From a virus (taxonomy: Duplodnaviria > Heunggongvirae > Uroviricota > Caudoviricetes): a stretch of DNA of 39,225 nucleotides. Each line of letters begins with the position of its first letter. Within the stretch, counting starts at the first letter, position 1. Positions 1 through 39,225 of the stretch are shown piece by piece. Below the pieces are notes generated by a model that worked only from the letters and a program-made list of their open reading frames with translations, was not told the DNA's origin and made no database searches. A program made the position numbers and the translations under genes. The DNA lies in IMG/VR virus record IMGVR_UViG_2574180019_000004, positions 1-39,225 of that record. The stretch is one strand, 5' to 3'.

Positions 1-17
1 ATTGAGTGGGAATGATT
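1..17. repeat. attL core direct repeat attgagtgggaatgatt
   Basis: Exact 17-bp copy at 39209-39225; flanked by imperfect inverted repeat ggaatgatt (9-17) / aatcattcc (36-44). Confidence 0.8.
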
Positions 18-61
18 AACAGCTAACTCATAGCAAATCATTCCTATTCAGATGCCAACTC

Positions 62-95
62 AACCCTCTGTTTTTACAGAGGGTTTTTGTTTTTA
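62..95 (+). terminator. Rho-independent terminator (aaccctctg-ttttta-cagagggtt + T-run)
   Basis: 9-bp GC-containing stem, 6-nt loop, followed by tttttgttttt; lies between attL and int, could insulate int from read-in transcription. Confidence 0.6.
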
Positions 96-150
96 TGTAT
101 TCATTTCTATTCACTCTACACCATATTTTTCGGCGGTACAGGTGACGGTA

Positions 151-165
151 TTACCTTAAAGGTAT
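151..165. promoter_or_regulatory. Imperfect operator-like palindrome TTACCttaaaGGTAt upstream of int
   Basis: Matches 9 of 10 defined positions of the recurring TTACC-N5-GGTAA site; nested in inverted repeat gacggtat/ataccgtc (145-179). Confidence 0.4.
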
Positions 166-207
166 ACTCTCATACCGTCATGAAAATGGTTTCTATACGG
201 GTGAATT

Positions 208-1464
208 GTGCTTACCGATACAAAATTAAAAAACCTCAAGCCGCAGGACAAACTGTACAAGGTCTCCGATCGTGACGGGCTGTATGTAGCTGTGCTTACG
301 TCAGGCACGGTCTCGTTTCGCTATGACTACCGTATCAACGGTCGCCGCGAAACACTGGTAATCGGGCAGTATGGGCGTGACGGTATCAGCCTGGCAGAAG
401 CGCGAGAAGAACTGATTGCTGCAAAGAAGCTGCTTAAAGCAGGCCAGTCGCCGGCTGCGGCTAAACGTGACGGTATCAAAAAGATTCGTGGTGCCGAGAC
501 GTTTGCGGTACATACCGACAGTTATATGAAACACGTCATCCTGGCTGACAGTACCCGCGCAATGAAGCAGGCAGTGATCGACCGTGACATACTTCCTGTT
601 CTTGGCAACAAAATGATGGCTGAAATTACCACATCGATGGTTCGTGATTTGTGTGACCGGATTGTCGAACGCGGTGGTCGGGCAACAGCAGTGCAGGCCA
701 GGGAGATCATCAGCAGCGTATACCGTCACGCCAATGACCGTGGTCATGGTTTGTTTAATCCTGCGGCTGACATTAAACCTTCGTCTATCGCCATATTTAA
801 ACCACGAGAGCGAACACTGACACCAGAAGAAATTGGCCTGTTCTTCCGTACGCTGGATGCCATTGGTGCTATGGGCACTATGAAAATGGCTTTAAAGCTG
901 GTGCTTATCACTATGGTTCGTAAAGGCGAATTCACCAATGCAACGTGGGACGAAATAGATTTTAAAAAATGGACATGGACAATTCCTTCAGACCGCATGA
1001 AGGGAAGCCGGGCGCACGTTATTTACCTGCCTAAACAGGCACAGGATATATTGGTCGGGTTGCAGATGTGCGCTGGTGGAAGTGAATATCTGGTTCCTGG
1101 TCGTTACAACTTCCGGAAGCCATTATCTAATGCCGCTCTGAACTCTCTGATCGACAGAACGGTGAAAATAATAAATGAAGATGGTGAGCATATTCAGGAC
1201 TTCACCGTACATGATATGCGCCGTACAGCCAGTACGTTGTTGCATGAGGCTGGTTATCCTTCAGACTGGATTGAAAAGGCTCTGGCACATGAGCAGAAAG
1301 GTGTGCGCGCCGTATATAACAAAGCGGAATACGCCAGACAGCGCGCCTACATGTTGCAGCAGTGGGCCGATATGATTGATTCCTGGATTAACGGGGAGCA
1401 TACGGATCTGATTCCGTTCTCCCCGTCGAAGTTTGAGAGGTGGATGGAAGACAGTAATAAATAA
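208..1464 (+). CDS. int: Tyrosine-type site-specific integrase (P4-like family)
   Basis: 418-aa ORF adjacent to att repeat; GTG start at 208 preceded by GGGTGA; N-terminal arm-binding-like region and C-terminal HDMRRT / LAHE / Y-containing catalytic region typical of phage integrases. Confidence 0.9.
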   Translation: MLTDTKLKNLKPQDKLYKVSDRDGLYVAVLTSGTVSFRYDYRINGRRETLVIGQYGRDGISLAEAREELIAAKKLLKAGQSPAAAKRDGIKKIRGAETFAVHTDSYMKHVILADSTRAMKQAVIDRDILPVLGNKMMAEITTSMVRDLCDRIVERGGRATAVQAREIISSVYRHANDRGHGLFNPAADIKPSSIAIFKPRERTLTPEEIGLFFRTLDAIGAMGTMKMALKLVLITMVRKGEFTNATWDEIDFKKWTWTIPSDRMKGSRAHVIYLPKQAQDILVGLQMCAGGSEYLVPGRYNFRKPLSNAALNSLIDRTVKIINEDGEHIQDFTVHDMRRTASTLLHEAGYPSDWIEKALAHEQKGVRAVYNKAEYARQRAYMLQQWADMIDSWINGEHTDLIPFSPSKFERWMEDSNK

Positions 1465-1466
1465 TT

Positions 1467-2126
1467 CTATCCTTCCTGGACTTTGGTAAGCGTCAGATTT
1501 CCGCAGAACACTGCGCCGGTGTCGATGTACATCTGGTTTGCATACACCAGTGGGTGATGTGCTGGCGTATGACCGAAGATGAACAAATCGGCACCGGTTA
1601 TCTCCGAGACAATACCGTCCTGCGCGTCGCTAACCCGCTCACGATTCCATATCACCATTTCTTCTGGTACTGGCTTATCGAATGCGTATTCGTTGTGCGG
1701 GTAGTCTGCGTGACAGATGACGACCTTCTTATTGCCGGTAACCAGTTCGATAATCATCGGGAGGTTGGTAATCTTTGGCAGAAGGTATTTGAGTTGCACA
1801 TCCTGCTCAGAATCAAGTTGGTGCCACCATCCACCGCCGTTTGACATCCAATGTCCGAAACTTCCGCCGTTGACCAGTGCATCCAGCATCATCTGCTCAT
1901 GGTTGCCACGAACAGCTCGGAACCACGGCATAGTAATCAAATCCAGGCATTCGACGTTTTCAGCGCCGCGGTCAACAAGGTCACCAACGGAAATAAGTAA
2001 ATCGCGCGCCGGGTCGAATGAAACTTTGTCGAGTTCGTTCATCAGCAGCGTGTAGCACCCATGCAGATCGCCGACGACGAAGATATTGCACCAGTCAGCG
2101 CCATTGATGCGTTGATATAGGTTCAT
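1467..2126 (-). CDS. Serine/threonine protein phosphatase (lambda PPase / calcineurin-like metallophosphoesterase)
   Basis: GDLHGCY, GDLVDRG and GNHE metallophosphatase motifs; start taken at internal ATG (MNLYQRING...) which overlaps stop of upstream gene as ATGA. Confidence 0.85.
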
Positions 2127-2773
2127 GCTGCACGCTCCCGCCCCTGGTTGTCTATTGGTGACACCGGAGCATTGCTGAATGCATTTGTTAATCCGCCAAT
2201 ATCCAACGCGTATCCAGGGTGTAGTTGCACTGCCGGGTCTTCGCACTGATTACCCCAAACATCGAAGCCATGAGACGTCTGGCGGGCGAACAGTTCAATG
2301 CGAGAAACATCGCCTAACAATTGCACAAGTTTTTCACGAACGATATCTGGTTTTCTTGAGTGCTCAAGCCGCGGTGCGGTAAATGACTGAACGATCCCTG
2401 CATTAATGCGCGTAGGTAGTTTTCCCTTTACCGCAAACAGGCAATCTTCACTATTGGCGCGAGTCATGTGTCCCATACCCATAACCAGTTTATCTGGTTG
2501 TCGACTACCACATTTTATCCACGTGAAGCCCTTCATCGTCATCAGACGAAATCCCCAGGCTTCAACAACTTTTAGTGCTTCGAGTGGTTGTGTTGGCACC
2601 CACCACATGGCCAACAGACAGTTTTCAGCGGTCAAATCCCACACAGGAAGGCGGCAGATATCCAGCACACTCATAACTGGATATTTAAAACCGGCACCGC
2701 GATTACCATCTGCGGCTTTGTCCCGGTATACCCAGGGTGGATCTGCATAGATTAGTGTGTATTTCTTAGTCAT
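2123..2773 (-). CDS. DNA N6-adenine methyltransferase (MT-A70-like, orphan)
   Basis: DPPW catalytic motif near N-terminus ([16 protein letters not shown]); no adjacent restriction endonuclease ORF; translationally coupled to phosphatase gene. Confidence 0.85.
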
Positions 2774-3017
2774 AAACCACCCCACAACATCTTATGCCGC
2801 TATAGTCGCCACGGCGAAGGCCGTTACCTTTTGTGATACATTGGTCCCTGCGAACCGCGATCCTTGCACGTTCAACATCACCAGAAGCAACATCCATACA
2901 CTGAAGCCAAAGGTGAGCGGCAATGCGGAACTGCCCTTTTTTCTCTCTTTCAATCGCGCGTTTTTCGATCTCTATCGCCGCAGGAGTAACGGCGACAATC
3001 TTTGACGGACTGCGCAT
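2766..3017 (-). CDS. Hypothetical early protein (83 aa from ATG at 3017)
   Basis: ORF in leftward operon; AAGGT 5 nt upstream of ATG 3017; no recognisable motif; start uncertain. Confidence 0.4.
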   Translation of the reverse strand: MRSPSKIVAVTPAAIEIEKRAIEREKKGQFRIAAHLWLQCMDVASGDVERARIAVRRDQCITKGNGLRRGDYSGIRCCGVVYD

Positions 3018-3174
3018 TGAAACCTTATTCATGTGATATTTTTCAAGTCGGCTTAACTTTCTCACTTAATCCAACCCTCTCTGAAAATTAATGTCAGCAG
3101 ATAAAGCCATGCTGAAACAGAGGCCAGGAATAAGTACCATCCTGACCATTTGCTCCAGTGCCTTAGCAGCGCAC

Positions 3175-3423
3175 TCATGCAGCGTTGCTCACGGGACGAT
3201 ATACACGTTGCTGAACAGGAGGTTTTTTACCCTGGAACTCTGCCGGGCTTGCTGCCTGACGTTCATCAAGCCAACGCTCAACTTCATCACGGTTCCATGC
3301 GCAGCGTTTATCGGTGATATACCAGCGTTTAGGAAATTCCCCTGCGCGCTCCATACGGTCGATAGTGCTCCATGACAGTGGCACCACCGCCAGGAGTTCC
3401 TTCTTACCTAATGCACCTTTCAT
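3175..3423 (-). CDS. AlpA-like phage transcriptional regulator / excisionase-like HTH protein
   Basis: 82-aa protein with AlpA-family signature around STIDRMERAGEFPKR; position in early operon. Confidence 0.7.
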   Translation of the reverse strand: MKGALGKKELLAVVPLSWSTIDRMERAGEFPKRWYITDKRCAWNRDEVERWLDERQAASPAEFQGKKPPVQQRVYRPVSNAA

Positions 3424-3472
3424 AAATACCTCTCTTGGTTGCAGTGCGGCGCGCGTGGCGCCGCGGTGGTGG

Positions 3473-4354
3473 TTACATAGATGTTTCGTTTAATTCTTCC
3501 CGACGAACGCTGTAAACGTCGGTGGCTTTTGCCAGCAGTTCGTCATCATCTGAAAGTTTTTGTGCAATGTATTTGTAAGCCTTATCCAGTTCGGAGACAG
3601 TGCTGTAATTCATCGCTGCGCTGGTAAAGGCCATCAGCATTTCTTCTGGATCACGGCTATCCGCTTTACGCGTTTGCTCATCAGGCTTTTTCGCTGGTTT
3701 AGCGTTGATCAGACTGTTCATTCCCGCAGCAGTGGTCGTTTGCGGAGTAATGTCTCGCTCAACGCGCGGTGCCGTTTCCTGTAATTCGTCAGGGGTGTAA
3801 ACACCGAGAAGTACATCAGGAGCGTGCAGTCGAGCCCATCGTTTCGTGCAAAGATAGGCAAGTTGCTGGCGCGGATCCTGTTCCCACAATGGAGAGTTAC
3901 GCACTCCGGCTTGCGCCATACTGATGGTAAGCTCACGGGGTTCTGCTTCTCCTTTAAGAACCGCTGACACAGTTACCGTCAGATTCGGTGATTTATCTGT
4001 TTTGCCGTTAACATTCGACCAGTCACCGCTCCAGCGATAATTCAGGCGTGTCGCTAGCAGGCTGGAAGAGGATACGACCGCGTTTACCAACTGTGCTTCG
4101 TAGCCTAACGTTCCGTTTACCACATGCGTTTTTTGCGCCACGGCGAAAGGGTTCATTCCCCACTGTGCCGCCTGCATGGTCACCGCCAGACAATCGGCAG
4201 GTTTGCCTTCAAGATGTTTCGGTACAGTCGCTTTGCTTTGTGACATCAACTCCGCGAAACGCACCAGTTGATTCATGCCCTCCGGGCTGAAGATTGCCGC
4301 AGCAGTACCTACAGTTGCGCCTGGTTGTGATGTGATTGCGATATCATTGCTCAT
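3473..4354 (-). CDS. recT: RecT-family single-strand annealing recombinase
   Basis: 293-aa protein with RecT-like core (AQWGMNPF... region); ATGA overlap with upstream exonuclease gene, the classical exo-recT pair. Confidence 0.85.
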   Translation of the reverse strand: MSNDIAITSQPGATVGTAAAIFSPEGMNQLVRFAELMSQSKATVPKHLEGKPADCLAVTMQAAQWGMNPFAVAQKTHVVNGTLGYEAQLVNAVVSSSSLLATRLNYRWSGDWSNVNGKTDKSPNLTVTVSAVLKGEAEPRELTISMAQAGVRNSPLWEQDPRQQLAYLCTKRWARLHAPDVLLGVYTPDELQETAPRVERDITPQTTTAAGMNSLINAKPAKKPDEQTRKADSRDPEEMLMAFTSAAMNYSTVSELDKAYKYIAQKLSDDDELLAKATDVYSVRREELNETSM

Positions 4355-5172
4355 ACGTACATATCCTGTTTACGTGCCCAGTCAGGGCGTTTAATAATTT
4401 CCACTCCGCCCCACTCATCGTTGATGCGGCATTCGTGATAGGTATTCAGATCCCGGCGGAACAGAGCGTGCCCGGCATCGACATCCGGCGCATCCAGCTC
4501 GAACACGCGTACCGGATACCGACCACAATCAATGCTTTCGCTCACGGCAAGAAAGAAAAAACCATGCGGCTGACCAGTAACCTTCATTGCGCCTTCGCGG
4601 TACATTGCGTCCTGCACGTGGTAGCGGAATTCCTCGATGTGGCGTGCAAAACGGTCCATATCTGCAACCTTTTTCACGTCGACGATCACGTTGTGCTCGT
4701 TCAGCCATTTGTCTGGACGAATGCGGCACAACTCACCAGTCTCTTCATCGTTCCAGTACATTGATGCTTCGTAGCAACCAGGTGCTTCCAGCATCCAGCG
4801 TGCCGCCGGGTGAGCCATTGCGCTATCACGCATCAGCTCCAGTTTCCGCCACTGCTCGGCATCAAGTACCGCAATCCCCATATCCGCTACATCACGAAGA
4901 AATGCTTCTTCGTCAGCTTTACCTTGTTTCGTCCGACGATCGAACTTTGGTGAAACAATGAAGCGTTTGTCGAATTCTCCAGGTTCCAGAAGCAGACAGT
5001 GCAATGCAGTTCCCATATCTAGTGCAGACTTTTTCTCTTCGTCTTCTGGTGCTGACTGAACCCATTTAAGAAGCGCCGGATTCTTGGCAACCATGTCCAG
5101 TTGCGACTTACTCACGCCGTCACCGGCGTGGTAGTCTTCGTTGCTGATGTCGAAATAAATTCCCGGTTTCAT
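4351..5172 (-). CDS. Recombination exonuclease (RecE / exonuclease VIII-like PD-(D/E)XK nuclease)
   Basis: 273-aa ORF immediately upstream of and translationally coupled to recT; sequence resembles prophage exodeoxyribonuclease VIII C-terminal domains. Confidence 0.75.
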   Translation of the reverse strand: MKPGIYFDISNEDYHAGDGVSKSQLDMVAKNPALLKWVQSAPEDEEKKSALDMGTALHCLLLEPGEFDKRFIVSPKFDRRTKQGKADEEAFLRDVADMGIAVLDAEQWRKLELMRDSAMAHPAARWMLEAPGCYEASMYWNDEETGELCRIRPDKWLNEHNVIVDVKKVADMDRFARHIEEFRYHVQDAMYREGAMKVTGQPHGFFFLAVSESIDCGRYPVRVFELDAPDVDAGHALFRRDLNTYHECRINDEWGGVEIIKRPDWARKQDMYV

Positions 5173-5468
5173 GCCGCGTCCTTCTGTCCATCAAGCTGAT
5201 CCGCCAGATCCCAGCGGGCGATAATTGCCATTGCCTCTCGCCGATATGCATCCATCAGTTCTTCGAACTCAGGGCTGTCTTTAGCAGCCTCCAGTACTTC
5301 CTGACGAACGCCTTTGCCTGTTACAACGTCGAAAGTTGAGGACAGTTGATGAAGCCGGATACTCTCAATCAGTTCAACTTGTCGGTCATATAGCTGTTCT
5401 GACAGGCGGTAGTCCTTGTCGAATGCCAGCATGATTTTTTGAAGATTTTTCTGCTGATTAACGTTCAT
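5169..5468 (-). CDS. Hypothetical early protein (99 aa, start MNVNQQ)
   Basis: ATG at 5468 preceded by GGGAGGG; stop overlaps exonuclease start; no motif recognised. Confidence 0.5.
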   Translation of the reverse strand: MNVNQQKNLQKIMLAFDKDYRLSEQLYDRQVELIESIRLHQLSSTFDVVTGKGVRQEVLEAAKDSPEFEELMDAYRREAMAIIARWDLADQLDGQKDAA

Positions 5469-5470
5469 TA

Positions 5471-5623
5471 TCAGCCCTCCCATATCTCGTTATCGTTGGC
5501 CACATCGCGAGCTTCTTTGCTGACGAAAGCCCACTTAATACCTTCCTGTAAGGTGCGGAACTTCCAGCTCATGAATCCGCATGCAGTAACGCAGTACCAA
5601 CCGTTGATGATTTTCCACTGCAT
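5471..5623 (-). CDS. Small Trp-rich protein (50 aa), first gene of leftward early operon
   Basis: Hand-translated MQWKIINGWYCVTACGFMSWKFRTLQEGIKWAFVSKEARDVANDNEIWEG; GAGGT 8 nt upstream of ATG; operator palindromes directly upstream; below ORF-track length cutoff. Confidence 0.4.
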   Translation of the reverse strand: MQWKIINGWYCVTACGFMSWKFRTLQEGIKWAFVSKEARDVANDNEIWEG

Positions 5624-5642
5624 AATTTGTTACCTCGGTCTG

Positions 5643-5719
5643 TTACCGTTGAGGTAATAATTATGCGTATTTGGTTTGGTGTCAATAGATATGAGTTAAA
5701 AAAATTACCCGTTAGGTAA
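5643..5719. promoter_or_regulatory. Left operator region (OL-like): two perfect TTACC-N5-GGTAA palindromes
   Basis: TTACCgttgaGGTAA at 5643-5657 and TTACCcgttaGGTAA at 5705-5719, plus extra TGTTACC half-site at 5628-5634; between repressor gene and leftward operon. Confidence 0.6.
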
Positions 5720-5730
5720 TCGAACAGGCA

Positions 5731-5756
5731 ATAAAAAAGCCGCCAGAAGGCGGCTT
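5731..5756 (-). terminator. Rho-independent terminator downstream of repressor gene (also weak on + strand)
   Basis: gccgcc-agaa-ggcggc hairpin; on minus strand followed by T-run (plus-strand aaaaaa at 5733-5738). Confidence 0.6.
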
Positions 5757-5776
5757 ACTTACTGAAAAATATGATT

Positions 5777-6361
5777 TTATTGTTTGTTTTTTTCGTTCTG
5801 GTTGATGACAAATTCAATGTAACTTTCGATCTTTGCTTTCTCGGTTTCGGGTAACAATGCGTAGCGCGAGCGGTCATAGTTGATGGTCGCAGGGTCGTGC
5901 GGGTGAATCAGTAATTCATAGCCGTGACGCCCGAATGCGGATGCAACATTCTCCAGGGTGGAAATGGAAACGCTGACCTCATTGTTTAACAGGCGGCTGA
6001 TTGTCACCTGGGCGACGCCGGATGCGCGGTGAAGTTTTCCCTGCGTTGAAAGGTCGCGGCTTTCGCTCATCCAGCGTTCCAGGTTGTGAGCCGCCAGTTG
6101 ACCAATGTCGCTTGGTCCGACAGGCTGAAAACCTTCCTGAGAAAGCGAGCGATCGATATCAAGCCAGTTACGGGGTTTATTGGCGGCAGCTTCAATTTTT
6201 CGCGCAACCTGGTCGCCGATAACCTTCTTGCCAAGAGCCCAGCGGTTTACCAGATTTGCCTGAGTTCCAAGTTTTTCTGCCATCCGCGTCTGAACACCAT
6301 TGAATTCACGGTCGATCAAGTCGTTGAGATTTTGCCTGCGGACGTCCTGGATACTTTTCAT
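5777..6361 (-). CDS. Prophage repressor, tandem HTH (XRE-like), no obvious autocleavage domain
   Basis: 194 aa; two HTH-like segments (around LGTQANLVNRWALGKK and SGVAQVTISRLLNNEVSVSISTLENVA); flanked on both sides by the recurring palindrome; divergent from Cro-like gene. Confidence 0.7.
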   Translation of the reverse strand: MKSIQDVRRQNLNDLIDREFNGVQTRMAEKLGTQANLVNRWALGKKVIGDQVARKIEAAANKPRNWLDIDRSLSQEGFQPVGPSDIGQLAAHNLERWMSESRDLSTQGKLHRASGVAQVTISRLLNNEVSVSISTLENVASAFGRHGYELLIHPHDPATINYDRSRYALLPETEKAKIESYIEFVINQNEKNKQ

Positions 6362-6416
6362 TTTCTGGAAAATCGCCTCATATATGAATCAGTAGATGAT
6401 TCAATTTAAAGCAATA

Positions 6417-6479
6417 TTACCCAACAGGTAAATGCACCCCATAGGTAACTATCCTTGATTTTTGTTACCTTATGGGTGA
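6417..6479. promoter_or_regulatory. Right operator region (OR-like), tripartite
   Basis: Perfect TTACCcaacaGGTAA 6417-6431; variant cACCccataGGTAA 6435-6448; imperfect TTACCttatgGGTgA 6465-6479; lies between repressor and cro-like starts. Confidence 0.6.
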
Positions 6480-6515
6480 ATATTTATTATCTGAAATAAA
6501 TATCAGGCAATAGCT

Positions 6516-6746
6516 ATGAGCGATAACGGACATTTCGATTTCAAAAAGCACTGGCTTGCACTTACTCCGGATGAGCGTGAAGCCTTCGCACAGGAAGCCG
6601 GAACGACGAGTCACTATATCCAGACTCACTTAACAGGTAAGCGCAAAATGCCAGGTAAAGTATTGATGAATGGGCTTTTTAAAGCCTGTAAATCAAGACA
6701 ATGGTTGCGCTCAAAAGCAGAACTGGCATACTTCTTCTACTCATGA
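6516..6746 (+). CDS. Cro-like small DNA-binding regulator
   Basis: 76-aa basic protein divergent from repressor; HTH-like segment EAGTTSHYIQTHLTGKRKMPGKVL. Confidence 0.6.
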   Translation: MSDNGHFDFKKHWLALTPDEREAFAQEAGTTSHYIQTHLTGKRKMPGKVLMNGLFKACKSRQWLRSKAELAYFFYS

Positions 6747-6767
6747 TATCCAGCCACAACCCTCTGT

Positions 6768-6791
6768 AGACCGCCATCCGGCGGTCTTTTC
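6768..6791 (+). terminator. Rho-independent terminator after cro-like gene (tR1-like position)
   Basis: agaccgcc-atcc-ggcggtct followed by tttt. Confidence 0.65.
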
Positions 6792-6896
6792 ATATCTATT
6801 CGCACCTCAAAGGTAATAAAAAACCAAATCTGGTTGATCTTTTTTTTGTGTCAGCACAAAATAACCGTAATCCCAATACTAATAACAGGGCTTACC

Positions 6897-7097
6897 ATGG
6901 AAATCATTACACGTATTGATGCCGCAAATCGCGGACTTAAACGCTACTACACCGGAAAACCATGTAAGCACGGACATGACAGTGAACGCTGGGTTTACAA
7001 CGGACACTGTGTTGAGTGCACCATGGAATCAAACCGTCGCATCAGGGCAGAGATTAAGCAGATCATGATTAATTCCTCCCCACAACATTCAAGCTGA
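6897..7097 (+). CDS. Small zinc-finger protein (C-x-H-x-H ... C-x2-C), cII-position hypothetical
   Basis: MEIITRIDAANRGLKRYYTGKPCKHGHDSERWVYNGHCVEC; start chosen at internal ATG; variant operator gcACCtcaaaGGTAA at 6802-6816 upstream. Confidence 0.45.
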   Translation: MEIITRIDAANRGLKRYYTGKPCKHGHDSERWVYNGHCVECTMESNRRIRAEIKQIMINSSPQHSS

Positions 7098-7112
7098 TAG
7101 CGGAGATTAATC

Positions 7113-7928
7113 ATGAGCAGACATGCAACAGATTGGGCCTGGGAGACAGATCCAGGTAGCTCGTCATTAAAGCTCATACTGCTCTCGATGGCTGACAGAG
7201 CCGATGAATATAACCTCTGCTACCCCAGCATAGAACGCCTCGTTAAAGACACTTGCCTGAATAAAAAAACCGTGCAGGCCGGGCTTATATCGCTCATGAA
7301 AATGGGGCTTATTTCAGATACCGGAGAGAGAAAGGGAGCGACGAAAAGAGTGCGGGTTTTCTCTCTTAATATAACCAAAAACGGGAACATTAAAGGCAAC
7401 CGGGAAGGGAGCAATGAACCCGAAAACGGTAATGTTACCGAAAACGGGAATATACCCAAAAACGGGATGTTGAATGATCCCAAAAACGGGATGTTGAATG
7501 ATCCCAAAAACGGGATCCAGAACCAGTCATATAACCAGTCATTTAACCAAGAGAGGGAGAGCAGGACAAAAAGCGGGGATTCTGTGCCTCATGACCCCGG
7601 CGCAAACAACGCCGTGATGAATAACTTTGTTCCTCCTGGTGGGCCAGGGCAATTAGGCAAATTTGTCATGCATGAACAATGGCAGCCATCAGATGACTTT
7701 CTTCGGAAAAGCTCCTTGCAGGGGATCTACCTGGACAGTCTGCCAACGGCACAGGAACTTGCAGAGTTCAGAATTTACTGGATGGCTGAGGGTAAGGCAT
7801 ACCATCAGGCACAGTGGGAGCAGAAGCTGGCAAGGCGGCTGCAGATTAGCAGACAGAAGCAATCAACATTACCTGATAACAACGTTCCGCACTGGAACAG
7901 CCCTGAAGCGTGGGAGGATTTCTTGTGA
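7113..7928 (+). CDS. Replication initiator (lambda O-like) containing internal iterons
   Basis: N-terminal winged-helix-like region (LKLILLSMADRADEY...TVQAGLISLMKMGLI); internal ENGN/KNGM repeats encoded by DNA iterons; followed by P-like gene with GTGA overlap. Confidence 0.65.
   Translation: MSRHATDWAWETDPGSSSLKLILLSMADRADEYNLCYPSIERLVKDTCLNKKTVQAGLISLMKMGLISDTGERKGATKRVRVFSLNITKNGNIKGNREGSNEPENGNVTENGNIPKNGMLNDPKNGMLNDPKNGIQNQSYNQSFNQERESRTKSGDSVPHDPGANNAVMNNFVPPGGPGQLGKFVMHEQWQPSDDFLRKSSLQGIYLDSLPTAQELAEFRIYWMAEGKAYHQAQWEQKLARRLQISRQKQSTLPDNNVPHWNSPEAWEDFL
7374..7517. repeat. Iteron array (candidate origin of replication) inside O-like gene
   Basis: Six copies of CCnAAAACGG(G/T)AA at 7374, 7419, 7438, 7455, 7479, 7503, including perfect 24-bp tandem cccaaaaacgggatgttgaatgat x2; followed by direct repeat aaccagtcat(a/t)taacc. 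Confidence 0.7.
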
Positions 7929-8710
7929 ACAACGTTTTTACCGCGATACAAAACCGTGACGGAGAAGCCCTTTCTCGCATGTCAGGTTATGAGCATCAGT
8001 ACGTCAACAATGACAATGTGGTGAACATGTCAGCAGAGAGGCTTGTTGATGCCCTTTTCAAACAGCTGAAACAACTGTTTCCGGCGGCAGTGGTAACCAA
8101 CCTGAAGACGCCAGAGCAGGAAGTTGCTGCAAAACAGCAGTGGATTGCTGCGTTTGCCGAAGGGGGAATACGTACCCGTGAACAGGTTTCTGCTGGTATG
8201 CGCCACGCCCGCGCCAGTGAATCTCCGTTCTGGCCGTCGCCAGGGCAATTCATCAAGTGGTGTAAAGACAGCAAGATGGTTCTTGGCGTCACCATTGACG
8301 ATGTGATGGCGGAGTTTCACCGGTACAGCAAGGAAAAAAGTTTATATCCTGGTGGTCCCGAAAGATTCCCGTGGCGGCATCCGGTTATGTACTGGGTCGT
8401 ATGTGATACACGCCGTGCAATGTATCAGCGCCAGCTTAGCGAGATTGAGGTTGAGAAACACGCGCGCAGGCTGCTCGATGATTGGGCGAAAAAGGTGGCT
8501 TCCGGACAGCAGATACCCGATCCGGTGATCAGCATACAGGCAAAGCCAGAGCCCATGAGTACACCTCCGGACACAGGGAGAGACGTTTACCATCCACCAG
8601 GGCGAAGTTTCGGGTGCATGCCTAACGCCGCCACCCTTGGGGGAATAACACCGGCGCAGTGGCTGATGGAGGAATACAGGCGGGGAAAGGCGGCAGGATT
8701 TATCAAGTAA
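7925..8710 (+). CDS. Replication protein P-like (DnaB helicase loader)
   Basis: Matches remembered lambda P segments (SPFWPSPGQFIKWCKD vs lambda RPFLPSPGQFVAWCRE; MRHARAS vs MRVARRQ); GTG start 7925 after GGGAGGA. Confidence 0.85.
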   Translation: MNNVFTAIQNRDGEALSRMSGYEHQYVNNDNVVNMSAERLVDALFKQLKQLFPAAVVTNLKTPEQEVAAKQQWIAAFAEGGIRTREQVSAGMRHARASESPFWPSPGQFIKWCKDSKMVLGVTIDDVMAEFHRYSKEKSLYPGGPERFPWRHPVMYWVVCDTRRAMYQRQLSEIEVEKHARRLLDDWAKKVASGQQIPDPVISIQAKPEPMSTPPDTGRDVYHPPGRSFGCMPNAATLGGITPAQWLMEEYRRGKAAGFIK

Positions 8711-8747
8711 TACCAGCGCGATAGCGCATTTTTTTACGCCTCAATAA

Positions 8748-8824
8748 TTACCTATGAGGTAACAAAATATTCTAAGCTCTATTGATTTTGTGTCTTATGT
8801 GGTTTTTAATTACCTTAGAGGTAA
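8748..8824. promoter_or_regulatory. Two perfect operator palindromes upstream of accessory/late operon
   Basis: TTACCtatgaGGTAA 8748-8762 and TTACCttagaGGTAA 8810-8824 (second overlaps RBS of gene at 8828); ATGTGGTT motif at 8797. Confidence 0.6.
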
Positions 8825-8827
8825 ATC

Positions 8828-9172
8828 ATGAGAAAACAGATACAGGCTCTTGGTCGACTCAAAACAGGCCAGATGAACAAAACAGAATCTGCGTATTGCC
8901 AGCACCTTGAGCAGCGTAAACGTGCAGGGGAAATCGTCTGGTATCGATTTGAGGGTATCAAGCTGCGGTTAGCTGACAACACGTTCTATACGCCCGATTT
9001 TGCTGTGATGCTCGCCACCGGCGAGATGGAACTGCACGAAGTGAAAGGTTTCTGGACCGACGACGCCAGGGTGAAAACCAAAGTCGCCGCAGATCAGTAT
9101 CCGTTCCGAATCATCGGGGTAACGGTTAAACCAAAGAAAGCAGGTGGTGGCTGGAACATCGAAGAGTTCTGA
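8828..9172 (+). CDS. DUF1064-like protein, possible PD-(D/E)XK-type nuclease
   Basis: 114 aa; D...E-x-K pattern (YTPDFAV ... ELHEVKG); identification from memory of family, not verified. Confidence 0.5.
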   Translation: MRKQIQALGRLKTGQMNKTESAYCQHLEQRKRAGEIVWYRFEGIKLRLADNTFYTPDFAVMLATGEMELHEVKGFWTDDARVKTKVAADQYPFRIIGVTVKPKKAGGGWNIEEF

Positions 9173-9233
9173 ATCGACGATCTTTTTAGTTATCAATGTA
9201 ATCAATAAGTTATGTGGATAAGCGAGGGTAAAG

Positions 9234-9749
9234 ATGGAAAGTAATATCAAAGGGTTAGTTGCCGCCGGGCATGAGATGGCTTCGGAACTGAAAGCAGAAT
9301 GTGGTGCCGTTGATATGCGCAGTGTGGCAAAGCTGATCAGCGATTTGGCAACGCAACTGGAAGTGCAACTGGTGCGTGCTAATGCGATGGCCGAAGACCA
9401 GCAGAAAGCGATTGAGTCAATTAAGCAGGCTGATGCAGCTGTTAAGTTGGCACACGAGAAGTTTTCGGCGCTGGCAGCAGAGAATGCGGAGCTTAAACAG
9501 TCGGAGAAGGAATTTAATAACTTCTGTCGTCAGGAGTACTACGGTTGGGAGGACAACTTCACGGAAACCCCAGCCACCGACGCTTTCCTGGCTGAAGTAC
9601 GGGCGCAGGCGTTTAATGACCTTTGCTCGGTGTTCGTTAAGCACGCGTCGGTGTCCGGGCTGGACGATGGCGACTGCGTTACGGTGAAAGAGGCGACTGA
9701 CGCCCTGCTGCATTGTGCGGAACAGCTTCACGAGGGAGTGCATTCATGA
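9234..9749 (+). CDS. Hypothetical phage protein (coiled-coil rich)
   Basis: 171-aa ORF with RBS AGGGTAAAG; no motif recognised. Confidence 0.55.
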   Translation: MESNIKGLVAAGHEMASELKAECGAVDMRSVAKLISDLATQLEVQLVRANAMAEDQQKAIESIKQADAAVKLAHEKFSALAAENAELKQSEKEFNNFCRQEYYGWEDNFTETPATDAFLAEVRAQAFNDLCSVFVKHASVSGLDDGDCVTVKEATDALLHCAEQLHEGVHS

Positions 9750-9979
9750 GCAACCTACTACCATGTCCATTCTGTGGCGGCGCAGCGCACGTTGCCAGCG
9801 AAGCAGATCACCCTGAATATGGCTCTGGCGGTCGATTCTATTTCGTTCGATGCGGTACGTGTCGCGCTCAATCTGGTAGCAAATATGCAGCGCCTGGAAA
9901 TGACTGCGCGATTTTTTATTCAGAGGTTAGAGCAGAGTGGAATCAGCGAGCAAAGGAGGCAACCAGTGAGCGAAATTAA
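9746..9979 (+). CDS. lar: Lar-family restriction alleviation protein
   Basis: N-terminal MSNLLPCPFCGG motif and second Cys pair (CGTC), WNQR near C-terminus, as in Rac RalR/Lar; RBS GAGGGAG. Confidence 0.75.
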   Translation: MSNLLPCPFCGGAAHVASEADHPEYGSGGRFYFVRCGTCRAQSGSKYAAPGNDCAIFYSEVRAEWNQRAKEATSERN

Positions 9980-10382
9980 TTACCAGGCACTGCGTGAGGC
10001 GGCGGAAGCAATAAAAGTCGTGGCAGCGCCGCAAAAATTGCTTGCCTTTCGCATGAAGGTCACGCCGCAGGTTGTGCTGGCCCTGCTGGATGAACGGGAA
10101 AGAAACCAGCAATACATCAAACGCCGCGACCAGGAGAACGAGGAGATTGCGCTAACGGTAGGGAAGCTGCGTGTTGAGCTTGAAGCAGAAAAACAGCGGG
10201 CAAAAGTTCTATTTATGGAAAATGCTCGGCTTAAGTCAGGCATAGCCGGTCTGATACACCTCGGTATTCGATATGCAGATGTTGAGGTCATGAAAATTGC
10301 TGGAGATGCCCAGCTTTCTACCCCATGCACTGACAGCATCATAAACAGCATTGCAACAGGCATTCGCATCAAAGGAGAGTGA
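9966..10382 (+). CDS. Hypothetical protein (Ea22-like, coiled coil)
   Basis: GTG start after strong RBS GGAGG; begins VSEINYQALREAAEA; overlaps lar 3' end. Confidence 0.5.
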   Translation: MSEINYQALREAAEAIKVVAAPQKLLAFRMKVTPQVVLALLDERERNQQYIKRRDQENEEIALTVGKLRVELEAEKQRAKVLFMENARLKSGIAGLIHLGIRYADVEVMKIAGDAQLSTPCTDSIINSIATGIRIKGE

Positions 10383-10383
10383 T

Positions 10384-10965
10384 ATGAGCGCTATAACCAA
10401 AGAACGTATCAAATTATTCATTAAAAATCCGCTTGATAACGGACTTACTCGTGGCGAACAAATGGAACTGGCACGAATTGCACTGGCATCACTGGGAGCA
10501 GAACCTGTAAGCCAAACTTACAACTTGCCAGAATTAATCGAAGGCATGGAGGTTTCCATTGATGTAAGCACTTGTGATGCGGATTTAGGTAATCGCTATT
10601 TCGGTACCGTCACCGAGGCGTTAGAACTTGATACTGCCAAGAATGGTTACATCCTCCTGGTTCAGGACGCAGAGCCAAACTTCGATATAAATGGCAACTC
10701 TCCGGTAACTCCGGATGGTTGGGTTATAGTGCCGAAGAAACTAACCGCTGAGAACGGCGCTAAGGGTGTGCTATCCGGTGAATTTTCAGAAACGACGTTT
10801 ATAAGCTGCCCGGAATGTTTTGGCGATGATGATTGCGATACCTGTGACGGTAGCGGGCGGATTGAAATTAAAGTACCAGTCACGTGGACGACCATAAAAT
10901 CCATCTGGGATAAAGGTATTGCGTATTTTGCAGCAGAACCGAGGCAGGAGGTTAACCGTGGCTAA
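10384..10965 (+). CDS. DUF551-like protein with C-terminal zinc ribbon
   Basis: NGNSPVTPDGW motif; CPECFGDDDCDTCDGSGR zinc ribbon; shares DNA modules with next gene. Confidence 0.6.
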   Translation: MSAITKERIKLFIKNPLDNGLTRGEQMELARIALASLGAEPVSQTYNLPELIEGMEVSIDVSTCDADLGNRYFGTVTEALELDTAKNGYILLVQDAEPNFDINGNSPVTPDGWVIVPKKLTAENGAKGVLSGEFSETTFISCPECFGDDDCDTCDGSGRIEIKVPVTWTTIKSIWDKGIAYFAAEPRQEVNRG

Positions 10966-11575
10966 CCTGCAACTTGCCGTCAAAGGTGAATACTTCGATG
11001 CCATGCTTCAGGGTAGCCAACCTGTAAGCCAAACTTACAAGTTGCCAGTTAATACACCTTGCCAAGATGCGCCAGCCCATATCTGGCTGCAAACAGCTGG
11101 AGTATGGCCAGAAGATGGCGAGTTAAGCGAATTAACGTGGTGCAGCCACAATCAGCACCATGATGACACGCTATATGTTCGAGCTGACTTGGTAAATGGC
11201 AACTCTCCGGTAACTCCGGATGGTTTATCCACGGTATGCGCTGAGGCTTATCAGGTTGTAGGAGTTATGGCAGATGCGCTTGGTGTATTCGGTGATGCAG
11301 CAGTACAGAAAGTTCTGGATAACCTGTCACAGCAAAAACTTGTTCACAGAGATGTGCTGCCGTTCTCGCGTCCGGTAACTCCGGATGGTTGGATAAGCTG
11401 TAGTGAGCGAATGCCCCCTCAAGATGATTGGATTTTAATTTATTCAAAGCACGGCGAGTATATGGCAGGACAGGTACAAGGGGAATACGTGGAGTTGAGC
11501 GACGGCACTTTATCGTGGTTAGGGAACGCCTTGTTCTGGATGCCGCTACCAGAACCGCCGCAGGAGGCGAAATGA
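10958..11575 (+). CDS. DUF551 domain protein (mosaic paralog)
   Basis: GTG start after AGGAGG; NGNSPVTPDG and RPVTPDGWISCSERMPP motifs; N-terminal 16 aa nearly identical to the ASCH-like gene at 11832. Confidence 0.6.
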   Translation: MANLQLAVKGEYFDAMLQGSQPVSQTYKLPVNTPCQDAPAHIWLQTAGVWPEDGELSELTWCSHNQHHDDTLYVRADLVNGNSPVTPDGLSTVCAEAYQVVGVMADALGVFGDAAVQKVLDNLSQQKLVHRDVLPFSRPVTPDGWISCSERMPPQDDWILIYSKHGEYMAGQVQGEYVELSDGTLSWLGNALFWMPLPEPPQEAK

Positions 11576-11832
11576 TGGATGTAAAAGAGAAGGTTTTGCA
11601 GGTGATGCGTTCCCGGGCTGCCCTGCAAGATAAAGCTCTCGGCGGGGAATATCCATTCAGGATGGCAACCTGGAATCTGCGGTTGGCAATGGAGAAGGAA
11701 TTTCCTGATGAAGAATGGCGTTCGGCAGATTTGCGCAAAATTCTTATGGAGCTGGCTAAAGACGGAACAGTATCCAAAGATACCCATGCCAGCCGGATTG
11801 GTCAGGCGGTATGGAGACTGGAGGTGAGGTAA
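11572..11832 (+). CDS. Hypothetical protein (86 aa)
   Basis: ATGA overlap with upstream stop; AGGAGG RBS. Confidence 0.5.
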   Translation: MMDVKEKVLQVMRSRAALQDKALGGEYPFRMATWNLRLAMEKEFPDEEWRSADLRKILMELAKDGTVSKDTHASRIGQAVWRLEVR

Positions 11833-12113
11833 TGGCTAACCTGCAACTTGCCGTTAAAGGTGAATACTTCGATGCCATGATTCGAGGGGAGAAAACGGAA
11901 GAGTATCGCCTGTGTAATGACTACTGGAATAAGCGCCTCGTTAACCGTAAGTATGACCGCCTGATTATCACAAAGGGATATCCGAAGCGCGAAGACTTCA
12001 GTCGCAGAATTGACGTCCCGTATAACGGATATGAAATAAAAACAATCACACATCCACACTTCGGTGATAAACCGGTAAAGGTGTTCGCGATAAAGGTAAA
12101 TATTGATGGCTAA
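11832..12113 (+). CDS. ASCH/PUA-like small protein
   Basis: 93 aa MANLQLAVKGEYFDAMIRGEKTEEYRL...; fold assignment from memory, unverified. Confidence 0.45.
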   Translation: MANLQLAVKGEYFDAMIRGEKTEEYRLCNDYWNKRLVNRKYDRLIITKGYPKREDFSRRIDVPYNGYEIKTITHPHFGDKPVKVFAIKVNIDG

Positions 12114-12444
12114 ATCAGCAGCAGAGCGCAAAGCCGCTCAGAGAGCCAGACAAGCTGCATCTGGTGTGCGTAAGCTGGAGATTGTGCTTGATGCTCAGGA
12201 AATTGAAATGCTGGAGCGTAACTGTGCCACACGTCGCCCCGGGCGTGCGCCTTACGAATTTGGTGAGTATATAGCGTTACTGATCCGCCAGGATGATGCA
12301 CGCGTGCGCGGGCATATAAAATCGATCAGCAGAAAACGTTGCGGTAAGTGCGGCGAGAGAGTTCCAGTTAATTCATGCCCGTGTAATGGTGACTCGCAAT
12401 GCTGGGTGACTAAAGGCTGGCATGAAACGAAATTAATAGTGTGA
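12106..12444 (+). CDS. Zinc-finger protein, candidate late-gene regulator
   Basis: C-terminal CGKCGERVPVNSCPCNGDSQC; last gene before terminator/operator/terS; stop codon lies inside GTGACATGTCAC palindrome. Confidence 0.5.
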   Translation: MAKSAAERKAAQRARQAASGVRKLEIVLDAQEIEMLERNCATRRPGRAPYEFGEYIALLIRQDDARVRGHIKSISRKRCGKCGERVPVNSCPCNGDSQCWVTKGWHETKLIV

Positions 12445-12452
12445 CATGTCAC
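12441..12452. repeat. Palindrome GTGACATGTCAC (copy 1 of 3)
   Basis: Exact 12-bp palindrome; terminator hairpin follows at 12494. Confidence 0.6.
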
Positions 12453-12493
12453 GAGTAGATTATGCATGATGAATTTGATGTGTTTTGAATACT

Positions 12494-12519
12494 GCCGCCA
12501 ACTATGGCGGCTTTATTTT
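12494..12519 (+). terminator. Rho-independent terminator upstream of terS
   Basis: gccgcc-aactat-ggcggc followed by tttatttt. Confidence 0.6.
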
Positions 12520-12530
12520 GCATGTTACTA

Positions 12531-12563
12531 TTACCACAACGGTAACTATTACCACGGTGGTTA
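12531..12563. promoter_or_regulatory. Operator palindromes immediately upstream of terS
   Basis: Perfect TTACCacaacGGTAA 12531-12545 and imperfect TTACCacggtGGTtA 12549-12563. Confidence 0.55.
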
Positions 12564-12565
12564 TG

Positions 12566-13159
12566 ATGCCTGCTGAACCTAAAACCTATAAACGCAAATC
12601 AACGCAATTTAAGCCACTAACAGCAATGCAGGAGGCTTATTGCCAGTCATACATCAAAACGCCTGAAAACCAGACTCAGGCAGCGATTAACGCAGGATTC
12701 TCCCCAAATACAGCGGCAGTTAAAGCCAGTGTCATGATGCGCGATGAACGCATTCAAAAACGGATTGCCGAGTTGATGGAGGAGCGCAACAAACGAATGC
12801 GCGTCAGTGCTGATTACGTTCTCATGCGCCTGGTGGAGATCGACCAGATGGACGTGATCGACATCCTCAACGACGATGGGAGCCTTAAACCAATCCGTGA
12901 GTGGCCGAAAATCTGGCGCACTACGCTTAGTGGCTTTGATCTGTCATCGACCATCATGAACATGAACGAGGATTCGATAGAGACAATCCTCAAAAAAATT
13001 AAATGGCCTGACAAGGTGAAGAACCTTGAGCTGATTGGTAAGCATGTTGATGTCAACGCGTTCAAAGAACGTCTGGATGTTAATGTGAATGTGACAATTG
13101 CTGATCGCATAGCAGCAGCCAGGAAGAGACTGAAAGAACGTCAGGATGGCAATAAGTGA
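12566..13159 (+). CDS. terS: Terminase small subunit
   Basis: Conserved TerS-like region AYCQSYIKTPENQTQAAINAGFSPNTAAVKASVMMRD; directly upstream of and overlapping terL; N-terminal part of the tracked ORF treated as non-coding. Confidence 0.8.
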   Translation: MPAEPKTYKRKSTQFKPLTAMQEAYCQSYIKTPENQTQAAINAGFSPNTAAVKASVMMRDERIQKRIAELMEERNKRMRVSADYVLMRLVEIDQMDVIDILNDDGSLKPIREWPKIWRTTLSGFDLSSTIMNMNEDSIETILKKIKWPDKVKNLELIGKHVDVNAFKERLDVNVNVTIADRIAAARKRLKERQDGNK

Positions 13160-14631
13160 CAGATACAGCGTTATCTCCTGAAGATCAGTTAATCGAGGAT
13201 ATTGCAGGGTTCACTCACGATCCGCTTGGCTATGCCCTCTATGCGTTCCCGTGGGGGGAAGAGGGTACTGAACTGGCACATGCCACCGGTCCACGTCAGT
13301 GGCAGGCCGATGCGTTCCGAGAGATACGTGATCACCTGCAGAATCCAGAGACGCGCTATCAGCCGCTTATGCTGGCACGCGCTTCTGGTCACGGTATTGG
13401 TAAATCCGCATTCATCTCAATGCTGATCAACTGGGGCATGTCCACTTGCGAGGATTGTAAGGTCGTGGTGACCGCCAACACCGACAACCAGCTACGAACG
13501 AAGACCTGGCCGGAAATTATCAAGTGGTCGAACCTTGCTATCACGAAAGAGTGGTTTACCTGTACCGCTACCGCGATGTACAGCAATGACCCTGGGCACG
13601 ACAAGCGGTGGCGAGCTGACGCAATCCCCTGGTCTGAGCACAACACTGAGGCATTCGCCGGACTACACAACGAGCGAAAACGCATCATCGTGGTATTCGA
13701 TGAAGCGTCGAACATTGCGGATCTGGTGTGGGAAGTTGCTGAGGGTGCGCTTACGGACGAAGACACTGAGATTATCTGGGTGGCGTTCGGAAACCCTACA
13801 CGTAACACCGGACGTTTCCGCGAATGTTTCCGCAAATATAAACACCGCTGGAAAACTGCGCAGATTGACAGCCGAACGGTGGAAGGCACTAACAAACAGC
13901 AGTTGCAGAAATGGGTTGATGACTACGGGGAAGACAGCGACTTCGTTAAAATCCGTGTGCGCGGCATATTCCCTGATGCATCTGAATTGCAGTTTATCCC
14001 TACCGGTCTTACTGATGAGGCAATGAAACGGGTGGTAACCGCTGCGCAGGTGGCGCATGCTCCGGTGATAATCGGTGTTGACCCGGCATATTCAGGCGTT
14101 GATGACGCGGTGATATACCTGCGGCAGGGGCTACACAGTAAGGTGCTGTGGACTGGCAACAAGACTACCGACGATCTGATTATGGCGAAGCGTATCGCTG
14201 ACTTTGAAGACCAGTATCAGGCTGACGCGGTGTTCATCGACTTCGGTTACGGAACCGGTCTGAAGTCAATCGGTGACGGATGGGGTCGTACATGGCAACT
14301 TGTTCCGTTCGGTGGCGCGTCTACTGACCCGCAGATGCTCAACAAGCGTGGGGAGATGTTCAATTCATGCAAGACATGGCTGAGGCTGGGCGGCATGCTG
14401 GATGACCAGGAAACAGCAGACGACCTGTCGGCGGCAGAGTACAAAGTTCGAGTGGATGGTAAAATCGTTATCGAACCGAAGGAAGATATCAAGGAGCGGA
14501 TTGGGCGTTCGCCGGGTAAAGGCGATGCGCTACTGCTGACGTTTGCGTTCCCTGTGTCTAAGCGTCTGCAAATTCCCGGGCAGCAGAACCAGCAAGGCAA
14601 GGCCATCACAGATTACGATCCCTATGCTTAA
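13156..14631 (+). CDS. terL: Terminase large subunit
   Basis: Walker A-like ASGHGIGKSAF and Walker B-like IIVVFDEAS; GTGA overlap with terS stop. Confidence 0.85.
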   Translation: MTDTALSPEDQLIEDIAGFTHDPLGYALYAFPWGEEGTELAHATGPRQWQADAFREIRDHLQNPETRYQPLMLARASGHGIGKSAFISMLINWGMSTCEDCKVVVTANTDNQLRTKTWPEIIKWSNLAITKEWFTCTATAMYSNDPGHDKRWRADAIPWSEHNTEAFAGLHNERKRIIVVFDEASNIADLVWEVAEGALTDEDTEIIWVAFGNPTRNTGRFRECFRKYKHRWKTAQIDSRTVEGTNKQQLQKWVDDYGEDSDFVKIRVRGIFPDASELQFIPTGLTDEAMKRVVTAAQVAHAPVIIGVDPAYSGVDDAVIYLRQGLHSKVLWTGNKTTDDLIMAKRIADFEDQYQADAVFIDFGYGTGLKSIGDGWGRTWQLVPFGGASTDPQMLNKRGEMFNSCKTWLRLGGMLDDQETADDLSAAEYKVRVDGKIVIEPKEDIKERIGRSPGKGDALLLTFAFPVSKRLQIPGQQNQQGKAITDYDPYA

Positions 14632-14671
14632 TCCGCTGGTTGGGATAATGTCGTTGATATCCTCTGATGAG

Positions 14672-14705
14672 GATAAAACAAAGCCAGCTCATCGGCTGGC
14701 TGTTT
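14672..14705. terminator. Bidirectional intrinsic terminator between terL and convergent moron gene
   Basis: gccagc-tcatcg-gctggc with A-run upstream and tgtttg downstream. Confidence 0.6.
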
Positions 14706-14717
14706 GTGACATGTCAC
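14706..14717. repeat. Palindrome GTGACATGTCAC (copy 2 of 3)
   Basis: Exact copy immediately after the terminator hairpin. Confidence 0.6.
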
Positions 14718-14721
14718 GGTG

Positions 14722-15096
14722 TTATTGCTCGCTTAGCTTCTGCTTCAGCAAGTAACCTTCGAGCATCCAGATTTTGTTTACAGCATTCTGCCGGGCAATC
14801 TTCCTACCAATTTCTGCATCAAAGTTTTCCGGGCTTGCACAGGCACTCTCTCCGGTAACGGTGAAGCCATTCTTCAGTACCAATACGCAGAAAGTGAGAA
14901 GGTGCAGAGCATCAGGGGTGGCTTCGACATAAGGCTCCGGATTATAAATAAGGTCATCTTCTTTAGCCTGGTGGTCACCCTGCGCAGCAGTGAAAAAATG
15001 CTCACTGCAAATGAGGCCTTCAATTTTCTCGGGTGTTACACGCGGTGCCGTTTTGCCTTTCTCAACGATTTCTTTTTCGATTTGCTGGTCGTTCAT
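14722..15096 (-). CDS. Hypothetical protein (moron, opposite strand to packaging/head genes)
   Basis: 124-aa ORF with strong RBS AAGGTGAG 4 nt before ATG; co-oriented with tRNA; no motif recognised. Confidence 0.6.
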   Translation of the reverse strand: MNDQQIEKEIVEKGKTAPRVTPEKIEGLICSEHFFTAAQGDHQAKEDDLIYNPEPYVEATPDALHLLTFCVLVLKNGFTVTGESACASPENFDAEIGRKIARQNAVNKIWMLEGYLLKQKLSEQ

Positions 15097-15207
15097 AATC
15101 TCACCTTAAAAAAATGCCCGGCGAACCAGGCGAACTGGAAGCAATGAGTTATGCCTTCCGTGGCTGTACGGGTTTACAGCATGAAGTCATCGCAATGGCG
15201 TCCTGCT

Positions 15208-15251
15208 GTAAAAAGGGCGGTGATAGTCCTTCAAGGGAACCATCACCGCCA
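15208..15251 (-). terminator. Candidate terminator downstream of tRNA
   Basis: gggcggtgat ... atcaccgcc 9-bp stem with 17-nt loop, followed on minus strand by UUUU. Confidence 0.45.
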
Positions 15252-15293
15252 AGCACCTGGAACTTCTGGCATCACGGTCCTTAGGCGTGATTC

Positions 15294-15370
15294 TGGCGTG
15301 GCATGCAGGATTCGAACCTGCGACCAACCGCTTAGAAGGCGGTTGCTCTGTCCGACTGAGCTAATGCCAC
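15294..15370 (-). tRNA. tRNA-Arg (anticodon UCU)
   Basis: Minus-strand 77-nt cloverleaf folded by hand: acceptor GTGGCAT/ATGCCAC, D-stem GCTC/GAGC, anticodon stem ACCGC/GCGGT with loop CTTCTAA, T-arm GCAGG-TTCGAAT-CCTGC, discriminator G, encoded CCA. Confidence 0.9.
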
Positions 15371-15692
15371 AACGCTGAGAGCACTTAGCCTGTTAAGGCG
15401 CCACACTTTGTCGCGGCTCCATAAATGCTCTCATCGTTGTACCCTCGTCTCTTCCGAGGCGTCACACCGAATCGCCGGGATGGTGAATCCCCGTGCGCGG
15501 AATAAAACCGCTCGACTTGCACATTCCGGCTACCTGGTTCGTTTGCCCGAGCAAGGGAGGGTGCCCCTTAAACGTATCCAGACCGCTATCGTCGCATGTG
15601 CCATACGCCGTACTGCTCAAAATAAAAGCTCACTCCACCTGTTCAATTTAACGACAAGCCAGTCAGGTTAGTAACCGGAATGAGCTCTTTGG

Positions 15693-15707
15693 TTACCTTA
15701 AAGGTAA
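15693..15707. promoter_or_regulatory. Perfect operator palindrome upstream of head operon
   Basis: TTACCttaaaGGTAA; ATGTGGTT motif at 15753 between it and gene start. Confidence 0.6.
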
Positions 15708-15797
15708 TAATTCGTGCGTTAAATGTCAACTACCTACGATAAATAAATCATATGTGGTTAAATTGGTAATAATTTAATTGCGTACGGAGTCATTGAT

Positions 15798-16004
15798 ATG
15801 TGCATGGGTAGCTCACCATCAGTGCCTGCAACACCAGAAGTTCAGGCAGCACCACAGGAGCAGGATGCCGCCGTTGTTGATGCCCGCGACGAAGAAACAC
15901 GTCGCCGTCGCGCTGCTGCTGGTCGTAGTTCTACGCTGCTTACTGGTTCTCAGGGCGACACATCAACCGCTAATACCAGCGGTAAAACGCTGCTTGGTCA
16001 GTAA
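15798..16004 (+). CDS. Small hypothetical protein upstream of portal
   Basis: 68-aa ORF MCMGSSPSVPATPEV..., low complexity; weak support. Confidence 0.4.
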   Translation: MCMGSSPSVPATPEVQAAPQEQDAAVVDARDEETRRRRAAAGRSSTLLTGSQGDTSTANTSGKTLLGQ

Positions 16005-16018
16005 CCGGAGTCATTGAA

Positions 16019-17698
16019 ATGGCGGAAACAACTAAAGAGCGATTGAACAAACAGTTCGCACAACTTGAAAGCGAGCGTCAGTCGTTCGAGCCGCACTGGC
16101 GCGAGTTGAGTGATTACATCAACCCGCGTGGTTCCCGCTTTCTGACTTCAGAGGTCAACCGTAACGATCGACGCAATGCACGCATTATTGATTCGACCGG
16201 GACTATGGCGGCGCGCACTCTCGCCAGCGGCATGATGTCAGGCATCACAAGCCCCGCGCGTCCGTGGTTTCGCCTGGCTACGCCAGATCCTGAAATGATG
16301 GATTATGGCCCTGTTAAGTTGTGGCTTGAGGCGGTGCAGAACCGCATGAACGATATGTTCAATAAGTCGAATCTCTACCAGTCTCTTCCGCAGTTATACG
16401 GAAGCCTCGGCACATACAGCACTGGTGCAATGGCAGTGCTGGAGGATGACGAGGACATCATTCGTACAATGCCATTCCCGATAGGCAGTTACTACCTGGC
16501 TAACTCACCTCGTGGCAGTGTTGACACCTGTTTTCGCAAGTTCTCTATGACTGTTCGTCAGCTTGTTCAGGAGTTCGGGCTAAATAACGTCAGCGAATCC
16601 GTAAAAAGCATGTGGGAAAGCGGCACCTACGAGAAGTGGATCGAAGTGATGCATTCGGTTTACCCGAACATTGACCGCGATACATCGAAGCTGGATAGCA
16701 AGAACAAGCCATTCAAATCGGTTTATTACGAGGTTGGCGGCGATAACGACAAGTTGTTGCGTGAGTCCGGATTCGATGAGTTTCCAATTATGGCTCCGCG
16801 CTGGGAAGTTAACGGCGAAGATGTTTATGGATCATCATGCCCGGGTATGCTGGCGCTTGGACCTGTTAAGGCATTGCAGCTTCTCCAGAAGCGCAAGTCG
16901 CAGTTGATTGATAAAGCCACCAATCCGCCGATGGTTGCTCCGACTTCCCTCAAGAATCAGCGCGCCTCCCTTCTTCCTGGCGACATCACGTATATCGATC
17001 AGATTACTGGTCAGGATGGTTTCAGGCCTGCTTATCTGGTTAACCCCAGTACAGCAGATCTGGTGGCAGACATTCAGGACACTCGCCAAATCATTAACAG
17101 CGCCTACTTTGTCGATCTGTTCATGATGTTGCAGAACATCAATACCCGCTCGATGCCTGTTGAAGCGGTGATCGAAATGAAAGAAGAAAAACTTCTGATG
17201 TTGGGGCCGGTTCTGGAGCGTCTGAACGACGAATGTCTTAATCCTCTCATTGACCGCGCTTTCTCTATGATGGTGCGTAAAAACATGCTGCCGCCACCGC
17301 CTGACGCGATGGAAGGCATGCCCCTGAAGGTCGAATACATTTCCGTCATGGCTCAGGCGCAGAAGTCTATCGGCCTGTCCAGTCTGGCGTCCACGGTTAA
17401 CTTCATTGGTCAACTTGCGCAAGCGAAACCAGAAGCTCTCGACAAACTCAACGTTGATCAGGCGATCGATGCATTCGCTGATATGTCCGGAGTGTCTCCA
17501 ACCGTCATTGTTCCGCAGGAACAGGTTGAGCAGGCTCGCCAGCAACGGGCACAGCAACAACAGCAGCAACAAATGATGGCGATGGGGATGGCGGCGGCAC
17601 AGGGTGCCAAGACGCTAAGTGAAGCTAAAACTTCGGATCCGAGTGTTTTGTCAGCTATGGCGAATGCAGTTAGTGGTCAGGGTGGGCAATCACAATGA
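16019..17698 (+). CDS. Portal protein (T7 gp8-like head-to-tail connector)
   Basis: 559 aa; position after terminase; C-terminal Q/A/M-rich tail (QQRAQQQQQQQMMAMGMAAAQG) resembles remembered T7 portal C-terminus. Confidence 0.8.
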   Translation: MAETTKERLNKQFAQLESERQSFEPHWRELSDYINPRGSRFLTSEVNRNDRRNARIIDSTGTMAARTLASGMMSGITSPARPWFRLATPDPEMMDYGPVKLWLEAVQNRMNDMFNKSNLYQSLPQLYGSLGTYSTGAMAVLEDDEDIIRTMPFPIGSYYLANSPRGSVDTCFRKFSMTVRQLVQEFGLNNVSESVKSMWESGTYEKWIEVMHSVYPNIDRDTSKLDSKNKPFKSVYYEVGGDNDKLLRESGFDEFPIMAPRWEVNGEDVYGSSCPGMLALGPVKALQLLQKRKSQLIDKATNPPMVAPTSLKNQRASLLPGDITYIDQITGQDGFRPAYLVNPSTADLVADIQDTRQIINSAYFVDLFMMLQNINTRSMPVEAVIEMKEEKLLMLGPVLERLNDECLNPLIDRAFSMMVRKNMLPPPPDAMEGMPLKVEYISVMAQAQKSIGLSSLASTVNFIGQLAQAKPEALDKLNVDQAIDAFADMSGVSPTVIVPQEQVEQARQQRAQQQQQQQMMAMGMAAAQGAKTLSEAKTSDPSVLSAMANAVSGQGGQSQ

Positions 17699-17991
17699 CA
17701 GATTACGAAGACGATCAACTGAAAGAAGAAAACGCCCGTAAGCAACGTGACATGGTGCAGCGTGAAATTGATGACATTCGCTTTGTCATGAGCAGTGAAC
17801 AGGGGCGTCGCGTTGTCTGGTCGGTGCTGGAGAAAGGCCGTGTGTTTTCCGCTATCTCACCGATGGACGCTATGGCAATGGCATTTAATGAGGGGCAACG
17901 CAATCTGGCGCTGGAACTGTTTCAGCGCGTTATGGCGCATTGCCCTGAGCAGTATTTGAAGATGGCCAAAGAGGCCAGTGAACAGGAGTGA
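17695..17991 (+). CDS. Hypothetical head-module protein
   Basis: 98-aa ORF, ATGA overlap with portal stop. Confidence 0.55.
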   Translation: MTDYEDDQLKEENARKQRDMVQREIDDIRFVMSSEQGRRVVWSVLEKGRVFSAISPMDAMAMAFNEGQRNLALELFQRVMAHCPEQYLKMAKEASEQE

Positions 17992-17993
17992 TC

Positions 17994-18689
17994 ATGAATT
18001 TATTTGAGCGTTTGCTGTATCGCCGTCTTTGCAATGAGCAACCAGTCGATGGTGGAGCAGCTCCGGCTGCGTCAGAACCGTCAGCGCCTGCAGGTGATAA
18101 CCCTGCTCCAGTTGGTGATCCATCACAACAGGAAGGTGATAAGCCACAACCTGTTGCTGATGGCGATAAACCTGCTGATGACAAAAAGCCTGAAAACGAT
18201 AAGCAGGATGAAAAAAAGGACGGCGATAAACCAGAGGGTGCGCCTGAGAAGTACGAGTTTCAGGCTGCCGAAGGCGTAGAACTGGATACAGAAGCGTTGA
18301 AGGAATTCGAGCCGGTGGCGCGAGAACTTAACCTGACCAACGAGCAAGCGCAAAAGCTGGTTGATGCTTATCCGAAGATTCTGGCAGGTGTTCAGCAGCG
18401 CCAGGCAGAAGCCTGGCAGAAAACAACCGAGCAGTGGGCTGCGGATGTAAAAGCTGACAAAGAAATCGGTGGCGACAAGTTGATTTCTAACCTTAGCGCC
18501 GCACAGCGTGCGCTTGACCAGTTCGGGACACCTGAACTCAAAGAATATCTGAACACCACCGGGCTGGGTAATCACCCTGATCTGGTCAAAACGTTCGTGA
18601 AAATCGGAAAGGCGATGTCTGAAGATGGCATGGTCACCGGTGGTAATGAAGGCCAGCGTAGTGCGGCCGAAGTGCTCTATGGCAAATAA
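17994..18689 (+). CDS. Scaffolding protein (acidic, low complexity)
   Basis: Highly acidic P/A/D/K-rich N-terminal half and helical C-terminal half; between portal and capsid genes; ATG 17994 after AGGAG. Confidence 0.65.
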   Translation: MNLFERLLYRRLCNEQPVDGGAAPAASEPSAPAGDNPAPVGDPSQQEGDKPQPVADGDKPADDKKPENDKQDEKKDGDKPEGAPEKYEFQAAEGVELDTEALKEFEPVARELNLTNEQAQKLVDAYPKILAGVQQRQAEAWQKTTEQWAADVKADKEIGGDKLISNLSAAQRALDQFGTPELKEYLNTTGLGNHPDLVKTFVKIGKAMSEDGMVTGGNEGQRSAAEVLYGK

Positions 18690-18703
18690 GAGAGGAAATG
18701 ACA

Positions 18704-19690
18704 ATGGCTGTTAAAGGCTTAACTGCGCTAACGCTGGCTGACTGGGGTAAGCGCGTCGATCCAAACGGGAAAGTCGATAAGATTATCGAGCTTCTCGGTC
18801 AAACTAACCCGATCCTTCAGGATATGCCTTTTGTCGAAGGGAACCTTCCTACCGGACACCGAACCACCATTCGTTCTGGTTTACCTTCAGCTACCTGGCG
18901 TTTGCTGAACTATGGCGTACAGCCAAGCAAATCAACCACAGTGCAGGTAACCGATTCCGTTGGCATGCTGGAAACCTATGCTGAAGTCGATAAGTCACTG
19001 GCTGATCTGAACGGTAATACCGCCGAATTCCGCCTGTCTGAAGACCGCGCATTTATTGAAGCGATGAATCAGCAGATGGCGCAGACACTGTTTTATGGTG
19101 ATTCCAGCGTTAACCCTCAGCAGTTTATGGGACTGTCCTCCCGCTATTCCAGCCTGTCTGCGGGTAATGCTCAGAACATCATTGATGCTGGTGGCACGGG
19201 TACAGATAACACCTCAATCTGGTTAGTGGTGTGGGGCGAAAACACCGTGCATGGCATCTTCCCGAAAGGGCAGAAGGCTGGCATCCAGATGGAAGATAAA
19301 GGCCAGGTGACACTGGAAGATGCGAATGGCGGCAAGTACGAAGGCTACCGTACCCATTACAAATGGGACAACGGACTTGCTCTGCGTGACTGGCGTTATG
19401 TTGTTCGCATTGCAAACATCGATGTCAGCAATCTTTCAGAACCTTCCTCTGCCGCAAATATTGCGAAGTTGATGGTTAAAGCACTGCATCGCATTCCAAA
19501 TCGTGGCATGGGTCGCCCGGTGTTCTACATGAACCGCACTGTAGGCCAGGCTCTTGATCTGCAATCTCTGGAGAAAACATCTCTGGCGATCAGCGTAAAA
19601 GAGACAGAAGGCGAGTGGTGGACTTCATTCCGTGGTGTACCAATCCGTGAAACTGATGCGCTTCTGGAAACAGAAGCCCGCGTGGTGTAA
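18704..19690 (+). CDS. Major capsid protein
   Basis: 329 aa following scaffold gene with strong RBS GAGGAA; size and position typical; followed downstream by a terminator as after T7 gene 10. Confidence 0.7.
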   Translation: MAVKGLTALTLADWGKRVDPNGKVDKIIELLGQTNPILQDMPFVEGNLPTGHRTTIRSGLPSATWRLLNYGVQPSKSTTVQVTDSVGMLETYAEVDKSLADLNGNTAEFRLSEDRAFIEAMNQQMAQTLFYGDSSVNPQQFMGLSSRYSSLSAGNAQNIIDAGGTGTDNTSIWLVVWGENTVHGIFPKGQKAGIQMEDKGQVTLEDANGGKYEGYRTHYKWDNGLALRDWRYVVRIANIDVSNLSEPSSAANIAKLMVKALHRIPNRGMGRPVFYMNRTVGQALDLQSLEKTSLAISVKETEGEWWTSFRGVPIRETDALLETEARVV

Positions 19691-19741
19691 CGCCTGTTAT
19701 TAACCTGTGGGTCGTAACAGACCCACTAATGGAGAAAGAAG

Positions 19742-20179
19742 ATGATCACCGACAAACTGTTGATGTTCTCCGAAGCTCAGGCGGTTACGAATACCGCGGC
19801 TTCTACTGACGTAATCGATCTCGGTCCAATTGATGGAAACCGTCGCGATATCGGTGTGGGTTACCCGCTTGAGTTTTGGGTGCTGGTTAACGAATCCGCC
19901 ACGGCAAGTGGTGAGGCAACTGTAAACATCCAGTTGCAGACGAGTGAGAATAACAGCTCATGGACCACTATTTATGATAGTGGCGCACTGGCAAAGACCG
20001 CCCTGGCAGCAGGTAAACGAGTTGTTTCTGCAAAGGTGCCTGCCGGTGTTCAGCGATATCTGCGTGTTAACTACTCCGTCGCAACTGGCCCACTAACGGC
20101 CGGCAAATTCACTGCGGGTATCAGTCTGGATGTTGATGCCAATACGCCGTACCCGATCCGCTCAAAAGTAACTGGTTAA
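19742..20179 (+). CDS. Hypothetical virion protein (possible capsid decoration)
   Basis: 145-aa ORF with RBS GGAGAAAG; position after capsid gene. Confidence 0.5.
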   Translation: MITDKLLMFSEAQAVTNTAASTDVIDLGPIDGNRRDIGVGYPLEFWVLVNESATASGEATVNIQLQTSENNSSWTTIYDSGALAKTALAAGKRVVSAKVPAGVQRYLRVNYSVATGPLTAGKFTAGISLDVDANTPYPIRSKVTG

Positions 20180-20189
20180 GGTGATATCG

Positions 20190-20525
20190 ATGTCAGGTGA
20201 GAAACCAAGATACCGCGTTCTGCGCCTCTCTCATATCCATAACACTCTGTGGCCGGAGGGGGCAGAAATCGAATACGAAGGTGAGCCTGGTAGCGCACTG
20301 GAACCTGTGAACGATGCAGCCAGACAGGCAAAAGCAAAAGTTGCAGGAAAGGTGTCAATGGCAGCAACCAGCACCAAAATCATCAACGATGTGTCAGATG
20401 ATGGTGAACTGGATAAGCTCCGTGAAGAGTACGAATTGCTCTTTAACGAGAAGCCACACCATAACGCCAAAGCCGAAACGCTCCGCGAGAAGATCGCAGA
20501 TAAGCGTAAAGAACTGGGCGTGTAA
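20190..20525 (+). CDS. Hypothetical protein
   Basis: ATG 20190 after AGGTGA; 112 aa. Confidence 0.5.
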   Translation: MSGEKPRYRVLRLSHIHNTLWPEGAEIEYEGEPGSALEPVNDAARQAKAKVAGKVSMAATSTKIINDVSDDGELDKLREEYELLFNEKPHHNAKAETLREKIADKRKELGV

Positions 20526-20541
20526 GCCTCGCGGATCAGAC

Positions 20542-20563
20542 AAGGGGCTTCGGCCCCTTTATT
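20542..20563 (+). terminator. Rho-independent terminator within structural region
   Basis: aggggc-ttcg-gcccc followed by tttatt. Confidence 0.65.
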
Positions 20564-20575
20564 GCAGGAGTGTAT

Positions 20576-20899
20576 ATGGAACTCGTAAACCTCAAAACCG
20601 GCACTGACAGCTACCAGGATGAGAGCGGAGAAACCAGAACTCGCGATGAATACCCGTGGGGGCTGTGCATCACTCTTAATAACGACACATTGAATAAGCT
20701 GAAGGCGCAACCTCAGGGCGTCGGAACAGAAGTGATGATAACTGCAAAGGCTGTTATTCGAGGCCTGTCTGCCAGAGAAACTGACGATGGTGTTAATCGC
20801 AGCGCCGATCTGCAGATCACTGATATGGCGATCGCTCCTGTTTCCGGGGATGTAGAAAAATCAGCGGCTGAAACCCTGTACGGCAATGGGGGTGAGTAA
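20576..20899 (+). CDS. Hypothetical virion protein
   Basis: ATG after AGGAG; 107 aa. Confidence 0.5.
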   Translation: MELVNLKTGTDSYQDESGETRTRDEYPWGLCITLNNDTLNKLKAQPQGVGTEVMITAKAVIRGLSARETDDGVNRSADLQITDMAIAPVSGDVEKSAAETLYGNGGE

Positions 20900-21504
20900 T
20901 GGCCTCTGTAGTAGAGATCTGCAATCGTGCGCTGTCCAATATTGGCAATAGCCGCAGCATTAACAGCCTGACGGAAGCCAGCAAGGAAGCGGGGGAATGT
21001 TCGCTGCACTTTGAGGCCTGCCGTGATGCTGTGCTTTCTGATTTTGACTGGAACTTTGCTACCAAACGCGTGGCGCTTGCAGATACGAGCAATCCACCGC
21101 CTGACTGGGAATATGCGTATCAGTACCCGTCCGATTGTCTGCGCATTAGTGAAATTATGCTTCCTGGTGTACGCAATCCAACAGCAGCAATGCGCGTTCA
21201 GTACGAAGTTGGTGCAGACACCAACGGAACAGGAAAGTTGATCTACACAGACCAGCCTCAGGCATGGCTCAAGTATGTCTCTCGCGTTTCAGATGTGAAC
21301 ATGTTTGATGCCATTTTTATGGAGGCGTTGGCCTGGCGTCTTGCGGCAGCTATTAACATGGCGCTGACTGGGAATGCGGATCTCGGTACATTTGCTCTCA
21401 ATATGTACAATCGCGTGATTCTTAGTGCTGGTTCGCATAGCCAGAATGAATCACAGGAACCACAGCCACCGGTTGACGAGTTTACCATTGCGAGGTTGTC
21501 CTGA
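20899..21504 (+). CDS. Tail tubular protein A-like (T7 gp11-like adaptor)
   Basis: 201 aa; N-terminal ICNRALSNIGNSRSINSL pattern resembles remembered T7 gp11 N-terminus; precedes gp12-like gene. Confidence 0.6.
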   Translation: MASVVEICNRALSNIGNSRSINSLTEASKEAGECSLHFEACRDAVLSDFDWNFATKRVALADTSNPPPDWEYAYQYPSDCLRISEIMLPGVRNPTAAMRVQYEVGADTNGTGKLIYTDQPQAWLKYVSRVSDVNMFDAIFMEALAWRLAAAINMALTGNADLGTFALNMYNRVILSAGSHSQNESQEPQPPVDEFTIARLS

Positions 21505-23975
21505 TGGCTATCAGTTGGATCCAGCCCAGCTTTGCCGGTGGTGAGATTGGACCATCGTTGTATGGTCGTATCGACATGGCGAAGTACCAGGTGGCATTGC
21601 GCAAGTGCGATAACTTTATCGTGCGGCAGTATGGCGGCGTTGAGAATCGACCTGGTACGCGTTTTGTTGGTGCCGCCAAATACCCAAATCGGAAATGCCG
21701 CCTGATCCCGTTCCAGTTCTCGACGGTTCAGACCTATGCTCTGGAGTTCGGACACCAGTACATGCGCGTTATCAAAGATGGTGCGTTGGTGCTGAACAGC
21801 AGCAATGTTATTTATGAAATTGCCACGCCATATACTGAAGCCGATCTGTTCAGAATTAAATTCACGCAAAGCGCAGACGTGCTTACGCTGGTTCATCCGG
21901 CATACCCGCCGAAAGAGTTGCGCCGCTATGCGCATGACAACTGGCAACTGGTTGATGTGGTAACGAAGAACGGGCCATTTGAAGATATCAATATTGACGA
22001 GTCAGTGACGGTTTATGCCAGCGCCAGCACCGGGACAATTACGTTAACGGCAAGCGCCTCTATTTTTGGCGCGGAGCAGGTAGGCAAATTGTTCTATCTG
22101 GAACAGCCAGCAGTGGATTCAGTACCGGTATGGGAAACCAGTAAGAGTACGTCGATTGGCGATATTCGCCGTGCAGACAGTAACTACTATCGCGCCGTTA
22201 CAGCAGGCAAAACAGGCACTTTGCGCCCTTCGCATACAGAAGGCACATCATGGGATGGCTGGGGCGGCTCCGGTGATGATGATACTGGCATTGAGTGGGA
22301 GTATCTGCACAGTGGTTTTGGCATTGCCCGTATAACTGCTGTAAATGGCACTACTGCAACTGCCGAGGTGATTTCCTATATCCCTTCGCAGGTCGTTGGC
22401 GAGGATAATGCCAGCTATAAATGGGCTAAATATGCCTGGAACAGTGTTAATGGTTATCCTGGCACTGTTGTTTATTATCAACAACGTCTTTACTTCGCCG
22501 CATCGACTGCGTTCCCTCAGACTATCTGGGCCAGCCGTACCGGGGATTATAAGGATTTTGGCAAAAGCAATCCTACGCAGGATGACGACAGAATTATCTA
22601 CACCTATGCCGGGCGTCAGGTTAATGAGATCCGCCACCTGATTGATGTCGGTTCGCTGGTGGCACTGACTTCCGGAGGTGAGTACGTCATCACCGGCGAC
22701 CAGAACAAAGTGTTAACCCCATCATCATTTGCATTCAGCTCTCAGGGATCAAATGGCTCAAGCAACGTCCCACCAATTGCTGTGGCGAATATTGCTCTGT
22801 TCGTCCAGGAGAAAGGCAGCGTTGTCCGTGATCTGGCCTACTCATTCGATGTTGACGGCTATCAGGGGAACGACCTGACCATCCTTGCTAATCATCTTTT
22901 TCAGAAGCACAGCATTGTTGACTGGTGCTTCTCTATTGTCCCTTACTCCAGCGCCTTCTGCATTCGTGATGACGGTAAATTACTGGTGATGACCTATTTG
23001 CGTGATCAACAGGTTTTTGCATGGGCACCACAGTCCAGTACCGGAAAATATGAAAGCACATGCAGTATCAGCGAAGGAAATGAAGATGCGGTGTATTTCG
23101 TCGTTAACCGAATCGTTAACGGGCAAACAGTGAGATACATCGAGAGACTGTCCAGCCGTTTATTTACCAGCGATGAAGATGCTTTCTTTGTTGATTCTGG
23201 CCTTAGCTATGATGGAAGAAATACGTCTGACAGAACGATGACCATCACTGGTGGTTCTGGTGAATGGGATTACAGCGCGGAATATACAATCAGTGTTTCT
23301 GGTGGTGCGTACTTCACCAGTAGTGATGTCGGTGCGCAACTACAGTTCCCTTATACCGTAACTGATCCTGGTACTGGCGATGAAGTGTCAAAAGAATTAC
23401 GTTGCGACATTATTTCTGTAACAAGCAATACCGCTGTAGTTGTTCGTGCCAACAGGAACGTCCCGCCATCCCTCAGGAATGCGGCCACCACGAACTGGCA
23501 GATGGCGCGCCGGACATTTGGCGGCTTGTCTCATCTTGAAGGCCAGACCGTAAACATCCTCTCTGATGCGAACGTGGAACCACAAAAAGTGGTTTCCGGA
23601 GGTGCCGTCACGCTGGAATCACCGGGGGCTGTTGTGCACATCGGCCTGCCAATAACTGCTGAATTCGAAACACTGGATATCAACATTAACGGACAGGAAA
23701 CGCTGCTGGACAAAAAACAGGCGATCCCGTCAGTTACTCTGGTTGTGAATGCCAGTCGCGGCATCTGGGCGACTACGCCCGGCGGTAAATGGTACGAATA
23801 TCCACAGCGTGAATTCGAGTTCTACGATGATCCTGTTGATGACGCTACCGGAAAAGTAGAAGTGAAACTGGACAGTAACTGGGGCAAAAACGGACGTGTA
23901 AGAATCCGTCAGCTTGACCCGTTGCCGCTGTCTGTTCTTGCCGTTATTCCTCGCCTTACTGTTGGGGGGTTCTGA
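21504..23975 (+). CDS. Tail tubular protein B-like (T7 gp12-like nozzle)
   Basis: 823 aa; N-terminus SFAGGEIGPSLYGRID resembles remembered T7 gp12 (NLKGGISQQPDILRYPD); size and position. Confidence 0.6.
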   Translation: MAISWIQPSFAGGEIGPSLYGRIDMAKYQVALRKCDNFIVRQYGGVENRPGTRFVGAAKYPNRKCRLIPFQFSTVQTYALEFGHQYMRVIKDGALVLNSSNVIYEIATPYTEADLFRIKFTQSADVLTLVHPAYPPKELRRYAHDNWQLVDVVTKNGPFEDINIDESVTVYASASTGTITLTASASIFGAEQVGKLFYLEQPAVDSVPVWETSKSTSIGDIRRADSNYYRAVTAGKTGTLRPSHTEGTSWDGWGGSGDDDTGIEWEYLHSGFGIARITAVNGTTATAEVISYIPSQVVGEDNASYKWAKYAWNSVNGYPGTVVYYQQRLYFAASTAFPQTIWASRTGDYKDFGKSNPTQDDDRIIYTYAGRQVNEIRHLIDVGSLVALTSGGEYVITGDQNKVLTPSSFAFSSQGSNGSSNVPPIAVANIALFVQEKGSVVRDLAYSFDVDGYQGNDLTILANHLFQKHSIVDWCFSIVPYSSAFCIRDDGKLLVMTYLRDQQVFAWAPQSSTGKYESTCSISEGNEDAVYFVVNRIVNGQTVRYIERLSSRLFTSDEDAFFVDSGLSYDGRNTSDRTMTITGGSGEWDYSAEYTISVSGGAYFTSSDVGAQLQFPYTVTDPGTGDEVSKELRCDIISVTSNTAVVVRANRNVPPSLRNAATTNWQMARRTFGGLSHLEGQTVNILSDANVEPQKVVSGGAVTLESPGAVVHIGLPITAEFETLDININGQETLLDKKQAIPSVTLVVNASRGIWATTPGGKWYEYPQREFEFYDDPVDDATGKVEVKLDSNWGKNGRVRIRQLDPLPLSVLAVIPRLTVGGF

Positions 23976-24439
23976 TGATCGATGTTCGAATTATTCCCGC
24001 CACCGAAGAGCATCTTCAGATGATTTTGCCGGATGTTCGTCAGGCTGATATTGACGAACTGTATGCGGTATCGCTGATGACTACCGAAGATGCGCTGCTT
24101 GTTGGTCTTCGCACTGCGACTATGGCCTGGTCAGGGTTCGCGAACGGAGAACTGGTAACCATGTTTGGTGTATCTCCGGCGTCAATGATCGGTGGCAATG
24201 GTACGCCCTGGCTGGTAGGAACCAGCCGTATTGAAAAATATCAGAAGACATTTCTGCGCCACTGCCGCCCTGTATTGCAGCAGATGCTGGCAGTTTATCC
24301 GCGCCTGGAAAACTACGTCGACGAGCGAAACCATGTTGCCAAAGCATGGCTGCACTGGCTTGGATTCAGGCTTGAAGAAGCCGCGCCTTATGGAGCTCTT
24401 GGTCTTTATTTCCACAGATTTCACATGGAGAGAAAATAA
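23975..24439 (+). CDS. Hypothetical virion protein (gp13 position)
   Basis: 154-aa ORF after RBS GGGGGG. Confidence 0.5.
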   Translation: MIDVRIIPATEEHLQMILPDVRQADIDELYAVSLMTTEDALLVGLRTATMAWSGFANGELVTMFGVSPASMIGGNGTPWLVGTSRIEKYQKTFLRHCRPVLQQMLAVYPRLENYVDERNHVAKAWLHWLGFRLEEAAPYGALGLYFHRFHMERK

Positions 24440-24978
24440 TGTGTAACCCAGCCATCGCTTTGGTTGCCGTCACAGTGGCATCCACAGCCGCGTCAATGTA
24501 CAGCCAGAGCAAGCAGGCAAAATACCAGTCAGCCATAGCTGATCGGAATGCTGAAATTGCTGAAGCTCAGGCACAGGATTCAATCAATCGTGGGAATATT
24601 GAAGCGGATCAGCGTCGTCGTGAAATGCGTCAACGCTCAGGCACTGCGGCGGCCACTATGGGGGCTACCGGTGCGGAATTAAGTAGCGGAACAGCTCTTG
24701 ACGTTTTTGCGGATAATGCTCAGTTCGGCACTCTTGATGCGTTAACGACAGTGAATAATGCTCAGCGTGAGGCATATGGGTATCAGGTTCAGGGAATGAA
24801 TGCTCAGGCACAGGGGGCTGCTGCTCAGTCGGCTGCTAAATCATCGATGACCAGCACTTTGTTAACGGCACCACTAAAAGCATACGGTGCATACCAGATG
24901 GGCGGAGGAACGTGGAGCCCATTCTCTCAGAAGGCTGCGCCGATTTCTGCTGCTGTTGGCACTCCAACCGGTCGATAA
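24439..24978 (+). CDS. Internal virion protein B-like (T7 gp14-like)
   Basis: Starts MCNPAIAL and ends PISAAVGTPTGR, resembling remembered T7 gp14 termini (MCWAAAI ... KGTKTGR); A/Q-rich. Confidence 0.65.
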   Translation: MCNPAIALVAVTVASTAASMYSQSKQAKYQSAIADRNAEIAEAQAQDSINRGNIEADQRRREMRQRSGTAAATMGATGAELSSGTALDVFADNAQFGTLDALTTVNNAQREAYGYQVQGMNAQAQGAAAQSAAKSSMTSTLLTAPLKAYGAYQMGGGTWSPFSQKAAPISAAVGTPTGR

Positions 24979-24990
24979 GGGGATAATAAG

Positions 24991-27504
24991 ATGCCAGTTG
25001 TACCAACAACATCGGGCCGTCAGGTTCAGAGCAGAGGGATTTCGACGCAGGGATTCTCATCGTTTCAGACACCAAATGTCGGTGATGTACTTGGCGATGT
25101 TGCAGAGCAATATGCAGGTATTATTGCGCAGGCAAAACAGCGTGCGAATGTTGCTATGGCTCAGGATGCTTCTCTTAGCTTAAGCCAGATAAGCAGCGAT
25201 CTGCTGAATAACCCTGAAACAGGTTTGCTTAACCTGAAAGGGAAAAATGCTATTGGAAAAGTTCAGGAGTATACGCAGCAGTTTGATGCCCAGGTCGAGC
25301 AACTGGCTATGTCGCTGCCGGATGAACAGGCTCGTAATGCTTTCATGCAGCAGGCGCAGCAGCAGCGCATTCAGTTCACTACGCAGGCCGGGCGGCACGA
25401 GATAGGGCAAATAAATGCCTACGAAGAAGGCCAGTTTCAGGCGACGCTGCTGAACAATGGTAAAAATGCCGCAGCATTGTATGGCGACAACGCCGCATAC
25501 GTATTGGCTAATAAGCAAACTTTCCAGCAAATTGAGGATTACGGCATTGCGCATGGCTGGAGCGACGAGCAAATCCAGGCCAAGAAAATCGAGTTTAAAG
25601 AGAAGGTTGCTGATGCAGCATTGTCCCAGTGGTCGGCAAACAATGCGACCGCATTCATCCAAAGTAATGGCGAGTTAAGTGATACTGCTGCTGGAGCTCG
25701 CCGTGCTGTAGCAGATAGTGACTCTTCCGAGCGTGCCCGTGGCATACGCAACAATAACCCAGGAAATCTCGAATACAGCAAAACCAATCCGTGGGTAGGC
25801 CAGACCGGTGATGATGGTCGATTTGCTAAATTCGAAACACCTGAACACGGGATTCGTGCATTAGGGCGGAACCTGATGTCGTATCAGAGGCAGGGTATTG
25901 ATACCGTCAGCGAGATAATTAATCGCTGGGCACCGCCTACTGATAAAAATGACACTATGTCGTATATCAAAGCAGTGTGCGAACAACTTGGCGTTTCTGC
26001 TGATGAGCCTCTCGATGCATCTAATCCTGATACCCTGAAGGCGCTTTGTGCAGCCATTATCCATCATGAGAACGGTAGCCAGCCATACAGTGATCAGCAG
26101 CTAACTGCTGGTGTCAGTGCAGCACTTGGTTTATCAACAATTCCAACCAACACCAAACGCTATACCGGTAATGCAGCATTCGATGCGGCATCTCCTGAGG
26201 CGCAGGCAAGTTTTATGCGACAGGCGGATCAACTGCGTCGGCAGCAGCAGGCTGAATATAAAACGATGATTGACAGCCAAGTTCGCGATGCGACAGCTGC
26301 GTATATGCGTGGCGTTGAGTTTCCTAACCCACCTGGTGAGGCTGATTTTATTGCAGCTTATGGAGTCAGAGAAGGAAACCTGCGATATACCGAGTTCAGA
26401 AATACGCAAATCGCCGGACAGTATATAGGCTCTTTCCGCAACATGCCGACAAGCAGCATTACAGCATATGTTGAGCAATTACGCCCGGATACTGGTGAGA
26501 CAGGGGAGGGTTATGCGGCACGAGCCGCTCTTTATGACAACGTTGTGTCGGCTGCAAGTCAGGTGATAAAGCAGAGACAGGCTGATCCTGTACAGTTCTC
26601 TCTTGCCGCCGGACAGGCAAAGCCTATCGACATGAGCAATAAGGATAACTTTGGACAGAGCGTTGCCTTGCGTGCTGCTCAGGTCAGTGACCTTGCTAAG
26701 TCATATGGCACTCCACTGACGTTCTTTTCCAAAGACGAGGCCAATCAGATCGGTGTTTTCTTTCGTGATGCGCCCGTTTCCCAACAGGCAGCATATCTCG
26801 ATACCATCAGGCAGAGCACTGGTGGTGGGCAGGTGTATATGTCAGCACTACAGCAGATCAGTGCCAACGCTCCATCTGCTGCCGTTGCCGGGATACTGAT
26901 GGATAAGCCAGGTGGTATTTTGGCAGAAAAAAACTGGTTTAATCCGGATGTTTCCGTGTCTCCAGAAACCGCTGCGCAGACAATTCTTGCTGGCGCGGCG
27001 GCTCGTAAAGGTACTGATGACGCGAAAGGTATTCCGATGCCTAAAGATGCTGATCTTCGCCTTGAGTTTTCTGACATGGTGAAGGATGCATTTGCTGGTG
27101 ATGCTCAGGGGGCATCAATGGCATACGAGATCGCAAAGGACTATTACGCTGGTGTGATGGCGAAAAAAGGCGTGGTATCAGGCGAAATTGACAATGATAT
27201 CTGGAAACAGGCTGTTAACGTAGCTACAGGTGGCGTGCATGACTATAACGGAATGGGGAATGTTCTTTTGCCGTGGGGAATGTCTGCAGAGCAATTCGAT
27301 AAGCAGGTTAATCAGGCTTGGAATGAACAAGTTGTTGGCACAGGGATAAAAACACCGCCTGGTCAGTATGGTTTGCAAAGTTACGGCGATAGTCAGTACC
27401 TGGTGAAACTTGGTACTGGTTATCTGCTGAAAGATGATGGTTCTCCTGTTGTTCTTGATCTGACACAGAAGCGTCAGAGATTCTCCGGAGATATTCCGCA
27501 ATGA
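24991..27504 (+). CDS. Internal virion/ejection protein with putative peptidoglycan-hydrolase-like segment
   Basis: 837 aa; segment IRNNNPGNLEYS...GIRALGRNLMSYQRQG...IINRWAP looks muramidase/transglycosylase-like (unverified); gp15/16 position. Confidence 0.55.
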   Translation: MPVVPTTSGRQVQSRGISTQGFSSFQTPNVGDVLGDVAEQYAGIIAQAKQRANVAMAQDASLSLSQISSDLLNNPETGLLNLKGKNAIGKVQEYTQQFDAQVEQLAMSLPDEQARNAFMQQAQQQRIQFTTQAGRHEIGQINAYEEGQFQATLLNNGKNAAALYGDNAAYVLANKQTFQQIEDYGIAHGWSDEQIQAKKIEFKEKVADAALSQWSANNATAFIQSNGELSDTAAGARRAVADSDSSERARGIRNNNPGNLEYSKTNPWVGQTGDDGRFAKFETPEHGIRALGRNLMSYQRQGIDTVSEIINRWAPPTDKNDTMSYIKAVCEQLGVSADEPLDASNPDTLKALCAAIIHHENGSQPYSDQQLTAGVSAALGLSTIPTNTKRYTGNAAFDAASPEAQASFMRQADQLRRQQQAEYKTMIDSQVRDATAAYMRGVEFPNPPGEADFIAAYGVREGNLRYTEFRNTQIAGQYIGSFRNMPTSSITAYVEQLRPDTGETGEGYAARAALYDNVVSAASQVIKQRQADPVQFSLAAGQAKPIDMSNKDNFGQSVALRAAQVSDLAKSYGTPLTFFSKDEANQIGVFFRDAPVSQQAAYLDTIRQSTGGGQVYMSALQQISANAPSAAVAGILMDKPGGILAEKNWFNPDVSVSPETAAQTILAGAAARKGTDDAKGIPMPKDADLRLEFSDMVKDAFAGDAQGASMAYEIAKDYYAGVMAKKGVVSGEIDNDIWKQAVNVATGGVHDYNGMGNVLLPWGMSAEQFDKQVNQAWNEQVVGTGIKTPPGQYGLQSYGDSQYLVKLGTGYLLKDDGSPVVLDLTQKRQRFSGDIPQ

Positions 27505-29303
27505 GTTACTTTGGCCTTAATCCAGTAAACCAGAATCAGCAGCTTGACGAAGCAGCATCAAATCCAGCTGGCTTTAACAGCGATGTTGGTTTTTTCGACA
27601 ATGCTGTAGGGGCGGCATTGTCTGGTTTGTACTCCGGGCTGGTGGCAAAGCCAGATCAGTTGCTATGGGCAGGGATGGATAAAATCGTATCCCCGATTGC
27701 TCAGTTTGTTAACGAAAACACCTTGCTCAATGACACTTCAGTTTCATACATTGCTGAGCAGAGAAAACTAGCAGAGCAGCAGGTTAAGCGGCTGACGCCT
27801 GATGCCGCGACAACCGGAACCGCCGGGCAGGTTCTTTATGTGTTGTTCGATATGGGCGGGCAGGCTGTTGTCGGTACAACGCTCGGTGGTCCTGTCGGAG
27901 GTGCAGCGGCGGTAACTTCGCTACAGGGTTTTTCTGAGTTTGAACGGCTGACAGCACAGGGTGTTGATTTCAGGACGGCGCAGGAAGCGGGATTAGTGCA
28001 GGGCATTACTGCTGGTGCCGGAACACTGATCCCTATGAGCCTCGGGTTACGTGCTGGTGGTGCGCTGGCGGAAGGTGTGGCGGCTCAGCTTGCGCGGACG
28101 GGTGAGAGTTCAGTGCGACGCGCCGCAGCAACAGCAGTACGTGCAACGCCAGATATTGCCTATGCCGCAGGTACAAATATTGCGTTCGGTATGGCACAGC
28201 GTGGGCTTACTGCAAAAACGCTTCGTGATGGTGGCTATAGCGAAATGGCTAACCAGTATGATGTGTTGGATCGACAGGCAATTGCTATTGATGCTGTTCT
28301 TGGGGTGGCGTTTGGTGGTGTCGGCAGATTTATTAACTCTCGCGGCGAGTCTACAAGCACACCAAATTTTTCACCAGTTGATATCGATGCTGCACTGGCG
28401 GCGAATGCCGCTCATCATGCTGAAATTGATATTGCTCCTGGCGTGCCGATCAACGTGCTTTCGCGTAATTCTCACATTCAGGCTCTGCGAAAAGCCATGT
28501 CTGATGTTAGCCAGGGGAGAGATGTAGACGTTGCCAGCATTGTTGAGTCTGCATCTTTCAGTGAAATTCCTGGGCGCAAGAGTCTGCTGTCTCAGGCAGT
28601 TAATGAGGCTCTGTCATCTGTAGATGATGGAGTAACGGCGCGCGCTATAGAAAATCGGTTGCTTGAAGAACAGGCCGCGCAGCTTTTGCCGCGTGGCGAT
28701 AGACAGGTTTACCAGTCTGAAATCGCTAATAGCCAACGAATTATTGAAAATCTCACTGAACAGCGCGCACAAATTCTTGCAGAAGAGCCAACCGGTAGCG
28801 GTAAGGCTTTATCTCGTGCTCGATCAGATAAACAGGCCAGACTTCGCGATATTGACCAACGAATCCGGCAGGCACAAGAACGCCTGGAATCTTCTCGTAA
28901 CGCGTTGGCACCGCACGAGCCTGGCGGTCAGTTTTTTGAAGCTAGAGCAGAACTGGCTCGGAGACAGCAGGCAGAAAGTGAACTTAATGCTCAGGCTGTT
29001 TCATTCTATAAAACAGCAGAGGTCAGGACGCCAGACGAAGTAGCTCCTTTTGAGCCCGGTAAGATATTGCAACAGGCAGAACAAAAGATGATGGCAGATC
29101 CGGCAGGAGATATTGATCTGCGCATAGCTGAAGATTCGCTGCTTGAATCACCGGACATGATAATAACCGTGCTGGATGATGATGGTAATCCACAATCGCG
29201 CAGCGCGCGTGAAGTGCTGGATGAAGCGAACAGGGAAAGTGAGCAGGCAATACAGGATTCCAGCCTGTTTGATGTTGCTGTGGCGTGTTTCTTGAGAGGT
29301 TAA
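27501..29303 (+). CDS. Internal virion/ejection protein
   Basis: 600-aa ORF, ATGA-type overlap with previous gene; A/G-rich N-terminus. Confidence 0.55.
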   Translation: MSYFGLNPVNQNQQLDEAASNPAGFNSDVGFFDNAVGAALSGLYSGLVAKPDQLLWAGMDKIVSPIAQFVNENTLLNDTSVSYIAEQRKLAEQQVKRLTPDAATTGTAGQVLYVLFDMGGQAVVGTTLGGPVGGAAAVTSLQGFSEFERLTAQGVDFRTAQEAGLVQGITAGAGTLIPMSLGLRAGGALAEGVAAQLARTGESSVRRAAATAVRATPDIAYAAGTNIAFGMAQRGLTAKTLRDGGYSEMANQYDVLDRQAIAIDAVLGVAFGGVGRFINSRGESTSTPNFSPVDIDAALAANAAHHAEIDIAPGVPINVLSRNSHIQALRKAMSDVSQGRDVDVASIVESASFSEIPGRKSLLSQAVNEALSSVDDGVTARAIENRLLEEQAAQLLPRGDRQVYQSEIANSQRIIENLTEQRAQILAEEPTGSGKALSRARSDKQARLRDIDQRIRQAQERLESSRNALAPHEPGGQFFEARAELARRQQAESELNAQAVSFYKTAEVRTPDEVAPFEPGKILQQAEQKMMADPAGDIDLRIAEDSLLESPDMIITVLDDDGNPQSRSAREVLDEANRESEQAIQDSSLFDVAVACFLRG

Positions 29304-29308
29304 ATTAA

Positions 29309-31783
29309 ATGAGACAGGAATGTATACAAGCGGTCCAGCAGGCGGCGCAGCGCACGTTAACGGCGCGAGAAATACAGAACATTGAAGACCGCATTTATCG
29401 AAATATGCGCTCCATTGCTCGTGATGACCCGATGTCGTGGCGACAACTTTCCGAATCAGAACGGTTGTATCGTGCAGCACAATTGGCATCTGAAGAATTA
29501 CAGCGAGAAGCGGCATTAAAGAAACGTCGTGTGGCCCTCACTATAGCCGCACGTCAGAGATTGGATAAATTTATCAATAGCTATCAAGGGGCTGATGGGA
29601 AACTTGGCGCTCTTAACCGTACTATTGCTTTTAATGCAGACGGTAAATCGAATTTCCTCTCTGTTGAATCCAGAACAAAAGCCACCCGTGATTATGCATT
29701 GAGTCAATTGCAGGAGGCATTCGAAGCAGTTGATCCTCGCTTTTTTGGTCTGTTTGAAGATGAAGCGGGCGTACGTGACCTGGTATATGAAATGCGGGGG
29801 CAAAATACTGGCAATGCTAAAGCAAGAAAAGGTGCTAAGGCGTGGAGAGAAGTTACAGAGCTGCTGCGCCGCCGGTTTAATGATGCTGGTGGGGACATTG
29901 GCTATCTCGAAAACTGGGGGATCCCTCAACATCATTCTATGGAAAAGGTTGGGGCAGTATCAAAGGATAAGTGGGTTAGCGATGTTATAGGTAAGCTGGA
30001 TCGCAAATATTATATCCGAGCCGATGGACAACTGATGAACGATGCCGAGTTGTCTTCATTTCTTGGAGAGGCTTATAACACGATCGCTACTGGTGGGCTG
30101 AATAAGCTTACTGATACCGGAATGCGAATTTCCGGCGCACGTGCTAACCGTGGTAATGCATCACGACAGATACATTTCAAAGATGCAGATTCCTATCTGC
30201 AATATCAGCAACTTTATGGCGATCGCTCTCTATGGGAAATCATGGTCGGTCACCTGGAAGGTATCAGTAAAGATATTGCACTGGTGGAAACATATGGCCC
30301 AAACCCCGATCATGTTTTCCGCTCTCTTCTTGATCAGGTGAAGGCAGAAACGGCAACAGCTAACCCGAGTAAAACCGGTAAAGTCGAGCGGCTGGCGAAC
30401 AACACAGAGAATCTGTACAACTTTATTTCCGGAAAGACACAGCCTGTAGCGAATCCGCACATCGCGCGATGGTCTGACAATATCCGCAACTGGCTGGTTG
30501 CCAGCAGACTCGGATCCGCGTTGCTGTCATCGTTCTCTGATCTTGGAACCATGTATCTGTCTGCGAAGGTGACCAACCTTCCAATGAACCAGTTATTCCG
30601 CAACCAGCTTGAAGCTATGGACCCAACGAACCGTACTGAGCTTGCGCGGGCGCGCCGCGCTGGTCTGGCGATGGAATCTCTACTTGGCAGCGTTAACCGC
30701 TGGGCGATGGATAATATGGGGCCGTCTGTGTCTCGTTGGGCTGCAACGGCGGTAATGCGTGCCAGTGGGCTTACAGCATGGTCAGATGCGCACAAGCGCG
30801 CCTATGGCGTAACCATGATGGGAAGCCTGGGAGAAGTAGTGTCACGGACACCAGACCTTCGTAGCCTCGATGACTCTGATTTTCGTATCCTGAAAAGTAA
30901 AGGGATTACTGACACAGACTGGAGCGTATGGAAGCTGGCGCAACAGGAGGACTGGGGGAACGGTAATAATACGATGCTGACACCGGAAAGCATTATGCGT
31001 ATCCCTGATTCAGCAGTTAAACATCTTGGTGAGCCTGAACGCGTGAAATTTGAGGCAATGCGTAAACTGCTCGGTGCCGTAACTGAAGAAGTTGATATGG
31101 CTGTTATTACACCGGGCGCACGTGAGCAGATGTTCGTAGGGTCTGGTCTTCAGCGTGGAACATGGAAAGGTGAATTAACGAGAAGTGTTTTCCTGTTTAA
31201 ATCGTTCCCTATCTCGGTTGTTATGCGTCACTGGTCACGCGCTATGGGTATGCCGTCTGCTGGTGGGCGTGCAGCATATATAGCAACGTTTTTAGCAAGC
31301 ACAACCATGCTTGGTGCTCTTTCCATGCAGATTACTGATCTTATTAATGGGAGAAATCCAAAGGAAATGACCGGTGACCACATGGTTAAATTCTGGATAA
31401 ATGCATTTTTAAAAGGTGGCGGGGCTGGGTTGTACGGTGATTTTCTTTTCTCTGACCACACTAGGTACGGGAGCGGCGCGCTGGCGTCGATGCTTGGCCC
31501 GGTAGCTGGTCTGGTTGATGACGTAGTGAAGATAGCTCAGGGCATACCGCTAAATGCTGTGGAAGGGAAGAGTGAGCAGACTGGTGGTGATCTGGTTAAG
31601 CTGGGGAAGGGGCTGATGCCAGGTGCGAATCTCTGGTACTTGAAGGCGGCTCTCGATCATATGATCTTTAACCAGATGCAGGAGTATTTTTCACCAGGCT
31701 ATTTGCGTAAAATGGAGCAACGTTCGAAGAAAGAGTTTAACCAGACATACTGGTGGCGACCTCAGGATGTCACTCCGCAATAA
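29309..31783 (+). CDS. Internal virion/ejection protein (large)
   Basis: 824-aa ORF with RBS GAGG; last large gene before moron island. Confidence 0.55.
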   Translation: MRQECIQAVQQAAQRTLTAREIQNIEDRIYRNMRSIARDDPMSWRQLSESERLYRAAQLASEELQREAALKKRRVALTIAARQRLDKFINSYQGADGKLGALNRTIAFNADGKSNFLSVESRTKATRDYALSQLQEAFEAVDPRFFGLFEDEAGVRDLVYEMRGQNTGNAKARKGAKAWREVTELLRRRFNDAGGDIGYLENWGIPQHHSMEKVGAVSKDKWVSDVIGKLDRKYYIRADGQLMNDAELSSFLGEAYNTIATGGLNKLTDTGMRISGARANRGNASRQIHFKDADSYLQYQQLYGDRSLWEIMVGHLEGISKDIALVETYGPNPDHVFRSLLDQVKAETATANPSKTGKVERLANNTENLYNFISGKTQPVANPHIARWSDNIRNWLVASRLGSALLSSFSDLGTMYLSAKVTNLPMNQLFRNQLEAMDPTNRTELARARRAGLAMESLLGSVNRWAMDNMGPSVSRWAATAVMRASGLTAWSDAHKRAYGVTMMGSLGEVVSRTPDLRSLDDSDFRILKSKGITDTDWSVWKLAQQEDWGNGNNTMLTPESIMRIPDSAVKHLGEPERVKFEAMRKLLGAVTEEVDMAVITPGAREQMFVGSGLQRGTWKGELTRSVFLFKSFPISVVMRHWSRAMGMPSAGGRAAYIATFLASTTMLGALSMQITDLINGRNPKEMTGDHMVKFWINAFLKGGGAGLYGDFLFSDHTRYGSGALASMLGPVAGLVDDVVKIAQGIPLNAVEGKSEQTGGDLVKLGKGLMPGANLWYLKAALDHMIFNQMQEYFSPGYLRKMEQRSKKEFNQTYWWRPQDVTPQ

Positions 31784-31792
31784 GGAACAACA

Positions 31793-32206
31793 ATGAAGGA
31801 ATTATTGCTGTTATCGGTATTTTTGATATCCGCTTGCTCGACATCCTATGATGTTTATGACGGTGTTGATAAGGCATATTGCGACAAAGTTAAAATGGAT
31901 TTTTCTCTTGCCAAGACGGCGAAGGATAGTTGTATTGATCACTACGTCAAGACTTATACCAAGCCAGCATCATCGGCATCTGATATTGCTGAAGGTGCTG
32001 TGTTTGAGTGTAACAAGGTGATATCCATCGCAGCGAGTTCTTCATACGATGCTGCTGTATGTGCAATGGCTGAAAGAAACGGCATGTCAGTGCAAAAAGT
32101 TAATAGCATGATAAACAGTAATGACGAAGCCAAAATAAGAACTGATATCAGCTCGGTGAAAAAAGATGCCATGAACAGAGTTGTAAAATATCAGTCATCT
32201 TTATAA
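31793..32206 (+). CDS. Lipoprotein (moron; candidate superinfection-exclusion factor)
   Basis: Signal peptide with lipobox MKELLLLSVFLISAC-S; 137 aa; followed by palindrome and terminator. Confidence 0.7.
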   Translation: MKELLLLSVFLISACSTSYDVYDGVDKAYCDKVKMDFSLAKTAKDSCIDHYVKTYTKPASSASDIAEGAVFECNKVISIAASSSYDAAVCAMAERNGMSVQKVNSMINSNDEAKIRTDISSVKKDAMNRVVKYQSSL

Positions 32207-32207
32207 G

Positions 32208-32219
32208 TCGTGACATGTC
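32208..32219. repeat. Palindrome GTGACATGTCAC (copy 3 of 3)
   Basis: Exact copy, immediately followed by terminator hairpin. Confidence 0.6.
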
Positions 32220-32243
32220 ACAGGCCGCAAAAGCGGCCTTGTT
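32220..32243 (+). terminator. Rho-independent terminator after lipoprotein gene
   Basis: aggccgc-aaaa-gcggcct followed by tgtttt. Confidence 0.65.
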
Positions 32244-32263
32244 TTAACGAATGCCACCGCCCG

Positions 32264-32950
32264 TCAGAAGAACCCTGCTTTGTCGTTGATGTACTCCGCG
32301 TGCGTCTGGATATCACGCAGGCATTTGTTCACACCGACGATGTAGCAGAACATGGTGGTCAACTCCGCCGCCGCGCCCGATACGTCGTGCCCGTCTTCCT
32401 GTAACTGGTTCAGCAGATTCATCAGCAGTGAGTTCTCCGTCAGGCCGAGAACACCAGACGGCGAGTGAATCAGACTGCGGTAGCCGGGCTTTAGTGGGGC
32501 GCTGTAGGTTTTGTTCTCTATCTTCATTGCCTGCATCACTGCTGATGCTGTGGCGTTGGCTACCTGGTCGGCAACCATCTTTATGCGTTCTTCTTGCGGG
32601 AGCGAGTTTTTAATGTAACTTCCGGTGCGGCGGATCTGAGGAAGAACCTCACCTGTAACCCATTTACGAAAGCGGTATGGGATAGTGCCTGGTGTCACCG
32701 CATCGCGGCAGCGGAGGATCAGTGTGTAGAGGCCTGACTCGTTGATAATATTGGTTTCGCCTTGACGGCCTAAGTTAAATTTAGCCCTTTCATCATCATC
32801 AAGAGATTTTATTGACATAGTGGGGTTTGTCAGTTGAAGAGCTTTAATAACGTCTTTGGCAACAAACCAAGGATTTCCATCAATAACAATGGCTCGAATG
32901 GTTGCTTCTGATTCAAAATGAAAAACAGATGGGGTTACGTTAGCAGTCAT
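32264..32950 (-). CDS. Bro-N domain antirepressor-like protein
   Basis: Start at internal ATG (MTANVTPSVFHFESEATIRAIVIDGNPWFVAKDV = Bro-N signature) with RBS AAGGTGA; C-terminal approx 70 aa paralogous to the small gene at 34096-34353. Confidence 0.75.
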   Translation of the reverse strand: MTANVTPSVFHFESEATIRAIVIDGNPWFVAKDVIKALQLTNPTMSIKSLDDDERAKFNLGRQGETNIINESGLYTLILRCRDAVTPGTIPYRFRKWVTGEVLPQIRRTGSYIKNSLPQEERIKMVADQVANATASAVMQAMKIENKTYSAPLKPGYRSLIHSPSGVLGLTENSLLMNLLNQLQEDGHDVSGAAAELTTMFCYIVGVNKCLRDIQTHAEYINDKAGFF

Positions 32951-33231
32951 AGTGATCACCTTTGTAGTTAGGTTAATCACCACTACCGACGCCAATCGGT
33001 TGGTGGTGAACTGTGCAGGGTTGGCGTAACCGGCTACAAAGGACCCGGCGCACCTTTCGGTGCCCCCACACAGCCCACCATAGAATAGGTGCGCTTTACA
33101 CATAAAAAAACCGCTTATGCGGCATATGTGCCTCTGTAGTAATCCGGGACGCCAATCCCGGCACTGGATTTTGCCAGTGCCCGATTACTATGGCACAAGA
33201 GGAGTGCGATGTAAATTTACCGTAAAGGTAA
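32951..33231 (-). promoter_or_regulatory. Structured 5' leader / candidate small RNA upstream of Bro-N antirepressor
   Basis: Hairpin 32977-33009 (12-bp stem, loop ACGCCAAT); complementary TTGGCGT at 33021-33027; hairpin 33050-33063; terminator-like ccgc-ttat-gcgg + A-run (33104-33122); three-helix element 33136-33191 with loop ACGCCAAT again; candidate -35 TTGATT / -10 TATCAT on minus strand. Confidence 0.4.
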
Positions 33232-33324
33232 TGATAAGCGCGAAGAAACATTGAAATCAACCGTATTTGGTTGATTGCGTTTAACGCTTGATCACCTGAA
33301 AGCAAGATATTACCTTTAAGGTAA
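33217..33324. promoter_or_regulatory. Two perfect operator palindromes in divergent promoter region
   Basis: TTACCgtaaaGGTAA 33217-33231 and TTACCtttaaGGTAA 33310-33324 (20 bp upstream of ATG of gene at 33345). Confidence 0.6.
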
Positions 33325-33344
33325 TGTTATTGTGAGGAAAAGCA

Positions 33345-34073
33345 ATGGAAGTTTTCTGGATAGTTGTTGGTGTGGTTGCGGTGATTATTTACGTTATCAA
33401 CCAGAACAAGACTAAGATCTCTGATCGTACGGTCGTTAATCATAACAAAACGATAAAGACCGAAGATGGGGAGATAACGATTAATCGTACACAGGTGATA
33501 GAACACACCTCTACTCAGTTTCAAAAAACTGGAGGTAATGCGCCTAATATTTCCGCACCTCCTGCTTATGATAGTGCGGTAATCCAGACATATTATAAAC
33601 AGCAGGAGTTAGCAAAAGAGAGGCAACTGATTCAGCCAAAGCCGTTTACAGCTGAGATTCCACCTGGAGTGTCAACGCGTCCGGCATATCATGGAAGATT
33701 CCCTGGTGATGACATATCGTCTCAGTCATCTAAAAAAGCACCTCAGGCAATATCAGAGCCAGCAAGAATACCTTCTGTATCGCCGCCAAAAGAAGAATCA
33801 GCTAACAGAGTTTCAAGTGGTAGCAAGCAGTGCTTGCGATGCAGAATAAACCTTCCATATGAAAAATTCAGGAAATCGTCAAAAAATCCAGATGGATTGA
33901 CTAAATGGTGTGCAAGGTGTCTCGATGGCCCAAAGAATACACGCCATATGAAGTGGTGCCCAATTTGTAATGTCCGCAGAAAACGAACCAGCTTTTACCC
34001 TAATAATCAAAATGCGGACGGCTTAATGGCATGGTGCAAAACGTGCTGGGATGAGCACAAAGCGAAACGATAG
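33345..34073 (+). CDS. Membrane-anchored tandem zinc-ribbon protein (unknown function)
   Basis: N-terminal TM helix (VFWIVVGVVAVIIYVI) followed by basic NQNKTK; S/P-rich linker; two repeated modules KxCxRC...NPDGLxxWCxxC (CLRC...WCARC and CPIC...WCKTC); RBS GAGGAAAAG. Confidence 0.65.
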   Translation: MEVFWIVVGVVAVIIYVINQNKTKISDRTVVNHNKTIKTEDGEITINRTQVIEHTSTQFQKTGGNAPNISAPPAYDSAVIQTYYKQQELAKERQLIQPKPFTAEIPPGVSTRPAYHGRFPGDDISSQSSKKAPQAISEPARIPSVSPPKEESANRVSSGSKQCLRCRINLPYEKFRKSSKNPDGLTKWCARCLDGPKNTRHMKWCPICNVRRKRTSFYPNNQNADGLMAWCKTCWDEHKAKR

Positions 34074-34097
34074 GCCGCTCTTGCGGCCTTTAAATTT
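34072..34097. terminator. Intrinsic terminator shared by convergent genes
   Basis: ggccgc-tctt-gcggcc followed by tttaaattt. Confidence 0.55.
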
Positions 34098-34353
34098 ACC
34101 GGGTTTGTTTTCGTAATTGTTCGGCACAATAGTCGAGATGTGTTTGCAGATCCCGCATAGACATCTGTGAGCTGGTGACGTAGTTAATCAGTGCAGTCAG
34201 TTCGGCAAGTGGGCCATCGACATTAAATCCATCCTTATCGAGATCCCGGAGTAATTTCATCAAGTGCGATCCCTCCACCAGTGACCTGACGCCTCCCGGC
34301 GTGTGAATCCTTTCGGTAAATCCGTCTTCCAGTGGATAGTGATACTGCTGCAT
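34096..34353 (-). CDS. Small antirepressor-like protein (85 aa), LexA-box controlled
   Basis: ATG 34353 after GGAGAAG; paralogous to Bro-N protein C-terminus (IHTPGGVRSLVEGSHLMKLL...AELTALINYV vs IHSPSGVLGLTENSLLMNLL...AELTTMFCYI); LexA box about 20 bp upstream. Confidence 0.6.
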   Translation of the reverse strand: MQQYHYPLEDGFTERIHTPGGVRSLVEGSHLMKLLRDLDKDGFNVDGPLAELTALINYVTSSQMSMRDLQTHLDYCAEQLRKQTR

Positions 34354-34372
34354 CTTATCTTCTCCATGCAAT

Positions 34373-34392
34373 AACTGTATATTTATACAGTA
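34373..34392. promoter_or_regulatory. LexA (SOS) box
   Basis: aaCTGTATATTTATACAGta = CTGT-N8-ACAG, 18/20 match to consensus TACTGTATATATATACAGTA. Confidence 0.7.
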
Positions 34393-34429
34393 GCAAATAA
34401 TTTGTTTGCTATCCAGCACGTTTTGCAAA

Positions 34430-34444
34430 TCACCTGAAAGGTAA
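34430..34444. promoter_or_regulatory. Variant operator tCACCtgaaaGGTAA between antirepressor-like and tail fibre genes
   Basis: Right half perfect, left half CACC variant as at 6435 and 6802; ATGTGGTT motif at 34477. Confidence 0.4.
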
Positions 34445-34548
34445 TATCTTTTCGTATTTATGGATTATCTATCCATATGTGGTTTTTCAGGTAATAGAAT
34501 AACCAGATATGCGGCGCAACGGGTGCTGCGACTATCTGGAGATTTAAC

Positions 34549-37200
34549 ATGACGGTCTCAACCGAAGTTGACCACAACGAATACACTGGTAACGGAGCTA
34601 CGACATCATTTCCGTATACCTTCCGTATTTTCAAAAAATCCGACCTGGTTGTTCAGGTGTCTGACCTGAACGGGAACGTAACAGAATTGGTTCTGGATAC
34701 TGACTACACAGTAACCAATGCTGGAGGATATAATGGCGGTAATGTAATTCTGTCGAAGGCGTTGGCTAACGGTTATCATATTTCTATATCACGAGAGCTC
34801 CCGGTTACGCAGGATACTGATTTGCGTAATCAGGGTAAGTTCTTCGCTGAGGTACATGAAGACGCGTTCGATAAACTGACAATGCTTATTCAAAAGTGTT
34901 TTTCATGGATGAGGTTAGCACTTATAAAACCAAGCATTCTGGCTAACTATTATGATGCAAAAAATAATAAGATATCAAATCTAGCAAATGCCACTGACAG
35001 AAACGATGCTGTCAATAAAGGTTATGTTGATGATCTTTTTACTGGAGGTGTAACGCCTACACCTAACAGCGCTAAAAACGATATTTTTACAAATCACCAA
35101 AGAAAGATTGTAGCTACGATGCCGCTTCTTTTTCCTGAATATGATGCGATTATGGCTGCTAACCCGTCAGCAACTTATATGTATCCTCAAGGATTCTGCG
35201 TTAGCGAAGATTTGATATACATCACTTATCCATTTGAGCCTAAACAGACGAATAATGTCGTCGCAGTATTTAACATATCTGGTATTTATCAAGGTTATTT
35301 CTATGTTCAGGCTGGCGGCCCAGGCTTCGCTGCTGAAGGAATCGTGGTTACGTCAGACTATGGCCCCAAAAAAATGTTTGTTGGTCACACAAACGGAATA
35401 CTGCGTGAATTTAATATGGAGGGGGCATTATACGGAAGCAATCTGCCTCTTGTACAAAACCATGATGTTGGATTATTCAACCAGTTCAGCTACAGAAGAG
35501 GTATATGGCTCGTTGAGCAGAATGCGCCAGAAGTAGGACAGAAAATCACAAGAACTGTACTTGCAGTGTTCGACAGTGGTTTCAATCGCCTGTCAACTAT
35601 AACGCTGCCGTTACATGATGTTGGGTATGTAACTAAAAGCACCTCACCTTATGCGCCTTATTTCAACAAGCGTCAGGGTATTGCGGTAGGTGATAACTAC
35701 TTTGTCTGCGGCTATGGCGGCTTCATAGCTGATGGGGCAGGAAGCGCAGGATATAACGAATATCAGGGCAGCAAAGTTTTTAACCCTGACGGTACAAAGC
35801 GAACTGAATCAATGCTTCATCCTCAGGCCATGATGGATTTAATGAAAGCCGCAGGATTGAACGTCACTCGCATAGAAAATGAAGGCGTTTGTGTTTCTCA
35901 GGATGGAAAATCCATTTATTCACTTTACATTCATCAGGAAAGAACTGGCTCTGAACCTTACAATTCAGGTTTGGTTATTTTCGAAGATTTCTCCACTAAT
36001 AAAGATGCTATCGATTTTACACCTGCATCCAGGCTTTACCGCGGATTTGATATCGATCACGCGAGCATTGGGGTATATCCCCGTAGTGCGAAGGGGATTG
36101 TTAACCCTGTAGATGGTACGTTGTTCACTAACATGACTGAAATTCTTCGCTATATGCAGGAGATGAGTCAGAAGGCATTTAATTTTTACACAGGGACTGT
36201 CAGCATTGCTGATATATCTGGCGTGGCAATCCCTTCCAGCACATATGTTGAAATACTGAATGCGAATAATCAGACTTTTATAGTCAACTATTATTCATCT
36301 GATAGTGGCATTAGTTATTTGGTTGCAACTAATCCTTCTGGTGACTTTGTATTTGTGCGCCAGCGACCGGCACAGTGGGCATCTAACTTAACCATTCAGC
36401 AAAACGCAGATCCTGATACAAACCAATTAAACCGCATCACTGCATCATCATATGCCGGTGCAACTACAAACTCTCAGAAAATATTGGTCCTTGACCAGCA
36501 GGCTACAGCTAGCGCAAATAGCTTGGTATTGGGCGGTAGTTCTTCTGTGTTTAGGTCTGCCACCACGGTGGATATTGCATGCAACAGCGACCCGACAGCA
36601 TTGGGAGGAACCATACGCTGGCGGTTTTATGATACAGGTCTTCGCCCGTTTGCTGACAATACCTATAATTTTGGTCAGGCATCGTTTCGTATTAAAGACG
36701 CCTACTTTGCAAATGCCCCAACCGTTTCATCAGATGCCACGCTGAAAACCAATCCCGAGGCAATATCAGATTTAAGTGAAATGCTTTCTTCTGATAGAGA
36801 CAGCATTCTTGATGCCTGGGGCGATATTTCTGTTGTGGCGTATCGATGGCTCGACGCTATATCCATGAAGGGCGATGGTGCCAGATGGCATTTTGGCGTC
36901 ATGGCTCAGCAGGTAAGAGATGTATTCCTGGCGCACGGAATTGATGGAACCAGATTTGGCCTTCTTTGCTATGACGAGTGGGACGATATTTTTGAGCCGG
37001 TAATCGCGACTAAAGAGATTACCGATGCGTCTGGTGAGTTGGTCACCGTCGAATATGACACCGGAGAACAGAGGCTGGTTAAAAAAGCGGGTAGTTCATG
37101 GGGCATACGGCCTGACCAGTGCGCTTGGCTTGAGGCTGCATATCAGCGCCGCCGATGCGATCGTATTGAAGAGCGACTCGAACTATTGGAATCAAAATAA
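34549..37200 (+). CDS. Tail fibre / tailspike with T7 gp17-like N-terminal adaptor and C-terminal intramolecular chaperone (S74-like) domain
   Basis: 883 aa; N-terminus resembles remembered T7 gp17 N-terminal domain; C-terminal approx 150 aa (from DATLKTNPEAISD onward) resembles endosialidase-type auto-cleaving chaperone. Confidence 0.8.
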   Translation: MTVSTEVDHNEYTGNGATTSFPYTFRIFKKSDLVVQVSDLNGNVTELVLDTDYTVTNAGGYNGGNVILSKALANGYHISISRELPVTQDTDLRNQGKFFAEVHEDAFDKLTMLIQKCFSWMRLALIKPSILANYYDAKNNKISNLANATDRNDAVNKGYVDDLFTGGVTPTPNSAKNDIFTNHQRKIVATMPLLFPEYDAIMAANPSATYMYPQGFCVSEDLIYITYPFEPKQTNNVVAVFNISGIYQGYFYVQAGGPGFAAEGIVVTSDYGPKKMFVGHTNGILREFNMEGALYGSNLPLVQNHDVGLFNQFSYRRGIWLVEQNAPEVGQKITRTVLAVFDSGFNRLSTITLPLHDVGYVTKSTSPYAPYFNKRQGIAVGDNYFVCGYGGFIADGAGSAGYNEYQGSKVFNPDGTKRTESMLHPQAMMDLMKAAGLNVTRIENEGVCVSQDGKSIYSLYIHQERTGSEPYNSGLVIFEDFSTNKDAIDFTPASRLYRGFDIDHASIGVYPRSAKGIVNPVDGTLFTNMTEILRYMQEMSQKAFNFYTGTVSIADISGVAIPSSTYVEILNANNQTFIVNYYSSDSGISYLVATNPSGDFVFVRQRPAQWASNLTIQQNADPDTNQLNRITASSYAGATTNSQKILVLDQQATASANSLVLGGSSSVFRSATTVDIACNSDPTALGGTIRWRFYDTGLRPFADNTYNFGQASFRIKDAYFANAPTVSSDATLKTNPEAISDLSEMLSSDRDSILDAWGDISVVAYRWLDAISMKGDGARWHFGVMAQQVRDVFLAHGIDGTRFGLLCYDEWDDIFEPVIATKEITDASGELVTVEYDTGEQRLVKKAGSSWGIRPDQCAWLEAAYQRRRCDRIEERLELLESK

Positions 37201-37297
37201 GACCAAGTTTAGGTAATTATTATCCGTAAATGGTTTATTGTGTATGATGGACCTCATCTTCTAAGGGGGTTTTTATGCACAATAAACGGTGGTTAAT

Positions 37298-37699
37298 ATG
37301 TCAGCCGGATTAACCAGTGAATCATTAAATCAATGGCTTAGTATGGGTTCTCTGGCGGCTGTTATCGCTGGCGTCCCGCCAGAAGTGGCGTTAGGCTCAC
37401 TCGCTGGTGCGGTAATTTTTGTTACCTCGGCAGTTGAGTATCCAATACGTCGCCGGGTTCTCCTGTCCCTGCTCAGCTTCCTCTGCGGCCTTCTCTTCTA
37501 TAAACCCACAGCGTCGATCCTTATCGGCTTTGCCAGCCTGATCCCTACCATCACTCAGGACTCTTTCGAGAAAGGGATCGTCTTCTCTGCTGGCGCATTC
37601 GTGTCAGCAATAGTCGCAGTGCGCATTGGCATCTGGCTCTATCACCATTCCGATAATCCACGCGAGTTAATTCCGGGGAGAAAAGACGATGGTAACTAA
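37298..37699 (+). CDS. Holin candidate (multi-TM membrane protein)
   Basis: Several hydrophobic helices; first gene of lysis cassette; start at ATG 37298. Confidence 0.55.
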   Translation: MSAGLTSESLNQWLSMGSLAAVIAGVPPEVALGSLAGAVIFVTSAVEYPIRRRVLLSLLSFLCGLLFYKPTASILIGFASLIPTITQDSFEKGIVFSAGAFVSAIVAVRIGIWLYHHSDNPRELIPGRKDDGN

Positions 37700-37997
37700 T
37701 GAGCTTGTTTTGCTTATCACCAATGCAGTTATTTGCACTGGCATAGCAATTCGCGTTGTCACATTCCGGCGTAACGGCTCTCAACACCGAAGGTGGGGAG
37801 GATGGCTTGCTTATTTCCTGATTGTTGCTGCGGCCAGTATTCCGGTTCGTGTTGCCTATGCAATCTGGTTCCGCACGCCAATGGCTGTGGATTTATCTGA
37901 GGTCATTATCAACGCTGTCATGCTCGCTGCGGTTATTAAAACGCGCGGTAACGTCGTTCAAATTTTCAAAGTATCGAGGTCTAAACATGGAGATTAA
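37689..37997 (+). CDS. Second small membrane protein (holin/antiholin partner)
   Basis: 102 aa with 3 hydrophobic segments; overlaps neighbours; RBS GGGGAGAAAAG. Confidence 0.5.
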
Positions 37998-38616
37998 ACA
38001 ATTCCAGCGAGCTGCTGGTATTAGCGAGGCGCTGGCCGCACGCTGGTTCTCGCATATAACTTCTGCGATGAAAGAGTTTGGTATCAGCAAACCAGAAGAT
38101 CAGGCAATGTTTATTGCTCAGGTCGGGCATGAGTCTGGAGGTTTCACCCGGTTGCAGGAAAATTTCAACTACAGCGTCAGCGGACTGGCTAACTTCGTTC
38201 GGGCTGGGCGTCTCACTCAGGGACAGGCCAACGCATTGGGGCGACGCGCAGGCGAACCACCATTGCCACCTGAGCGCCAGAGAGCGATTGCCAATCTGGT
38301 GTACAGCAAACGCATGGGCAACAATGCTCCTGGCGATGGCTGGAACTACCGTGGGCGCGGACTTATCCAGATTACCGGTTTGAATAACTATCGTGACTGT
38401 GGAAACGGCCTGAAAGTGGACCTGCTGGAAAATCCTGAACTGCTGGCGCAGGACGAATACGCGGCTCGAAGCGCGGCGTGGTTCTTCTCCAGCAAATGCT
38501 GCATGAAGTATACCGGAGATATTGCACGTGTAACTCTGCTTATCAATGGTGGCCGGAACGGCATTGATGACCGGCGCGCGCGATACATCACTGCCAGTAA
38601 GGTGCTGGCGGTATGA
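37987..38616 (+). CDS. Endolysin, glycoside hydrolase family 19 (chitinase-like)
   Basis: Start at internal ATG ([11 protein letters not shown]) after GAGG; GH19-like motifs [12 protein letters not shown] and [16 protein letters not shown]. Confidence 0.8.
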
Positions 38617-39107
38617 TCTGGGCATTCGCAAAAGCATACTGGAAACAGTTGGTTATCATGGCGATGCTTGCTGTTCTGGTCATATCAGGAGTTGTAGCCT
38701 GGAATGCACACGGCAGTCGTCAGTACGACGCCGGGTATGCGCAGGCACAGGAAGATCAGAAACAGGCTGATGATAAGGCCAGGTCACAACGTGATCAGGA
38801 GAAAACACAAATTGAACGTGAAGCACAATCCCGTATCGATGTGGCGCGTGTTGATGCTGAGCATGCTAATGCCGCTGCTGACAGCATGCGCGCCGAGCTT
38901 GACAAAACCAAGCGACTCGCCGAACACTATACCGGATCTTTCCCCACTGGCACGCCAGCCAGCAAGGTCATCGGTGTGCTCGCCGACATGCTTGAAGAAA
39001 GCAACCGAGTTTACAACGCAACAGCAGCTGAGGCTGAAAAGTATCGGATTGCAGGAGAATCCTGCGAACAGCAATACGATTCACTGAAGAAGCAAAAATC
39101 GTGGTAA
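38613..39107 (+). CDS. i-spanin (Rz-like)
   Basis: N-terminal TM helix then charged coiled-coil; ATGA overlap with endolysin stop; contains embedded +1-frame lipoprotein ORF. Confidence 0.7.
38839..39087 (+). CDS. o-spanin (Rz1-like lipoprotein) embedded within Rz gene
   Basis: Alternate-frame ORF with lipobox LLTAC followed by Pro-rich sequence; exact start (38839/38854/38863) uncertain. Confidence 0.55.
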   Translation: MWRVLMLSMLMPLLTACAPSLTKPSDSPNTIPDLSPLARQPARSSVCSPTCLKKATEFTTQQQLRLKSIGLQENPANSNTIH

Positions 39108-39208
39108 AATCGTGGTACTGATTTTCGGTGACGGTATATAAAACGGTACGGGAAAAGTTGAGGTTTGTAAAAGTGTTATCACTCAATTGGTTATGGTTGT
39201 CGTAAATA

Positions 39209-39225
39209 ATTGAGTGGGAATGATT
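39209..39225. repeat. attR core direct repeat attgagtgggaatgatt
   Basis: Exact copy of 1-17; preceded by inverted repeat cactcaatt (39180-39188) / aattgagtg. Confidence 0.8.

Follow-up and report, generated by a model that had tools for sequence, protein, structure and literature searches.

The window, i.e., the entire 39,225-nucleotide stretch of DNA analyzed, is a complete phiV10/epsilon15-like (Uetakevirus) prophage that extends from attL to attR. A 15-bp palindrome, TTACC-N5-GGTAA, recurs around its repressor gene, rep, and in front of other operons. The copies of this palindrome are listed in Table 1 with the neighboring genes, promoters, and terminators.

Table 1. Palindromic sites (putative operators) and associated features of the window
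Feature	Position	Strand	Remarks
Near-site upstream of int	151–165		1 mismatch; between inverted Int arm-type repeats
OL proximal site	5643–5657		Exact; first base is last base of PL −10; covers start site
PL, leftward promoter	−10 end at 5657	−	TTGACA-17-AATTAT
OL distal site	5705–5719		Exact; 62 bp from proximal site; just downstream of rep terminator
rep terminator	5737–5756
Rep, 194 aa	5777–6361	−	N-terminal HTH DNA-binding, middle HTH_3-like dimerization, and C-terminal tetramerization/Ant-binding domains
OR site adjoining rep start	6417–6431		Exact; syntenic in all relatives
Middle OR site	6435–6449		Degenerate, 3 mismatches; right half intact
OR site over PR −35/spacer	6465–6479		1 mismatch
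PR, rightward promoter	6462–6490	+	TTGTTA-17-TATTAT
Cro-like HTH protein, 76 aa	6516–6746	+	phrog_35 transcriptional repressor
cro terminator	6768–6787
Weak site	6802–6816		2 mismatches; PWM 10.1; after cro terminator; ~60 bp upstream of replication-operon promoter
Accessory (DUF1064...) operon, distal site	8748–8762		Exact; 62-bp pair kept in all 8 genomes
Accessory operon, proximal site	8810–8824		Exact; abuts putative −10; includes Shine-Dalgarno GAGG; 3 nt before ATG at 8828
First terS site	12531–12545		Exact; 20 bp past terminator 12494–12511; kept in 6 genomes
Second terS site	12549–12563		1 mismatch; 18 bp from first; overlaps terS ribosome-binding region
Portal/head-tail operon site	15693–15707		Exact; epsilon15 equivalent annotated as repressor site (2931–2947)
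Late-promoter box CATATGTGGTT, portal operon	15749–15759	+	56 bp from start of site
Bro-N protein with C-terminal Ant domain (second antirepressor-type gene)	32264–33103	−	Pfam Bro-N; phrog_130/450
Site at leftward Bro-Ant promoter	33217–33231		Exact; first base is last base of −10
Bro-Ant promoter	−10 end at 33231	−	TTGATT-18-TATCAT
Site upstream of gene 33345–34073	33310–33324		Exact; 20 bp upstream of the gene
Small antirepressor Ant, 85 aa	34096–34353	−	87% identical to SPC32H Ant (E = 3e-56)
LexA box CTGTATATTTATACAG	34375–34390		Perfect; between ant and ant promoter; SPC32H arrangement alike
Site in divergent ant/tail-fiber region	34430–34444		1 mismatch (TCACC); abuts ant −35; ~70 bp upstream of tail-fiber start site
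Late-promoter box CATATGTGGTT, tail-fiber gene	34474–34484	+	44 bp from start of site; followed by GGTAAT-TAGAAT
Half-site upstream of lysis operon	37216–37222	+	AGGTAAT only; full operator of relatives missing here

Repressor, Cro-like protein, and antirepressors

Rep matched SPC32H Rep over its full length (PDB 5D50, E = 4e-42; also 5D4Z, E = 4e-20) and was 100% identical to the Rep proteins of phiV10, ZX5, and PAS61. Pfam placed a YdaS-like HTH at 21–61 and HTH_3 at 106–147, two HTH-like regions that bear out the earlier description of a double-HTH repressor, and detected no S24 autocleavage domain in Rep. The palindromes lie on both sides of rep, as had been predicted by analogy with OL and OR, and the OL spacing is 62 bp in 7 genomes and 63 bp in the Klebsiella phage. 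The Cro-like protein has weak HTH similarity to the N-terminal domain of Rep, its HTH is invariant in 7 phages, and it is a possible second reader of the Rep operators. Because it is conserved at least as well as the Rep N-terminal domain, co-conservation does not tell which of the two proteins reads the sites.

The genes with Ant domains are those at 32264–33103 and 34096–34353, and the C-terminus of the Bro-N protein is 38% identical to SPC32H Ant (E = 9e-20). Sites had been proposed at both antirepressor genes, and they are present at the Bro-antirepressor and ant/tail-fiber units, but gene 33345–34073, then taken for an antirepressor, was rejected as one. The product of this gene is Zn-ribbon-like, and no function was assigned to it.

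Copies of the palindrome in the window and in related phages

All nine exact copies that had been located by eye were recovered (Table 1), compared with none in 100 dinucleotide-preserving shuffles, and when one mismatch was allowed the window gave 13 matches, with 0.63 expected. The extended consensus was ATTACC-N5-GGTAAT. At a threshold of ≥ 14 bits, a PWM scan gave 12 matches in the window, 0.1 in the shuffles, and none in 50 kb of host flank, and the exact palindrome was absent from 59 kb of host flank. Among the six variants described as near-perfect, the sites at 151, 6465, 12549, and 34430 do have one mismatch each, whereas those at 6802 and 6435 have two and three; we accepted the latter two only because the copies at the same places in relatives are better. 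The 6435 site is exact in epsilon15 (33358) and SPC32H (34407), and the 6802 site has homologues with one mismatch in phiV10 (33112), Tyrion, and 13E0780.

All copies are intergenic, as had been stated, provided that terS begins at the ATG that follows the second terS site, which is the start given in the annotations of epsilon15, SPC32H, Tyrion, and TL-2011b. Intergenic DNA makes up only 8.6% of a sister prophage annotated with PGAP, yet 13 of its 16 sites (≤ 1 mismatch) are intergenic; of the remaining three, two are the terS sites, which a long terS call encloses. The copies also stand at fixed distances from promoters. The original prediction of a palindrome at every transcription-unit start was too strong, as the lysis operon has only a half-site and the minus-strand Gp49-family gene (14722–15096) has no site.

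Nine relatives from E. coli, Salmonella, Enterobacter, Klebsiella, and Serratia (epsilon15, SPC32H, phiV10, Tyrion, BUCT711, TL-2011b, the 13E0780 prophage, a Serratia prophage, and a second E. coli prophage) contain 7–11 exact copies per genome at syntenic places, so that the site positions are conserved across the family. These conserved positions and the absence of the motif from host flank, both proposed earlier as checks, speak for the original prediction. In orthologous sites, the half-sites are 98–99% identical, whereas identity falls to about 62% in the central 5 bases and to 63–67% in the flanks, and this holds across phages whose Rep proteins are only 42–59% identical. The spacings of 62, 18, and 17/18 + 30 bp are also kept, while the sequence between the sites varies. 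In Pseudomonas phage PseuP_224, the cI protein has only its N-terminal domain in common with Rep, and four TTACC-N4-GGTAA sites occur, around cI only, which provides an independent tie between the Rep DNA-binding domain and the half-site.

Positions of the sites relative to promoters

The −10 of the accessory promoter (TTTAAT) was read by eye and was not called by the promoter scan. At the portal, tail-fiber, and lysis promoters no −35 is recognizable, and a conserved CATATGTGGTT box, common to all three, stands at a fixed distance from the operator; around the portal-operon box a 30-bp block is invariant in 8–9 genomes. The full site of these late promoters lies far upstream, at about −70 or −82, and its distance from the promoter is strictly conserved. 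The site at 34430 is syntenic in 8 genomes, and its equivalent in epsilon15 (19895–19911) is annotated as a repressor site. The box and the missing −35 suggest an activator tier, for which a PerC-like protein and a conserved phrog_536 protein are encoded as candidate regulators. A scan of the proteins revealed neither an N nor a Q homologue. The proposed lack of a lambda-style cascade is doubtful given the box, the missing −35, and the candidate regulators.

The same lysis-operon junction, lacking the full operator, is present in 19 complete E. coli genomes, so Rep is not indispensable at late promoters. The 18-bp terS pair is found in all relatives; it is preceded by a terminator and has no clear promoter. 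Upstream of int, the predicted one-mismatch copy is present, but its position between inverted Int arm-type repeats makes its role ambiguous, and it may not be a repressor site; in the epsilon15 record, GTGACGGTAT at int is annotated as an integrase-binding site.

Rep as the likely reader of the palindrome

Based on the motif statistics, the overlap with promoters, the conservation within the family, the homology between the SPC32H switch and the Rep, Ant, and LexA box of the window, and the epsilon15 annotation, we consider it likely that the palindrome is the operator of the immunity repressor Rep, a homologue of SPC32H Rep, at nearly every operon. The earlier suggestion of a single DNA-binding protein, most simply the repressor, is best accommodated in this way. 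The sites flank rep and front the replication, accessory, terS, portal, Bro-antirepressor, and ant/tail-fiber units. Rep has been described as a tetramer that binds palindromic sites (PMC9638917), with a looping-type tetramerization domain and two pairs of dimerization (MDD) domains ~100 Å apart (PMC9986798). When ZX5 Rep, which is identical to that of the window, was overexpressed, the holin and endolysin transcripts fell by > 99.9% (PMC9782041).

Each TTACC half-site would be read by one of the paired N-terminal HTH domains of Rep. Rep would exclude RNA polymerase, because the operator covers the start site at PL and at the accessory and Bro-Ant promoters, and the −35 and spacer at PR. At PL and the accessory promoter, the second operator lies exactly 62 bp upstream (~6 helical turns), and a Rep tetramer, having two DNA-binding pairs, could span the two sites and bind cooperatively via a small loop. 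At the portal, tail-fiber, and (in relatives) lysis promoters, where one full operator lies upstream of the −35-less promoter, Rep is probably a second lock, which either loops to the GGTAAT half-site over the −10 or blocks an activator. A roadblock is a possible role for the tandem terS operators, which lie between the terminator and the ribosome-binding site. Induction would proceed as in SPC32H: DNA damage would take LexA off the ant promoter, Ant would dismantle the Rep tetramers, and all operons would be freed of Rep together. The Rep-controlled Bro-Ant gene would then strengthen the switch, and during lytic growth the Cro-like protein may occupy the Rep operators.

The position of the late sites, centered near −70/−82, is also typical of activators and counts against Rep as their reader. 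Together with the strictly conserved distance to the promoter and the invariant HTH of the Cro-like protein, which aligns weakly with that of Rep, it would suit a scheme in which the sites outside the immunity region serve mainly the Cro-like protein or another phage regulator, for lytic control or activation, and Rep acts only at OL/OR. This scheme is unlikely: the accessory and Bro-Ant operators cover the −10 and the start site, where binding would repress; the late sites are indistinguishable in sequence from OL/OR, so Rep should bind them too; and Rep overexpression in ZX5 abolished the lysis-gene transcripts (PMC9782041).

It is very unlikely that the scattered copies are passive, i.e., that a promoter–operator cassette was duplicated around the genome and left extra operators without a function of their own. 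The cassettes do have a TAAAAT-type flank, a TTGAT −35, and a TATGTGGTT stretch in common at similar offsets, but the near-identity of the half-sites, compared with their centers and flanks and with Rep itself, and the spacings that stay fixed despite changed intervening sequence indicate that the sites themselves are under selection. Restriction-modification systems can target bipartite palindromes, and an MT-A70 adenine methylase is phage-encoded (annotated in relatives). However, it seems extremely improbable that the palindrome is a target of DNA modification or restriction, a host-factor site, or a signal for structure or packaging instead of an operator for transcription, when the copies are confined to the ~9% of intergenic DNA at fixed promoter distances, the host flank has none, two sets of sites flank the repressor gene, and the same half-sites surround cI in an unrelated Pseudomonas phage that has only the Rep DNA-binding domain in common.

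The epsilon15 record (GenBank AY150271.2) annotates seven palindrome sites (terS, portal operon, tailspike, OL, and accessory operon) as “protein_bind ... repressor.” Scattered repressor sites are therefore a confirmed and largely known feature, and the main idea of the original prediction was right but not new. The window and epsilon15 have ATTACC-N5-GGTAAT at these syntenic places and the same genome architecture and attP core, whereas Rep is only 42% identical and the OL sites number three in epsilon15 (76 + 62 bp) and two in the window. The annotated sites are 7 of the 11 exact copies in epsilon15 and, according to the record, are predictions, not footprints. They are reportedly associated with a 2007 study by Kropinski et al. 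in Virology (369:234). SPC32H has 10 exact copies at the same places as the window and a similar Rep–Ant–LexA switch, with Rep homologous over its full length (identity about 42%), a closely similar Ant, and a LexA box between ant and the Rep site. The publications on this switch (Kim and Ryu, 2013, J Virol 87:11775; Kim et al., 2016, PNAS 113:E2480; PDB 5D50, 5D4Z) reportedly deal with the tetramer structure and the action of Ant rather than the genome-wide set of sites, and the repression mechanism “has not been extensively characterized” (PMC9986798).

As with lambda CI/Cro, the operators flank the repressor gene and overlap divergent PR/PRM-like promoters, a Cro-like neighbor is present, and binding is likely to be cooperative and looped. 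Unlike in lambda, Rep has no S24 autocleavage domain, induction would be by antirepressor, operators also occur at late and accessory operons, and the proteins scanned included no N/Q homologue. Phage P1 C1 is also a single immunity repressor that acts directly on many separate operons, with antirepressors for induction or immunity bypass. The P1 operators are asymmetric 17-bp sites dispersed over the genome, and C1 does not belong with the XRE-type HTH proteins; its sequence is not expected to be related to that of Rep. The proposed analogy with the gp71 stoperators of L5 extends to the many repressor sites outside the immunity region but fails on symmetry and position: L5/L1 stoperators are asymmetric, orientation-dependent, and within transcription units, where they stop elongation (PMC1934351), whereas the sites in the window are palindromic and at promoters, and only the terS pair could be a roadblock. 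Rco of pLS20 (TetDloop; PMC9986798) resembles Rep in its N-terminal HTH, its C-terminal tetramerization domain, its release by a partner protein, and its paired operator regions tens of bp apart (75 bp in pLS20, 62 bp in the window), but it reads direct repeats at one promoter region, whereas the window has single palindromes over about ten promoters.

Occurrence and conservation of the palindrome

The 17-bp att core ATTGAGTGGGAATGATT occurs at both position 1 and position 39209 of the window, which is therefore a complete prophage extending from attL to attR. Its early region is mostly 97–98% identical to the Escherichia phages PAS61, phiv142-3, and phiV10, members of the genus Uetakevirus (epsilon15-like podoviruses). 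In E. coli chromosomes, sister prophages are located at the 3′ end of guaA.

Nine exact copies of the palindrome TTACC-N5-GGTAA were found, each where the original prediction had placed it, and shuffled sequences yielded none. When up to one mismatch was allowed, 13 matches (nine exact and four with one mismatch) were observed in the window, against 0.63 expected. Six near-perfect variants had also been proposed: those at 151, 6465, 12549, and 34430 have one mismatch each, that at 6802 has two, and that at 6435 has three. The consensus extends to ATTACC-N5-GGTAAT with an A/T-rich center, and the 10 specified bases of TTACC-N5-GGTAA are perfectly palindromic; half-sites separated by N3, N4, N6, or N7 do not occur in the window. 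A weight-matrix scan at ≥ 14 bits returned 12 sites, compared with 0.1 in shuffles, and no site in 50 kb of the E. coli flank. A sister prophage annotated with PGAP has just 8.6% intergenic sequence, but that fraction contains 13 of the 16 sites (≤ 1 mismatch). The three remaining sites include the terS pair, which lies upstream of the terS start as annotated in epsilon15, SPC32H, Tyrion, and TL-2011b. At least seven strong sites are 2–28 kb from the repressor gene.

In every relative examined, this palindrome is by far the most frequent of the 5-N5-5 type. Exact copies numbered 11 in epsilon15, 10 each in SPC32H and TL-2011b, nine each in Enterobacter phage Tyrion, Klebsiella phage BUCT711, and the 13E0780 prophage, eight in phiV10, and seven each in the 20-kb pieces of a Serratia prophage and a second E. 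coli prophage. The sites are syntenic with those of the window at OL and OR (the operators on the two sides of the gene for the repressor, Rep), the accessory operon, terS, the portal operon, and ant/tailspike. Between orthologous sites, pairwise identity is 98–99% in the half-sites, 62% in the five central bases, and 63–67% in the flanks. Spacing is also maintained: 62 bp in the accessory-operon pair in 8/8 genomes, 18 bp at terS, 17–18 plus 30 bp at OR, and 62 bp in the OL pair (63 in the Klebsiella phage; the Salmonella phages have a third site at 76 bp). The host DNA analyzed (59 kb) contained no exact copy. Both this absence and the positional conservation across related phages and prophages favor a real, phage-specific site. 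The target of a host factor or of a restriction-modification system was rejected as an explanation because of the positions of the sites and their absence from the host flank. No strict IHF consensus was found near the sites of the window; epsilon15 has annotated IHF sites there.

The epsilon15 GenBank record (AY150271.2) contains seven "protein_bind" features labeled repressor/lysogeny: three at OL and one each upstream of terS, the gp3/portal operon, the tailspike, and the RuvC-like accessory operon. They read ATTACC-N5-GGTAAT, the same form as the sites of the window. Because the record already labels these sites, neither the distributed motif nor its assignment to the repressor is new; nothing further was found in full-text literature for the consensus string or Uetakevirus operators. 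By every criterion testable here from sequence, the palindromes of the window belong to the epsilon15/SPC32H Rep-operator system. The original finding is thus real and its main reading correct, but it was already known at the annotation level.

Repressor, antirepressors, and the Cro-like protein

Rep (194 aa), whose gene separates OL from OR, aligns over its full length with the SPC32H Rep structure (PDB 5D50; E 4e-42). In Rep, an N-terminal HTH of the YdaS/Cro-like type is accompanied by a second, HTH_3-like region, and hence its description as a "double-HTH" repressor was fair. Pfam gives only HTH families, and an S24 (LexA-like) autocleavage domain is absent. According to a second-hand account, the Rep tetramer binds palindromic sites and is broken up by the tetrameric antirepressor Ant (PMC9638917). 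Rep is described as having an N-terminal DNA-binding domain, a middle dimerization domain (MDD), and a C-terminal looping-type tetramerization domain, with the two MDD pairs ∼100 Å apart (PMC9986798). Overexpression of the ZX5 repressor abolished free phage and reduced the endolysin and holin transcripts by > 99.9% (PMC9782041), and the sequence of that repressor is identical to that of Rep in the window.

The small antirepressor Ant of the window shares 87% identity with its SPC32H counterpart. Between ant and the palindrome is a perfect LexA box, CTGTATATTTATACAG, and SPC32H has the same layout; there, as Kim and Ryu reportedly described in 2013, LexA controls ant. A further observation is that identity to SPC32H is 87% for Ant and ∼42% for Rep, and that the Cro-like protein is 78% identical to its epsilon15 counterpart; these identities point to widely differing rates of evolution among the immunity parts. 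In the Bro-N protein (Bro-Ant), the C-terminal domain shares 38% identity with SPC32H Ant. A Rep operator covers the −10 element and start site of the Bro-Ant promoter, which suggests that Bro-Ant is a second antirepressor, under Rep control, and would strengthen induction. The gene behind the operator at 33310 does not encode an antirepressor; it belongs to phrog_6762 (unknown function), and its product has Zn-ribbon/endonuclease VII-like and Lar-like segments.

That the repressor reads the palindrome, as originally proposed, is favored by the homology of Rep and by the operators on both sides of its gene. Pseudomonas phage PseuP_224 independently links the TTACC half-site to the N-terminal domain of Rep: homology of its cI to Rep is confined to that domain, which is fused to a different C-terminus. 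The 43 kb of this phage contain four TTACC-N4-GGTAA sites, and all of them flank cI, two per side. They share the half-site of the window but have one base less between the halves, and they are distributed in a lambda-like manner. PseuP_224 also has an unannotated 76-aa Cro-like ORF, and the 76-aa Cro-like protein of the window is a possible second reader of the sites: its HTH is invariant in seven phages and aligns weakly with that of Rep. Covariation does not separate the two proteins, since all family members keep TTACC and conservation extends to both the N-terminal domain of Rep and the HTH of the Cro-like protein. Rep is the more probable reader, with the Cro-like protein as a possible additional one.

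Operator geometry and late-gene control

At the leftward promoter PL (TTGACA-17-AATTAT), the last base of the −10 element is the start of the operator. The operators are placed in the same way at the leftward Bro-Ant promoter (TTGATT-18-TATCAT) and at the accessory promoter (TTGATT-17-TTTAAT), the latter identified by eye only because the promoter scan made no call. At the rightward promoter PR (TTGTTA-17-TATTAT), the operator covers the −35 element and the spacer. These positions imply exclusion of RNA polymerase. The accessory operator contains the Shine-Dalgarno sequence GAGG, 3 nt before the ATG, and the second terS operator overlaps a GGTGG ribosome-binding region; the corresponding transcripts would thus have very short leaders, starting within the operator or immediately ahead of it. 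Exactly 62 bp (∼six helical turns) upstream of the operator at PL, and likewise at the accessory promoter, is a partner operator. This spacing is conserved despite divergence of the intervening DNA and is consistent with a tetramer whose two DNA-binding pairs bridge the sites cooperatively. Terminators precede several cassettes, so the individual units appear to be insulated and under separate control.

Coordinates of features (in the window unless another phage is named)
Feature	Position	Strand	Location or remark
Near-site 151	141-181		region with inverted repeats GTGACGGTAT / ATACCGTCA on both sides of the near-site
PerC-like protein	2766-3065
PL operator	5643-5657
Terminator	5737-5756		ahead of cassette
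Rep	5777-6361	-	between OL and OR
PR operator	6465-6479
Terminator	6768-6787		ahead of cassette
Iteron-like repeats	7418-7549		in DnaT-like replication initiator gene
CATAT(G/A)TGGTT box	8794-8804		accessory operon
Accessory operator	8810-8824		contains Shine-Dalgarno; to 8827 with 3 nt before ATG
112-aa protein	12103-12444	+	last gene before terminator and terS
Terminator	12494-12511		ahead of cassette
Second terS operator and GGTGG	12549-12568
Strong terminator	15216-15250	-	adjoins tRNA-Arg
tRNA-Arg (anticodon TCT)	15294-15370	-	between terL and portal operon
CATAT(G/A)TGGTT box	15749-15759		portal operon
Bro-Ant	32264-33103	-
Bro-Ant operator	33217-33231
phrog_6762 protein	33345-34073	+	behind operator 33310
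Ant	34096-34353
LexA box	34375-34390		between ant and palindrome
CATAT(G/A)TGGTT box	34474-34484		tail fiber
Lysis operon region	37200-37290		half-site only
CATAT(G/A)TGGTT box, variant	37225-37235
PseuP_224 cI-region sites and ORF	10906-10947, 11768-11822, 11851-12081

The promoters of the portal, tail-fiber, and (in relatives) lysis operons share a different arrangement, in which one full operator is followed by the box CATAT(G/A)TGGTT at a fixed offset of 56, 44, and 47–48 bp, respectively. These offsets are the same in every genome (8–10 genomes), and the accessory operon also has the box, 46 bp downstream of an operator. Plausible −10 elements (TAATTT, TAGAAT, and TATGAT) follow the box at the late promoters, and no −35 element was found at those carrying it. 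At the portal and tail-fiber promoters, the GGTAAT half-site abuts the −10 element, and a 30-bp portal block is invariant from the E. coli through the Klebsiella phages. The box may be an activator site, and the late promoters look activator-dependent, with Rep predicted to bind about 70–82 bp upstream. Late promoters that have a conserved box and no −35 element argue against the proposal that the phage has no regulatory cascade.

No N- or Q-type antiterminator was found among the 16 regulatory-region proteins scanned. The candidate regulators are a PerC-like protein and a conserved 112-aa basic, Cys-rich protein assigned to phrog_536 ("transcriptional regulator") with N15 gene 46 as a homolog. 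The latter has an invariant Cys cluster (C80, C83, C92, and C94; C100 is nearly invariant) and its gene is in every case the one directly ahead of the terminator and terS. Pfam and NCBIfam searches with it returned no family, and its AlphaFold2 model (mean pLDDT 60) was too low in confidence for a fold search.

In a tentative and rather doubtful model, the late genes would be behind two locks. In the first, a Rep tetramer would hold on to one strong operator, positioned at a fixed helical phase (62 bp at paired promoters, −70/−82 at late ones), and from there reach a weak half-site at the −10 element. The second would be a phage activator that reads the late-promoter box CATATGTGGTT, with the 112-aa pre-terS protein and the PerC-like protein as candidates. 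One repressor would then hold every operon directly and a temporal tier would still be kept; the lysis promoter in the sub-lineage of the window would have lost the first lock without harm.

Sites had been claimed at every transcription-unit start, and this holds for OL, OR, the accessory operon, terS, the portal operon, and ant/tailspike, but not for the lysis operon, which retains only an AGGTAAT half-site. Relatives have TCACC-N5-GGTAAT at this position, and the full operator was lost from the window through a different tail-fiber module. Another strain has an identical tail-fiber/holin junction, and 19 complete E. coli genomes carry it, so Rep is dispensable at the lysis promoter; a BLAST search of the junction against the phage collection gave no match. 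At terS, no convincing promoter was found, and a roadblock is a possible role of the two tandem sites, which lie between a terminator and the ribosome-binding site. Near-site 151 is conserved together with the flanking GTGACGGTAT repeats, which epsilon15 annotates as integrase arm-type sites, and so it may not be a Rep operator.

Comparison with other phages

The stoperators of mycobacteriophage L5 are asymmetric sites within operons, oriented with transcription, that block elongation. The proposed likeness to them is not borne out in symmetry, because the sites of the window are palindromic; in position, most of these overlap or precede promoters, and the terS pair could act like a stoperator. 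In lambda, operators are confined to the immunity region, the repressor is autocleaving, and late genes depend on a Q cascade, whereas the sites of the window are dispersed and Rep has no S24 domain. P1 C1 also has dispersed operators, but the likeness is functional only: C1 recognizes an asymmetric 17-bp site, whereas Rep has an XRE-type HTH and a symmetric site.

A common prophage family of E. coli, Salmonella, Klebsiella, and Enterobacter is thus wired differently from lambda, with one antirepressor-sensitive tetrameric repressor and predicted operators at almost every operon, so that induction can release the early, replication, packaging, head, and tail-fiber genes simultaneously. This bears on how tightly such prophages are silenced, on the use of phiV10-type phages as reporter or detection phages, and on the prediction of cross-immunity, as conservation from host to host extends to the operator, the Cro-like protein, and the DNA-binding domain of Rep. 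Beyond the epsilon15 annotation, our analysis makes four limited additions: the site set is confirmed for a prophage of the phiV10 type, the 62-bp phasing is found to be strict, a second box is described at the late promoters, and a natural variant is reported without the lysis-operon operator.

Separately, the gene for the DnaT-like replication initiator contains iteron-like tandem repeats with periods of 18, 24, and 12 bp, the 24-bp unit being present in 2.6 perfect copies. These repeats are probably the replication origin.

Follow-up and report, generated by a model that had tools for sequence, protein, structure and literature searches.

The three genes highlighted in the preliminary description of this DNA, encoding a lambda-type phosphatase, an orphan MT-A70 methyltransferase and a Lar-family protein, are best explained as independent, exchangeable accessory cassettes of a phiV10-like temperate podophage and not as a unit, a reading to which we give a probability of roughly 0.7. 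The window (the whole stretch of DNA analysed, 39,225 nucleotides) is a complete phiV10/epsilon15-like (Uetakevirus) temperate podophage of about 39 kb. The closest relatives are vB_EcoP_PAS61 (OQ921333), with 98.3% identity across 91% of window positions 1-10500, and phiV10 (NC_007804; genus Uetakevirus), with 97%. Both phages and the prophages of E. coli APEC O1 and E. coli 6629 show the same genome type and gene order as the window, and guaA adjoins the related prophages in the latter two strains. In total, 331 E. coli records (328 genomes) match positions 1-10500 at a coverage of at least 80%. RefSeq/GenBank carry the same CDSs in near-identical prophages, so the three highlighted genes are not chance ORFs. 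Since these CDSs are already annotated in RefSeq prophages and in PAS61, little about them is new, and prophages of this type are common in E. coli.

Positions 1467-9979 would correspond to the early region of the phage, in which two divergent early operons flank the repressor gene. The features of this region and its borders are:

208 to 1464, + strand: tyrosine integrase with P4-type arm-binding and catalytic domains (Pfam Arm-DNA-bind_3, Phage_int_M and Phage_integrase), which converges on the leftward early operon.
1467 to 2126, - strand: lambda-type (NinI) Mn-dependent Ser/Thr protein phosphatase, 219 aa (Pfam, PHROG, alignment to 1G5B), last gene of the leftward early operon.
2123 to 2773, - strand: MT-A70 (DPPW) N6-adenine methyltransferase, 216 aa (Pfam MT-A70), a bare catalytic domain with a tail of about 40 aa.
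2766 to 3065, - strand: PerC-like small regulator (Pfam PerC, 30 bits; PHROG transcriptional activator), with an 8-nt overlap with the methyltransferase start.
3062 to 3178, - strand: 38-aa predicted membrane peptide, homologue of PhiV10p35, with ATGA and GTGA overlaps with its two neighbours.
3175 to 3423, - strand: AlpA-type excisionase/regulator (Pfam Phage_AlpA; PHROG excisionase).
3473 to 4354, - strand: RecT single-strand annealing protein (Pfam RecT, E=1.3e-31).
4351 to 5172, - strand: PD-(D/E)XK exonuclease (RecE-like, DUF3799; profile matches), an ORF separate from RecT.
5657 to 5756, - strand: predicted terminator-like hairpin (5756-5737) after the repressor gene, then a predicted sigma-70-like promoter (5685-5657), both from a consensus scan only.
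5777 to 6361, - strand: double-HTH repressor (Pfam HTH_3; PHROG transcriptional regulator).
9234 to 9749, + strand: Eae-like protein of the rightward early operon (PHROG), whose stop overlaps the Lar start (ATGA).
9746 to 9979, + strand: Lar-family zinc-ribbon protein (CPFC...CGTC), 77 aa (Pfam, 38.5 bits), a mosaic cassette of the ea/ead region.
9966 to 10382, + strand: Ead/Ea22-like protein (Pfam Ead_Ea22, E=1.9e-21) with a GTG start and a AAAGGAGG Shine-Dalgarno, its gene sharing 14 nt with the 3' end of the Lar gene.

The leftward operon shows, in this order, small ORFs, the exonuclease, RecT, AlpA/Xis, PerC, the methyltransferase and the phosphatase, and six of its eight junctions are overlaps of 4-8 nt. 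The phiV10 annotation has a terminator at the place matching the 5756-5737 hairpin, and leftward early transcription, which would run on through the methyltransferase and phosphatase genes at its far end, likely begins at the putative promoter at 5685-5657. RecE and RecT are fused in phiV10, whereas they are separate ORFs in the window.

The three genes are distributed independently of one another. PAS61, APEC O1 and 6629 have the int, phosphatase, MT-A70 and PerC arrangement in common with the window, and the stretch 1400-2200 of the window is 100% identical to PAS61 and APEC O1. These three contain the methyltransferase and the phosphatase without Lar; phiV10 contains only the methyltransferase, and shows a DUF1382 gene where the window has the phosphatase. 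The Lar gene is missing from all four relatives and present in the window, where it lies 7 kb from the other two genes, in the opposite early operon. Of 40 methyltransferase homologues from other species, only one has a phosphatase gene at a distance of up to 3 kb, and none has a Lar gene that close. Evolutionary independence of the cassettes is no proof that they never cooperate, and anti-restriction is a plausible family-level guess for the methyltransferase and Lar.

The adenine methyltransferase reported earlier at 2123-2773 (- strand) is well founded: its product matches the whole Pfam MT-A70 profile (PF05063, 1-172 of 172) with 79.4 bits against a cut-off of 23.9. The catalytic motif YADPPWVY is at residues 9-16, near the N-terminus (permuted, beta-class order), and conserved blocks, including IELFAR, can be aligned to Tetrahymena MTA1. 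Among proteins of solved structure, the Tetrahymena MTA1-type enzymes and METTL3 are the best matches. The PADLOC Type II MTase model gives 260 bits. The enzyme had also been described as having no partner endonuclease, which is right within the window, where its neighbours are the PerC-like and phosphatase genes and PADLOC matches MTase_II only. A Type II restriction-modification system was rejected on these grounds, because no cognate endonuclease gene adjoins the methyltransferase. The neighbours of its homologues in the 40 species vary (NinB, RusA, YbcO, HNH, DndB-like and PerC), which argues for an autonomous methyltransferase module, and some homologues directly follow DndB-like or PD-(D/E)XK-like genes, an arrangement counted, like the PADLOC score, toward a DNA methyltransferase.

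After infection or induction, the leftward transcript would yield this stand-alone MT-A70 N6-adenine methyltransferase, whose most likely target is a short motif in phage DNA during replication, with host DNA modified incidentally; for the 83%-identical M.EcoGV, the reported motif is GATC. The phage would then be partly protected from those restriction enzymes that cannot act on the methylated motif, and phage methyltransferases commonly protect against restriction (see also the discussion of PMC5778455). GATC methylation by M.EcoGV is reported when the enzyme is overproduced (PMC6602927, Table 3; PMC10810198, citing Fang 2012), and in E. coli hosts that are dam+ it would for the most part duplicate existing methylation. 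The window is depleted in GATC (O/E 0.69) and in many 6-bp palindromes, such as AAGCTT (1 against 7.8 expected) and CTGCAG (5 against 18); on these small counts, the depletion does not look like what broad methylation-based protection would predict.

Among studied homologues, the closest is the enzyme of the Stx2a phages P13374, F723 and PA8 (M.EcoGV/M.EcoPA8orf6770P), which shows 83% identity to the window enzyme over residues 1-187, including DPPW. The alignment ends at residue 187, and the tail of the window enzyme (residues 188-216, about 29 residues) is unrelated to that of the Stx-phage enzyme. The Stx loci contain the exact primer sequences of PMC10810198, and their methyltransferase gene is near int in a leftward operon, as in the window. 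In both, the gene is followed by a small gene slot with a 4-nt overlap, which contains the phosphatase in the window and DUF1382 in the Stx phages, while the upstream gene encodes the PerC-like protein in the window and PNB-2 in the Stx phages. Publications disagree on the substrate of this homologue, which is given as GATC in vivo and as 16S rRNA in vitro (PMC6602927, PMC10810198): the DNA methylation of the enzyme alone in vitro was indistinguishable from background, and with PNB-2 it preferred 16S rRNA and was presented as a methyltransferase of 16S rRNA with control over prophage induction (PMC10810198). Given the background-level in vitro DNA activity of the homologue alone and its rRNA preference with PNB-2, a DNA-directed, anti-restriction role of the window enzyme is not secure.

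It is worth weighing whether the window enzyme is mainly a 16S rRNA methyltransferase or a regulator of lysogeny and induction, as M.EcoPA8orf6770P, and not DNA-protecting, with the PerC-like protein as possible partner. The catalytic core, which is 83% identical over its whole length to an enzyme whose locus is identified by its primers, the common gene place at the left end near int, and the small regulator-like upstream gene that overlaps the methyltransferase start in both phage types point in this direction, as does the lack of a target-recognition domain beyond the 172-residue MT-A70 core. However, PNB-2 was found neither in the window, where its 5' primer sequence is absent with up to three mismatches allowed, nor by tblastn in any of the 40 fetched methyltransferase loci, and PNB-2 and the PerC-like protein of the window give no alignment. 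The C-terminal residues (about 27) that the authors of PMC10810198 tied to PNB-2 binding are not in the window enzyme, which has unrelated sequence in their place, and in relatives inserted genes often part PerC from the methyltransferase, so PerC is not a fixed partner. In addition, the rRNA claim comes from an assay of SAM consumption, and the modified base was not mapped (PMC10810198, discussion). With these points together, an RNA-directed enzyme is unlikely, at about one chance in five. If the methyltransferase of this widespread prophage family did act on rRNA or tune induction, this would matter for the biology of prophages in pathogenic E. coli. Even less likely, by analogy with the Stx-phage homologue, is a partner-directed rRNA or dual DNA/RNA enzyme that sets the rate of spontaneous prophage induction, for which the variable small genes overlapping its start (PerC-like, PNB-2, DndB-like and PD-(D/E)XK-like) or its stop (DUF1382 and phosphatase) would be interchangeable adaptor or effector subunits.

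The assignment of the 77-aa product of 9746-9979 (+ strand) to the Lar family is supported by Pfam, its score of 38.5 bits against Lar_restr_allev (PF14354) being above the cut-off of 28.6. Nevertheless, it appears to be a peripheral member of the family, with 29.4 bits against TIGR03655, below the cut-off of 39.6, and 26% identity over 42 aa to the Lar protein of the Rac prophage. With Rac Lar/RalR (E. coli K-12 b1348) it shares the Pfam family, the CPFCG...CxxC zinc ribbon, the small size and the location in the early accessory region of a temperate phage, and it differs by a 14-residue insertion between its two CxxC pairs (CPFC, residues 7-10, and CGTC, residues 36-39). Within the rightward operon the gene lies among the ea/ead genes, and its presence varies independently of the other two. 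Of 5426 E. coli genomes, 47 contain it; it encodes a protein 100% identical to that of the lambdoid phage HK106, and is also found in P22-like and lambdoid ea regions. The product would be a small zinc-ribbon protein whose possible anti-Type I role is suggested by its family name only.

A Lar-like protein that is not anti-restriction, being a RalR-like DNase toxin or an ea-region zinc-ribbon protein with another role, is doubtful, with a likelihood close to that of the RNA-directed methyltransferase. Annotation and literature now describe the founder of the family, Rac Lar, as the endodeoxyribonuclease toxin RalR (PMC4041452), the low identity and the TIGR03655 score below cut-off separate the window protein from it, and the same zinc ribbon is found adjoining or inside DUF551-type proteins. 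Against this, a search with Rfam RF02694, which detects the Rac RalA positive control at 225 bits, gave no RalA-like antitoxin RNA in the window at the gathering score and none at E<=1 in 9000-10600, and the original genetics of King and Murray (1995), as cited in PMC4041452, had Rac Lar alleviating restriction. Caution is advisable with the equations of an orphan MT-A70 methyltransferase with anti-restriction and of the Lar family with restriction alleviation, which are name-based, because the closest relatives studied by experiment were assigned different functions, that of a 16S rRNA methyltransferase controlling Stx-phage induction and that of the DNase toxin RalR.

The lambda-type phosphatase reported at 1467-2126 (- strand) is clear, with matches to Pfam Metallophos (E=1.4e-15) and to the PHROG 'NinI-like serine-threonine phosphatase' (E=8.6e-108). 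Its alignment with the lambda phosphatase 1G5B is full-length and free of gaps (E=9e-100; 145/217, 67% identity), and all metal-binding and catalytic residues of the latter are kept (D20, H22, D49, R53, N75, H76, H139 and H186). The full-length homology, the GDxHG, GDxVDRG and GNHE motifs and the His ligands are those of the lambda-PPase family. Equivalence to the host paralogues PrpA/PrpB was rejected, with 266 bits against NF008516 (cut-off 326) and 222 against NF007425 (cut-off 332). The nearest other DNA to the gene is ninI of HK225/phi80 (78.6% identity). In lambda, ninI belongs to the nin region, which separates the replication genes from Q, whereas the window gene is beside int at the end of the leftward operon; from its sequence, the protein is probably an active orthologue of lambda PPase whose gene was captured from the nin region of a lambdoid phage.

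The ATGA overlap between the methyltransferase stop and the phosphatase start, which had been taken as coupling of the two genes, is seen in the sequence (...GCAGCATGAAC...). In phiV10, the methyltransferase 3' end and the ATGA are identical to those of the window and are followed by the DUF1382 gene. Since the ATGA is kept when DUF1382 replaces the phosphatase, the coupling is a property of the slot and not of the pair. A coordinated counter-defence or host-takeover module of Lar, orphan methyltransferase and a translationally coupled phosphatase aimed at phosphorylation-based defences, as first proposed, is therefore improbable, well below the two alternatives above: the three families are real, the overlap exists, PHROG places Lar-like proteins in 'host takeover' and protection is common among phage methyltransferases, but the genes are split over two operons, come and go independently in near-identical phages and are not co-localised in 40 other species, ninI is non-essential in lambda (PMC10695390), and a literature search found nothing linking lambda-type phosphatases to phosphorylation-based defence systems.

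The independent cassettes favoured here can be seen at the phosphatase slot, which spans from the methyltransferase stop codon to the int 3' end and contains DUF1382 in phiV10 and most relatives. Its borders are exact: the window equals phiV10 through ...GCAGCATGAA, is then unrelated, and returns to identity within the int 3' end. In about 15 related records the match is confined to the slot flanks, and those annotated have a short DUF1382 or hypothetical gene there. The only phage records with the phosphatase at the slot are PAS61 and BP9, and the phosphatase version is found in roughly 100-150 of the 635 matching E. coli genomes.

The window is a complete temperate podophage of the phiV10/epsilon15-like type, genus Uetakevirus, and its gene order is that annotated for Escherichia phage vB_EcoP_PAS61 and phiV10. 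The fragment 1-10500 matches PAS61 at 98.3% over 91% of its length and phiV10 at 97% over 82%, and at least 80% of it is present in 331 complete E. coli records (328 genomes). Related prophages are adjoined by guaA. The layout is as follows:

int, + strand
leftward early operon, - strand
1467-2126, - strand, phosphatase
2123-2773, - strand, methyltransferase
5777-6361, - strand, repressor
rightward early operon: cro-like, DnaT-like, lambda-P-like, DUF1064, Eae and Ead/Ea22 genes
9746-9979, + strand, Lar
beyond the rightward early operon: packaging, virion, tailspike and lysis genes

The phosphatase, methyltransferase and Lar genes, which the preliminary description had proposed as an anti-restriction and host-takeover set, were confirmed with these limits. 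Since all three are already annotated in public records, none of them is new. The roles guessed for the single genes from their families were partly supported, but their coordination as a set was not.

The phosphatase aligns with the lambda protein phosphatase 1G5B over its full length and without gaps (E=9e-100; 145/217 residues identical, 67%). All the metal-binding and catalytic positions checked are conserved (D20, H22, D49, R53, N75, H76, H139 and H186, in the numbering of the 1G5B structure). PHROGs labels it 'NinI-like', and its scores, under the equivalog cut-offs of both PrpA and PrpB, set it apart from these host paralogues. It is certainly a lambda-PPase-type enzyme. In the alignment with phiV10, the identical sequence runs past the methyltransferase gene and stops five bases into the next one (...GCAGCATGAA); the two are unrelated from there, and identical again within the 3' end of int. 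In phiV10 the ATGA overlap is the same, and the gene in the slot encodes a 64-aa DUF1382 protein. PAS61 and BP9 are the only phage records that show the phosphatase at this slot; about 15 related records match the slot flanks only, and those with annotation have a short gene there, DUF1382 or hypothetical. Apart from these, the closest phosphatase DNA is ninI of HK225 and phi80 (78.6%), located beside ninE. The int/methyltransferase junction is found in 635 complete E. coli genomes: roughly 100-150 have the phosphatase in the slot (94 records with an identity of at least 99%; 148 genomes with a coverage of at least 80%, a few nin-region matches among them), and the remaining ones mostly contain DUF1382. 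Judged from these comparisons, the phosphatase gene is a cassette. The ATGA overlap between the methyltransferase stop and the phosphatase start, by which the two genes had been considered coupled, is present in the sequence. In the leftward operon, six of the eight junctions overlap by 4-8 nt (from coordinates and sequence), and the Eae/Lar junction is likewise ATGA; because short overlaps are so common in the operon, this one is uninformative on a methyltransferase-phosphatase partnership.

Action of the phosphatase on phosphorylation-based defences, as the preliminary description suggested, is speculation, and so is the converse, that a prophage phosphatase blunts the kinase of a superinfecting T7-like phage. 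PADLOC gave no matches for the phosphatase, PerC, Lar, DUF1064 or exonuclease proteins, and ninI is dispensable in lambda (PMC10695390). The literature search found no lambda-type phosphatase tied to bacterial defence systems. For phage phosphatases in counter-defence, it gave only a Macro-domain ADPR-1P phosphatase (bioRxiv 10.64898/2026.01.28.702374) and, from a mycobacteriophage, a metallophosphoesterase by which host DNA is damaged (PMC12287305). Neither is of the lambda type, and the T7 kinase paper uses lambda phosphatase only as a reagent.

Lar is located in the rightward operon, 7 kb from the methyltransferase and phosphatase genes. It matches Pfam Lar_restr_allev with 38.5 bits (cut-off 28.6) and shows two CxxC pairs forming a zinc ribbon, but it has only 26% identity to Rac Lar over 42 residues and is under the cut-off of NCBIfam TIGR03655 (29.4 bits against 39.6). 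No solved structure related to the Lar-like protein was found. Current annotation and a published study (PMC4041452) treat Rac Lar as RalR, a DNase toxin whose antitoxin is the sRNA RalA. A search with the Rfam model for this sRNA recovers it in Rac, used as positive control, and gives no match in the window; therefore, there is no RalR/RalA-type pair there. Restriction alleviation by this protein is a guess from the family name. The gene is absent from the closest relatives, PAS61, E. coli 6629 (94% coverage of 1-10397) and APEC O1, where Eae is directly before other ea/ead genes, and the phiV10 gene at the corresponding position is outside the Lar family. The protein is 100% identical in the lambdoid HK106 and 96% in P22-like Salmonella phages, and in E. 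coli 2013C-4974 its gene has an anti-RecBCD gene on one side and xis-int on the other, in the ea region of a P22-like prophage. The gene with its flanks is present in only 47 of 5426 genomes. Lar is a second cassette, in the opposite operon. The 2013C-4974 prophage (L050) also has a gene encoding a Ser/Thr protein kinase (2543-3589), two small ORFs apart from a LexA-family (CI-type) repressor gene; this kinase gene is absent from the window.

The methyltransferase covers the whole Pfam MT-A70 profile (79.4 bits), with DPPW present; among proteins of solved structure, METTL3 and the ciliate MTA1-type DNA m6A enzyme are closest to it in sequence. Since the MT-A70 domain fills residues 5-176 of 216, there is no separate target-recognition domain. 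PADLOC classifies it as a Type II methyltransferase (260 bits) and matches this gene alone; no nuclease gene flanks it, in agreement with the earlier view that it has no partner endonuclease. Phage T1 Dam was ruled out as an MT-A70 GATC relative (PF05869; no alignment).

A simple scan of the - strand shows a terminator-like hairpin at 5756-5737, 3' of the repressor gene, followed by a promoter-like TTGACA-17-AATTAT at 5685-5657, and no further promoter- or terminator-like sites down to 1467. The methyltransferase and phosphatase genes would then be at the far end of a single early transcript, head-on into int.

Homologues of the methyltransferase with 55-91% identity were compared at 40 loci of other species. 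Within 3 kb of the homologue, a lambda-type phosphatase is found at one locus, a PerC-like gene at nine, and Lar, PNB-2 or DUF1382 at none. The immediate neighbours are NinB, RusA-like, YbcO, HNH endonuclease, DnaC-like, O-like replication and DndB-like proteins and other methyltransferases, and the homologues occur in nin regions and in leftward operons alike. As the neighbours vary widely, the methyltransferase behaves as an autonomous module. PerC is no fixed partner of it either: two genes, for a DUF1317 and a DndB-like (DGQHR) protein, separate PerC from the methyltransferase in a Citrobacter prophage and in Salmonella phage SPN1S, and a protein with a weak PD-(D/E)XK match (23.9 bits, cut-off 26.1) is encoded immediately before the methyltransferase in prophages of Klebsiella and Scandinavium. 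The PerC-methyltransferase gap is an insertion hot spot for DNA-modification-like or nuclease-like genes. In some relatives, the DndB-like protein (SPN1S, region L004 2009-3594, and locus L014; Pfam DndB E=1e-42) is encoded directly before the MT-A70 homologue, the sub-cut-off match in Scandinavium (L012) and Klebsiella pneumoniae ATCC 13883 (L015) is to PDDEXK_5, and the genes of both types overlap the homologue by 1-4 nt.

The closest studied relatives of the methyltransferase (METHYLTRANSFERASE) are the MT-A70 enzymes of Stx2a phages. Over residues 1-187 it is 83% identical to the methylases encoded by F723 and by P13374, the phage of the O104:H4 outbreak; these loci contain the exact gp5 and gp6 primer sequences of Gong, Chakraborty and Koudelka. 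According to their paper (PMC10810198), M.EcoPA8orf6770P increases spontaneous induction and virulence; its in vitro activity on DNA when alone is near background, and it joins PNB-2, encoded by the gene upstream, in a 1:1 complex that prefers 16S rRNA in 30S subunits. The near-identical M.EcoGV, by the accounts of Fang et al. (2012) in PMC10810198 and in Table 3 of PMC6602927, methylates GATC in vivo if overproduced. An RNA or induction-control enzyme is a serious rival to a DNA methyltransferase here. Both features of the Stx version to which the rRNA activity is tied are different in the window. The last 29 or so residues are unrelated to the Stx-enzyme C-terminal tail, which was suggested to mediate PNB-2 binding (PMC10810198), and the upstream gene is PerC-like and unrelated to PNB-2, whose primer sequence is absent from the window. 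By analogy with the Stx-phage homologue, the family as a whole might be partner-directed, acting on rRNA or induction control, which we consider improbable. The PerC-like protein was rejected as a PNB-2 counterpart (no alignment), and the 67-aa upstream protein of F723 shows no alignment either. This F723 protein (L003 2801-3004) and the 143-aa PNB-2 of P13374 (L005 4054-4485) are otherwise unrelated and end in an identical stretch of ten residues, LYIDEFENAL, directly upstream of the methyltransferase start, either as a recombination boundary or as a conserved contact peptide.

Because PNB-2 and the Stx tail are missing and PerC is not a fixed partner, we favour, at about even odds, a DNA adenine methyltransferase that acts alone and is produced early, from the leftward transcript. 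The window contains 143 GATC sites (O/E 0.69, mildly depleted), and several 6-bp palindromes are fewer than expected. These statistics argue weakly against broad methylation-based immunity and are suggestive at most; they do not settle the question of DNA versus RNA. Vibrio phages of the 'D' series (about 60 kb), such as OZ196543.1, have an MT-A70 homologue (41% identity) together with a Lar-like one (50% identity), located in OZ196543.1 at about 34.0 and 56.7 kb, some 22 kb apart.

The RecT and PD-(D/E)XK exonuclease genes (3473-5172, -) are separate ORFs with a 4-nt overlap, while phiV10 is annotated with one fused RecE-RecT protein and APEC O1 has a different pair, YqaJ and RecT, at this site. 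The fragment 33000-37000, where G+C falls to 0.42-0.44, contains an 883-aa tailspike with an endosialidase-chaperone (Peptidase_S74) domain and, unlike PAS61, no O-antigen acetylase ORF. A 279-aa antirepressor-like ORF with a BRO-N domain (32264-33103, -) has Rfam matches directly upstream of or overlapping its start: the isrK Hfq-binding RNA (33104-33180) and the C4 antisense RNA (32999-33085), both on the - strand. This locus has the virion genes on one side and the tailspike genes on the other, and it resembles an antirepressor module under sRNA control, of P1/P7 or Gifsy type. A tRNA-Arg gene (anticodon TCT; 15294-15370, -) is located between the terminase and portal genes, and the same tRNA is annotated in the APEC O1 prophage.

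Follow-up and report, generated by a model that had tools for sequence, protein, structure and literature searches.

A probable lambda-type replication origin within the initiator gene of a phiV10-like phage, with a conserved 12-13-mer array beside its iterons

The DNA analysed here, a 39,225-nucleotide stretch of a Caudoviricetes phage (the window), carries a run of short direct repeats inside the gene of a putative replication initiator. These repeats raise the question of whether they are the iterons of a replication origin, laid out as in phage lambda, or a repetitive stretch of peptide with no function as DNA. The original prediction took them for an iteron-type origin like lambda ori, and that reading is supported computationally by gene context, repeat position, relatives, dyad symmetry and N-domain homology. 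We consider it very probable that positions 7374-7580 are the vegetative origin of a phiV10-like phage, lying within that part of its own initiator gene which codes for the linker.

The window belongs to a phiV10-like (Uetakevirus, epsilon15-type) Escherichia coli phage, and its initiator gene is 97-99% identical to those of phiV10, phiv142-3 and PAS61. The gene order is a minus-strand repressor with two HTH motifs, a cro-like gene, a terminator, a small conserved gene, the initiator and, directly 3' of it in the rightward early operon, a lambda-P-type loader, in synteny with the phiV10 annotation (Table 1). The replication module is a lambdoid early-right operon with the initiator in the place of O. 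We took the start of the loader gene from the phiV10 annotation, where a GTG overlaps the initiator stop; the longest open reading frame begins at 7910. The phiV10 record annotates a rho-independent terminator at the site of our tR1-like terminator and has no origin or repeat feature. The position of the candidate pR-like promoter fits the divergent repressor/cro arrangement, which is weak evidence for it, and transcription from this promoter would cross the proposed origin.

Table 1. Features of the replication module, in window coordinates
Feature	Position	Strand	Evidence
pR-like sigma-70 promoter candidate, 5' of the cro-like gene	6462..6490	+	Consensus scan only, 9/12 matches
Intrinsic terminator (tR1-like), separating the cro-like gene from the replication genes	6768..6787	+	Scan
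Replication initiator gene, 271 aa	7113..7928	+	phrog_1032 'replication initiation protein', E 1e-108
N-terminal winged-helix (HTH_36) domain coding region	7113..7373	+	Pfam HTH_36, aa 18-67
Iteron 1, ACCAAAAACGGGAA	7374..7387	+	Pattern scan
Iteron 2, CCCGAAAACGGTA, dyad CCG-AAAA-CGG	7419..7431	+	Pattern scan
Iteron 3, ACCGAAAACGGGA, dyad CCG-AAAA-CGG	7437..7449	+	Pattern scan
Iteron 4, ACCCAAAAACGGGAT, dyad CCC-N6-GGG	7454..7468	+	Pattern scan, Tandem Repeats Finder
Iteron 5, TCCCAAAAACGGGAT, dyad ATCCC-N6-GGGAT	7478..7492	+	Pattern scan, Tandem Repeats Finder
Iteron 6, TCCCAAAAACGGGAT	7502..7516	+	Pattern scan, Tandem Repeats Finder
Second element, three 12-nt units (GAACCAGTCATA, TAACCAGTCATT, TAACCAAGAGAG)	7520..7555	+	Tandem Repeats Finder, family comparison
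Purine-rich tract, top strand, right of the repeats	7545..7579	+	Purine-fraction scan
DnaT-like C-terminal domain coding region (ssDNA-binding fold)	7662..7868	+	Pfam DnaT, aa 184-252, E 1e-15
Lambda-P-type helicase loader gene	7925..8710	+	Pfam Phage_lambda_P (PF06992), E 1.5e-56; phrog_109

The initiator consists of an N-terminal winged helix that ends at about residue 87, a repeat-encoded linker, and a DnaT-like C-terminal domain that begins at about residue 184. Its description as O-like holds for position and architecture but not for Pfam family: the only Pfam matches are HTH_36 and DnaT, and Phage_rep_O (PF04492), which lambda O does give, is not among them. A profile search of the PDB with the N-domain returned only weak winged-helix matches, and an AlphaFold model made from a shallow alignment, too poor to be usable (pLDDT 34, low confidence throughout), predicts the repeat-encoded stretch to be without structure. 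In alignments the N-domain is of a MSxxATxWAW...PS...KT...DTGERKG type, and it is presumably the iteron-binding module. The C-domain matches the E. coli DnaT chains 4ou6, 4ou7, 6aep and 9zbt with E values of about 1e-20, and presumably contacts the loader or helicase, or unwound DNA.

This protein carries the database name primosomal protein I, or DnaT, because its C-terminal residues match the C-terminal ssDNA-binding domain of DnaT. The name is misleading. The likeness covers only the C-terminal 70-85 residues of the initiator, with aa 180-265 alone matching DnaT residues 85-170, so there is no full-length homology; the N-terminal half of DnaT is absent and a predicted winged-helix origin-binding domain stands in its place. 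DnaT acts as a replication-restart factor, whereas the genomic role of the window protein is that of an origin-specific initiator.

Allowing at most one mismatch, CCNAAAACGGKA has six matches in the window, all on the plus strand within 7375-7515 (starts at 7375, 7420, 7438, 7456, 7480 and 7504), which confirms the six predicted direct repeats in coding sequence; none lies elsewhere in the 39,225 bp, and shuffled sequence gave a mean of 1.14 scattered matches and never reached six. The iterons lie exactly between the parts of ORF 7113-7928 that code for the N- and C-domains, with start-to-start spacings of 45, 18, 18, 24 and 24 that are not helically phased. Tandem Repeats Finder reports a 24-bp unit repeated 2.6 times at 100% identity (7455-7516), the perfect tandem duplication that had been proposed, together with an 18-bp unit repeated 2.8 times (7418-7467) and, apart from the adjoining 12-bp repeat described below, no further repeat cluster in the window. 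The proposed consensus CCnAAAACGG(G/T)AA needs amending at its end, as the trailing AA is found in copies 1-3 and copies 4-6 read GGGAT. The iteron core is CC[C/G]AAAACGG, with a central A-tract, and in copies 5-6 the dyad is ATCCC-AAAAAC-GGGAT. Terminator-like matches on the minus strand at 7463-7506 arise from adjacent iteron arms (GGGAT-N8-ATCCC) and are not terminators, and a minus-strand ORF of 95 aa at 7220-7507 is likewise an artefact of the repeats.

All six copies are read in one frame and, as had also been predicted, encode a repetitive linker, (T/P)(K/E)NG(N/M/I), that runs TKNGN, PENGN, TENGN, PKNGM, PKNGM and PKNGI. Across the copies the four core codons are almost invariant at synonymous third positions and variable at first positions (T/P, K/E). 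The codons used are ones that the window genome disfavours: CCC supplies proline in 4/4 iteron copies, compared with 7% across the genome, and GGG supplies glycine in 5/6, compared with 16%. Copies 4-6 are a very recent duplication. Among 78 near-identical phiV10-like prophages, gathered from viral contigs by a three-sequence profile search and used for copy number rather than diversity, the number of iterons ranges from 4 to 9, with a mode of 6. Because all six copies share a frame and copies 4-6 are so recently duplicated, the window by itself does not separate constraint on DNA from constraint on peptide, and the argument for the former rests on relatives.

These relatives comprise seven phages (PPompW, Vibrio phage Her, Edwardsiella phage GF-2, Acinetobacter phages AP22 and Ab105-2phi, Moraxella phage Mcat8 and Burkholderia phage Bcep176) and about 22 prophage loci from a bacterial scan with one genome per species, for a total of ~30 loci. 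The bacterial loci span Enterobacterales to Pseudoalteromonas, Acinetobacter, Desulfovibrio, Sphingobium, Zoogloeaceae and Methylotenera, and the relatives' N-domains are about 40-87% identical to that of the window. Every intact N-domain homologue has 3-8 direct repeats at nucleotides ~270-450 of its gene, straight after the N-domain, and the reading frame of these repeats varies. ACCCAAAAACGGGA is read as PKNG in the window, whereas PPompW and the first copy of GF-2 read it as TQKR(E/D); in Vibrio phage Her the first copy reads DPKTE and the others PENG; and in Bcep176 the repeats are 17 and 22 bp apart, in frames 2, 1, 1 and 2. That the motif is read in different frames means that the constraint acts on DNA.

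The iterons of the family are dyad-symmetric around an A/T centre, and both arms change together, as in the pairs TCCCAA/TTGGGA, ACCC/GGGT, CCCCC/GGGGG, GTACC/GGTAC, GTCGGA/TCCGAC and GTGCCA/TGGCAC. The most aberrant arms are those of Sphingobium, Zoogloeaceae and Methylotenera, whose N-domains lack the otherwise near-invariant DTGERKG wing and also differ at the start of the recognition helix. The Uetakeviruses SPN1S, Tyrion and TL-2011b, which have only the C-domain in common with the window and a different N-domain, have neither iterons nor the 12-13-mers described below, so both elements travel with the N-domain. By sequence comparison, then, the repeats behave as DNA sites rather than as peptide repeats, travelling and co-varying with an N-terminal DNA-binding domain as would be expected of iterons. 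In lambdoid phages, ori specificity likewise travels with the N-domain.

The C-domain is highly variable in this family: of the 10 genome loci tested only 2 have a DnaT-like one, that of GF-2 is lambda-O-like, and the others are unrecognised. A hint that a related module may support replication comes from NZ_CP148379.1, an 8.46-kb circular E. coli record that has a PPompW-type module as its only listed replication genes, in a PLSDB gene table that is incomplete.

Profile comparison connects this N-domain to that of lambda O. When 24 N-domains of the family were aligned with 8 N-domains of the lambda-O type using hhalign, the match over HTH and wing had a probability of 92% and an E value of 5.5e-7; an earlier alignment of a shallow profile with lambda O alone was insignificant (probability 2%). 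Both the initiator and lambda O match phrog_678 and phrog_345 with their N-parts, and in both families the N-domain ends just before the first iteron. We conclude from these profiles that the two N-domains appear to be remote homologues.

The second short direct repeat of the original prediction is present, as a 12-bp unit (AACCAGTCATAT) repeated 2.4 times at 94% identity (7521-7549) in Tandem Repeats Finder; a third, degenerate unit TAACCAAGAGAG (7544-7555) follows those that begin at 7520 and 7532. Family comparison gives this element its weight. A GAAYCWRYCA block occurs in 25 of 30 diverged loci, and the other 189 kb of these loci have 0 matches on either strand; at each of the 25 it forms at least three tandem GAAYC-cored units of 11-13 nt on the coding strand, right behind the last iteron. 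The consensus of eighty such units is a-n-a-GAACC-w-r-t-C-A, and their periods are 12 (28 cases), 13 (20) and 11 (6). Units fall in at least two frames within 19 of the 25 loci (encoding, for example, NQS or EPV), and at one locus, L108, an in-frame stop interrupts the ORF within the block, itself intact, and a second ORF begins beyond it. The block is retained by members whose iterons and wing motif have changed, and it accompanies any type of C-domain; among the near-identical prophages it has 1 to 3 copies. Judged by this comparison, the 12-13-mer block is the most conserved DNA element of the family, more so than the iterons, and it is one that is previously undescribed in the searchable literature.

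We regard this block as a candidate element for unwinding or single-strand capture. For the GAACC 12-13-mers we favour, tentatively and at somewhat less than even confidence, a role analogous to that of the 13-mers of oriC and RK2. In its fuller form, which is possible though on balance doubtful, the GAAYCWRYCA array would be a sequence-specific origin element in its own right, a strand-opening and single-strand-capture site that is the counterpart of those 13-mers and that either a conserved portion of the initiator or the machinery for helicase loading would read. If so, and taken with the ACAAAAGACA repeats found after the iterons in lambda-type origins, this would imply that what is called the "AT-rich region" in phage origins of the lambda type is in general a repeat code specific to each family and not merely easily melted DNA, kept from Enterobacterales to Alpha- and Betaproteobacteria and Desulfovibrio.

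Base composition around the repeats is less distinctive. The region 7516-7560 is 55-61% AT, and the 12-mer block within it 57-61%, with a duplex instability of only z = +1.5, and scans of AT content and duplex instability found no lambda-like AT-rich tract or unwinding element next to the iterons in the window; the least stable DNA between 6400 and 8800 lies upstream of the repeats, at 6461-6480. Family-wide, the AT excess of the 12-mer block is modest (+0.056, positive in 19 of 24 loci). Its AT content is about 0.5-0.7 whatever the GC content of the host, so that in the GC-rich Sphingobium and Zoogloeaceae genes the block is the least stable 36-bp window. It lies at or adjoining the stability minimum in GF-2 and in loci L110 and L112, and has no distinct instability in AT-richer hosts, the window included. 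Of all 200-nt stretches in the 39 kb, the one that starts at 7377 has the largest purine fraction (0.675; mean 0.523, standard deviation 0.047), and purine-strand bias is a property of the lambda unwinding region (PMC5043065). The cumulative GC skew has its minimum near 7000, which is not independent evidence because it coincides with a switch in transcription direction. No DnaA box (TTWTNCACA) occurs within 1.6 kb of the repeats, the nearest being at 9213.

Three other readings of the repeats need to be weighed against an origin. They might be nothing but a low-complexity, slippage-prone peptide linker (xKNGx, NQS) between domains, given that the six window copies are in frame at spacings that are multiples of 3, that the 24-bp unit freely expands and contracts among close relatives, and that the encoded stretch is predicted, at low confidence, to lack structure. 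Frame data contradict this plain linker reading: relatives read the same motif in different frames at spacings of 17, 22, 11 and 13 nt. In addition, synonymous sites are fixed and rare codons used, dyads with compensating arm changes would be meaningless for a peptide, and the L108 stop codon sits within an intact 12-13-mer block, all of which make the linker reading extremely improbable. The 12-13-mer block, for its part, might be a module-boundary sequence that serves swaps of N- and C-modules by homologous recombination and not an origin element, since it marks the exact point at which a conserved N-module meets highly variable C-domains. An array of tandem units with constant period (12-13 nt) and orientation fits that idea poorly, as do its persistence from Enterobacterales to Sphingobium, Methylotenera and Desulfovibrio, where flanking DNA is unalignable, its AT content held against host GC, and the analogous ACAAAAGACA repeats at the same place in lambda-type origins; we judge a boundary role very unlikely.

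The remaining alternative, which we consider unlikely, though less so than either of these, is that the iterons are initiator-binding control sites, for autoregulation or copy control, and not a replication start. They would then act by titration, by handcuffing or as a roadblock to transcription of the 3' half of the initiator gene and the P gene, and unwinding would really take place at another site, such as the AT-rich intergenic DNA at 6800-6890 or 6460-6480. The placement of the least stable local DNA away from the repeats and the lack of a strong AT tract adjoining the iterons agree with such a role, and plasmid iterons do double as control elements (PMC5043065). Against it, iterons and 12-13-mers are kept paired in one orientation in 25 of 30 loci, the window has no other repeat cluster, and in GC-rich hosts no window of the gene is less stable than the 12-mer block. 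The layout is also that of the lambda, P22, HK97 and phi80 origins, which have an equivalent repeat block after the iterons, and in lambda this block is the region shown experimentally to unwind (PMC5043065, PMC7466680).

If the repeats are an origin, as we prefer, dimers of the N-domain would bind the six dyad-symmetric iterons and form a bent nucleoprotein complex like the lambda O-some. This complex would destabilise the adjoining 12-mer block and purine-rich tract (7520-7580), and one strand of the block would probably be captured sequence-specifically. The DnaT-like C-domain and the neighbouring lambda-P-type protein would then deliver host DnaB to the opened site. Transcription from the upstream pR-like promoter would cross the site and may activate the origin, as transcription through the origin does in lambda.

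The searchable literature yielded nothing relevant on origins or motifs of phiV10 or epsilon15, and no experiment on any member of the family. The origin proposed here appears, on computational support, to be a diverged lambda-type origin, which is an already known and fairly ordinary kind, and the finding is correct and useful without being surprising to a specialist. This instance is unannotated, and it departs from lambda in its distant N-domain, in its DnaT-like C-domain and in having a conserved 12-13-mer array where lambda has an AT-rich tract. For phiV10/epsilon15-type phages, which find use as reporter and typing phages for O157, the analysis locates the origin; it also replaces a misleading database name with that of an origin-specific initiator. 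From the iterons, replication incompatibility groups can be predicted, and they offer targets for inhibiting these phages with ectopic ori copies. More broadly, the analysis defines a widespread cassette of N-domain, cognate iterons and GAACC 12-13-mers that shuffling has joined to a variety of helicase-recruiting C-domains, and that offers a natural series in which to follow the co-evolution of initiator specificity and its sites. The part most worth following up is the family-wide 12-13-mer array, a candidate sequence-specific unwinding element of phage origins that can be put to the test.

Iteron plasmids (RK2 oriV with TrfA, F with RepE) and oriC share with this locus an array of initiator sites followed by three to four tandem repeats of 12-13 nt, and the 13-mers of RK2 and oriC are sequence-specific elements whose single strands are bound by the initiator (PMC4980987). 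Plasmid origins of the RK2, F and pPS10 type have DnaA boxes and extragenic, phased iterons, whereas the window iterons are intragenic and unphased, with no boxes nearby. Plasmid iterons bind monomers (PMC5043065); the dyad symmetry of the window iterons implies, by contrast, that they would be bound by dimers. Among phage origins, that of phi80 (gene 15 / gene 14) is alike in layout, with four iterons TTCCCGAAAACGGGAA whose core is nearly identical to that of the window's CCCGAAAACGGTA, ACCGAAAACGGGA and TCCCAAAAACGGGA, and with a GAACA-type repeat (CAAGAACAAGAACAGT) after them. The two initiators nevertheless have no pairwise similarity (BLASTP E 23), phi80 gp15 being of the Phage_rep_O type with a lambda-like C-terminal part and palindrome, and the phi80 iterons are spaced at 21 bp against 18 and 24 here.

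The closest comparison is with lambda itself. Its origin likewise lies inside the initiator gene between the parts coding for the N- and C-domains, with repeats that encode the linker, and its iterons (TCCCTCAAAACGAGGGA and variants in the NC_001416 annotation) likewise have short G/C arms around an A-tract, with a dyad of TCCCTC-AAAAC-GAGGGA compared with TCCC-AAAAAC-GGGA in the window. A second repeat block after the last iteron, purine-strand bias, a P-type loader immediately 3' and a location behind a cro-like gene in the rightward early operon are further points of likeness. The differences are that the window N-domain scores as HTH_36 and not as Phage_rep_O; that its C-domain is DnaT-like and not of the lambda-O type; that lambda has four iterons of 18-19 bp and the window six of 13-15 bp; and that the strongly AT-rich region to the right of the lambda iterons, a 40-bp tract, is replaced here by three GAACC-type 12-mers at about 60% AT. 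No right-hand palindrome was recognised in the window. Iteron number differs within the lambda type too, with four in lambda and six in Stx phages (PMC7466680), which the variation from 4 to 9 among window-type prophages recalls. A conserved ACAAAAGACA repeat right after the last iteron is found in the origins of lambda, mEpX1, P22, HK97, FBPa42 and IPK. The two types meet in the GF-2 initiator, a natural hybrid in which a window-type N-domain, iterons and 12-mers are followed by a C-domain of the lambda-O type and a lambda-like right-hand palindrome, GAGAATTCTGACGAATCCTCAGA; its 12-mers thereby occupy exactly the place of the AT-rich unwinding region in lambda.

Initiators that join another N-domain to the DnaT-like C-domain, namely those of SPN1S, TL-2011b and Tyrion, each carry their own repeats at mid-gene. 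Common to these three initiators and that of PPompW is a conserved TAAAACCCCACACATA element immediately upstream of the part coding for the C-domain, of which Tyrion keeps only TAAAACCCC. These may be further origin types sharing one right-hand element. In Moraxella phage Mcat8, several AAAGGGGGTACAATTTTGCA-type sub-repeats lie inside each of the 84-bp repeats, which are followed by two copies of TAAACCTATTAA; this is the same two-part layout, expanded and diverged. The Granulosicoccaceae initiator is divided: its first ORF (149 aa) comprises the N-domain and a tail encoded by the iterons and ends at an in-frame TAG within the 12-13-mer block, and the second (118 aa) restarts at 1977. Either the split is natural, in which case the origin is partly intergenic, or the locus was wrongly assembled.

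Features in the window and in retrieved comparison loci (L-numbers; coordinates within each locus)
Feature	Locus	Position	Strand	Remark
Small conserved gene (66 aa, phrog_1081)	window	6897-7097	+	terminator to left, initiator to right
Two "terminator-like" hairpins with T-runs	window	7463-7506	-	facing arms of adjacent iterons
TTATCCACA, only perfect DnaA box of replication region	window	9213-9221	-	1.7 kb right of origin
GTCCGC/GCGGAC mid-gene repeats	L010, SPN1S	~1340-1470		
GTAACGC mid-gene repeat	L012, TL-2011b	~1330-1440		
GGATCAG mid-gene repeat, x3	L011, Tyrion	~1619-1660		
TAAACCCCACACATA	L003, PPompW	~1985-2010		PPompW form of TAAAACCCCACACATA
Three 84-bp repeats	L008, Mcat8	1801-2052		homologous position
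Split initiator	L108, Granulosicoccaceae MAG	1501-2333		two ORFs
Complete phiV10-like immunity/replication module	L002, Escherichia phage BP9, PP488543.1	133.4-137.5 kb		138-kb record
phiV10-like immunity/replication module	PH444, PP350014.1, 115 kb			
Family initiator	L122, NZ_CP148379.1			8,461-bp circular E. coli "plasmid"
ACAAAAGACA repeats	L013 lambda, L123 mEpX1, L125 P22, L126 HK97, L128 FBPa42, L129 IPK			

The small gene beside the initiator is conserved in phiV10 and epsilon15 (p42/p40); its product has no Pfam match, and its Cys/His pattern, KPCKHGHD...NGHCVEC, suggests a zinc-binding motif. The minus-strand hairpins (GGGAT-N8-ATCCC, then TTTTTGGG) would counter antisense transcription across the origin, but are probably incidental. 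DnaA boxes are no more numerous in the window than expected by chance.

The module in BP9 is 96% identical and lies at the far end of its record, which is assigned to the large, virulent vequintaviruses; it looks like a chimeric assembly or contaminating prophage read-through. The genes listed for NZ_CP148379.1 include dicA-like, cro-like and ydaT genes, a PPompW-type initiator, a P gene, hokD and rem, with four others that include an HNH endonuclease, an ATP-binding protein and a DUF5677 protein; the listing, an incomplete PLSDB gene table, holds no further replication gene. This circle resembles a natural lambda-dv-type mini-replicon, or else a mis-circularised prophage fragment.

In canonical lambda-O-type origins, a repeated ACAAAAGACA motif directly follows the last iteron. 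Since it is common to all six such origins tabulated, the lambda-O-type "AT-rich region" is conserved in sequence among phages whose hosts range from E. coli to Paraburkholderia.

Follow-up and report, generated by a model that had tools for sequence, protein, structure and literature searches.

The repressor of SPC32H (PDB 5d50) is a tetramer whose palindromic sites are bound by domain pairs from different dimers, and one tetramer is enough for repression, according to a paper that cites its structure (PMC9638917). In the GenBank record of epsilon15, seven sites carry the annotation 'protein_bind repressor', among them those before terS, gp3, the tail fibre gene, PL and gp24, and a scan with the palindrome TTACC-N5-GGTAA matches all seven. 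The stretch of DNA analysed here (the window, 39,225 nucleotides) is in its entirety a complete phiV10/epsilon15-like prophage (Uetakevirus), 98% identical to the phiV10 record, and five of the seven epsilon15 sites are orthologous to regions within it (terS, gp3, tailspike, PL and nin). Its Rep repressor gene (5777-6361, minus strand) encodes a full-length homologue of the solved tetrameric repressor of SPC32H (PDB 5d50; E = 4e-42), and the operator palindrome and its genomic places are the same as in the epsilon15-like Rep system (epsilon15, SPC32H; PDB 5d50/5d4z). At one mismatch or fewer, the window holds 13 matches to TTACC-N5-GGTAA against 0.63 expected, a count reached by none of 100 shuffles. 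The repeated string studied here, ATGTGGTT...GGTAATA, differs from these operators in that GGTAATA is one arm only, fused to a -10 hexamer and with GGTT as its left partner. We read it as the conserved core of the prophage's putative late-gene promoters. Its already known part is a repressor-binding site, half of which adjoins a second palindromic box (the P-box); the P-box is annotated in none of the records consulted, and the epsilon15 GenBank record does not mark the promoter-proximal half-site either. Overall, the repeated string is real, yet control regions of this kind are ordinary in phages.

Copies of the repeated string

ATGTGGTT occurs exactly three times in the whole window, always on the plus strand (8797, 15752 and 34477), and is not enriched on its own (3 observed against 1.50 expected; 15 of 100 shuffles reach 3). 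The 23-mer pattern CATATNNGGTTNNNNNGGTAATA has two matches against 0.00 expected, even with two mismatches allowed, one before the head operon (15749-15771) and one before the tailspike gene (34474-34496), with 18 of the 23 bases shared. A previous sequence-only reading had described this pair as nearly identical 22-mers; the pair stands, with a length of 23 and ends that were one base off. Of the four copies that it had united in one motif, two belong to one class (15752 and 34477) and two do not (8797 and 9211). The placement of the motif at the start of rightward operons is supported, and the range of 25-65 bp upstream of plus-strand gene starts was roughly right, the distance to the next start codon being 31 nt (8828), 46 nt (15798) and 72 nt (34549) for ATGTGGTT and 23 nt (9234) for the weak copy at 9211. 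The same or nearly the same motif was found in seven complete genomes, 12 GTDB prophages and about 85 distinct IMG/VR contexts, and GGTAA, suspected of being an operator half-site, is indeed one arm of the Rep operator. Absent from that reading were the P-box palindrome (AACCATATATGGTT-like), which has ATGTGGTT as its right arm, and a further copy at 37222-37235.

The third ATGTGGTT (8797-8804; previously placed at 8794-8807) is real but has a different, early-type architecture. It represents the right arm only of the P-box and lies in the spacer of TTGATT-17-TTTAAT, between the two full operators of the promoter before the DUF1064 gene (Pnin, 8748-8824, plus strand; O1 8748-8762, TTGATT 8782-8787, TTTAAT 8805-8810, O2 8810-8824); the orthologue of this O1 is an annotated repressor site in epsilon15. 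The supposed fourth copy, ATGTGGAT (9211-9218, plus strand; the weak ATGTGGat), was rejected from the motif family as unconserved in six relatives, which carry ATACGGGT or AAACGGGT at this position. A perfect DnaA-box-like 9-mer (9213-9221) overlaps it.

The likeness of the two 23-mers could in principle be a functionless relic of duplication or shared ancestry, and the 8-mer alone is within chance. The composite, however, is expected 0.00 times, it stands as an invariant island among diverged flanks in 12 genera, and its kept and free positions form an orderly pattern; contradicted by this conservation, a relic is hardly credible.

Predicted promoters of the head, tailspike and lysis operons

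Upstream of the head operon, a full Rep operator (O1, TTACCTTAAAGGTAA, 15693-15707) matches the palindrome exactly and is unchanged in 12 aligned relatives; its epsilon15 orthologue (2931-2947) is annotated 'protein_bind repressor'. It is followed by the P-box AATCATATGTGGTT (15746-15759), by the Rep right half-site GGTAA(TA) (15765-15771, plus strand; 15-mer frame 15755-15769, 62 bp after the O1 start) and by a predicted -10, TAATTT (15770-15775, plus strand), which aligns with TAGAAT of the tailspike promoter. The block AT.TGGTTAAAT is unchanged in 12 prophages from 12 genera, and ATATGTGGTTAAATTGGTAATAATTTAA upstream of gp3 is identical in seven genomes with diverging flanks, the most distant being BUCT711 (portal 59% identical); the 23-mer is kept in relatives whose portal protein is just 59-84% identical. 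The gap of 10 nt between GGTT and the -10 is preserved in Rahnella despite a 1-nt deletion, which suggests that the box is positioned relative to the polymerase.

Between the ant-like and tailspike genes, a Rep operator with one mismatch (O1, TCACCTGAAAGGTAA, 34430-34444; epsilon15 orthologue 19895-19911, an annotated repressor site) is followed by the P-box ATCCATATGTGGTT (34471-34484), which overlaps a weak -35-like TCCATA (34472-34477), by the right half-site GGTAA(TA) (34490-34496, plus strand; found in 8/8 independently chosen genomes) and by a predicted -10, TAGAAT (34495-34500, plus strand). In both 23-mer copies, the GGTAA half-site abuts the -10-like hexamer (TAATTT, TAGAAT). Relatives carry TAGAAT, TAAAAT, TAAACT or TACAAT as the tailspike -10, with T1, A2 and T6 kept without exception, and conservation in their tailspike promoters is limited to CATAT, GGTT, GGTAA and TAnAAT, with NN and N5 varying freely. 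The 8-mer does not hold as a unit here, as the GT of ATGTGG varies freely (AA, AC, AT, CT or GA) and CATAT..GGTT alone is kept. In a standard sigma-70 scan the gp3 and tailspike regions of the window fail, their -35-like hexamers matching at just 3/6 positions; the epsilon15 tailspike orthologue reads TTCATA-17-TAGAAT, a 9/12 sigma-70 match.

These data bear on the earlier suggestion that ATGTGGTT is a phage-specific promoter element, serving a polymerase or sigma factor encoded by the phage. Its recurrence at operon starts and the lack of a consensus -35 in the window's copies agree with this; however, the annotations of phiV10, epsilon15, SPC32H and Tyrion contain neither an RNA polymerase nor a sigma factor, the neighbouring elements resemble sigma-70 hexamers, with hexamers obeying the -10 rules at sigma-70 spacing, and the 8-mer is unconserved in tailspike promoters. 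We consider such an element very improbable.

The main role of the full operators at 15693 and 34430 may be at divergent leftward promoters instead of the rightward late ones. At 15693, the minus-strand TACCTT inside O1 is likely the -10 of a predicted leftward promoter whose putative -35 is the conserved TTGACA 17 bp away (15724-15729, minus strand; GTCAA of this hexamer unchanged in 12 relatives). This promoter would serve tRNA-Arg (15294-15370, minus strand) and an orf at 14722-15096 (minus strand). The operator at 34430 abuts TTGCAA, which resembles a -35, faces the ant-like gene and would suit its leftward transcription.

A degenerate third late-promoter copy (37222-37248, plus strand) consists of the P-box ATCCGTAAATGGTT (37222-37235), TATTGTG and TATGAT, with a half-site GGTAAT nearby (37212-37217); its phiV10 orthologue has a perfect AACCATATATGGTT and TTAACC-17-TATAAT, a 10/12 sigma-70 match. 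The GGTT arm of the lysis copy also opens a long predicted RNA hairpin (z = -4.64), and the orthologous stretch in epsilon15 is an annotated RNase III site; on this evidence, the lysis transcript would begin upstream of the box. An alternative explanation is that the conserved block acts in RNA, as a 5'-leader hairpin or RNase III site in transcripts starting further upstream. Both the lysis hairpin and the RNase III sites annotated nearby in epsilon15 agree with it, and the gp3 block folds as well (GGUUAAAUU with AAUUUAAUU, dG -11.4 kcal/mol, z = -2.05), but this fold is a marginal one (equalled or surpassed by 10 of 200 shuffles), in the tailspike class the N5 that separates GGTT from GGTAA varies without a compensating partner, and covariation was looked for in the tailspike leader and not found. 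Moreover, both copies are preceded by a terminator and by genes on the opposite strand, which calls for a new promoter at that point. An action in RNA appears quite improbable to us.

Rep half-sites and the P-box

O1 and the O2 frame start 62 bp apart at gp3, PL (5643/5705) and Pnin (8748/8810). Variant arms occur in the PR operator at 6465 (GGTGA) and in the second terS operator (GGTTA in place of GGTAA); the terminase operon lacks a P-box and has just Rep operators. Among the relatives, the half-site varies together with the type of Rep and follows its specificity. The Providencia prophage, with a Rep only 34% identical and the operator ATAAACA-N3-TGTTTAT, carries TGTTTAT instead of GGTAAT just upstream of gp3 and lacks the CATAT..GGTT box, and Buttiauxella carries GGTGA at the head-operon half-site, a variant arm that the window's PR operator also has. 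Rep binding at the lone half-site may be absent altogether.

The P-box itself is an imperfect 14-bp palindrome, A[AT]CC-N6-GGTT, with seven matches in the window at three mismatches or fewer (1.5 expected; 0 of 100 shuffles reach seven), five of them intergenic, and in all genomes examined it is present where the head, tailspike and lysis operons begin. Another box, AACCAAATCTGGTT (6822-6835), follows the terminator of the cro-like gene, is preceded by an imperfect operator (6802-6816) and is kept in all relatives, Rahnella included, and an operator/P-box/operator trio (33217, 33259 and 33310; 33217-33324) lies upstream of an orf at 33345-34073. The Rep, Cro-like, gp40-like and PerC-like proteins all co-occur with the P-box everywhere, which singles out none of them as its binder; the product of the Cro-like HTH gene (phrog_35; 6516-6746, plus strand) is one candidate.

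Our preferred reading, to which we assign a probability of roughly 55%, is that the 23-mer forms the core of two predicted late promoters that Rep would hold off and at which a second phage regulator would act on the P-box. It would span roughly -36 to -13 of the promoters of the head/tail operon and of the tailspike (plus lysis), with the third, degenerate copy of the core preceding the lysis genes; the late timing of the head/tail, tailspike and lysis operons is suggested by their gene content. Three elements would be interleaved, namely the P-box, whose left part overlaps a weak -35-like hexamer T[TC]CATA, the GGTAA Rep arm and, directly following, a -10 (TAATTT or TAGAAT) used by the host sigma-70 polymerase. 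A Rep tetramer bound in the lysogen to the full operator, which lies 41-53 bp upstream of the P-box, would reach the promoter-proximal half-site with its second pair of DNA-binding domains and keep the promoter closed, in the 62-bp geometry of the O1/O2 pairs of PL and Pnin. During lytic growth, a second phage-encoded regulator would occupy the P-box, most likely as an activator compensating for the weak -35.

The sign of this regulator could also be the opposite, with the P-box as a second, negative operator that occludes the -35/spacer of otherwise constitutive promoters and is bound by the Cro-like protein or by Rep, the latter in an alternative register (ACC-N6-GGT instead of ACC-N5-GGT). 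Box and -10 are separated by 10 nt at gp3 and the tailspike gene, by 7 nt before the lysis genes and by about 1 nt in Pnin and PL; Pnin and, in Tyrion and BUCT711, PL are promoters with a good -35 that carry the box within their spacer. Such variable registers over core elements, and boxes within good -35 promoters, fit a repressor site better than an activator site, whereas the 10-nt distance kept across the Rahnella indel speaks against it. Binding by Rep would agree with the ACC...GGT core common to both palindromes and with GGTTA in the second terS operator, but the Providencia boxes should then have changed with its Rep operator, and this prophage still has ACC/GGT-type palindromes (TTAACC-N5-GGTTAA). 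The persistence of these palindromes is in favour of a second operator. The Providencia Cro-like protein is 47% identical to the window's over 32 aligned residues at its start, a part that we take to include the HTH, and the window's Cro-like protein resembles the N-terminal domain of Rep weakly in its HTH (E = 0.004 in a single comparison). However, the rep-cro intergenic region, the expected Cro site, has no P-box, and a Cro-type shut-off of the head, tailspike and lysis operons in lytic growth makes little biological sense. Taken together, we regard a second operator as possible but doubtful.

Comparison with other phage control regions

The Lpa-dependent late promoters of P1 have a -10 and an inverted repeat near -22 and no -35, the MotA box of T4 lies at -30, and the cII sites of lambda straddle the -35. 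Similar to these, the promoters predicted here combine a good -10 and a poor -35 with a conserved box in the -35/spacer of several late operons; in contrast to them, the distance from box to -10 varies (7 or 10 nt) and the box is also found inside early promoters with a good -35. Paired repressor sites at a fixed spacing by promoters (62 bp at PL, Pnin and gp3) and a multimeric repressor recall OL/OR of lambda. However, lambda-type control is confined to one immunity region, whereas the window has its sites at nearly all transcription units, including the late operons, and the bridging that would correspond to lambda looping is a prediction. In mycobacteriophages L5/L1, 'stoperators' are repressor sites scattered through the genome that are asymmetric, share one orientation and lie inside transcription units. 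PMC1934351 describes multiple asymmetric operators. As in L5/L1, one repressor has many sites beyond the immunity region, while those of the window are symmetric and located at promoters.

Prophage organisation and the Rep operators

In a 5-kb test stretch, the window was about 98% identical to the Escherichia phages phiV10, HEMP4, phiv142-3 and ZX5, members of the genus Uetakevirus, the epsilon15-like temperate podophages. At both of its ends (1-17 and 39209-39225) the window carries, in direct orientation, the 17-bp att core ATTGAGTGGGAATGATT, a sequence given as attP in PMC9782041, so that it is exactly one whole prophage in integrated order. When the phiV10 and epsilon15 records are used as a guide, the gene order runs from int (208-1464) over a leftward early operon to rep (5777-6361, minus strand), a cro-like gene (6516-6746), replication genes, the DUF1064 gene (start 8828), accessory genes, a p55-like regulator gene (12103-12444, phrog_536), terS and terL, a leftward tRNA-Arg gene (15294-15370) with a small leftward orf beside it, gp3 (15798), the portal gene and the structural operon (to 32206), antirepressor-type genes, the tailspike gene (34549-37200) and then the lysis genes.

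We confirmed that GGTAA is a half-site, as the sequence-only reading had proposed: it is one arm of the palindrome TTACC-N5-GGTAA, which had 13 matches at up to one mismatch in the window compared to 0.63 expected, and the over-representation of GGTAATA (13 copies versus 2.4 expected) follows from this. All 13 palindromes lie within regulatory regions, namely one before int, two at the leftward early promoter PL, at least two at PR/PRM, two each before the DUF1064 gene, terS and orf 33345, one before gp3, and one between ant and the tailspike gene. The same scan of epsilon15 returned exactly the seven places annotated as "protein_bind: repressor" in its GenBank record. The cognate repressor, Rep, is encoded in the same genome and aligned over its full length with the SPC32H repressor (PDB 5d50; E = 4e-42). 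According to the summary of PMC9638917, the latter is a tetramer whose palindromic sites are bound by domain pairs from different dimers, one tetramer being enough for repression. Given the epsilon15 annotation, the structural match and this summary, the operator part of the finding is already known biology; the ZX5 paper defines no operators. Within 12485-12570, the phiV10-style terS start (TTG, here 12485) places two Rep operators (12531, 12549) inside the gene, and in epsilon15, SPC32H and Tyrion the start is annotated past the operators (ATG 12566 here); the longer, phiV10-style annotation is probably wrong.

The full operators upstream of gp3 and of the tailspike gene may mainly control divergent leftward promoters. 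An invariant GTCAA upstream of gp3 reads TTGAC(A) on the minus strand and points at the tRNA-Arg gene. This conserved TTGACA (15724-15729, minus strand) lies 17 bp from TACCTT (15701-15706), itself inside O1, the full Rep operator, and from this pair tRNA-Arg(tct) (15294-15370) and the orf at 14722-15096 are probably transcribed leftward under Rep control. The tailspike-region operator adjoins TTGCAA, which faces the ant-like gene. A LexA-box-like CTGTATATTTATACAG (34375-34390) is located beside this operator and upstream of the ant-like orf (34096-34428, minus strand), which agrees with the SPC32H ant gene reportedly being under SOS control.

A half-operator and a second conserved box before gp3 and the tailspike gene

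The recurrent motif described by the sequence-only reading is real once redefined as a composite. The 8-mer ATGTGGTT, whose third copy at 8797 was indeed present, occurs three times in the window (8797, 15752, 34477) versus 1.5 by chance, and 15 of 100 shuffles reached three, so that on its own it proves nothing. It was rejected as a unit because of this count and because its "GT" is not conserved in tailspike promoters, where the relatives compared have AA, AC or AT. A weak fourth copy at 9211 was dropped, as six relatives read ATACGGGT or AAACGGGT there. The long pair, previously described as nearly identical 22-mers, did stand out (pattern CATATNNGGTTNNNNNGGTAATA: two matches in the window versus 0.00 expected, even with two mismatches), although its members are 23-mers (15749-15771 and 34474-34496) with 18 of 23 bases in common.

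The region around 9211 carries other elements: 9200-9221 comprises an IHF-consensus-like AATCAATAAGTTA, conserved in relatives, and then a perfect DnaA-box 9-mer, TGTGGATAA (9213-9221), the exact reverse complement of TTATCCACA. The function of this DnaA box is doubtful, since it is a single copy found in the window and phiV10 only and is absent from six other relatives.

ATGTGGTT is the right arm of a 14-bp imperfect palindrome, A[AT]CC-N6-GGTT, here called the P-box. With up to three mismatches, it had seven matches in the window versus 1.5 expected, a number reached in none of 100 shuffles, and with up to two mismatches five versus 0.15 in an independent simulation. Five of the seven are intergenic (6822, 15746, 33259, 34471, 37222). 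Orthologous upstream regions were compared in phiV10, epsilon15, SPC32H, Tyrion, PAT1, BUCT711 and ST11-OXA245phi3.2, which have portal proteins with 59-99% identity to that of the window. Upstream of gp3, the window and six of these relatives, seven complete genomes in all, had an identical ATATGTGGTTAAATTGGTAATAATTTAA between diverged flanks, so the motif is conserved in related phages. Upstream of the tailspike gene, the relatives compared kept only CATAT, GGTT, GGTAATA and the following AAT. Phages in which the lysis cassette stands as a unit of its own have a further copy, [AT][AT]CCATAT[AG]TGGTT, followed by TATTGTG and then TATGAT or TATAAT; its box is a perfect palindrome, AACCATATATGGTT, in phiV10 and Tyrion, and the copy in the window (37222-37248) is degenerate.

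Scanning IMG/VR for the exact pattern gave at least 119 stretches, and the matches listed comprised 99 distinct contexts, approximately 85 of them of the gp3 or tailspike type. Among these listed matches, the tailspike type leaves the NN and N5 positions free, and the hexamer directly after GGTAA is TAGAAT, TAAAAT, TAAACT or TACAAT, with T1, A2 and T6 always kept and the third position variable, as would be expected of a sigma-70 -10 element. A search of IMG/VR for distant relatives gave only matches at least 99% identical. Sampling GTDB at one genome per species yielded 13 related prophages, no two of them from the same species, with hosts that are enterobacterial or related to these. An alignment of 12 gp3 regions showed no variation in the operator arms, GTCAA or AT.TGGTTAAAT, and the left part of the box varied (CATATGT, CGTATAT, CTTATGT, CTTATAT, CTAATAT). 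In Rahnella, a single base has been lost from the stretch that joins GGTT to GGTAA, and 10 nt still separate GGTT from a TAnnnT hexamer. We found no P-box annotation in the records of phiV10, epsilon15, SPC32H, Tyrion and three others, and no paper describing it. As a conserved box for a regulator in phage promoters, the P-box is overall an element of an ordinary kind.

The GGTAA of the composite belongs to the 15-bp frames 15755-15769 (TGGTTAAATTGGTAA) and 34480-34494 (TGGTTTTTCAGGTAA), which hold the right operator arm only. Full membership requires the 15-17 bp palindrome (A)TTACC-N5-GGTAA(T), so these are half-operators rather than full Rep operators, and the epsilon15 record has no annotation for the isolated arm before gp3 or the tailspike gene. 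Three observations, of spacing, a variant arm and co-variation, argue for the half-site belonging to Rep. First, the full palindromes lie upstream at a distance, from the start of O1 to the start of the GGTAA-ending frame, of 62 bp at gp3 and 50 bp at the tailspike promoter, and 62 bp is also the spacing from O1 to O2, the promoter-proximal operator, at PL (5643/5705) and at Pnin, the early-type promoter before the DUF1064 gene (8748/8810), as in epsilon15. Second, Buttiauxella has GGTGA at the half-site position, the variant arm of the PR operator in the window. Third, in a Providencia prophage whose Rep is 34% identical, the operator is ATAAACA-N3-TGTTTAT (three perfect copies plus half-site arrays) and the sequence just upstream of gp3 is TGTTTAT, not GGTAAT; the site thus changes with repressor specificity, in this one lineage. 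This Providencia alcalifaciens prophage has its sites at 290-306, 534-550, 3498-3514, 1244-1350 and 9745-9751, and carries a second palindrome, TTAACC-N5-GGTTAA, where the E. coli phages have the second Rep operator (PL and nin promoters).

Probable promoter character and candidate binders of the P-box

Upstream of both copies there are terminators and/or opposite-strand genes, so that a new rightward promoter is needed at each. When scanned for a sigma-70 consensus, defined as a -35 and a -10 hexamer separated by 16-18 bp, with 9 or more of 12 positions matching and the -10 carrying A2 and T6, the copies in the window failed; the epsilon15 tailspike orthologue (TTCATA-17-TAGAAT, 9/12) and the phiV10 lysis copy (TTAACC-17-TATAAT, 10/12) passed, and the -10 variants among the IMG/VR matches listed obey the consensus. 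This pattern is consistent with a good -10 and a weak -35 that would be buried in the P-box. With TAGAAT or TAATTT as the -10, the P-box would span -36 to -23 and GGTAA would follow at -17 to -13; the lysis copy has its box 3 bp nearer to the -10 than the gp3 and tailspike copies. By eye, the motif fits none of the sigma-54, CRP, IHF, CpxR or ArcA consensus sites.

Two leader structures were also predicted. A GC-rich hairpin (34503-34539; dG -20.9 kcal/mol, z = -4.55) lies where the tailspike mRNA is predicted to begin and reaches the GGAG ribosome-binding site with its 3' side; the relatives compared showed no covariation and have only a 4-bp GCGC core in common. The lysis-gene leader (approximately 37233-37290) would form a long hairpin (dG -26.6 kcal/mol, z = -4.64) that begins at the GGTT arm of the P-box, and the orthologous stretch is an RNase III site in the epsilon15 record.

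The p55-like "transcriptional regulator" (12103-12444) was disfavoured as the P-box binder, because myophage ZF40 has a 67%-identical homologue with neither P-box nor Rep operator. The protein had no PDB, Pfam or NCBIfam match, and its AlphaFold model (pLDDT 61.5) was too poor for use. Its gene travels with a different palindrome, the 12-bp GTGACATGTCAC, of which the window has three perfect copies (12441-12452, 14706-14717, 32210-32221) versus 0.00 expected. Each is located at the 3' end of a rightward operon (after the p55-like gene, terL and the last structural gene) and adjoins an intrinsic terminator. Most Uetakevirus relatives have GTGACATGTCAC at two or all three of the same places, and in the unrelated ZF40 there are three, one of which immediately follows the p55 homologue; from these positions, gene and palindrome look like one module.

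Rep, the Cro-like protein, the gp40-like zinc protein (approximately 6897-7097) and the PerC-like protein (2766-3065, minus strand) were present in every box-bearing genome examined, so that they could not be told apart by co-occurrence. Weak HTH similarity links the Cro-like protein to the N-terminal domain of Rep, and both palindromes have an ACC...GGT core, with a spacing of 5 in the Rep operator versus 6 in the P-box. In Providencia the Rep operator is replaced and ACC/GGT-type palindromes persist; its Cro-like protein is 47% identical to that of the window over 32 aligned residues, a stretch that, read by eye, appears to include the HTH and to be better conserved than that of Rep. Taken together, these similarities would make the Cro-like protein a reasonable candidate binder.

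Read as a simple repressor site, the P-box would be expected in the rep-cro region, which has none, and repressing late genes during lytic growth makes little biological sense. A simple activator site fits poorly with the inconstant distance from box to -10, with the absence of a P-box from the terS operon, and with its presence in the Pnin spacer (in Tyrion and BUCT711 also in the PL spacer), where the promoter already has a good -35 hexamer. As a speculation, a dual regulator, early-off and late-on, would reconcile these observations. The boldest reading, held tentatively at a probability of roughly one in three, is that the P-box is the site of a so far unrecognised Uetakevirus regulator that, with the Rep half-sites, would exert two-key control of all the late operons (head, tailspike and lysis) and would also damp early promoters with the box in their spacer.

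Comparison with known late-control systems

Promoters of the T7/SP6 type need a phage RNA polymerase gene, and none is annotated in the 98%-identical phiV10, in epsilon15, SPC32H or Tyrion, which argues against a phage polymerase reading the phage-specific promoter element suggested by the sequence-only reading. In lambda Q-type control, Q binds an element located between the -35 and -10 hexamers of the late promoter, a terminator follows that promoter at a short distance, and the phage carries a gene for a Q-family antiterminator. Neither phiV10 nor epsilon15 has an annotated Q-like gene, and the stretches following the tailspike and lysis copies showed no terminator-like site, so the late promoters would not appear to be of this type. 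At P1 late promoters, Lpa acts with an inverted repeat that replaces the -35 and keeps a fixed position; the likeness is architectural only, and the P-box position is not fixed (7 or 10 nt).

Phages of the phiV10 type are applied to E. coli O157:H7 as reporter and typing phages, and epsilon15 and SPC32H are models for serotype conversion and an unusual tetrameric repressor. The predicted late promoter positions, each with a repressor half-site and a second conserved box, would be targets for engineering expression. The composite motif does not open a new kind of mechanism; it suggests that late-gene control in Uetakevirus is direct and distributed, not Q-like. If a two-key P-box regulator exists, the early-to-late switch of these phages would be unlike the single Q-dependent late promoter of lambda.

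Follow-up and report, generated by a model that had tools for sequence, protein, structure and literature searches.

Why do two neighbouring, otherwise dissimilar accessory genes of a temperate E. coli-type phage carry the same short stretches of DNA? The window, by which we mean the whole 39,225-bp stretch of DNA analysed here, is the DNA of a temperate phage or a prophage resembling phiV10 and epsilon15 (Uetakevirus), and its early-right accessory operon contains two adjacent members (ORF-A and ORF-B) of a very large enterobacterial-phage superfamily. This superfamily is PHROG 60 and includes Ead/Ea22, DUF550 and DUF551 proteins. Like Ea22, the two proteins probably act on the host or modulate lysogeny and can be dispensed with by the phage. 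Our preferred answer, to which we assign a probability of about 0.8, is that both genes consist of swappable modules joined at nucleotide-conserved linkers and exchanged by recombination at short homology. The parts of the locus are:

10353–10390, plus strand: gene-boundary conserved block (Ead/Ea22-like gene end, SD, ORF-A start)
10384–10965, plus strand: ORF-A, 193 aa, modular PHROG-60 protein, N1–L1–M1–L2–C1 (from the ORF and its translation)
10502–10531, plus strand: linker L1 copy a (EPVSQTYNLP), repeat D2, 29/30 identical to 11019–11048
10532–10687, plus strand: module M1 (ELIEGMEVSIDVST...AEPNFDI), common to PAS61, TL-2011b and E. coli 85.0412 at 94–97%
10688–10722, plus strand: linker L2 copy a (INGNSPVTPDGW), repeat D1, 33/33 identical to 11193–11225
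10723–10946, plus strand: module C1, the ORF-A C-terminal module, found in only 11 related loci
10947–11009, plus strand: boundary block from a C1-ASCH (phiV10-type) arrangement, left copy of D3
10958–11575, plus strand: ORF-B, 205 aa, chimeric, 16 N-terminal aa from ASCH :: L1–M2–L2–M3–L2'–DUF551
10999–11005, plus strand: crossover microhomology TGCCATG, at which the ASCH start meets a DUF551-family gene in frame
11019–11048, plus strand: linker L1 copy b (QPVSQTYKLP), repeat D2
11049–11192, plus strand: module M2 (VNTPCQDAPAHIWLQ...LYVRADLV), 97–98% identical in prophages L005, L007, L008, L230 and L231
11193–11225, plus strand: linker L2 copy b (VNGNSPVTPDGL), repeat D1
11226–11369, plus strand: module M3 (STVCAEAYQVVGV...HRDVLPFSR), optional cassette with an L2 copy on each side
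11370–11415, plus strand: linker L2 copy c and conserved DUF551 start (PVTPDGWISCSERMP), synonymous codons nearly invariant
11416–11535, plus strand: DUF551 variable core; the same linker precedes many alternative cores
11536–11580, plus strand: gene-boundary conserved block (WMPLPEPPQEAK), with stop, SD and the next gene's start
11572–11832, plus strand: eaa-like gene, 86 aa, PHROG 2814
11832–12113, plus strand: ASCH-like gene of 93 aa, intact, which opens with the right copy of D3 (51 nt)

Three repeat families were confirmed as real; in each, the copies run in the same direction and share a reading frame. D3 is 46/48 identical between 10958–11005 and 11832–11879, exactly as an earlier sequence-only reading had reported, and extends to 49/51 (10959–11009 and 11833–11883). 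D2 (29/30, 10502–10531 and 11019–11048, with an exact 20-mer at 10504 and 11021) corresponds to a 29-bp repeat which that reading had placed at 10503 and 11010; the repeat stands, and its second copy lies 10 nt further on (‘acctgtaagcc’ starts at 11020). Likewise, an exact 31-bp repeat given at 10690 and 11205, with a third copy near 11375, is found as D1 (33/33, 10688–10720 and 11193–11225), with 11205 corrected to about 11195 and the third copy, of the 17-mer core CCGGTAACTCCGGATGG, at 11372–11388. Dinucleotide-preserving shuffles of the window gave a chance expectation of 0 matches for each pattern, and no further copies of D1, D2 or D3 were detected elsewhere in the 39-kb window. D1 codes for L2 and D2 for L1, hence both repeats are inter-module linkers, universal ones of which neighbouring genes carry two or three copies. 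No significant inverted repeats were detected in 9500–13000, where every repeat copy is direct and on the coding strand, and copies of D1–D3 differ by 0–2 nt with no A-specific pattern; these observations do not fit a programmed diversity system (shufflon/invertase or DGR).

ORF-A matches PHROG 60 (E=5.7e-44) and had no match in Pfam; its C1 module is a zinc-ribbon-like C-terminus (CxxC...CxxC). In ORF-B, DUF551 (PF04448) was detected at aa 144–202 across the full profile (1–68) with 41.2 bits, above the 22-bit Pfam gathering cut-off (E=3.2e-10). The ASCH profile (PF04266) scored 14.8 bits against the 11832–12113 gene, below the 21.2-bit Pfam cut-off (E=0.048), and NCBIfam gave no hit for it; ‘ASCH domain-containing protein’ is the RefSeq name of orthologues 95–99% identical, hence the ASCH label rests on annotation elsewhere. 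An NCBIfam search of five proteins returned no hits, and neither ORF-A nor ORF-B had a match in a PDB sequence search. AlphaFold2, run on ORF-B with a 43-sequence alignment, was confident for DUF551 alone (core pLDDT 80–90, a small beta-barrel), with M2, M3 and the linkers at pLDDT <50, and Foldseek of the model against PDB gave weak SH3-like barrel (Hfq/Tudor) matches (E ~0.1). The model did not confirm the idea of L1 and L2 as disordered hinges, or flexible inter-domain linkers, between putative autonomous folds M1–M3.

If modules are exchanged at the linkers, homology with related phages should begin and end there. The sequence-only reading had suggested this comparison, and homology breakpoints do fall on the linkers. 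A set of 11 loci, found through general homology searches, has its breakpoints at the blocks. In PAS61, TL-2011b and E. coli 85.0412, position 10722 is joined straight to 11371, fusing M1 directly to the DUF551 domain; P1-like RCS47 shows 99% identity starting exactly at 11371; prophages AR_0085, N25 and JML285 join 11225 to 11371 and hence are without M3; and J6 carries 10996–11415 at 98.3%. M3 is also missing in L005, L007 and L008, and occurs in 308 of 5,426 E. coli genomes, where its host proteins are DUF550/dATP-dGTP pyrophosphohydrolase and DUF551 proteins. The breakpoints of PAS61, TL-2011b, L006 and others are located in L1 copy a.

Across 227 related loci, HSP ends peak at 10353–10390 (an island of 85 starts and 72 ends), 10461–10538, 10688–10726 (182 ends at 10719–10726), 10947–11053, 11192–11228 (181 ends at 11221–11228), 11371–11418 (191 starts at 11371–11372, 170 ends at 11415–11418) and 11536–11580 (117 starts at 11536–11537; 122 ends at 11559–11580, of which 58 at 11559–11571 and 64 at 11576–11580), with low coverage between the peaks. 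Junctions among relatives fall on blocks and not on control positions, and short nucleotide-conserved blocks are found between genomes with unrelated flanks (coverage islands against troughs), both as in boundary mosaicism.

The flanks of the linkers are also reticulated. Loci behind the large counts were picked by exact linker match, which ensures linker identity but not flank reticulation or neighbour-codon conservation; at L2, the 75-nt flanks of 121 IMG/VR sites formed 37 left and 32 right clusters in 78 combinations, with 35 four-gamete rectangles. Longer flanks of 150 nt gave 47 × 32 clusters, 82 combinations and 15 rectangles, and L1 gave 26 × 20 clusters, 55 combinations and 16 rectangles. 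Control splits within modules yielded 0 rectangles and 0–1 excess combinations. The earlier proposal of module shuffling at short blocks in the accessory region is thus strongly supported at population level, with reticulation across linkers and not inside modules. The shuffling, which it described as ongoing, shows no sign of being so within this genome, as linker copies within a locus are no more alike than those between loci (3.75 and 3.27 mismatches, p=0.93); intragenomic gene conversion between linker copies is unsupported for the same reason. A 17-mer taxonomic scan of 596 Gb of genomes returned 76 matches against ~70 estimated by chance, hence exact-17-mer counts are uninformative beyond enterobacterial phages; genuine hits numbered just 9, in Kluyvera, Citrobacter and Escherichia species.

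The blocks themselves are conserved as nucleotides. L1 encodes PVSQTY(K/N)LP, in fuller form ..AE/SQ-PVSQTY(K/N)LP, and L2 encodes NGNSPVTPDGW, in general form (G)N(S/Y)PVTPDGW, followed by ISCSERMP in DUF551 proteins. Both linkers, and similar gene-boundary blocks, are conserved at nucleotide level over 30–50 nt, and the modules between them are unrelated alternatives. In L2, synonymous codons are almost invariant across a ~50-nt block with unrelated flanks; beside the ascertained 17-mer the codons are GGC (55/57), AAC (63/65), TCT (54/54), ATA (64/68), AGC (62/62), TGT (64/64) and CGA (58/66), and the Pro codon after these near-fixed positions varies freely.

Recombination is deduced here wholly from comparison. 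PHROG-60 superfamily proteins are strings of independent modules with the short linkers L1 and L2 between them, and in the exchange that we propose the blocks would act as homology patches at which phage single-strand-annealing recombinases, or host RecA, swap modules with co-resident phages and prophages. All exchanges would be in frame and between folding units, hence the products would be viable. As the enzymes we infer either host RecA or the phage's own predicted single-strand-annealing recombination pair:

3473–4354, minus strand: RecT-family annealing protein (Pfam RecT, E=1.3e-31)
4351–5172, minus strand: PDDEXK/DUF3799 exonuclease (Pfam DUF3799, E=4.1e-22)

The minimal efficient pairing segment is 23–27 bp for Red-beta and 31–34 bp for RecA (PMC3945230), and block lengths here (30–51 nt) are at or above these values. 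Rad52-like phage recombinases drive mosaic formation with short or diverged homology (PMC3945230, PMC2327257).

D3 had also been counted among the shuffling blocks, and here the evidence points elsewhere. The block 10947–11009, which takes in the ORF-A end, SD GGAGG and an ASCH gene's GTG start with its first 17 codons, is 98.4% identical to the phiV10 p53/ASCH junction. Aligning the window with both phiV10 and prophages L005–L008 resolved the junction to the nucleotide: parent A reads ...TTCGATGCCATGATTCG, parent B ...CACGCTGCCATGCTTCAGGG and the window ...TTCGATGCCATGCTTCAGGG. Both parents are identifiable, and the switch occurs in a few shared bases without extended homology (TGCCATG, within a 12/14 match over CGxTGCCATGxTTC). 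Read from this alignment, D3 is the scar of one illegitimate in-frame microhomology crossover that produced a chimeric gene start, and not a shuffling hinge.

At the 7-nt TGCCATG, the crossover fused ASCH codon 16 with a DUF551 gene of ~330 aa in its linker region, replacing a ~145-aa N-terminus by 16 ASCH-derived residues. ORF-B consequently uses the ASCH ribosome-binding site and GTG start, begins with 16 ASCH residues and is without the usual N-terminal modules of its family. The ASCH parent had the C1-ASCH arrangement, as in phiV10 and L225, and the DUF551 parent the order DUF551-eaa-ASCH that prophages AR_0085 and J6 show; a second crossover lay in homologous ASCH-regulator-terminase DNA downstream. 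In L225 and L157, C1 is followed directly by the ASCH gene, an ‘empty site’ arrangement, and the window holds an 874-bp insert with a 51-bp direct repeat on both sides. A ~330-aa full-length relative (P0001) is 95% identical across 98% of ORF-B. The ASCH-peptide start occurs in none of the best 120 homologues, and IMG/VR does not contain the 28-mer that spans the junction. Five contigs encode exactly the ORF-B protein. Among 50,697 phage records and 5,426 complete E. coli genomes, none carried at least 80% of the whole 2.2-kb arrangement in one place.

The illegitimate joint at D3 lends some weight to a different account of the linkers, in which joints arise at random, the linker peptides are conserved for their role as protein linkers or interaction motifs, selection keeps linker fusions and nucleotide identity is incidental. 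Even with breaks at random, surviving junctions could cluster at linkers if selection favoured viable in-frame fusions, and illegitimate recombination is the favoured general model without boundary sequence (PMC3029335). Furthermore, L2 variation is mainly non-synonymous, at second codon positions, hence the peptide tolerates change. We nevertheless consider this account unlikely, as it predicts heterogeneous junctions rather than one common block sharply delimited at 11371 and 11415, and synonymous sites, rare ATA and CGA codons included, are almost invariant over ~50 nt between unrelated flanks.

Alternatively, the blocks might be no passive remnants but selected ‘recombination adaptors’, nucleotide-constrained small palindromes in a standing combinatorial cassette system, possibly with a dedicated enzyme, which we regard as quite improbable. 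Were it true, enterobacterial temperate phages would rapidly re-assort effector modules in the arms race with their hosts; the effector modules meant are DUF551 cores, M1–M3, DUF550 and others.

A related view, that the blocks are DNA or RNA signals such as palindromes for a site- or structure-specific exchange enzyme, or regulatory hairpins, draws on TCCGG-N5-CCGGA in L2 and TGTAAG-N5-CTTACA in L1, on stems less variable than loops (variants sampled without bias) and on unusually high third-codon-position conservation. However, no compensatory changes or covariation were seen, fold z-scores were unremarkable in four of five contexts, a 9-nt tandem unit (SPV/TPD) with self-complementary CCGG is enough to produce the L2 palindrome, no candidate enzyme was identified, and no Rfam family matched, the sole hit being a chance rseX-like match at the terminator. 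A hairpin or RNA element was rejected on this basis, and the signal view as a whole is very doubtful.

The sequence-only reading had called the genes paralogs, and tandem duplication in this genome followed by divergence, with the repeats as best-kept remnants, would fit two adjacent genes in the same orientation, both in PHROG 60 and both with L1 then L2. The term is overstated: BLASTP similarity between ORF-A and ORF-B is limited to the linkers, M1, C1, M2, M3 and the DUF551 core each recur at 93–99% identity in other phages and in different combinations, and linkers 97–100% identical around unalignable sequence are incompatible with uniform divergence. On this comparison, duplication appears already contradicted and earns hardly any credence. 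Lastly, assembly or collapse artefacts, which that reading had named as grounds for its own rejection and which a window consisting of an entire draft contig (AYNF01000024.1, 39,225 bp) might suggest, are refuted and have next to no probability, since the independently assembled 5.2-Mb chromosome OZ039185.1 matches 7958–14575 of the window at 100% identity (6,618 bp spanning the repeat region), and ORF-B occurs exactly on the 5 contigs mentioned above.

Module exchange at short homology also explains annotation trouble in this superfamily, where pipelines call pseudogenes on open frames, one PHROG lumps unrelated modules, and the names ‘Ea22’, ‘EaA’ and ‘DUF551’ are used inconsistently. Short conserved boundary or linker sequences have reportedly been proposed as mediators of homologous recombination between the modules of lambdoid phages, in the modular theory of Susskind & Botstein and in the work of Clark et al. 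(2001) on HK620. Our locus resembles such sequences in its conserved blocks of tens of nt between unrelated flanking genes, its mosaic joints on blocks and its setting in the early accessory (‘ea’/nin-like) operon of temperate enterobacterial phages. Among the accessory blocks, only 9950–10007, 10353–10390 and 11536–11580 sit at gene junctions as lambdoid boundary sequences do; L1 and L2, in contrast, are linkers inside ORF-A and ORF-B, read in frame, so that protein modules rather than genes are assorted. The boundary-sequence concept is cited in PMC3029335.

Rad52-like relaxed recombination (PMC3945230, PMC2327257) is similar in that a RecT/exonuclease pair is encoded and the 30–51-nt blocks match minimal pairing segments; those studies measured hundreds of bp of diverged homology, whereas we infer activity at blocks of 30–50 nt. 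The mosaic Ea22 of lambda and Stx phages (PMC10834534) belongs to the same superfamily and neighbourhood and is mosaic block by block; DUF551 is a ‘portable domain’ there, found behind various N-terminal parts. That study describes protein-level blocks in few variants, without nucleotide-linker or breakpoint analysis, and the chimeric ASCH::DUF551 start is not described there. Domain shuffling in phage proteins (PMC10684548) likewise involves recent high-identity fragments common to otherwise unrelated proteins, highlighting receptor-binding proteins, endolysins and polymerases without singling out PHROG 60-type accessory proteins. The locus reveals neither a new mechanism nor a function and illustrates known phage mosaicism clearly, in an essentially ordinary form; as we read it, it offers an unusually clean and quantifiable natural case of intragenic module exchange at defined 30–50-nt homology patches, with a built-in negative control, since modules show no reticulation within them, and with an illegitimate joint for contrast only a few hundred bases away.

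Three direct repeats are present in this region. A stretch identical at 46/48 nt (10958-11005 and 11832-11879) was found as the sequence-only reading had claimed, and extends to 49/51 nt at 10959-11009 and 11833-11883 (repeat D3). Two shorter repeats were also recovered, D2 at 10502-10531 and 11019-11048 (29/30 identical) and D1 at 10688-10720 and 11193-11225 (33/33 identical), although their second copies had been placed about 10 nt off, at 11010 and 11205. The reported third copy related to D1 exists as a 17-nt core, CCGGTAACTCCGGATGG, which recurs at 11372-11388. All copies share one reading frame within plus-strand genes, dinucleotide-preserving shuffles of the whole window gave zero matches expected by chance, and a search across the window yielded no further copies of D1-D3. 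Assembly artefact as the source of the repeats was refuted, since 7958-14575 is 100% identical in an independent 5.2-Mb chromosome. The identical ORF-B protein occurs on five contigs, including the 39,225-bp draft contig that is the window itself.

The window is a temperate, phiV10/epsilon15-like phage (Uetakevirus) with phage PAS61 as its closest record, and the repeats lie in a densely packed plus-strand operon directly upstream of the terminase genes.

Features of the window
208-1464, plus strand, integrase
3473-4354, minus strand, RecT
4351-5172, minus strand, PDDEXK exonuclease (DUF3799)
7910-8710, plus strand, lambda-P-like replication protein
9746-9979, plus strand, Lar-like zinc-ribbon gene
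9966-10382, plus strand, Ead/Ea22-like gene, GTG start at 9966 behind AAGGAGG
10384-10965, plus strand, ORF-A
10958-11575, plus strand, ORF-B, GTG start, DUF551 C-terminus
11572-11832, plus strand, eaa-like gene
11832-12113, plus strand, ASCH-like gene
12106-12444, plus strand, regulator gene
from 12485, plus strand, terminase small subunit
from 13156, plus strand, terminase large subunit

The mechanical ORF at 9774-10382 is too long, the true genes being the Lar-like gene and the Ead/Ea22-like gene; 9950-10007 is a further conserved gene-boundary block, common to many relatives. The minus-strand early-left operon (3473-5172, 2123-2785, 1467-2246, 2766-3065) encodes RecT, the DUF3799 PDDEXK exonuclease, an MT-A70 DNA methyltransferase, a calcineurin-like phosphoesterase and a PerC-like activator. 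At 12433-12518 Rfam gives a weak rseX-like match (29 bits, where the gathering score is 50 bits; E=0.64), most likely due to chance. It overlaps a GC-rich hairpin and T-run 3' of the regulator gene, where phiV10 has an annotated rho-independent terminator.

ORF-A and ORF-B both fall in PHROG 60, a profile of 461 positions and unknown function. Translation of the genes and their relatives gives the order N1, linker L1 (EPVSQTYNLP, in D2), M1, linker L2 (NGNSPVTPDGW, in D1) and C1, a zinc-ribbon-like C-terminus, for ORF-A. ORF-B begins with 16 aa of the ASCH start, to which its likeness with the ASCH protein is confined, followed by L1 (QPVSQTYKLP), M2, L2 (NGNSPVTPDGL), M3, the third copy L2' (PVTPDGW) and DUF551. 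DUF551 alone was confident in an AlphaFold2 model of ORF-B, as a small beta-barrel with weak SH3-like structural matches.

Eleven loci, retrieved through ordinary homology, were aligned to the window. PAS61, TL-2011b and the E. coli 85.0412 prophage match through M1 to 10722 and resume at 11371, hence M1 is joined at L2 straight to the DUF551 domain. Prophages AR_0085, N25 and JML285 have M2 (10996/11000-11225) joined to 11371 without M3, prophages J6 and 09A19CPO009 carry 10996-11415 (L1-M2-L2-M3-L2') at 98.3% within genes of ~330 aa, and in the P1-like phage RCS47 99% identity starts exactly at 11371 and ends at 12115. Of 5,426 complete E. coli genomes, 308 have M3, frequently within DUF550 (dATP/dGTP pyrophosphohydrolase)-DUF551 proteins. 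HSP ends of 227 loci cluster at seven places (10353-10390, 10461-10538, 10688-10726, 10947-11053, 11192-11228, 11371-11418 and 11536-11580), the stretches between them being common to few of these loci, and no phage record or complete E. coli genome held the 2.2-kb arrangement at ≥80% in one place. Long mosaic DUF551 genes (L231 863-1885, from E. coli J6, and those of loci L230 and L007) are called 'incomplete' pseudogene fragments by RefSeq/PGAP, and the reading frame of the J6 gene is open from MTTITKE through to the stop; homology-based gene calling is evidently defeated by the mosaic structure. The source name of a 281-aa DUF551 protein (P0083), 'Valyl-tRNA synthetase', is an evident misannotation.

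The L2 17-mer was present in at least 119 IMG/VR contigs, giving 121 sites with full flanks, which were clustered at 85% identity. With 150-nt flanks, 47 left and 32 right clusters formed 82 combinations and 15 four-gamete rectangles. Matched 75-nt flanks split across the linker gave 37 x 32 clusters, 78 combinations (41 in excess) and 35 rectangles, against control splits within the left module (0 excess combinations, 0 rectangles) and within the DUF551 core (1 excess, 0 rectangles). L1 behaved likewise (26 x 20 clusters, 55 combinations, 16 rectangles). The 17-mer itself is ascertained, but the codons beside it are near-invariant over the 82 distinct flank combinations (GGC 55/57, AAC 63/65, TCT 54/54, ATA 64/68, AGC 62/62, TGT 64/64, AGT 60/67, GAG 57/59, CGA 58/66), so that the conserved unit is a DNA block of ~50 nt, more than a peptide motif. 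Past these codons the next proline codon varies freely, then sequences diverge. Across 596 Gb of genomes taken one per species, the 17-mer occurred 76 times; by our own calculation ~70 are expected by chance, and only 9 were true-context matches (Kluyvera, Citrobacter and Escherichia species plus two contigs that are probably mis-binned). Two short contigs of a 'Segatella copri' MAG (Bacteroidota; L245, L250) carry the enterobacterial-phage linker/DUF551 context, probably through binning contamination.

It is very unlikely that the linker blocks serve as a DNA or RNA signal. Both are small palindromes, L1 as TGTAAG-CCAAA-CTTACA (10506-10522, 11023-11039) and L2 as TCCGG-TAACT-CCGGA (10697-10717, 11202-11222, 11367-11387), and in unbiased sampling of their variants stems are less variable than loops; L2 varies at second codon positions, with third positions nearly fixed. 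However, no covariation or compensatory changes were seen, folding z-scores were mostly insignificant, and the L2 palindrome is trivially explained by a 9-nt tandem unit (CTCCGGTAA / CTCCGGATG, coding SPV / TPD) with self-complementary CCGG. Constraint on the peptide alone, with selection acting on random joints, is contradicted by invariant synonymous sites and sharp block edges. An origin of ORF-A and ORF-B by in-situ duplication is contradicted by BLASTP, in which the linkers are their only similar parts, and by the near-identical modules found elsewhere.

D3 differs in nature from the linker repeats. In a three-way alignment the arrangement of phiV10 and IMG/VR locus L225 reads ...GAATACTTCGATGCCATGATTCG..., the ORF-A end running into the ASCH start; genes of the DUF551 family have ...CACGCTGCCATGCTTCAGGGTAGCCAACCTGTAAGCC... 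and the window has ...GAATACTTCGATGCCATGCTTCAGGGTAGCC..., which places the crossover in frame within TGCCATG (10999-11005), with 12/14 matches over the surrounding 14 nt. Empty sites, a C1-type gene followed directly by ASCH, occur in IMG/VR loci L225 and L157 and in phiV10, and a related protein of 329 aa (P0001) is 95% identical over 98% of ORF-B with ~145 additional N-terminal residues. None of the best 120 of at least 6,355 ORF-B homologues starts with the ASCH peptide, and the D3 junction 28-mer was absent from IMG/VR. ORF-B is thus a lineage-specific chimera. It retains the Shine-Dalgarno and GTG start of the ASCH gene, its start overlaps the ORF-A stop codon, and the 51-bp direct repeat brackets 874 bp (11010-11883). 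Another truncated ASCH start (VANLQLAVKGEYFADSFPQIWGK..., running to a stop) is fused to unrelated sequence in IMG/VR locus L016 and one more locus, so that ASCH 5' remnants recur as scars in the region.

Module exchange at the population level, via homologous recombination at conserved blocks of 30-51 nt, is the best-supported reading. Illegitimate joints arise as well, though only now and then. The sequence-only reading had proposed shuffling at short shared blocks between paralogs; this is partly supported, as it holds across relatives, in breakpoints and reticulation, but no sign of exchange within this genome was seen. Where a locus has two L2 copies (20 loci), these were no more alike than copies compared between loci. 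Of the between-locus pairs 17% match perfectly, so two identical copies in the window fit the commonest allele drawn twice. For efficient pairing, the minimal segment is quoted as 23-27 bp with Red-beta and 31-34 bp with RecA (PMC3945230), lengths that the blocks equal or exceed. Experiments have shown that Rad52-like phage recombinases, RecT among them, drive mosaic formation at short or diverged homology (PMC3945230, PMC2327257), and we infer that the phage-encoded RecT/exonuclease pair may be the agent of exchange.

No published description of the L1/L2 linkers was found in the literature, and the ASCH::DUF551 chimera at the start of ORF-B is new. Earlier work had noted mosaicism in Ea22 genes and described DUF551 as a portable domain (PMC10834534), and a survey of domain shuffling in phage proteins exists (PMC10684548). 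Specific to this case is a breakpoint concentration shown against a control. For lambdoid phages it was proposed long ago that homologous recombination is focused on short conserved boundary sequences (cited in PMC3029335); in contrast to those, the hinges in the window genes are intragenic and in frame, making this a well-resolved new example of an already known type of process, mosaicism at short shared blocks.

Follow-up and report, generated by a model that had tools for sequence, protein, structure and literature searches.

How does a temperate phage keep its packaging genes apart from the early-right operon that runs up to them, and what decides when they are transcribed? This question is raised by a short control region just upstream of the small terminase gene in the DNA analysed here, a window of 39,225 nucleotides that represents the nearly complete genome of a Uetakevirus (epsilon15/phiV10-like) prophage. 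An earlier note on this DNA had proposed that the last gene before the region encodes a late-gene regulator and that the arrangement is analogous to Q/qut/tR' of lambdoid phages. The sequence features it described are all found in the window; their arrangement is read differently here. The region is the junction between the early-right and the packaging operon of a temperate podophage of the epsilon15/phiV10 type and consists of separable elements, which follow each other in the order gene, palindromic site, terminator, and promoter with operators (Table 1). Rfam gave no match in the region, PADLOC no match to a defence system, and three single-protein scans of viral contigs returned no matches.

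Table 1 Elements of the early-right/packaging junction and related features elsewhere in the window
Feature	Position	Strand	Remarks
Prophage repressor, two HTH domains, no S24 peptidase domain	5777..6361	-	Presumed binder of ATTACC-N5-GGTAAT
phrog_536 gene, 112-aa RHH protein with C-terminal Cys knuckle	12106..12444	+	Last gene of the early-right operon
Palindrome site 1, GTGACATGTCAC	12441..12452	.	Contains the TGA stop (12442-12444); probable cognate site of the 112-aa protein
Variable spacer, deletion remnant of a small gene	12453..12493	+	24 related loci have a 70-aa ORF at this place
Intrinsic terminator at the end of the early-right operon	12494..12519	+	Hairpin GCCGCC-AACTAT-GGCGGC and T tract
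Putative extended -10 element (TGT TACTAT; TGTTACTAT) for terS-terL	12523..12531	+	TGnTAnnAT conserved in six divergent relatives
Immunity-type operator O1, ATTACCACAACGGTAAC	12530..12546	.	Overlaps the -10 element and the expected start site
Immunity-type operator O2, ATTACCACGGTGGTTAT	12548..12564	.	Spans the Shine-Dalgarno of terS (GGTGG, 12556-12560) and the A and T of its start codon
terS, small terminase subunit	12563..13159	+	Terminase_2, E 1e-29; phrog_51; ATG at 12563
terL, large terminase subunit	13156..14631	+	ORF; so annotated in related phages
Hairpin of a bidirectional terminator separating terL from the convergent gene	14682..14701	.	Adjoins site 2
Palindrome site 2	14706..14717	.	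5 nt past the bidirectional terminator after terL; stop codon of the convergent gene 5 nt away
Palindrome site 3	32210..32221	.	Follows directly on the final structural-operon gene (31793-32206); 1 nt before the terminator hairpin
Terminator GGCCGC-AAAA-GCGGCC and TTGTTTT	32223..32245	+	Adjoins site 3

The gene that precedes the control region and terS is, as had been noted, the last of the early-right operon. Its open reading frame runs from a TTG at 12103 or an ATG at 12106, and its start overlaps the stop codon of an upstream ASCH-like gene. The product had been given as 113 residues long; this open reading frame exists and the TTG start is possible, but 112 residues from the ATG are most likely because the homologues begin with MAKS or MAKT. 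The protein matches the phrog_536 profile, which PHROG labels 'transcriptional regulator', over residues 1-111 of 112 (E 1.1e-54). Within 57 diverse homologues C79 and C82 are invariant, C99 is conserved in at least 90%, and another Cys is found at position 90-92. The conserved cysteines of the proposed C-terminal Cys-rich zinc finger thus hold up, but they amount to a single CxxC and two single residues, and the second CxxC pair of a C4 finger is not conserved. Structure prediction, which the earlier note had suggested as a check, yields a monomer model with a fold of the DNA-binding type: a β-α-α unit with an N-terminal strand, that is, a ribbon-helix-helix (RHH), plus a Cys knuckle followed by a 9-residue helix. 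In the RHH superfamily (CopG/Arc/MetJ) the strands of two subunits pair and read the major groove of DNA. Searches of BFVD and of the PDB with Foldseek added nothing to the RHH fold. Profile matches are weak, with RHH_5 in 2 and RHH_1 in 1 of the 57 members, all below threshold, and an NCBIfam match to a LexA-regulated protein (YbfE) at E 0.05. Taken as a whole, the 112-aa protein is probably a sequence-specific DNA-binding regulator.

Which DNA might it recognize? The palindrome that had been pointed out downstream of the gene is present and has two further copies in the window. Exactly three copies of GTGACNNGTCAC occur (12441, 14706, 32210), where 0.05 would be expected from shuffled sequences, and each adjoins an intrinsic terminator. 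The first is embedded in the 3' end of the gene, whose last codon varies among relatives (GTG, ATG, CTG, GCG) while its G is always kept. At site 2, beside the convergent gene 14722-15096, PAS61, an E15-like phage and Tyrion have the identical 12-mer in the corresponding place, although the flanks have diverged. Site 3 is syntenic in three other Uetakeviruses, and in four Uetakeviruses all three sites abut intrinsic terminators. The 12-mer had no matches in the searchable literature.

Beyond the genus, GTGAC-NN-GTCAC accompanies the phrog_536 family in about eight or nine lineages of unrelated temperate phages, usually with three sites per genome, and these include epsilon15-like, N15-like, Mu-like and P2-like phages as well as ZF40, Vibrio and Aeromonas phages. 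At 74 Uetake-like and 51 of 51 N15-like loci the distance between the site and the stop codon of the homologue is constant, while the central dinucleotide varies. Three sites each are found in phiKO2, ZF40 and Vibrio K308, and also in most of 21 Mu-like loci, where two lie in the transposase gene and one inside the 3' end of the homologue (E 6e-32 to phrog_536). An Aeromonas phage carries a consistent variant, GTGACCGGACAC, four times, one copy being 13 nt before the ATG of the homologue. The spacing is strict: 340 kb of gene-carrying genomes contain 18 sites with a spacer of 2, and 0-1 for every other spacer length (spacer 3: 1). As the motif travels with the protein family in about nine phage lineages, it is probably the site of the 112-aa protein.

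Alternatively, the linkage could be incidental, and the palindrome a pac signal, a host-factor site or part of a terminator. In favor of this, terS-terL is bracketed by two of the sites here, and Vibrio K308 has one 19 nt upstream of its terS ATG. The spacing is, however, not that of a CRP site (TGTGA-N6-TCACA), a candidate that was rejected on this ground. A cos or pac role, an idea that arose from the phiV10 and Tyrion records opening within or next to the palindrome, was likewise discarded: Tyrion DNA is circularly permuted, which makes the record ends a convention (PMC5754475), there are three copies, and phages with other packaging systems have the site. Linkage to the gene holds across differing packaging systems and across phages of Escherichia, Klebsiella, Pectobacterium, Vibrio and Aeromonas, the site variant co-varies in Aeromonas, and neither lambda nor Mu contains GTGAC-NN-GTCAC. 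An incidental linkage is therefore very improbable.

Could the protein act on RNA instead? The palindrome would then serve as a translational operator just ahead of the next gene's ribosome-binding site, and the protein would repress translation of that gene. A Shine-Dalgarno sequence indeed follows within 0-7 nt of the site at gp46 of phiKO2, at ORF70 of the 313-nt Uetake variant, at terS and a second gene of Vibrio K308, and at three sites in Aeromonas, one of which belongs to the regulator's own gene. Yet as an RNA hairpin the palindrome is negligible (dG -2.9 kcal/mol, z -0.1), and the Aeromonas variant disrupts the stem. Sites 2 and 3 are placed where genes converge and none begins nearby, others fall inside the coding regions of transposase, repA and cII, and RHH proteins are binders of double-stranded DNA. 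We consider action on RNA quite unlikely. A single mechanism for all sites may not hold, as a Shine-Dalgarno sequence often follows the site closely in other lineages, whereas no gene starts downstream of sites 2 and 3 here.

A third alternative is suggested by the Ter macrodomain organizer of E. coli, MatP, and its site matS, GTGAC[AG]N[TC]GTCAC (PMC3603311). Dimers of the phage protein would bridge the three palindromes and loop the phage chromosome, or disturb host MatP/MukBEF or division, with secondary effects on transcription. Both systems combine an RHH with the half-sites GTGAC/GTCAC and with few dispersed palindromes, in the phages about three per genome in eight or nine lineages, several of them intragenic as with matS. 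In contrast to matS, the phage site has 12 bp and not the 13 bp of GTGACRNYGTCAC: its spacer is strictly 2 instead of 3, which implies a different geometry. The protein is phage-encoded, with about three sites per 35-50 kb, and shows no detectable sequence homology to MatP; such homology was rejected at an hhalign probability of 0.7% against the E. coli protein. The model carries the Cys knuckle in place of MatP's four-helix bundle and C-terminal coiled coil, and true matS, of which the window has none, is avoided by prophages (PMC3603311). An architectural role of this kind therefore appears unlikely. The shared half-sites do raise the question whether phages copy or avoid the terminus-organizing system of their host.

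Downstream of site 1 the intrinsic terminator stands as it had been described, a GC-rich hairpin with a T tract. The stem has 7 bp, including 6 GC pairs, and is followed by TTTATTTT (dG -18.7 kcal/mol, z -4.7). It is kept in PAT1, an E15-like phage and Tyrion; where an umuD-like moron is inserted, the terminator is missing. The terminator beside site 3 is kept in the E15-like phage and Tyrion. Of two others listed earlier, the one after cro was found, at 6768-6787, while that after the capsid block (20542-20563) has its hairpin (GGGGCUUCGGCCCC and UUUAUUG) but a weak 46-nt fold (z -1.2) and no entry in the consensus scan. The stretch between palindrome and terminator is variable. It spans 25-41 nt, or more than 250 nt where genes are inserted: the 70-aa ORF of Table 1, whose 3' end ...GATGAATTTGATG..TTTTGA is retained in the window, or in other relatives a LexA-controlled umuD-like gene. 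GTGACA-18-CATGAT at 12441-12470 was weighed as a promoter and discarded, because it lacks conservation, the spacer derives from a gene that has been deleted, and neither site 2 nor site 3 comes with a -10 element.

What then drives the packaging genes? Beyond the terminator, TGnTAnnAT is kept in 6 of 6 divergent relatives, those without the terminator included; its n position differs among close relatives. With 4 of 6 hexamer positions and the TG, and with the same geometry relative to ATTACC as a PL-like promoter, the element is a putative terS-terL promoter. The two operator palindromes that had been placed at 12531-12563 are present, but are more aptly read as a pair of adjoining 17-bp hyphenated inverted repeats (O1 and O2), which also form a 14-nt direct repeat and belong to a genome-wide family. 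The motif ATTACC-N5-GGTAAT gives 30 strand-hits where 3.6 are expected, occupies about 13 or more places and is syntenic across the genus. Copies at 5642, 5704, 6416 and 6464 lie on both flanks of the repressor gene and overlap PL-like (TTGACA-17-AATTAT; 5642/5704) and PR-like (TTGTTA-17-TATTAT; 6416/6464) promoters. Because it recurs at at least 13 places, among them both flanks of this gene, we infer that the motif is the immunity operator, with the repressor as its presumed binder. Literature matches to ATTACC/GGTAAT are unrelated to epsilon15/phiV10-like phages.

Immunity operators are found on the packaging, head, tailspike and lysis units each. The late genes of the genus may thus be kept off directly by the prophage repressor and not be switched on by a dedicated activator. 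Along these lines, overexpression of the repressor in ZX5, which is 97% identical across the regulator-terS stretch, reduced the transcripts for holin and endolysin by over 99.9% (PMC9782041). Since the 'operators' in front of terS appear to belong to the repressor, the region is best seen as a junction of separate control elements and not as a late switch in the style of lambda Q.

There are nonetheless arguments for such a switch. As late regulator of the genus, the 112-aa protein would bind the palindrome, engage RNA polymerase and read through the terminators at 12494, 14682-14701 and 32223-32245, and early-right transcription would continue into the packaging and structural genes. The position of the gene as the last early one before terS fits, as do the three terminator-abutting sites in four Uetakeviruses. 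The scan of early proteins brought up no homologue of Q, N, Ogr or Mor/C; no other late activator was recognized in this genome, with only a PerC-like protein and a gene annotated as AlpA-family in relatives. The C-terminal half has its best, weak matches among PDB profiles with the RNA-polymerase-binding proteins TraR (E 0.016) and YbiI (E 0.025), and hhalign of the family against TraR gives a likewise weak probability of 67%.

Several observations speak against it. The distance from palindrome to terminator varies as described, two relatives lack the terminator entirely, and downstream of it a conserved promoter-like element with repressor operators precedes terS. None of the 57 family members matches Pfam PF01258, the C4 zinc finger of DksA/TraR, or any Q family, and neither Pfam nor NCBIfam gave a Q-family hit. 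Homologues and sites also coexist with late activators: phiKO2, an N15-like phage, has a Q-like protein (gp38) encoded separately from the phrog_536 homologue, the Mu-like lineage has Mor/C (phrog_836), and in a P2-like phage a small regulator gene occupies the place of Ogr. The sites in these phages are remote from the late operon, some of them within coding sequence. Given that several phages with the module carry a canonical late activator by annotation or by gene position, the module is not a generic late switch. We thus regard read-through by this protein as improbable, and the Q/qut/tR' analogy as mostly unsupported in view of the immunity operators, the terminator-then-promoter order, the variable spacing, the coexisting activators and the lack of Q homology. 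What remains of the late-gene regulator is the last early gene and its product, a probable DNA-binding regulator whose site the palindrome very probably is. The protein may still have a late role in this genus, and may influence termination or antitermination where its three sites adjoin terminators.

The account we favor, with slightly better than even confidence, combines a palindrome-binding RHH protein, a roadblock, a terminator and a repressor-controlled terS promoter. The last early gene would provide the RHH protein with its Cys knuckle, which would bind the GTGAC/GTCAC half-sites as dimers at its own stop codon, at the end of the terS-terL unit and at the end of the structural operon. 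Once bound, it might restrict transcription past the site in the manner of a roadblock or a boundary-type repressor, and in Uetakevirus would strengthen the terminators at operon ends. This role is our preferred guess, DNA bridging being the main alternative. Early-right transcription would stop at the intrinsic terminator, and terS-terL would be driven from their own extended -10 promoter. As two immunity operators overlap this promoter, the prophage repressor (and/or Cro) would control the packaging operon directly, as it would at least five further transcription units of the genome. More tentatively, phrog_536 and its site triads may constitute an undescribed module: a boundary, maybe with a TraR-like finger that touches RNA polymerase, or a device for folding in the style of MatP/matS, at sites that host MatP should not read.

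For a widespread phage protein that is labelled 'transcriptional regulator' or 'hypothetical', these observations offer a directly testable DNA target. The copy rule, about three sites with one at the gene's own 3' end, spans podo-, sipho- and myoviruses as well as integrative, transposable and linear-plasmid lifestyles. The epsilon15/phiV10-like phages also serve as reporter and typing phages.

How does the junction compare with known systems? As in lambda Q/qut/tR', a small Cys-containing protein is encoded by the last gene before the late genes and a terminator separates the early and late regions. The order is reversed, however: in lambda the promoter precedes the terminator, whereas here it follows. 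Furthermore, the palindrome overlaps a stop codon outside any promoter and at a variable distance from the terminator, and the protein, without Q-family homology, coexists with a genuine Q in N15-like phages. DksA and TraR, which bind in the secondary channel of RNA polymerase, share with the family a long helix followed by CxxCGxx(L/I)P...G...C, and the best, though weak, PDB matches of the C-terminal half are to TraR and YbiI. In contrast to their CxxC-N17-CxxC finger, the second pair is not conserved here and PF01258 is not matched; the helix lies in the predicted RHH dimer core and therefore could not enter the channel as that of TraR does.

Parallels are also found among small RHH regulators. 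The ω protein of pSM19035 binds pairs of 7-bp heptads (WATCACW) that are direct or inverted, and Arc and Mnt are the RHH repressors of P22 immI. Like these, the 112-aa protein would be a small RHH dimer that recognizes short repeats about 7 bp apart and controls several separate units, and its half-sites resemble the heptads (TGTCAC versus ATCAC). It differs in an extra N-terminal basic helix and the C-terminal Cys knuckle, and in using single palindromes at gene ends or inside genes where the others use promoter arrays.

For the immunity operators, the nearest counterpart is the set of 'stoperators' of mycobacteriophage L5, sites for the repressor gp71 that are scattered in short intergenic regions and also precede late operons. 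The related L1 repressor is described as having multi-site operators (PMC1934351). ATTACC-N5-GGTAAT is similarly a scattered site, presumably of the immunity repressor, that occurs in short intergenic stretches and also before late operons. Unlike the stoperators, which are orientation-dependent sites within operons, it forms symmetric 17-bp hyphenated repeats, about 13 in number, that mostly lie over promoter-like elements.

The window holds nearly the complete genome of an epsilon15/phiV10-like podophage, a temperate member of the genus Uetakevirus; its stretch 11800-13200 is 96-97% identical to vB_EcoP_PAS61 and the O157 typing phages 9 and 10, and also close to TL-2011b, ZX5 and phiV10. 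Its genes run from integrase through leftward early genes, repressor, cro, replication and nin-like genes to the 112-aa ORF discussed here, followed by terS, terL, head, tail, tailspike and lysis. A tRNA-Arg (anticodon TCT), adjoined by a long hairpin, sits in the moron region that separates terL from the head genes, and two tandem TGGGATCATTCAACATCCCG copies followed by Ts within the replication-initiator gene may be origin iterons.

Features of the phage genome and of related loci
Feature	Position	Strand	Remark
112-aa ORF	12106-12444	+
Palindrome, site 1	12441-12452		GTGACATGTCAC
Palindrome, sites 2 and 3	14706, 32210
Terminator before terS	12494-12519		dG -18.7 kcal/mol, z -4.7
Putative terS-terL promoter	12523-12531		TGT-TACTAT
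O1	12530-12546		ATTACCACAACGGTAAC
O2	12548-12564		ATTACCACGGTGGTTAT
terS	start 12563
17-bp operators	150, 5642, 5704, 6416, 6464, 8747, 8809, 12530, 12548, 15692, 33216, 33309, 34429
Repressor	5777-6361	-	HTH domains: residues 21-61, 106-147
cro	6516-6746
Antirepressor	32264-33103		BRO-N/Ant type
C4 and isrK RNAs	32999-33180	-	Rfam, 79.5 and 76.8 bits
PerC-family homologue	2766-3065	-	leftward early operon
Replication initiator	7113-7928
Tandem repeats	7463-7506	-
tRNA-Arg	15294-15370	-
Long hairpin	15216-15250
umuD-like moron insert, BUCT554	locus 2783-2850
umuD-like moron insert, Klebsiella phage ST11-OXA245phi3.2	locus 3283-3345

An earlier note had described a 113-aa protein, a palindrome, an intrinsic terminator and two operator palindromes ahead of terS, all of which are found. 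The ORF opens at 12103 (TTG) or 12106 (ATG), and since homologues begin MAKS or MAKT, 112 rather than 113 aa is most likely. Its TGA stop lies inside the palindrome, the terminator is a strong hairpin with a T tract, and O1 and O2, the two operators, can also be read as a 14-nt direct repeat. The terminator proposed after cro is confirmed, while the hairpin proposed after the capsid block exists within a folded stretch that is weak (z -1.2) and is absent from the consensus scan.

The window holds three copies of the palindrome itself, GTGACNNGTCAC, against 0.05 expected, and no other spacer length between its half-sites is found there. PAS61, an E15-like Salmonella phage and Tyrion have the identical 12-mer at all three syntenic positions even though the flanks diverge; in Tyrion the record ends cut the third copy in two. 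The codon before the stop differs (GTG, ATG, CTG, GCG) and the site's G is kept every time; selection therefore acts on the DNA. The motif also accompanies distant homologues (30-37% identity). In the N15-like phiKO2, GTGACTGGTCAC overlaps the gp45 stop, an arrangement shared by 51 of the 51 N15-like loci inspected; the site lies 2 nt past the homologue's stop in Pectobacterium phage ZF40 and about 230 nt past it in Vibrio phages. Exactly three sites with the two-base spacer are present per whole genome in phiKO2, ZF40 and Vibrio K308 each; K308 also has, at 19491, one true 13-bp matS-type GTGACACCGTCAC. A P2-like Yersinia phage contains one exact copy and one that is nearly so. A consistent variant, GTGACCGGACAC, occurs four times in an Aeromonas phage, in one case 13 nt ahead of the homologue's own start codon, and most of 21 Mu-like loci have two sites within the transposase gene and one within the homologue's own 3' end. 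Across 340 kb of gene-carrying genomes there are 18 two-base-spacer sites versus 0-1 for each other spacer from 0 to 6, and lambda and Mu, both without the family, have none. Because of its copy number, synteny and co-travel with the gene across phages, the palindrome is very probably the cognate site of the 112-aa protein.

Along its entire length the protein matches PHROG family 536 (E 1e-54), and it matches no Pfam family. With 151 clusters at 50% identity in a set of 1.8 billion representatives, the PHROG family is of modest size; in an alignment of 57 diverse members two cysteines, C79 and C82, are invariant and C99 is nearly so, with a further Cys at 90-92. A confident AlphaFold2 model built from this alignment (pLDDT 92.5) predicts a basic helix (5-19), an extended segment (20-29), helices 30-42 and 52-75, a Cys knuckle (78-99) and a short helix (100-108). 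For residues 48-109, the best PDB-sequence profile matches are the DksA-type zinc fingers TraR and YbiI (weak, E 0.016-0.025; hhalign probability against TraR 67%), a resemblance to be taken as a lead only.

Ribbon-helix-helix proteins are mostly repressors. The palindrome is often intercistronic, 0-7 nt ahead of the next gene's Shine-Dalgarno sequence, and elsewhere lies at operon ends or within early genes. Site 2 is 5 nt past the bidirectional terminator that follows terL, and site 3 is 1 nt ahead of the terminator closing the structural operon. With modest confidence we prefer a roadblock, in which a bound dimer pair would stop elongating polymerase and, beside a terminator, would sharpen termination in both directions. 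Action of the palindrome as RNA is unlikely because its hairpin is negligible. The main alternative is DNA bridging as by MatP at matS, GTGAC[AG]N[TC]GTCAC (PMC3603311), whose half-sites are identical; against this, the 112-aa protein has no sequence homology to MatP and lacks a coiled coil.

Could the protein be a late-gene switch? The earlier note likened the region to lambda Q/qut/tR', and all three sites in this genus do touch terminators. No other late activator is recognised in the window, where a PerC-family homologue is the sole other recognisable candidate activator. The case for a Q-like regulator is nevertheless weak. The terminator here precedes the putative promoter. Between the palindrome and the terminator lies what is left of a 70-aa gene that 24 related loci carry intact. 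In BUCT554 and phi3.2, both missing the early-operon terminator, the palindrome is separated from the terS operators by a umuD-like gene with its own TTGACT-17-TATACT/TGTACT promoter and, overlapping that promoter, a canonical LexA box, TACTGTTTAAAT(G/A)TACAGTA (TACTGT-N8-ACAGTA). Family members share a genome with Q in phiKO2 and, in the Mu-like lineage, with a late activator of the Mor/C type; the family is present in a P2-like phage too, and no Q homology was detected.

The terS-terL pair seems to have a promoter of its own. Immediately upstream of O1, a putative extended -10 element is suggested by the conservation of TGnTAnnAT-TACC in TL-2011b, PAT1, the E15-like phage and Tyrion, and by the PL-like promoter, whose -10 hexamer stands in the same register to ATTACC. 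The motif is retained too in the terminator-less BUCT554 and phi3.2; among close relatives the n position changes and TG and hexamer stay constant. O1 and O2 would cover its start site and leader. A scan for ATTACC-N5-GGTAAT with up to 2 mismatches gave 30 strand-hits versus 3.6 expected. Operators 5642/5704 and 6416/6464 flank the repressor gene and overlap the PL-like and PR-like promoters; others precede the resolvase gene, terS (two), head block, ant region, tailspike and integrase, a pattern that PAS61, the E15-like phage and Tyrion share at syntenic positions. Judged by this sequence pattern, O1 and O2 would be part of the immunity system. Beyond the immunity region an operator precedes nearly every transcription unit, a distribution suggesting that the repressor acts directly on late operons. 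The repressor combines a YdaS-like and an HTH_3 domain, so named in order along the chain, and this single protein might read both half-sites. No S24 peptidase (autocleavage) domain was found in it, so induction presumably proceeds via an antirepressor (PMC9782041). The C4 antisense and Hfq-binding isrK RNAs lie upstream of and overlap the antirepressor gene start, with two operators (33216, 33309) just upstream of them.

Experimental work on a close relative is confined to one paper, on ZX5, which treats repressor, antirepressor and integrase (PMC9782041), and the 12-mer has no match in the searchable literature. While phrog_536 is already catalogued, its probable site and the three-site rule appear undescribed. 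The pair itself, a ribbon-helix-helix regulator with its palindrome, is of a kind already known. The immunity operators scattered before many units resemble mycobacteriophage stoperators, and the small-RNA control of the antirepressor resembles immI of P1/P7.

Follow-up and report, generated by a model that had tools for sequence, protein, structure and literature searches.

The DNA analysed here, a stretch of 39,225 nucleotides referred to below as the window, constitutes a complete prophage of the epsilon15-like type (Uetakevirus), in which the 12-bp palindrome GTGACATGTCAC occurs three times, each time at the end of an operon. The palindrome is one version of a more general site, GTGAC-N2-GTCAC, whose half-sites are invariant and whose centre is free, and this site accompanies the gp49 gene family (PHROG 536) in phages of very different types. 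Taken together, the data make it probable that GTGACATGTCAC is a double-stranded DNA site for the gp49/PHROG 536 protein, encoded just upstream of the first copy, which would occupy it in the manner of a MatP-like symmetric dimer. Among the roles that a sequence-only reading of the window had raised for the palindrome, that of a protein-binding site is the one that the evidence favours, with a candidate protein gene lying at site 1.

Position of the palindrome in the window

Three exact copies of GTGACATGTCAC (no strand assigned) are located at 12441–12452, 14706–14717 and 32210–32221, as previously noticed except that the third had been placed 2 nt off, at 32208–32219. No fourth copy was found in the window when up to two mismatches were allowed, and the degenerate fourth site seen after Rz in epsilon15 and SPN1S is absent from it. 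The claim that the triplet is not due to chance was borne out, since 100 dinucleotide-preserving shuffles gave not a single exact copy, which rules out a chance origin.

The three contexts are those described in the sequence-only reading, namely before terS, after terL and after a lipoprotein moron. Site 1 is located between the gp49-like gene (12106–12444, plus strand), which closes the early rightward operon, and terS (PF03592), and the TGA stop of the gp49-like gene forms bases 2 to 4 of the site. Site 2 follows terL and is found between the post-terL hairpin and the stop codon, 4 nt away, of a minus-strand accessory gene, a moron of the N4 gp49/Sf6 gp66 family. Site 3 is preceded, at a distance of 3 nt, by a 137-aa ORF whose product has a lipobox (LISAC), and on its other side a Bro-N antirepressor gene of the minus strand has its 3' end.

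The adjacency of intrinsic terminators was also confirmed, each of them working in one direction only. Terminator t1 (12494–12519, plus strand; hairpin 12494–12511 and T-run) lies between site 1 and the repressor operators preceding terS, its hairpin starting 41 nt after the site, and its equivalent is annotated as a terminator in the epsilon15 record. Terminator t2 (14675–14701, minus strand) has its hairpin at 14682–14701, 4 nt from site 2, with a T-run on the minus strand and a poor one on the plus strand, and serves the minus-strand accessory gene. Terminator t3 (32222–32246, plus strand; hairpin 32222–32239 and T-run) directly follows site 3, and no T-run was found there for the minus-strand antirepressor transcript. 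Read along the gene that terminates there, all three sites show the same order (stop codon, palindrome, hairpin, T-run), this gene being the minus-strand one at site 2. The palindrome is a distinct element that stands apart from the terminator hairpins by 1 to 41 nt, adds no stable structure, and does not have the G+C-rich stable hairpin with following U-run of an intrinsic terminator. A roadblock acting together with the hairpin has the wrong geometry, as a polymerase stalled about 14 bp before the site would be inside the hairpin.

Two repressor operator-like sites, TTACC-N5-GGTAA, are located directly upstream of terS (12531–12563, no strand assigned). This motif has 13 copies in the window, versus 0.63 expected, and is annotated as repressor binding sites in the epsilon15 record; these are the prophage repressor operators, a role that the palindrome consequently does not have. 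The operators preceding terS suggest a promoter dedicated to the packaging operon and controlled by the repressor. Promoter-like elements (GTGACA, 18 bp, CATGAT) were found at site 1, and no recognisable promoter overlaps sites 2 and 3, so that nothing in this phage clearly points to a classical repressor or activator. A function as a promoter -35 element would suit only site 1 and some arrays of P2-like phages.

Conservation in related phages and linkage to the gp49 gene

The check proposed in the sequence-only reading, a search of related phages, showed the 12-mer at fixed positions beside terminators in the Uetakevirus relatives. All three positions are shared with phiV10, epsilon15, Tyrion and SPN1S, whose flanks and neighbouring accessory genes vary, and the 12-mer is invariant across the five Uetakeviruses except for one mismatch in copy 1 of phiV10. 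In these four relatives site 1 likewise lies on the stop codon of the gp49 gene, with varied inserts downstream among relatives, and site 3 is kept despite a different upstream gene. Site 2 is unchanged in 26 unique contexts, and at least eight different minus-strand genes abut it. The 12-mer is invariant in 22 and 26 unique contexts, and conservation collapses at its edge. Even so, the palindrome at the three operon ends is unlisted in the heavily annotated records of epsilon15 and phiV10. That the phiV10 record begins inside a palindrome is due solely to its ending at the last gene's stop codon, and a pac site was rejected.

Outside this group, GTGAC-N2-GTCAC also accompanies the gp49 homologues of ZF40, N15/phiKO2, P2-like Yersinia phages and Vibrio phages, usually on the stop codon of the homologue itself. 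The myovirus ZF40, whose homologue is 63% identical, carries the exact 12-mer three times, once at 3 nt past the stop of this homologue; in N15 and phiKO2, where identity is 35%, the homologue has its stop codon within GTGACTGGTCAC, with more copies elsewhere; and the motif is also present in Vibrio phage K308 and in a P2-like Yersinia phage. In 309 IMG/VR loci, collected by means of the gp49-family gene, 441 matches were counted where about 5 were expected. The 232 unique loci hold 343 matches, against 0 to 11 for equally composed control motifs (everted, direct, reversed, or with a spacer of 0, 1, 3 or 4 bp), and in 120 of these loci the motif begins 1 nt before the stop of the gp49-family gene. 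The centre dinucleotide (AT, TG or GC) follows the protein subfamily, and 88% of the centres are purine-pyrimidine (AT, GC, AC). P22, the sole phage without the gene that was sampled, has no GTGAC-N2-GTCAC. The hosts found for these phages belong to Enterobacterales, Vibrio and Aeromonas.

A terminator is present within 60 nt of 24% of 235 unique sites in related phages, versus 2.9% of random positions. The link to termination proposed earlier holds in the window and its relatives and fails as a general property of the motif, the proximity to terminators being a trait of this phage group. Other copies are located inside coding regions (ZF40 cII, N15/phiKO2 repA), immediately before ribosome-binding sites, or as part of phased arrays, where secondary near-sites are found solely 32–35 and 65–66 bp away, about three and six helical turns. 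The genes following the gene-plus-site unit are mixed (xis/int, methyltransferases, exonuclease, NinB, terS), so that no single regulatory target emerges. This heterogeneity, together with the presence of their own Q in N15 and phiKO2, also weakens a role of gp49 as a late-gene activator or Q analogue.

The gp49-like protein

The gene ending at site 1 encodes the candidate binding protein, of 112 aa, a homologue of epsilon15 gp49, phiV10 p55 and N15 gene 46. Its family, PHROG 536, has members in podo-, myo- and siphoviruses, N15 and epsilon15 among them, amounts to 242 clusters at 50% identity, and has no Pfam family. Searches of gp49 against Pfam, NCBIfam and PDB sequences revealed no known family, none of the Pfam ribbon-helix-helix models reached threshold (best PF10723, E = 0.034), and no nuclease, recombinase or HUH signature was found. 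The predicted features are an Arg-rich N-terminal helix (AERKAAQRARQ), a ribbon-helix-helix core and a Cys-rich C-terminal part, which may bind zinc. A first AF2 model, built from 18 sequences, had a pLDDT of 63 and matched nothing in Foldseek; the structure comparison rests on a second model, the only usable one, whose best PDB match is the MatP-matS complex, followed by ribbon-helix-helix proteins. The alignment covers only MatP residues 70–142, that is, the last helix of the bundle and the ribbon-helix-helix, and no significant sequence homology was detected between gp49 and MatP.

The site of the host MatP is matS, GTGACRNYGTCAC (PMC6907758). The phage site consists of the same two half-sites, drawn together by one base, and it is therefore probable that the phage has a MatP-like protein and a site of its own.

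Alternative explanations

Host MatP, instead of a phage protein, might bind the palindromes, for example to place phage DNA near the terminus or the division site, or to keep MukBEF off it. In agreement with this proposal, the half-sites are identical to those of matS, the host lineages named above are among those possessing MatP, and the prevailing purine-pyrimidine centres resemble the R-N-Y of matS minus the N. However, in 3.96 Mb of related loci the 2-bp spacer was counted 343 times and the 3-bp spacer of the 13-bp matS once, and with one base pair fewer the two half-sites are turned relative to each other by about 36 degrees. Moreover, 500 prophages of Escherichia and Salmonella contain no true 13-bp matS, which they reportedly avoid (PMC3603311). 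Binding by the host protein would also leave unexplained why the motif lies on the stop codon of one phage gene, among homologues down to 35% identical, and why the centre dinucleotide tracks the subfamily of this gene. We regard this explanation as unlikely.

Action at the RNA level, which we judge quite unlikely, would involve a hairpin formed by the transcribed palindrome and bound by the Arg-rich N-terminus of gp49 in the fashion of lambda N and boxB, with read-through of t1 and t3 giving late expression from the early operon. The arrangement in the window is suggestive, as sites 1 and 3 are followed by a plus-strand terminator and site 2 by one in the minus-strand sense, stop codons lie 0 to 7 nt before the palindrome, gp49 is the last early gene and carries the AERKAAQRARQ helix, and the annotations of phiV10 and epsilon15 include no Q- or N-like gene. 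The likeness to the lambda nut/boxB-N and qut-Q systems includes the position of the candidate factor gene, last of the early genes and directly before the terminator preceding the late genes, and a short dyad element just before terminators. On the other hand, the predicted RNA fold of the 12-mer reaches -1.2 kcal/mol, which shuffles equal, an Rfam search at the sites returned no known RNA family, and sites with an asymmetric centre are found in both orientations; the RNA processing hairpin considered in the sequence-only reading is thus not supported. The phage sites, perfect palindromes in DNA, come without boxA or a stable RNA hairpin, their promoter-like context is limited to site 1, and only the minority of the family's sites mentioned above has a terminator nearby. 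Many copies lie within coding regions on either strand or are antisense, the arrays phased at about 33 bp point to duplex DNA, a separate Q-like antiterminator coexists with the gp49 family in N15 and phiKO2, and the late units have repressor operators of their own. A DNA element fits these observations, together with the invariant half-sites and the free centre, better than an RNA element.

A use of the palindrome mainly as a recombination joint for swaps of accessory genes or modules, through short homology or a site-specific activity of gp49, would account for the loss of conservation at the palindrome edge, for the at least eight unrelated minus-strand genes that end 4 nt from site 2, and for the differing inserts after site 1 and genes before site 3, but is very improbable, as 12 bp is very short for homologous exchange where the conserved flank of terL and terminator offers far more, gp49 has no signature of a suitable enzyme, any element under selection should show mosaic joints at its edge, and the intragenic copies in ZF40 cII and N15/phiKO2 repA are no module boundaries. 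As a picture of the pattern, the module-exchange signpost of the sequence-only reading is accurate, given the abrupt end of conservation at the palindrome and the variety of accessory genes next to it; the simpler explanation is that a functional island has been conserved where mosaic segments meet.

Possible role of gp49 and its sites

Returning to recognition of the sites by gp49, we propose that the protein would bind each palindrome as a symmetric dimer, like Escherichia coli MatP on matS. Three successive rightward units, namely the early operon, terS-terL and the operon for virion structure, each have one of the three sites precisely at their 3' end. There, bound dimers could mark or reinforce the operon boundaries by blocking read-through, by a MatP-like pairing of sites into loops, or both, although this step is a guess. 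More tentatively, temperate phages of enterobacteria, vibrios and aeromonads might possess a miniature MatP/matS system that does not cross-react with the host, in which a protein of about 110 aa pairs two or three 'matS minus one base pair' sites per genome, which would either fold the phage DNA into loops bordered at operon ends or interfere with host machines of the SMC/MukBEF type on that DNA; we hold this to be possible rather than likely.

If gp49 binds these sites, the two constitute a widespread and previously undescribed pair of regulator and site. A literature search that did not extend to the epsilon15 genome paper, which may mention the repeat, returned no description of the 12-mer, of a phage MatP-like protein or of a matS-like site. 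For annotation, a conserved element can now be flagged at three operon ends of epsilon15-like phages, where the palindrome also offers a way into how early, packaging and structural genes are transcribed separately. As the site is nearly identical to matS, and true matS is reportedly avoided in prophages, the question arises whether phages have a MatP-like boundary or DNA-organising system of their own, tuned against cross-talk with the host. A miniature MatP, if real, would suggest an evolutionary link between MatP and the phage protein, and it may be asked alternatively whether MatP itself descended from such a phage protein.

Comparison with known systems

Ribbon-helix-helix regulators such as Arc, Mnt, CopG, omega, the ParD and TacA antitoxins and AmrZ lack the additional Cys-rich C-terminal part of gp49. 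Their operators are short, symmetric or repeated, and often lie on a promoter. The phage site is likewise symmetric, whereas two of the three sites in the window are promoter-free and lie at gene 3' ends, overlap with a promoter being plausible at site 1 and in the P2-like arrays.

MatP reportedly consists of a four-helix bundle, a ribbon-helix-helix and a C-terminal coiled coil. The 112-aa gp49 does not have this full architecture: it is without a counterpart of MatP residues 1–69, which form most of the bundle, and is Cys-rich where MatP has its coiled coil. In the shared part, MatP is the best structural match to the predicted core (basic helix and ribbon-helix-helix), in a consistent register. 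As for the sites, matS (GTGAC-RNY-GTCAC) and the phage palindrome share half-sites, inverted orientation and a short free centre, and differ in length (13 bp with a 3-bp spacer versus 12 bp with a 2-bp spacer); with the half-sites one base pair closer, gp49 and its site would form a pair distinct from the host MatP/matS. MatP of E. coli and relatives organises the Ter macrodomain; gp49 is phage-encoded, with one site fixed on its own stop codon. Both systems have a few dispersed sites per replicon instead of one operator, the host lineages of MatP overlap with those of the gp49 phages, and the phased multi-site arrays of P2-like phages would suit a pairing of sites.

Organisation of the prophage and position of the palindromes

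The window comprises an entire prophage of the epsilon15-like group (Uetakevirus), from the integrase through Rz, with phiV10 and the O157 typing phages 9 and 10 as closest relatives. Since the 17-bp direct repeat ATTGAGTGGGAATGATT, presumably the att core, is found at both ends (1-17 and 39209-39225), it corresponds to exactly one prophage, attL to attR. Three exact copies of the palindrome GTGACATGTCAC are present at 12441-12452, 14706-14717 and 32210-32221, the first two as located by the sequence-only reading and the third 2 nt from the position it gave; no additional copy was found in the window at up to two mismatches. The suspicion that three exact copies are beyond chance was confirmed, none being obtained in 100 dinucleotide-preserving shuffles.

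A terminator-like hairpin lies near each copy (t1, 12494-12511, plus strand; t2, 14682-14701, scored on the minus strand; t3, 32222-32239, plus strand). At all three copies, followed in the sense of the ending gene, its stop comes first, then the palindrome, the hairpin and the T-run, and the terminators are unidirectional. The TGA stop of ORF 12106-12444 (plus strand), which encodes the 112-aa protein gp49, sits within copy 1, copy 2 is 4 nt from the stop codon of a minus-strand gene of Pfam Phage_gp49_66 (14722-15096), and a 137-aa lipoprotein gene (lipobox LISAC) ends 3 nt ahead of copy 3. Each palindrome lies where one of three consecutive rightward units ends (the early operon, then terS-terL, then the structural operon). 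Copy 1 alone has a promoter-like context, none being seen at copies 2 and 3: the stretch 12441-12470 doubles as a sigma-70-like promoter (GTGACA, 18 bp, CATGAT), whose equivalent in epsilon15, Tyrion and SPN1S is GTGACA, 17 bp, TAAATT. A transcript starting there would enter t1 directly, an arrangement like lambda PR'-tR'.

The motif TTACC-N5-GGTAA, annotated in epsilon15 as prophage-repressor operators, occurs 13 times in the window against 0.63 expected (151-165, 5643-5719, 6417-6479, 8748-8824, 12531-12563, 15693-15707, 33217-33324 and 34430-34444). It is found in the immunity region and directly upstream of terS, the gp3/portal operon, the antirepressor module and the tail-fibre gene; since operator copies precede them, the late units seem to be driven by repressor-controlled promoters of their own, the repressor apparently acting directly on these units. 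Two Rfam matches over the gathering score, to the C4 antisense RNA (32999-33085, minus strand) and to the Hfq-binding sRNA isrK (33104-33180, minus strand), fall at the 5' end of the Bro-N antirepressor gene (32264-33103) and immediately upstream of it, respectively; together these look like an antirepressor control module of the P1 immI or Gifsy type, inserted among the tail genes. A tRNA-Arg gene (anticodon TCT, 15294-15370, minus strand) is among the accessory genes that separate terL from the portal operon.

Conservation in epsilon15-like phages

The exact 12-mer recurs at all three positions in epsilon15, Tyrion, SPN1S and phiV10 (copy 1 of phiV10 having one mismatch), within flanks that differ, and other genes precede copy 3 and follow copy 2. 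Among IMG/VR relatives it does not vary in any of the unique contexts, 22 of copy 1 and 26 of copy 2, conservation drops sharply at its edge, and at least eight unrelated minus-strand genes terminate 4 nt from copy 2. The element is absent from the annotation of both the phiV10 record and the heavily annotated epsilon15 record. A recombination joint, or the module-exchange signpost proposed from the sequence alone, describes this mosaic pattern, but the mosaic joints are better explained as following from a functional island that is conserved.

Degenerate fourth copies, GTGACATGGCAT and GTGACATGTCAT, directly follow Rz in epsilon15 (L002, 26618) and SPN1S (L004, 26722), where they mark the end of the lysis operon beside attP; the window is without them. 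In one IMG/VR relative (L155, ~10360-10400), a perfect LexA-box-like sequence, TACTGTGTATATATACAGTA, just after copy 1 is followed by an extra 85-aa ORF; the insert, which separates the palindrome from terS, has the look of an accessory gene under SOS control at this joint.

Association of the motif with the gp49 gene family

The gp49 gene is a homologue of epsilon15 gp49, phiV10 p55 and N15 gene 46, and its family is PHROG 536, labelled 'transcriptional regulator'. The family is of modest size (242 clusters at 50% identity among 1.84 billion representatives), with named members from Enterobacterales, Vibrio and Aeromonas. In 309 loci (5.35 Mb) retrieved via the gp49-family protein, the general form GTGAC-N2-GTCAC occurs 441 times against ~5 expected. 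Counting unique loci alone (232, 3.96 Mb) gives 343 occurrences, compared with 0-11 for same-composition controls (everted, direct or reversed motifs, or spacers of 0, 1, 3 or 4 bp), and in 120 of these loci it begins 1 nt ahead of the family's stop codon. Its central dinucleotide (AT, TG or GC) tracks the protein subfamily, and P22, without a gp49-family gene, has no copy. The motif accompanies the homologues into phages of quite different kinds. The Pectobacterium myovirus ZF40 carries three exact 12-mers, one lying 3 nt past the stop codon of the homologue; for N15 and phiKO2 this codon falls inside GTGACTGGTCAC, with further copies elsewhere (one of them in repA). Vibrio phage K308 contains two copies of GTGACACGTCAC and a single GTGACGCGTCAC, and in a P2-like Yersinia phage an imperfect copy lies 33 bp from a perfect one.

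Which genes follow the gene-plus-site unit differs greatly from locus to locus. The placement beside terminators at module boundaries holds here and at the same three positions of the epsilon15-like relatives, but beyond them terminator adjacency is enriched rather than general (24% of family sites versus 2.9% of random positions). The interpretation offered from the sequence alone is partly supported: a protein-binding site at module boundaries fits, and the proposed tie to termination or antitermination is phage-group-specific.

DNA methyltransferase genes recur beside the gp49-family gene (ZF40, phiKO2, L136, L242, L243, L251), either upstream (ZF40 gp20-21, phiKO2 gp42) or downstream. In P2-like phages (Yersinia phage vB_YenM_42.18, L006, 7974-11719; L171, L179, L209) the homologue follows gpA and opens a variable cargo region, which in vB_YenM_42.18 encodes an 872-aa protein annotated 'Smc' and which is closed by phased site arrays beside the 3' end of the portal gene. 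The phage L124, which also carries the 12-mer and a gp49 homologue, has iteron-like arrays of 5-7 GTCAC/GTGAC pentamers at ~10-bp spacing within a 341-aa ORF (7264-7320 and 7551-7595), which may be an origin sharing the same pentamer.

A probable duplex site rather than an RNA element

The RNA hairpin of the 12-mer reaches -1.2 kcal/mol, not better than shuffles, and Rfam gave no match at the palindrome sites, leaving an RNA processing hairpin unsupported. Asymmetric motif centres are found in both orientations, and there are intragenic copies on both strands (ZF40 cII and gp08, N15/phiKO2 repA). When the 100 bp around perfect sites are considered, secondary near-sites are confined to distances of 32-35 and 65-66 bp, approximately 3 and 6 helical turns; in P2-like phages they form phased arrays that separate the cargo region from the portal gene. 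A duplex site for a symmetric protein is favored because of all these properties, which disfavor an RNA nut-like antitermination element, as does the separate Q gene of N15 and phiKO2.

gp49 and the MatP/matS system

Searches of Pfam, NCBIfam and PDB sequences with gp49 gave no match. Family members share an Arg-rich helix at the N-terminus, four invariant cysteines (Cys40, 79, 82 and 99) and a conserved helix with the sequence EYIxLLIR; the AlphaFold2 model has a pLDDT of 79.7 (29-sequence alignment). With hhalign, gp49 residues 1-77 were aligned to residues 70-142 (basic helix and ribbon-helix-helix, RHH) of MatP, the host chromosome organiser, in a consistent register but with a score that is not significant (E = 0.54 with 29 sequences, 0.049 with 108). 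Binding of the palindromes by host MatP itself is disfavored by the strict 2-bp spacer, by the link to the gp49-family gene and by the avoidance of true matS in prophages, Bobay et al. having concluded this from the absence of the 13-bp matS from 500 Escherichia and Salmonella prophages (PMC3603311).

The best supported reading is that the palindrome would be the duplex binding site of gp49-family dimers, and the pair a phage counterpart of MatP/matS. We can only guess that bound dimers might mark or reinforce operon boundaries, or pair sites into loops, which would be of 2.3 kb around terS-terL and of 17.5 kb around the structural operon. No description of a phage MatP-like protein or matS-like site was found in the literature searched, where the gp49/palindrome element is uncharacterised. 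The element would be of a known type, an RHH or MatP-like protein with a palindromic site. The half-sites of the palindrome are identical to those of E. coli matS, GTGACRNYGTCAC (PMC6907758), whereas its centre is 2 bp instead of 3 bp, and because of this spacer one bp shorter the phage pair would probably be distinct from host MatP/matS.
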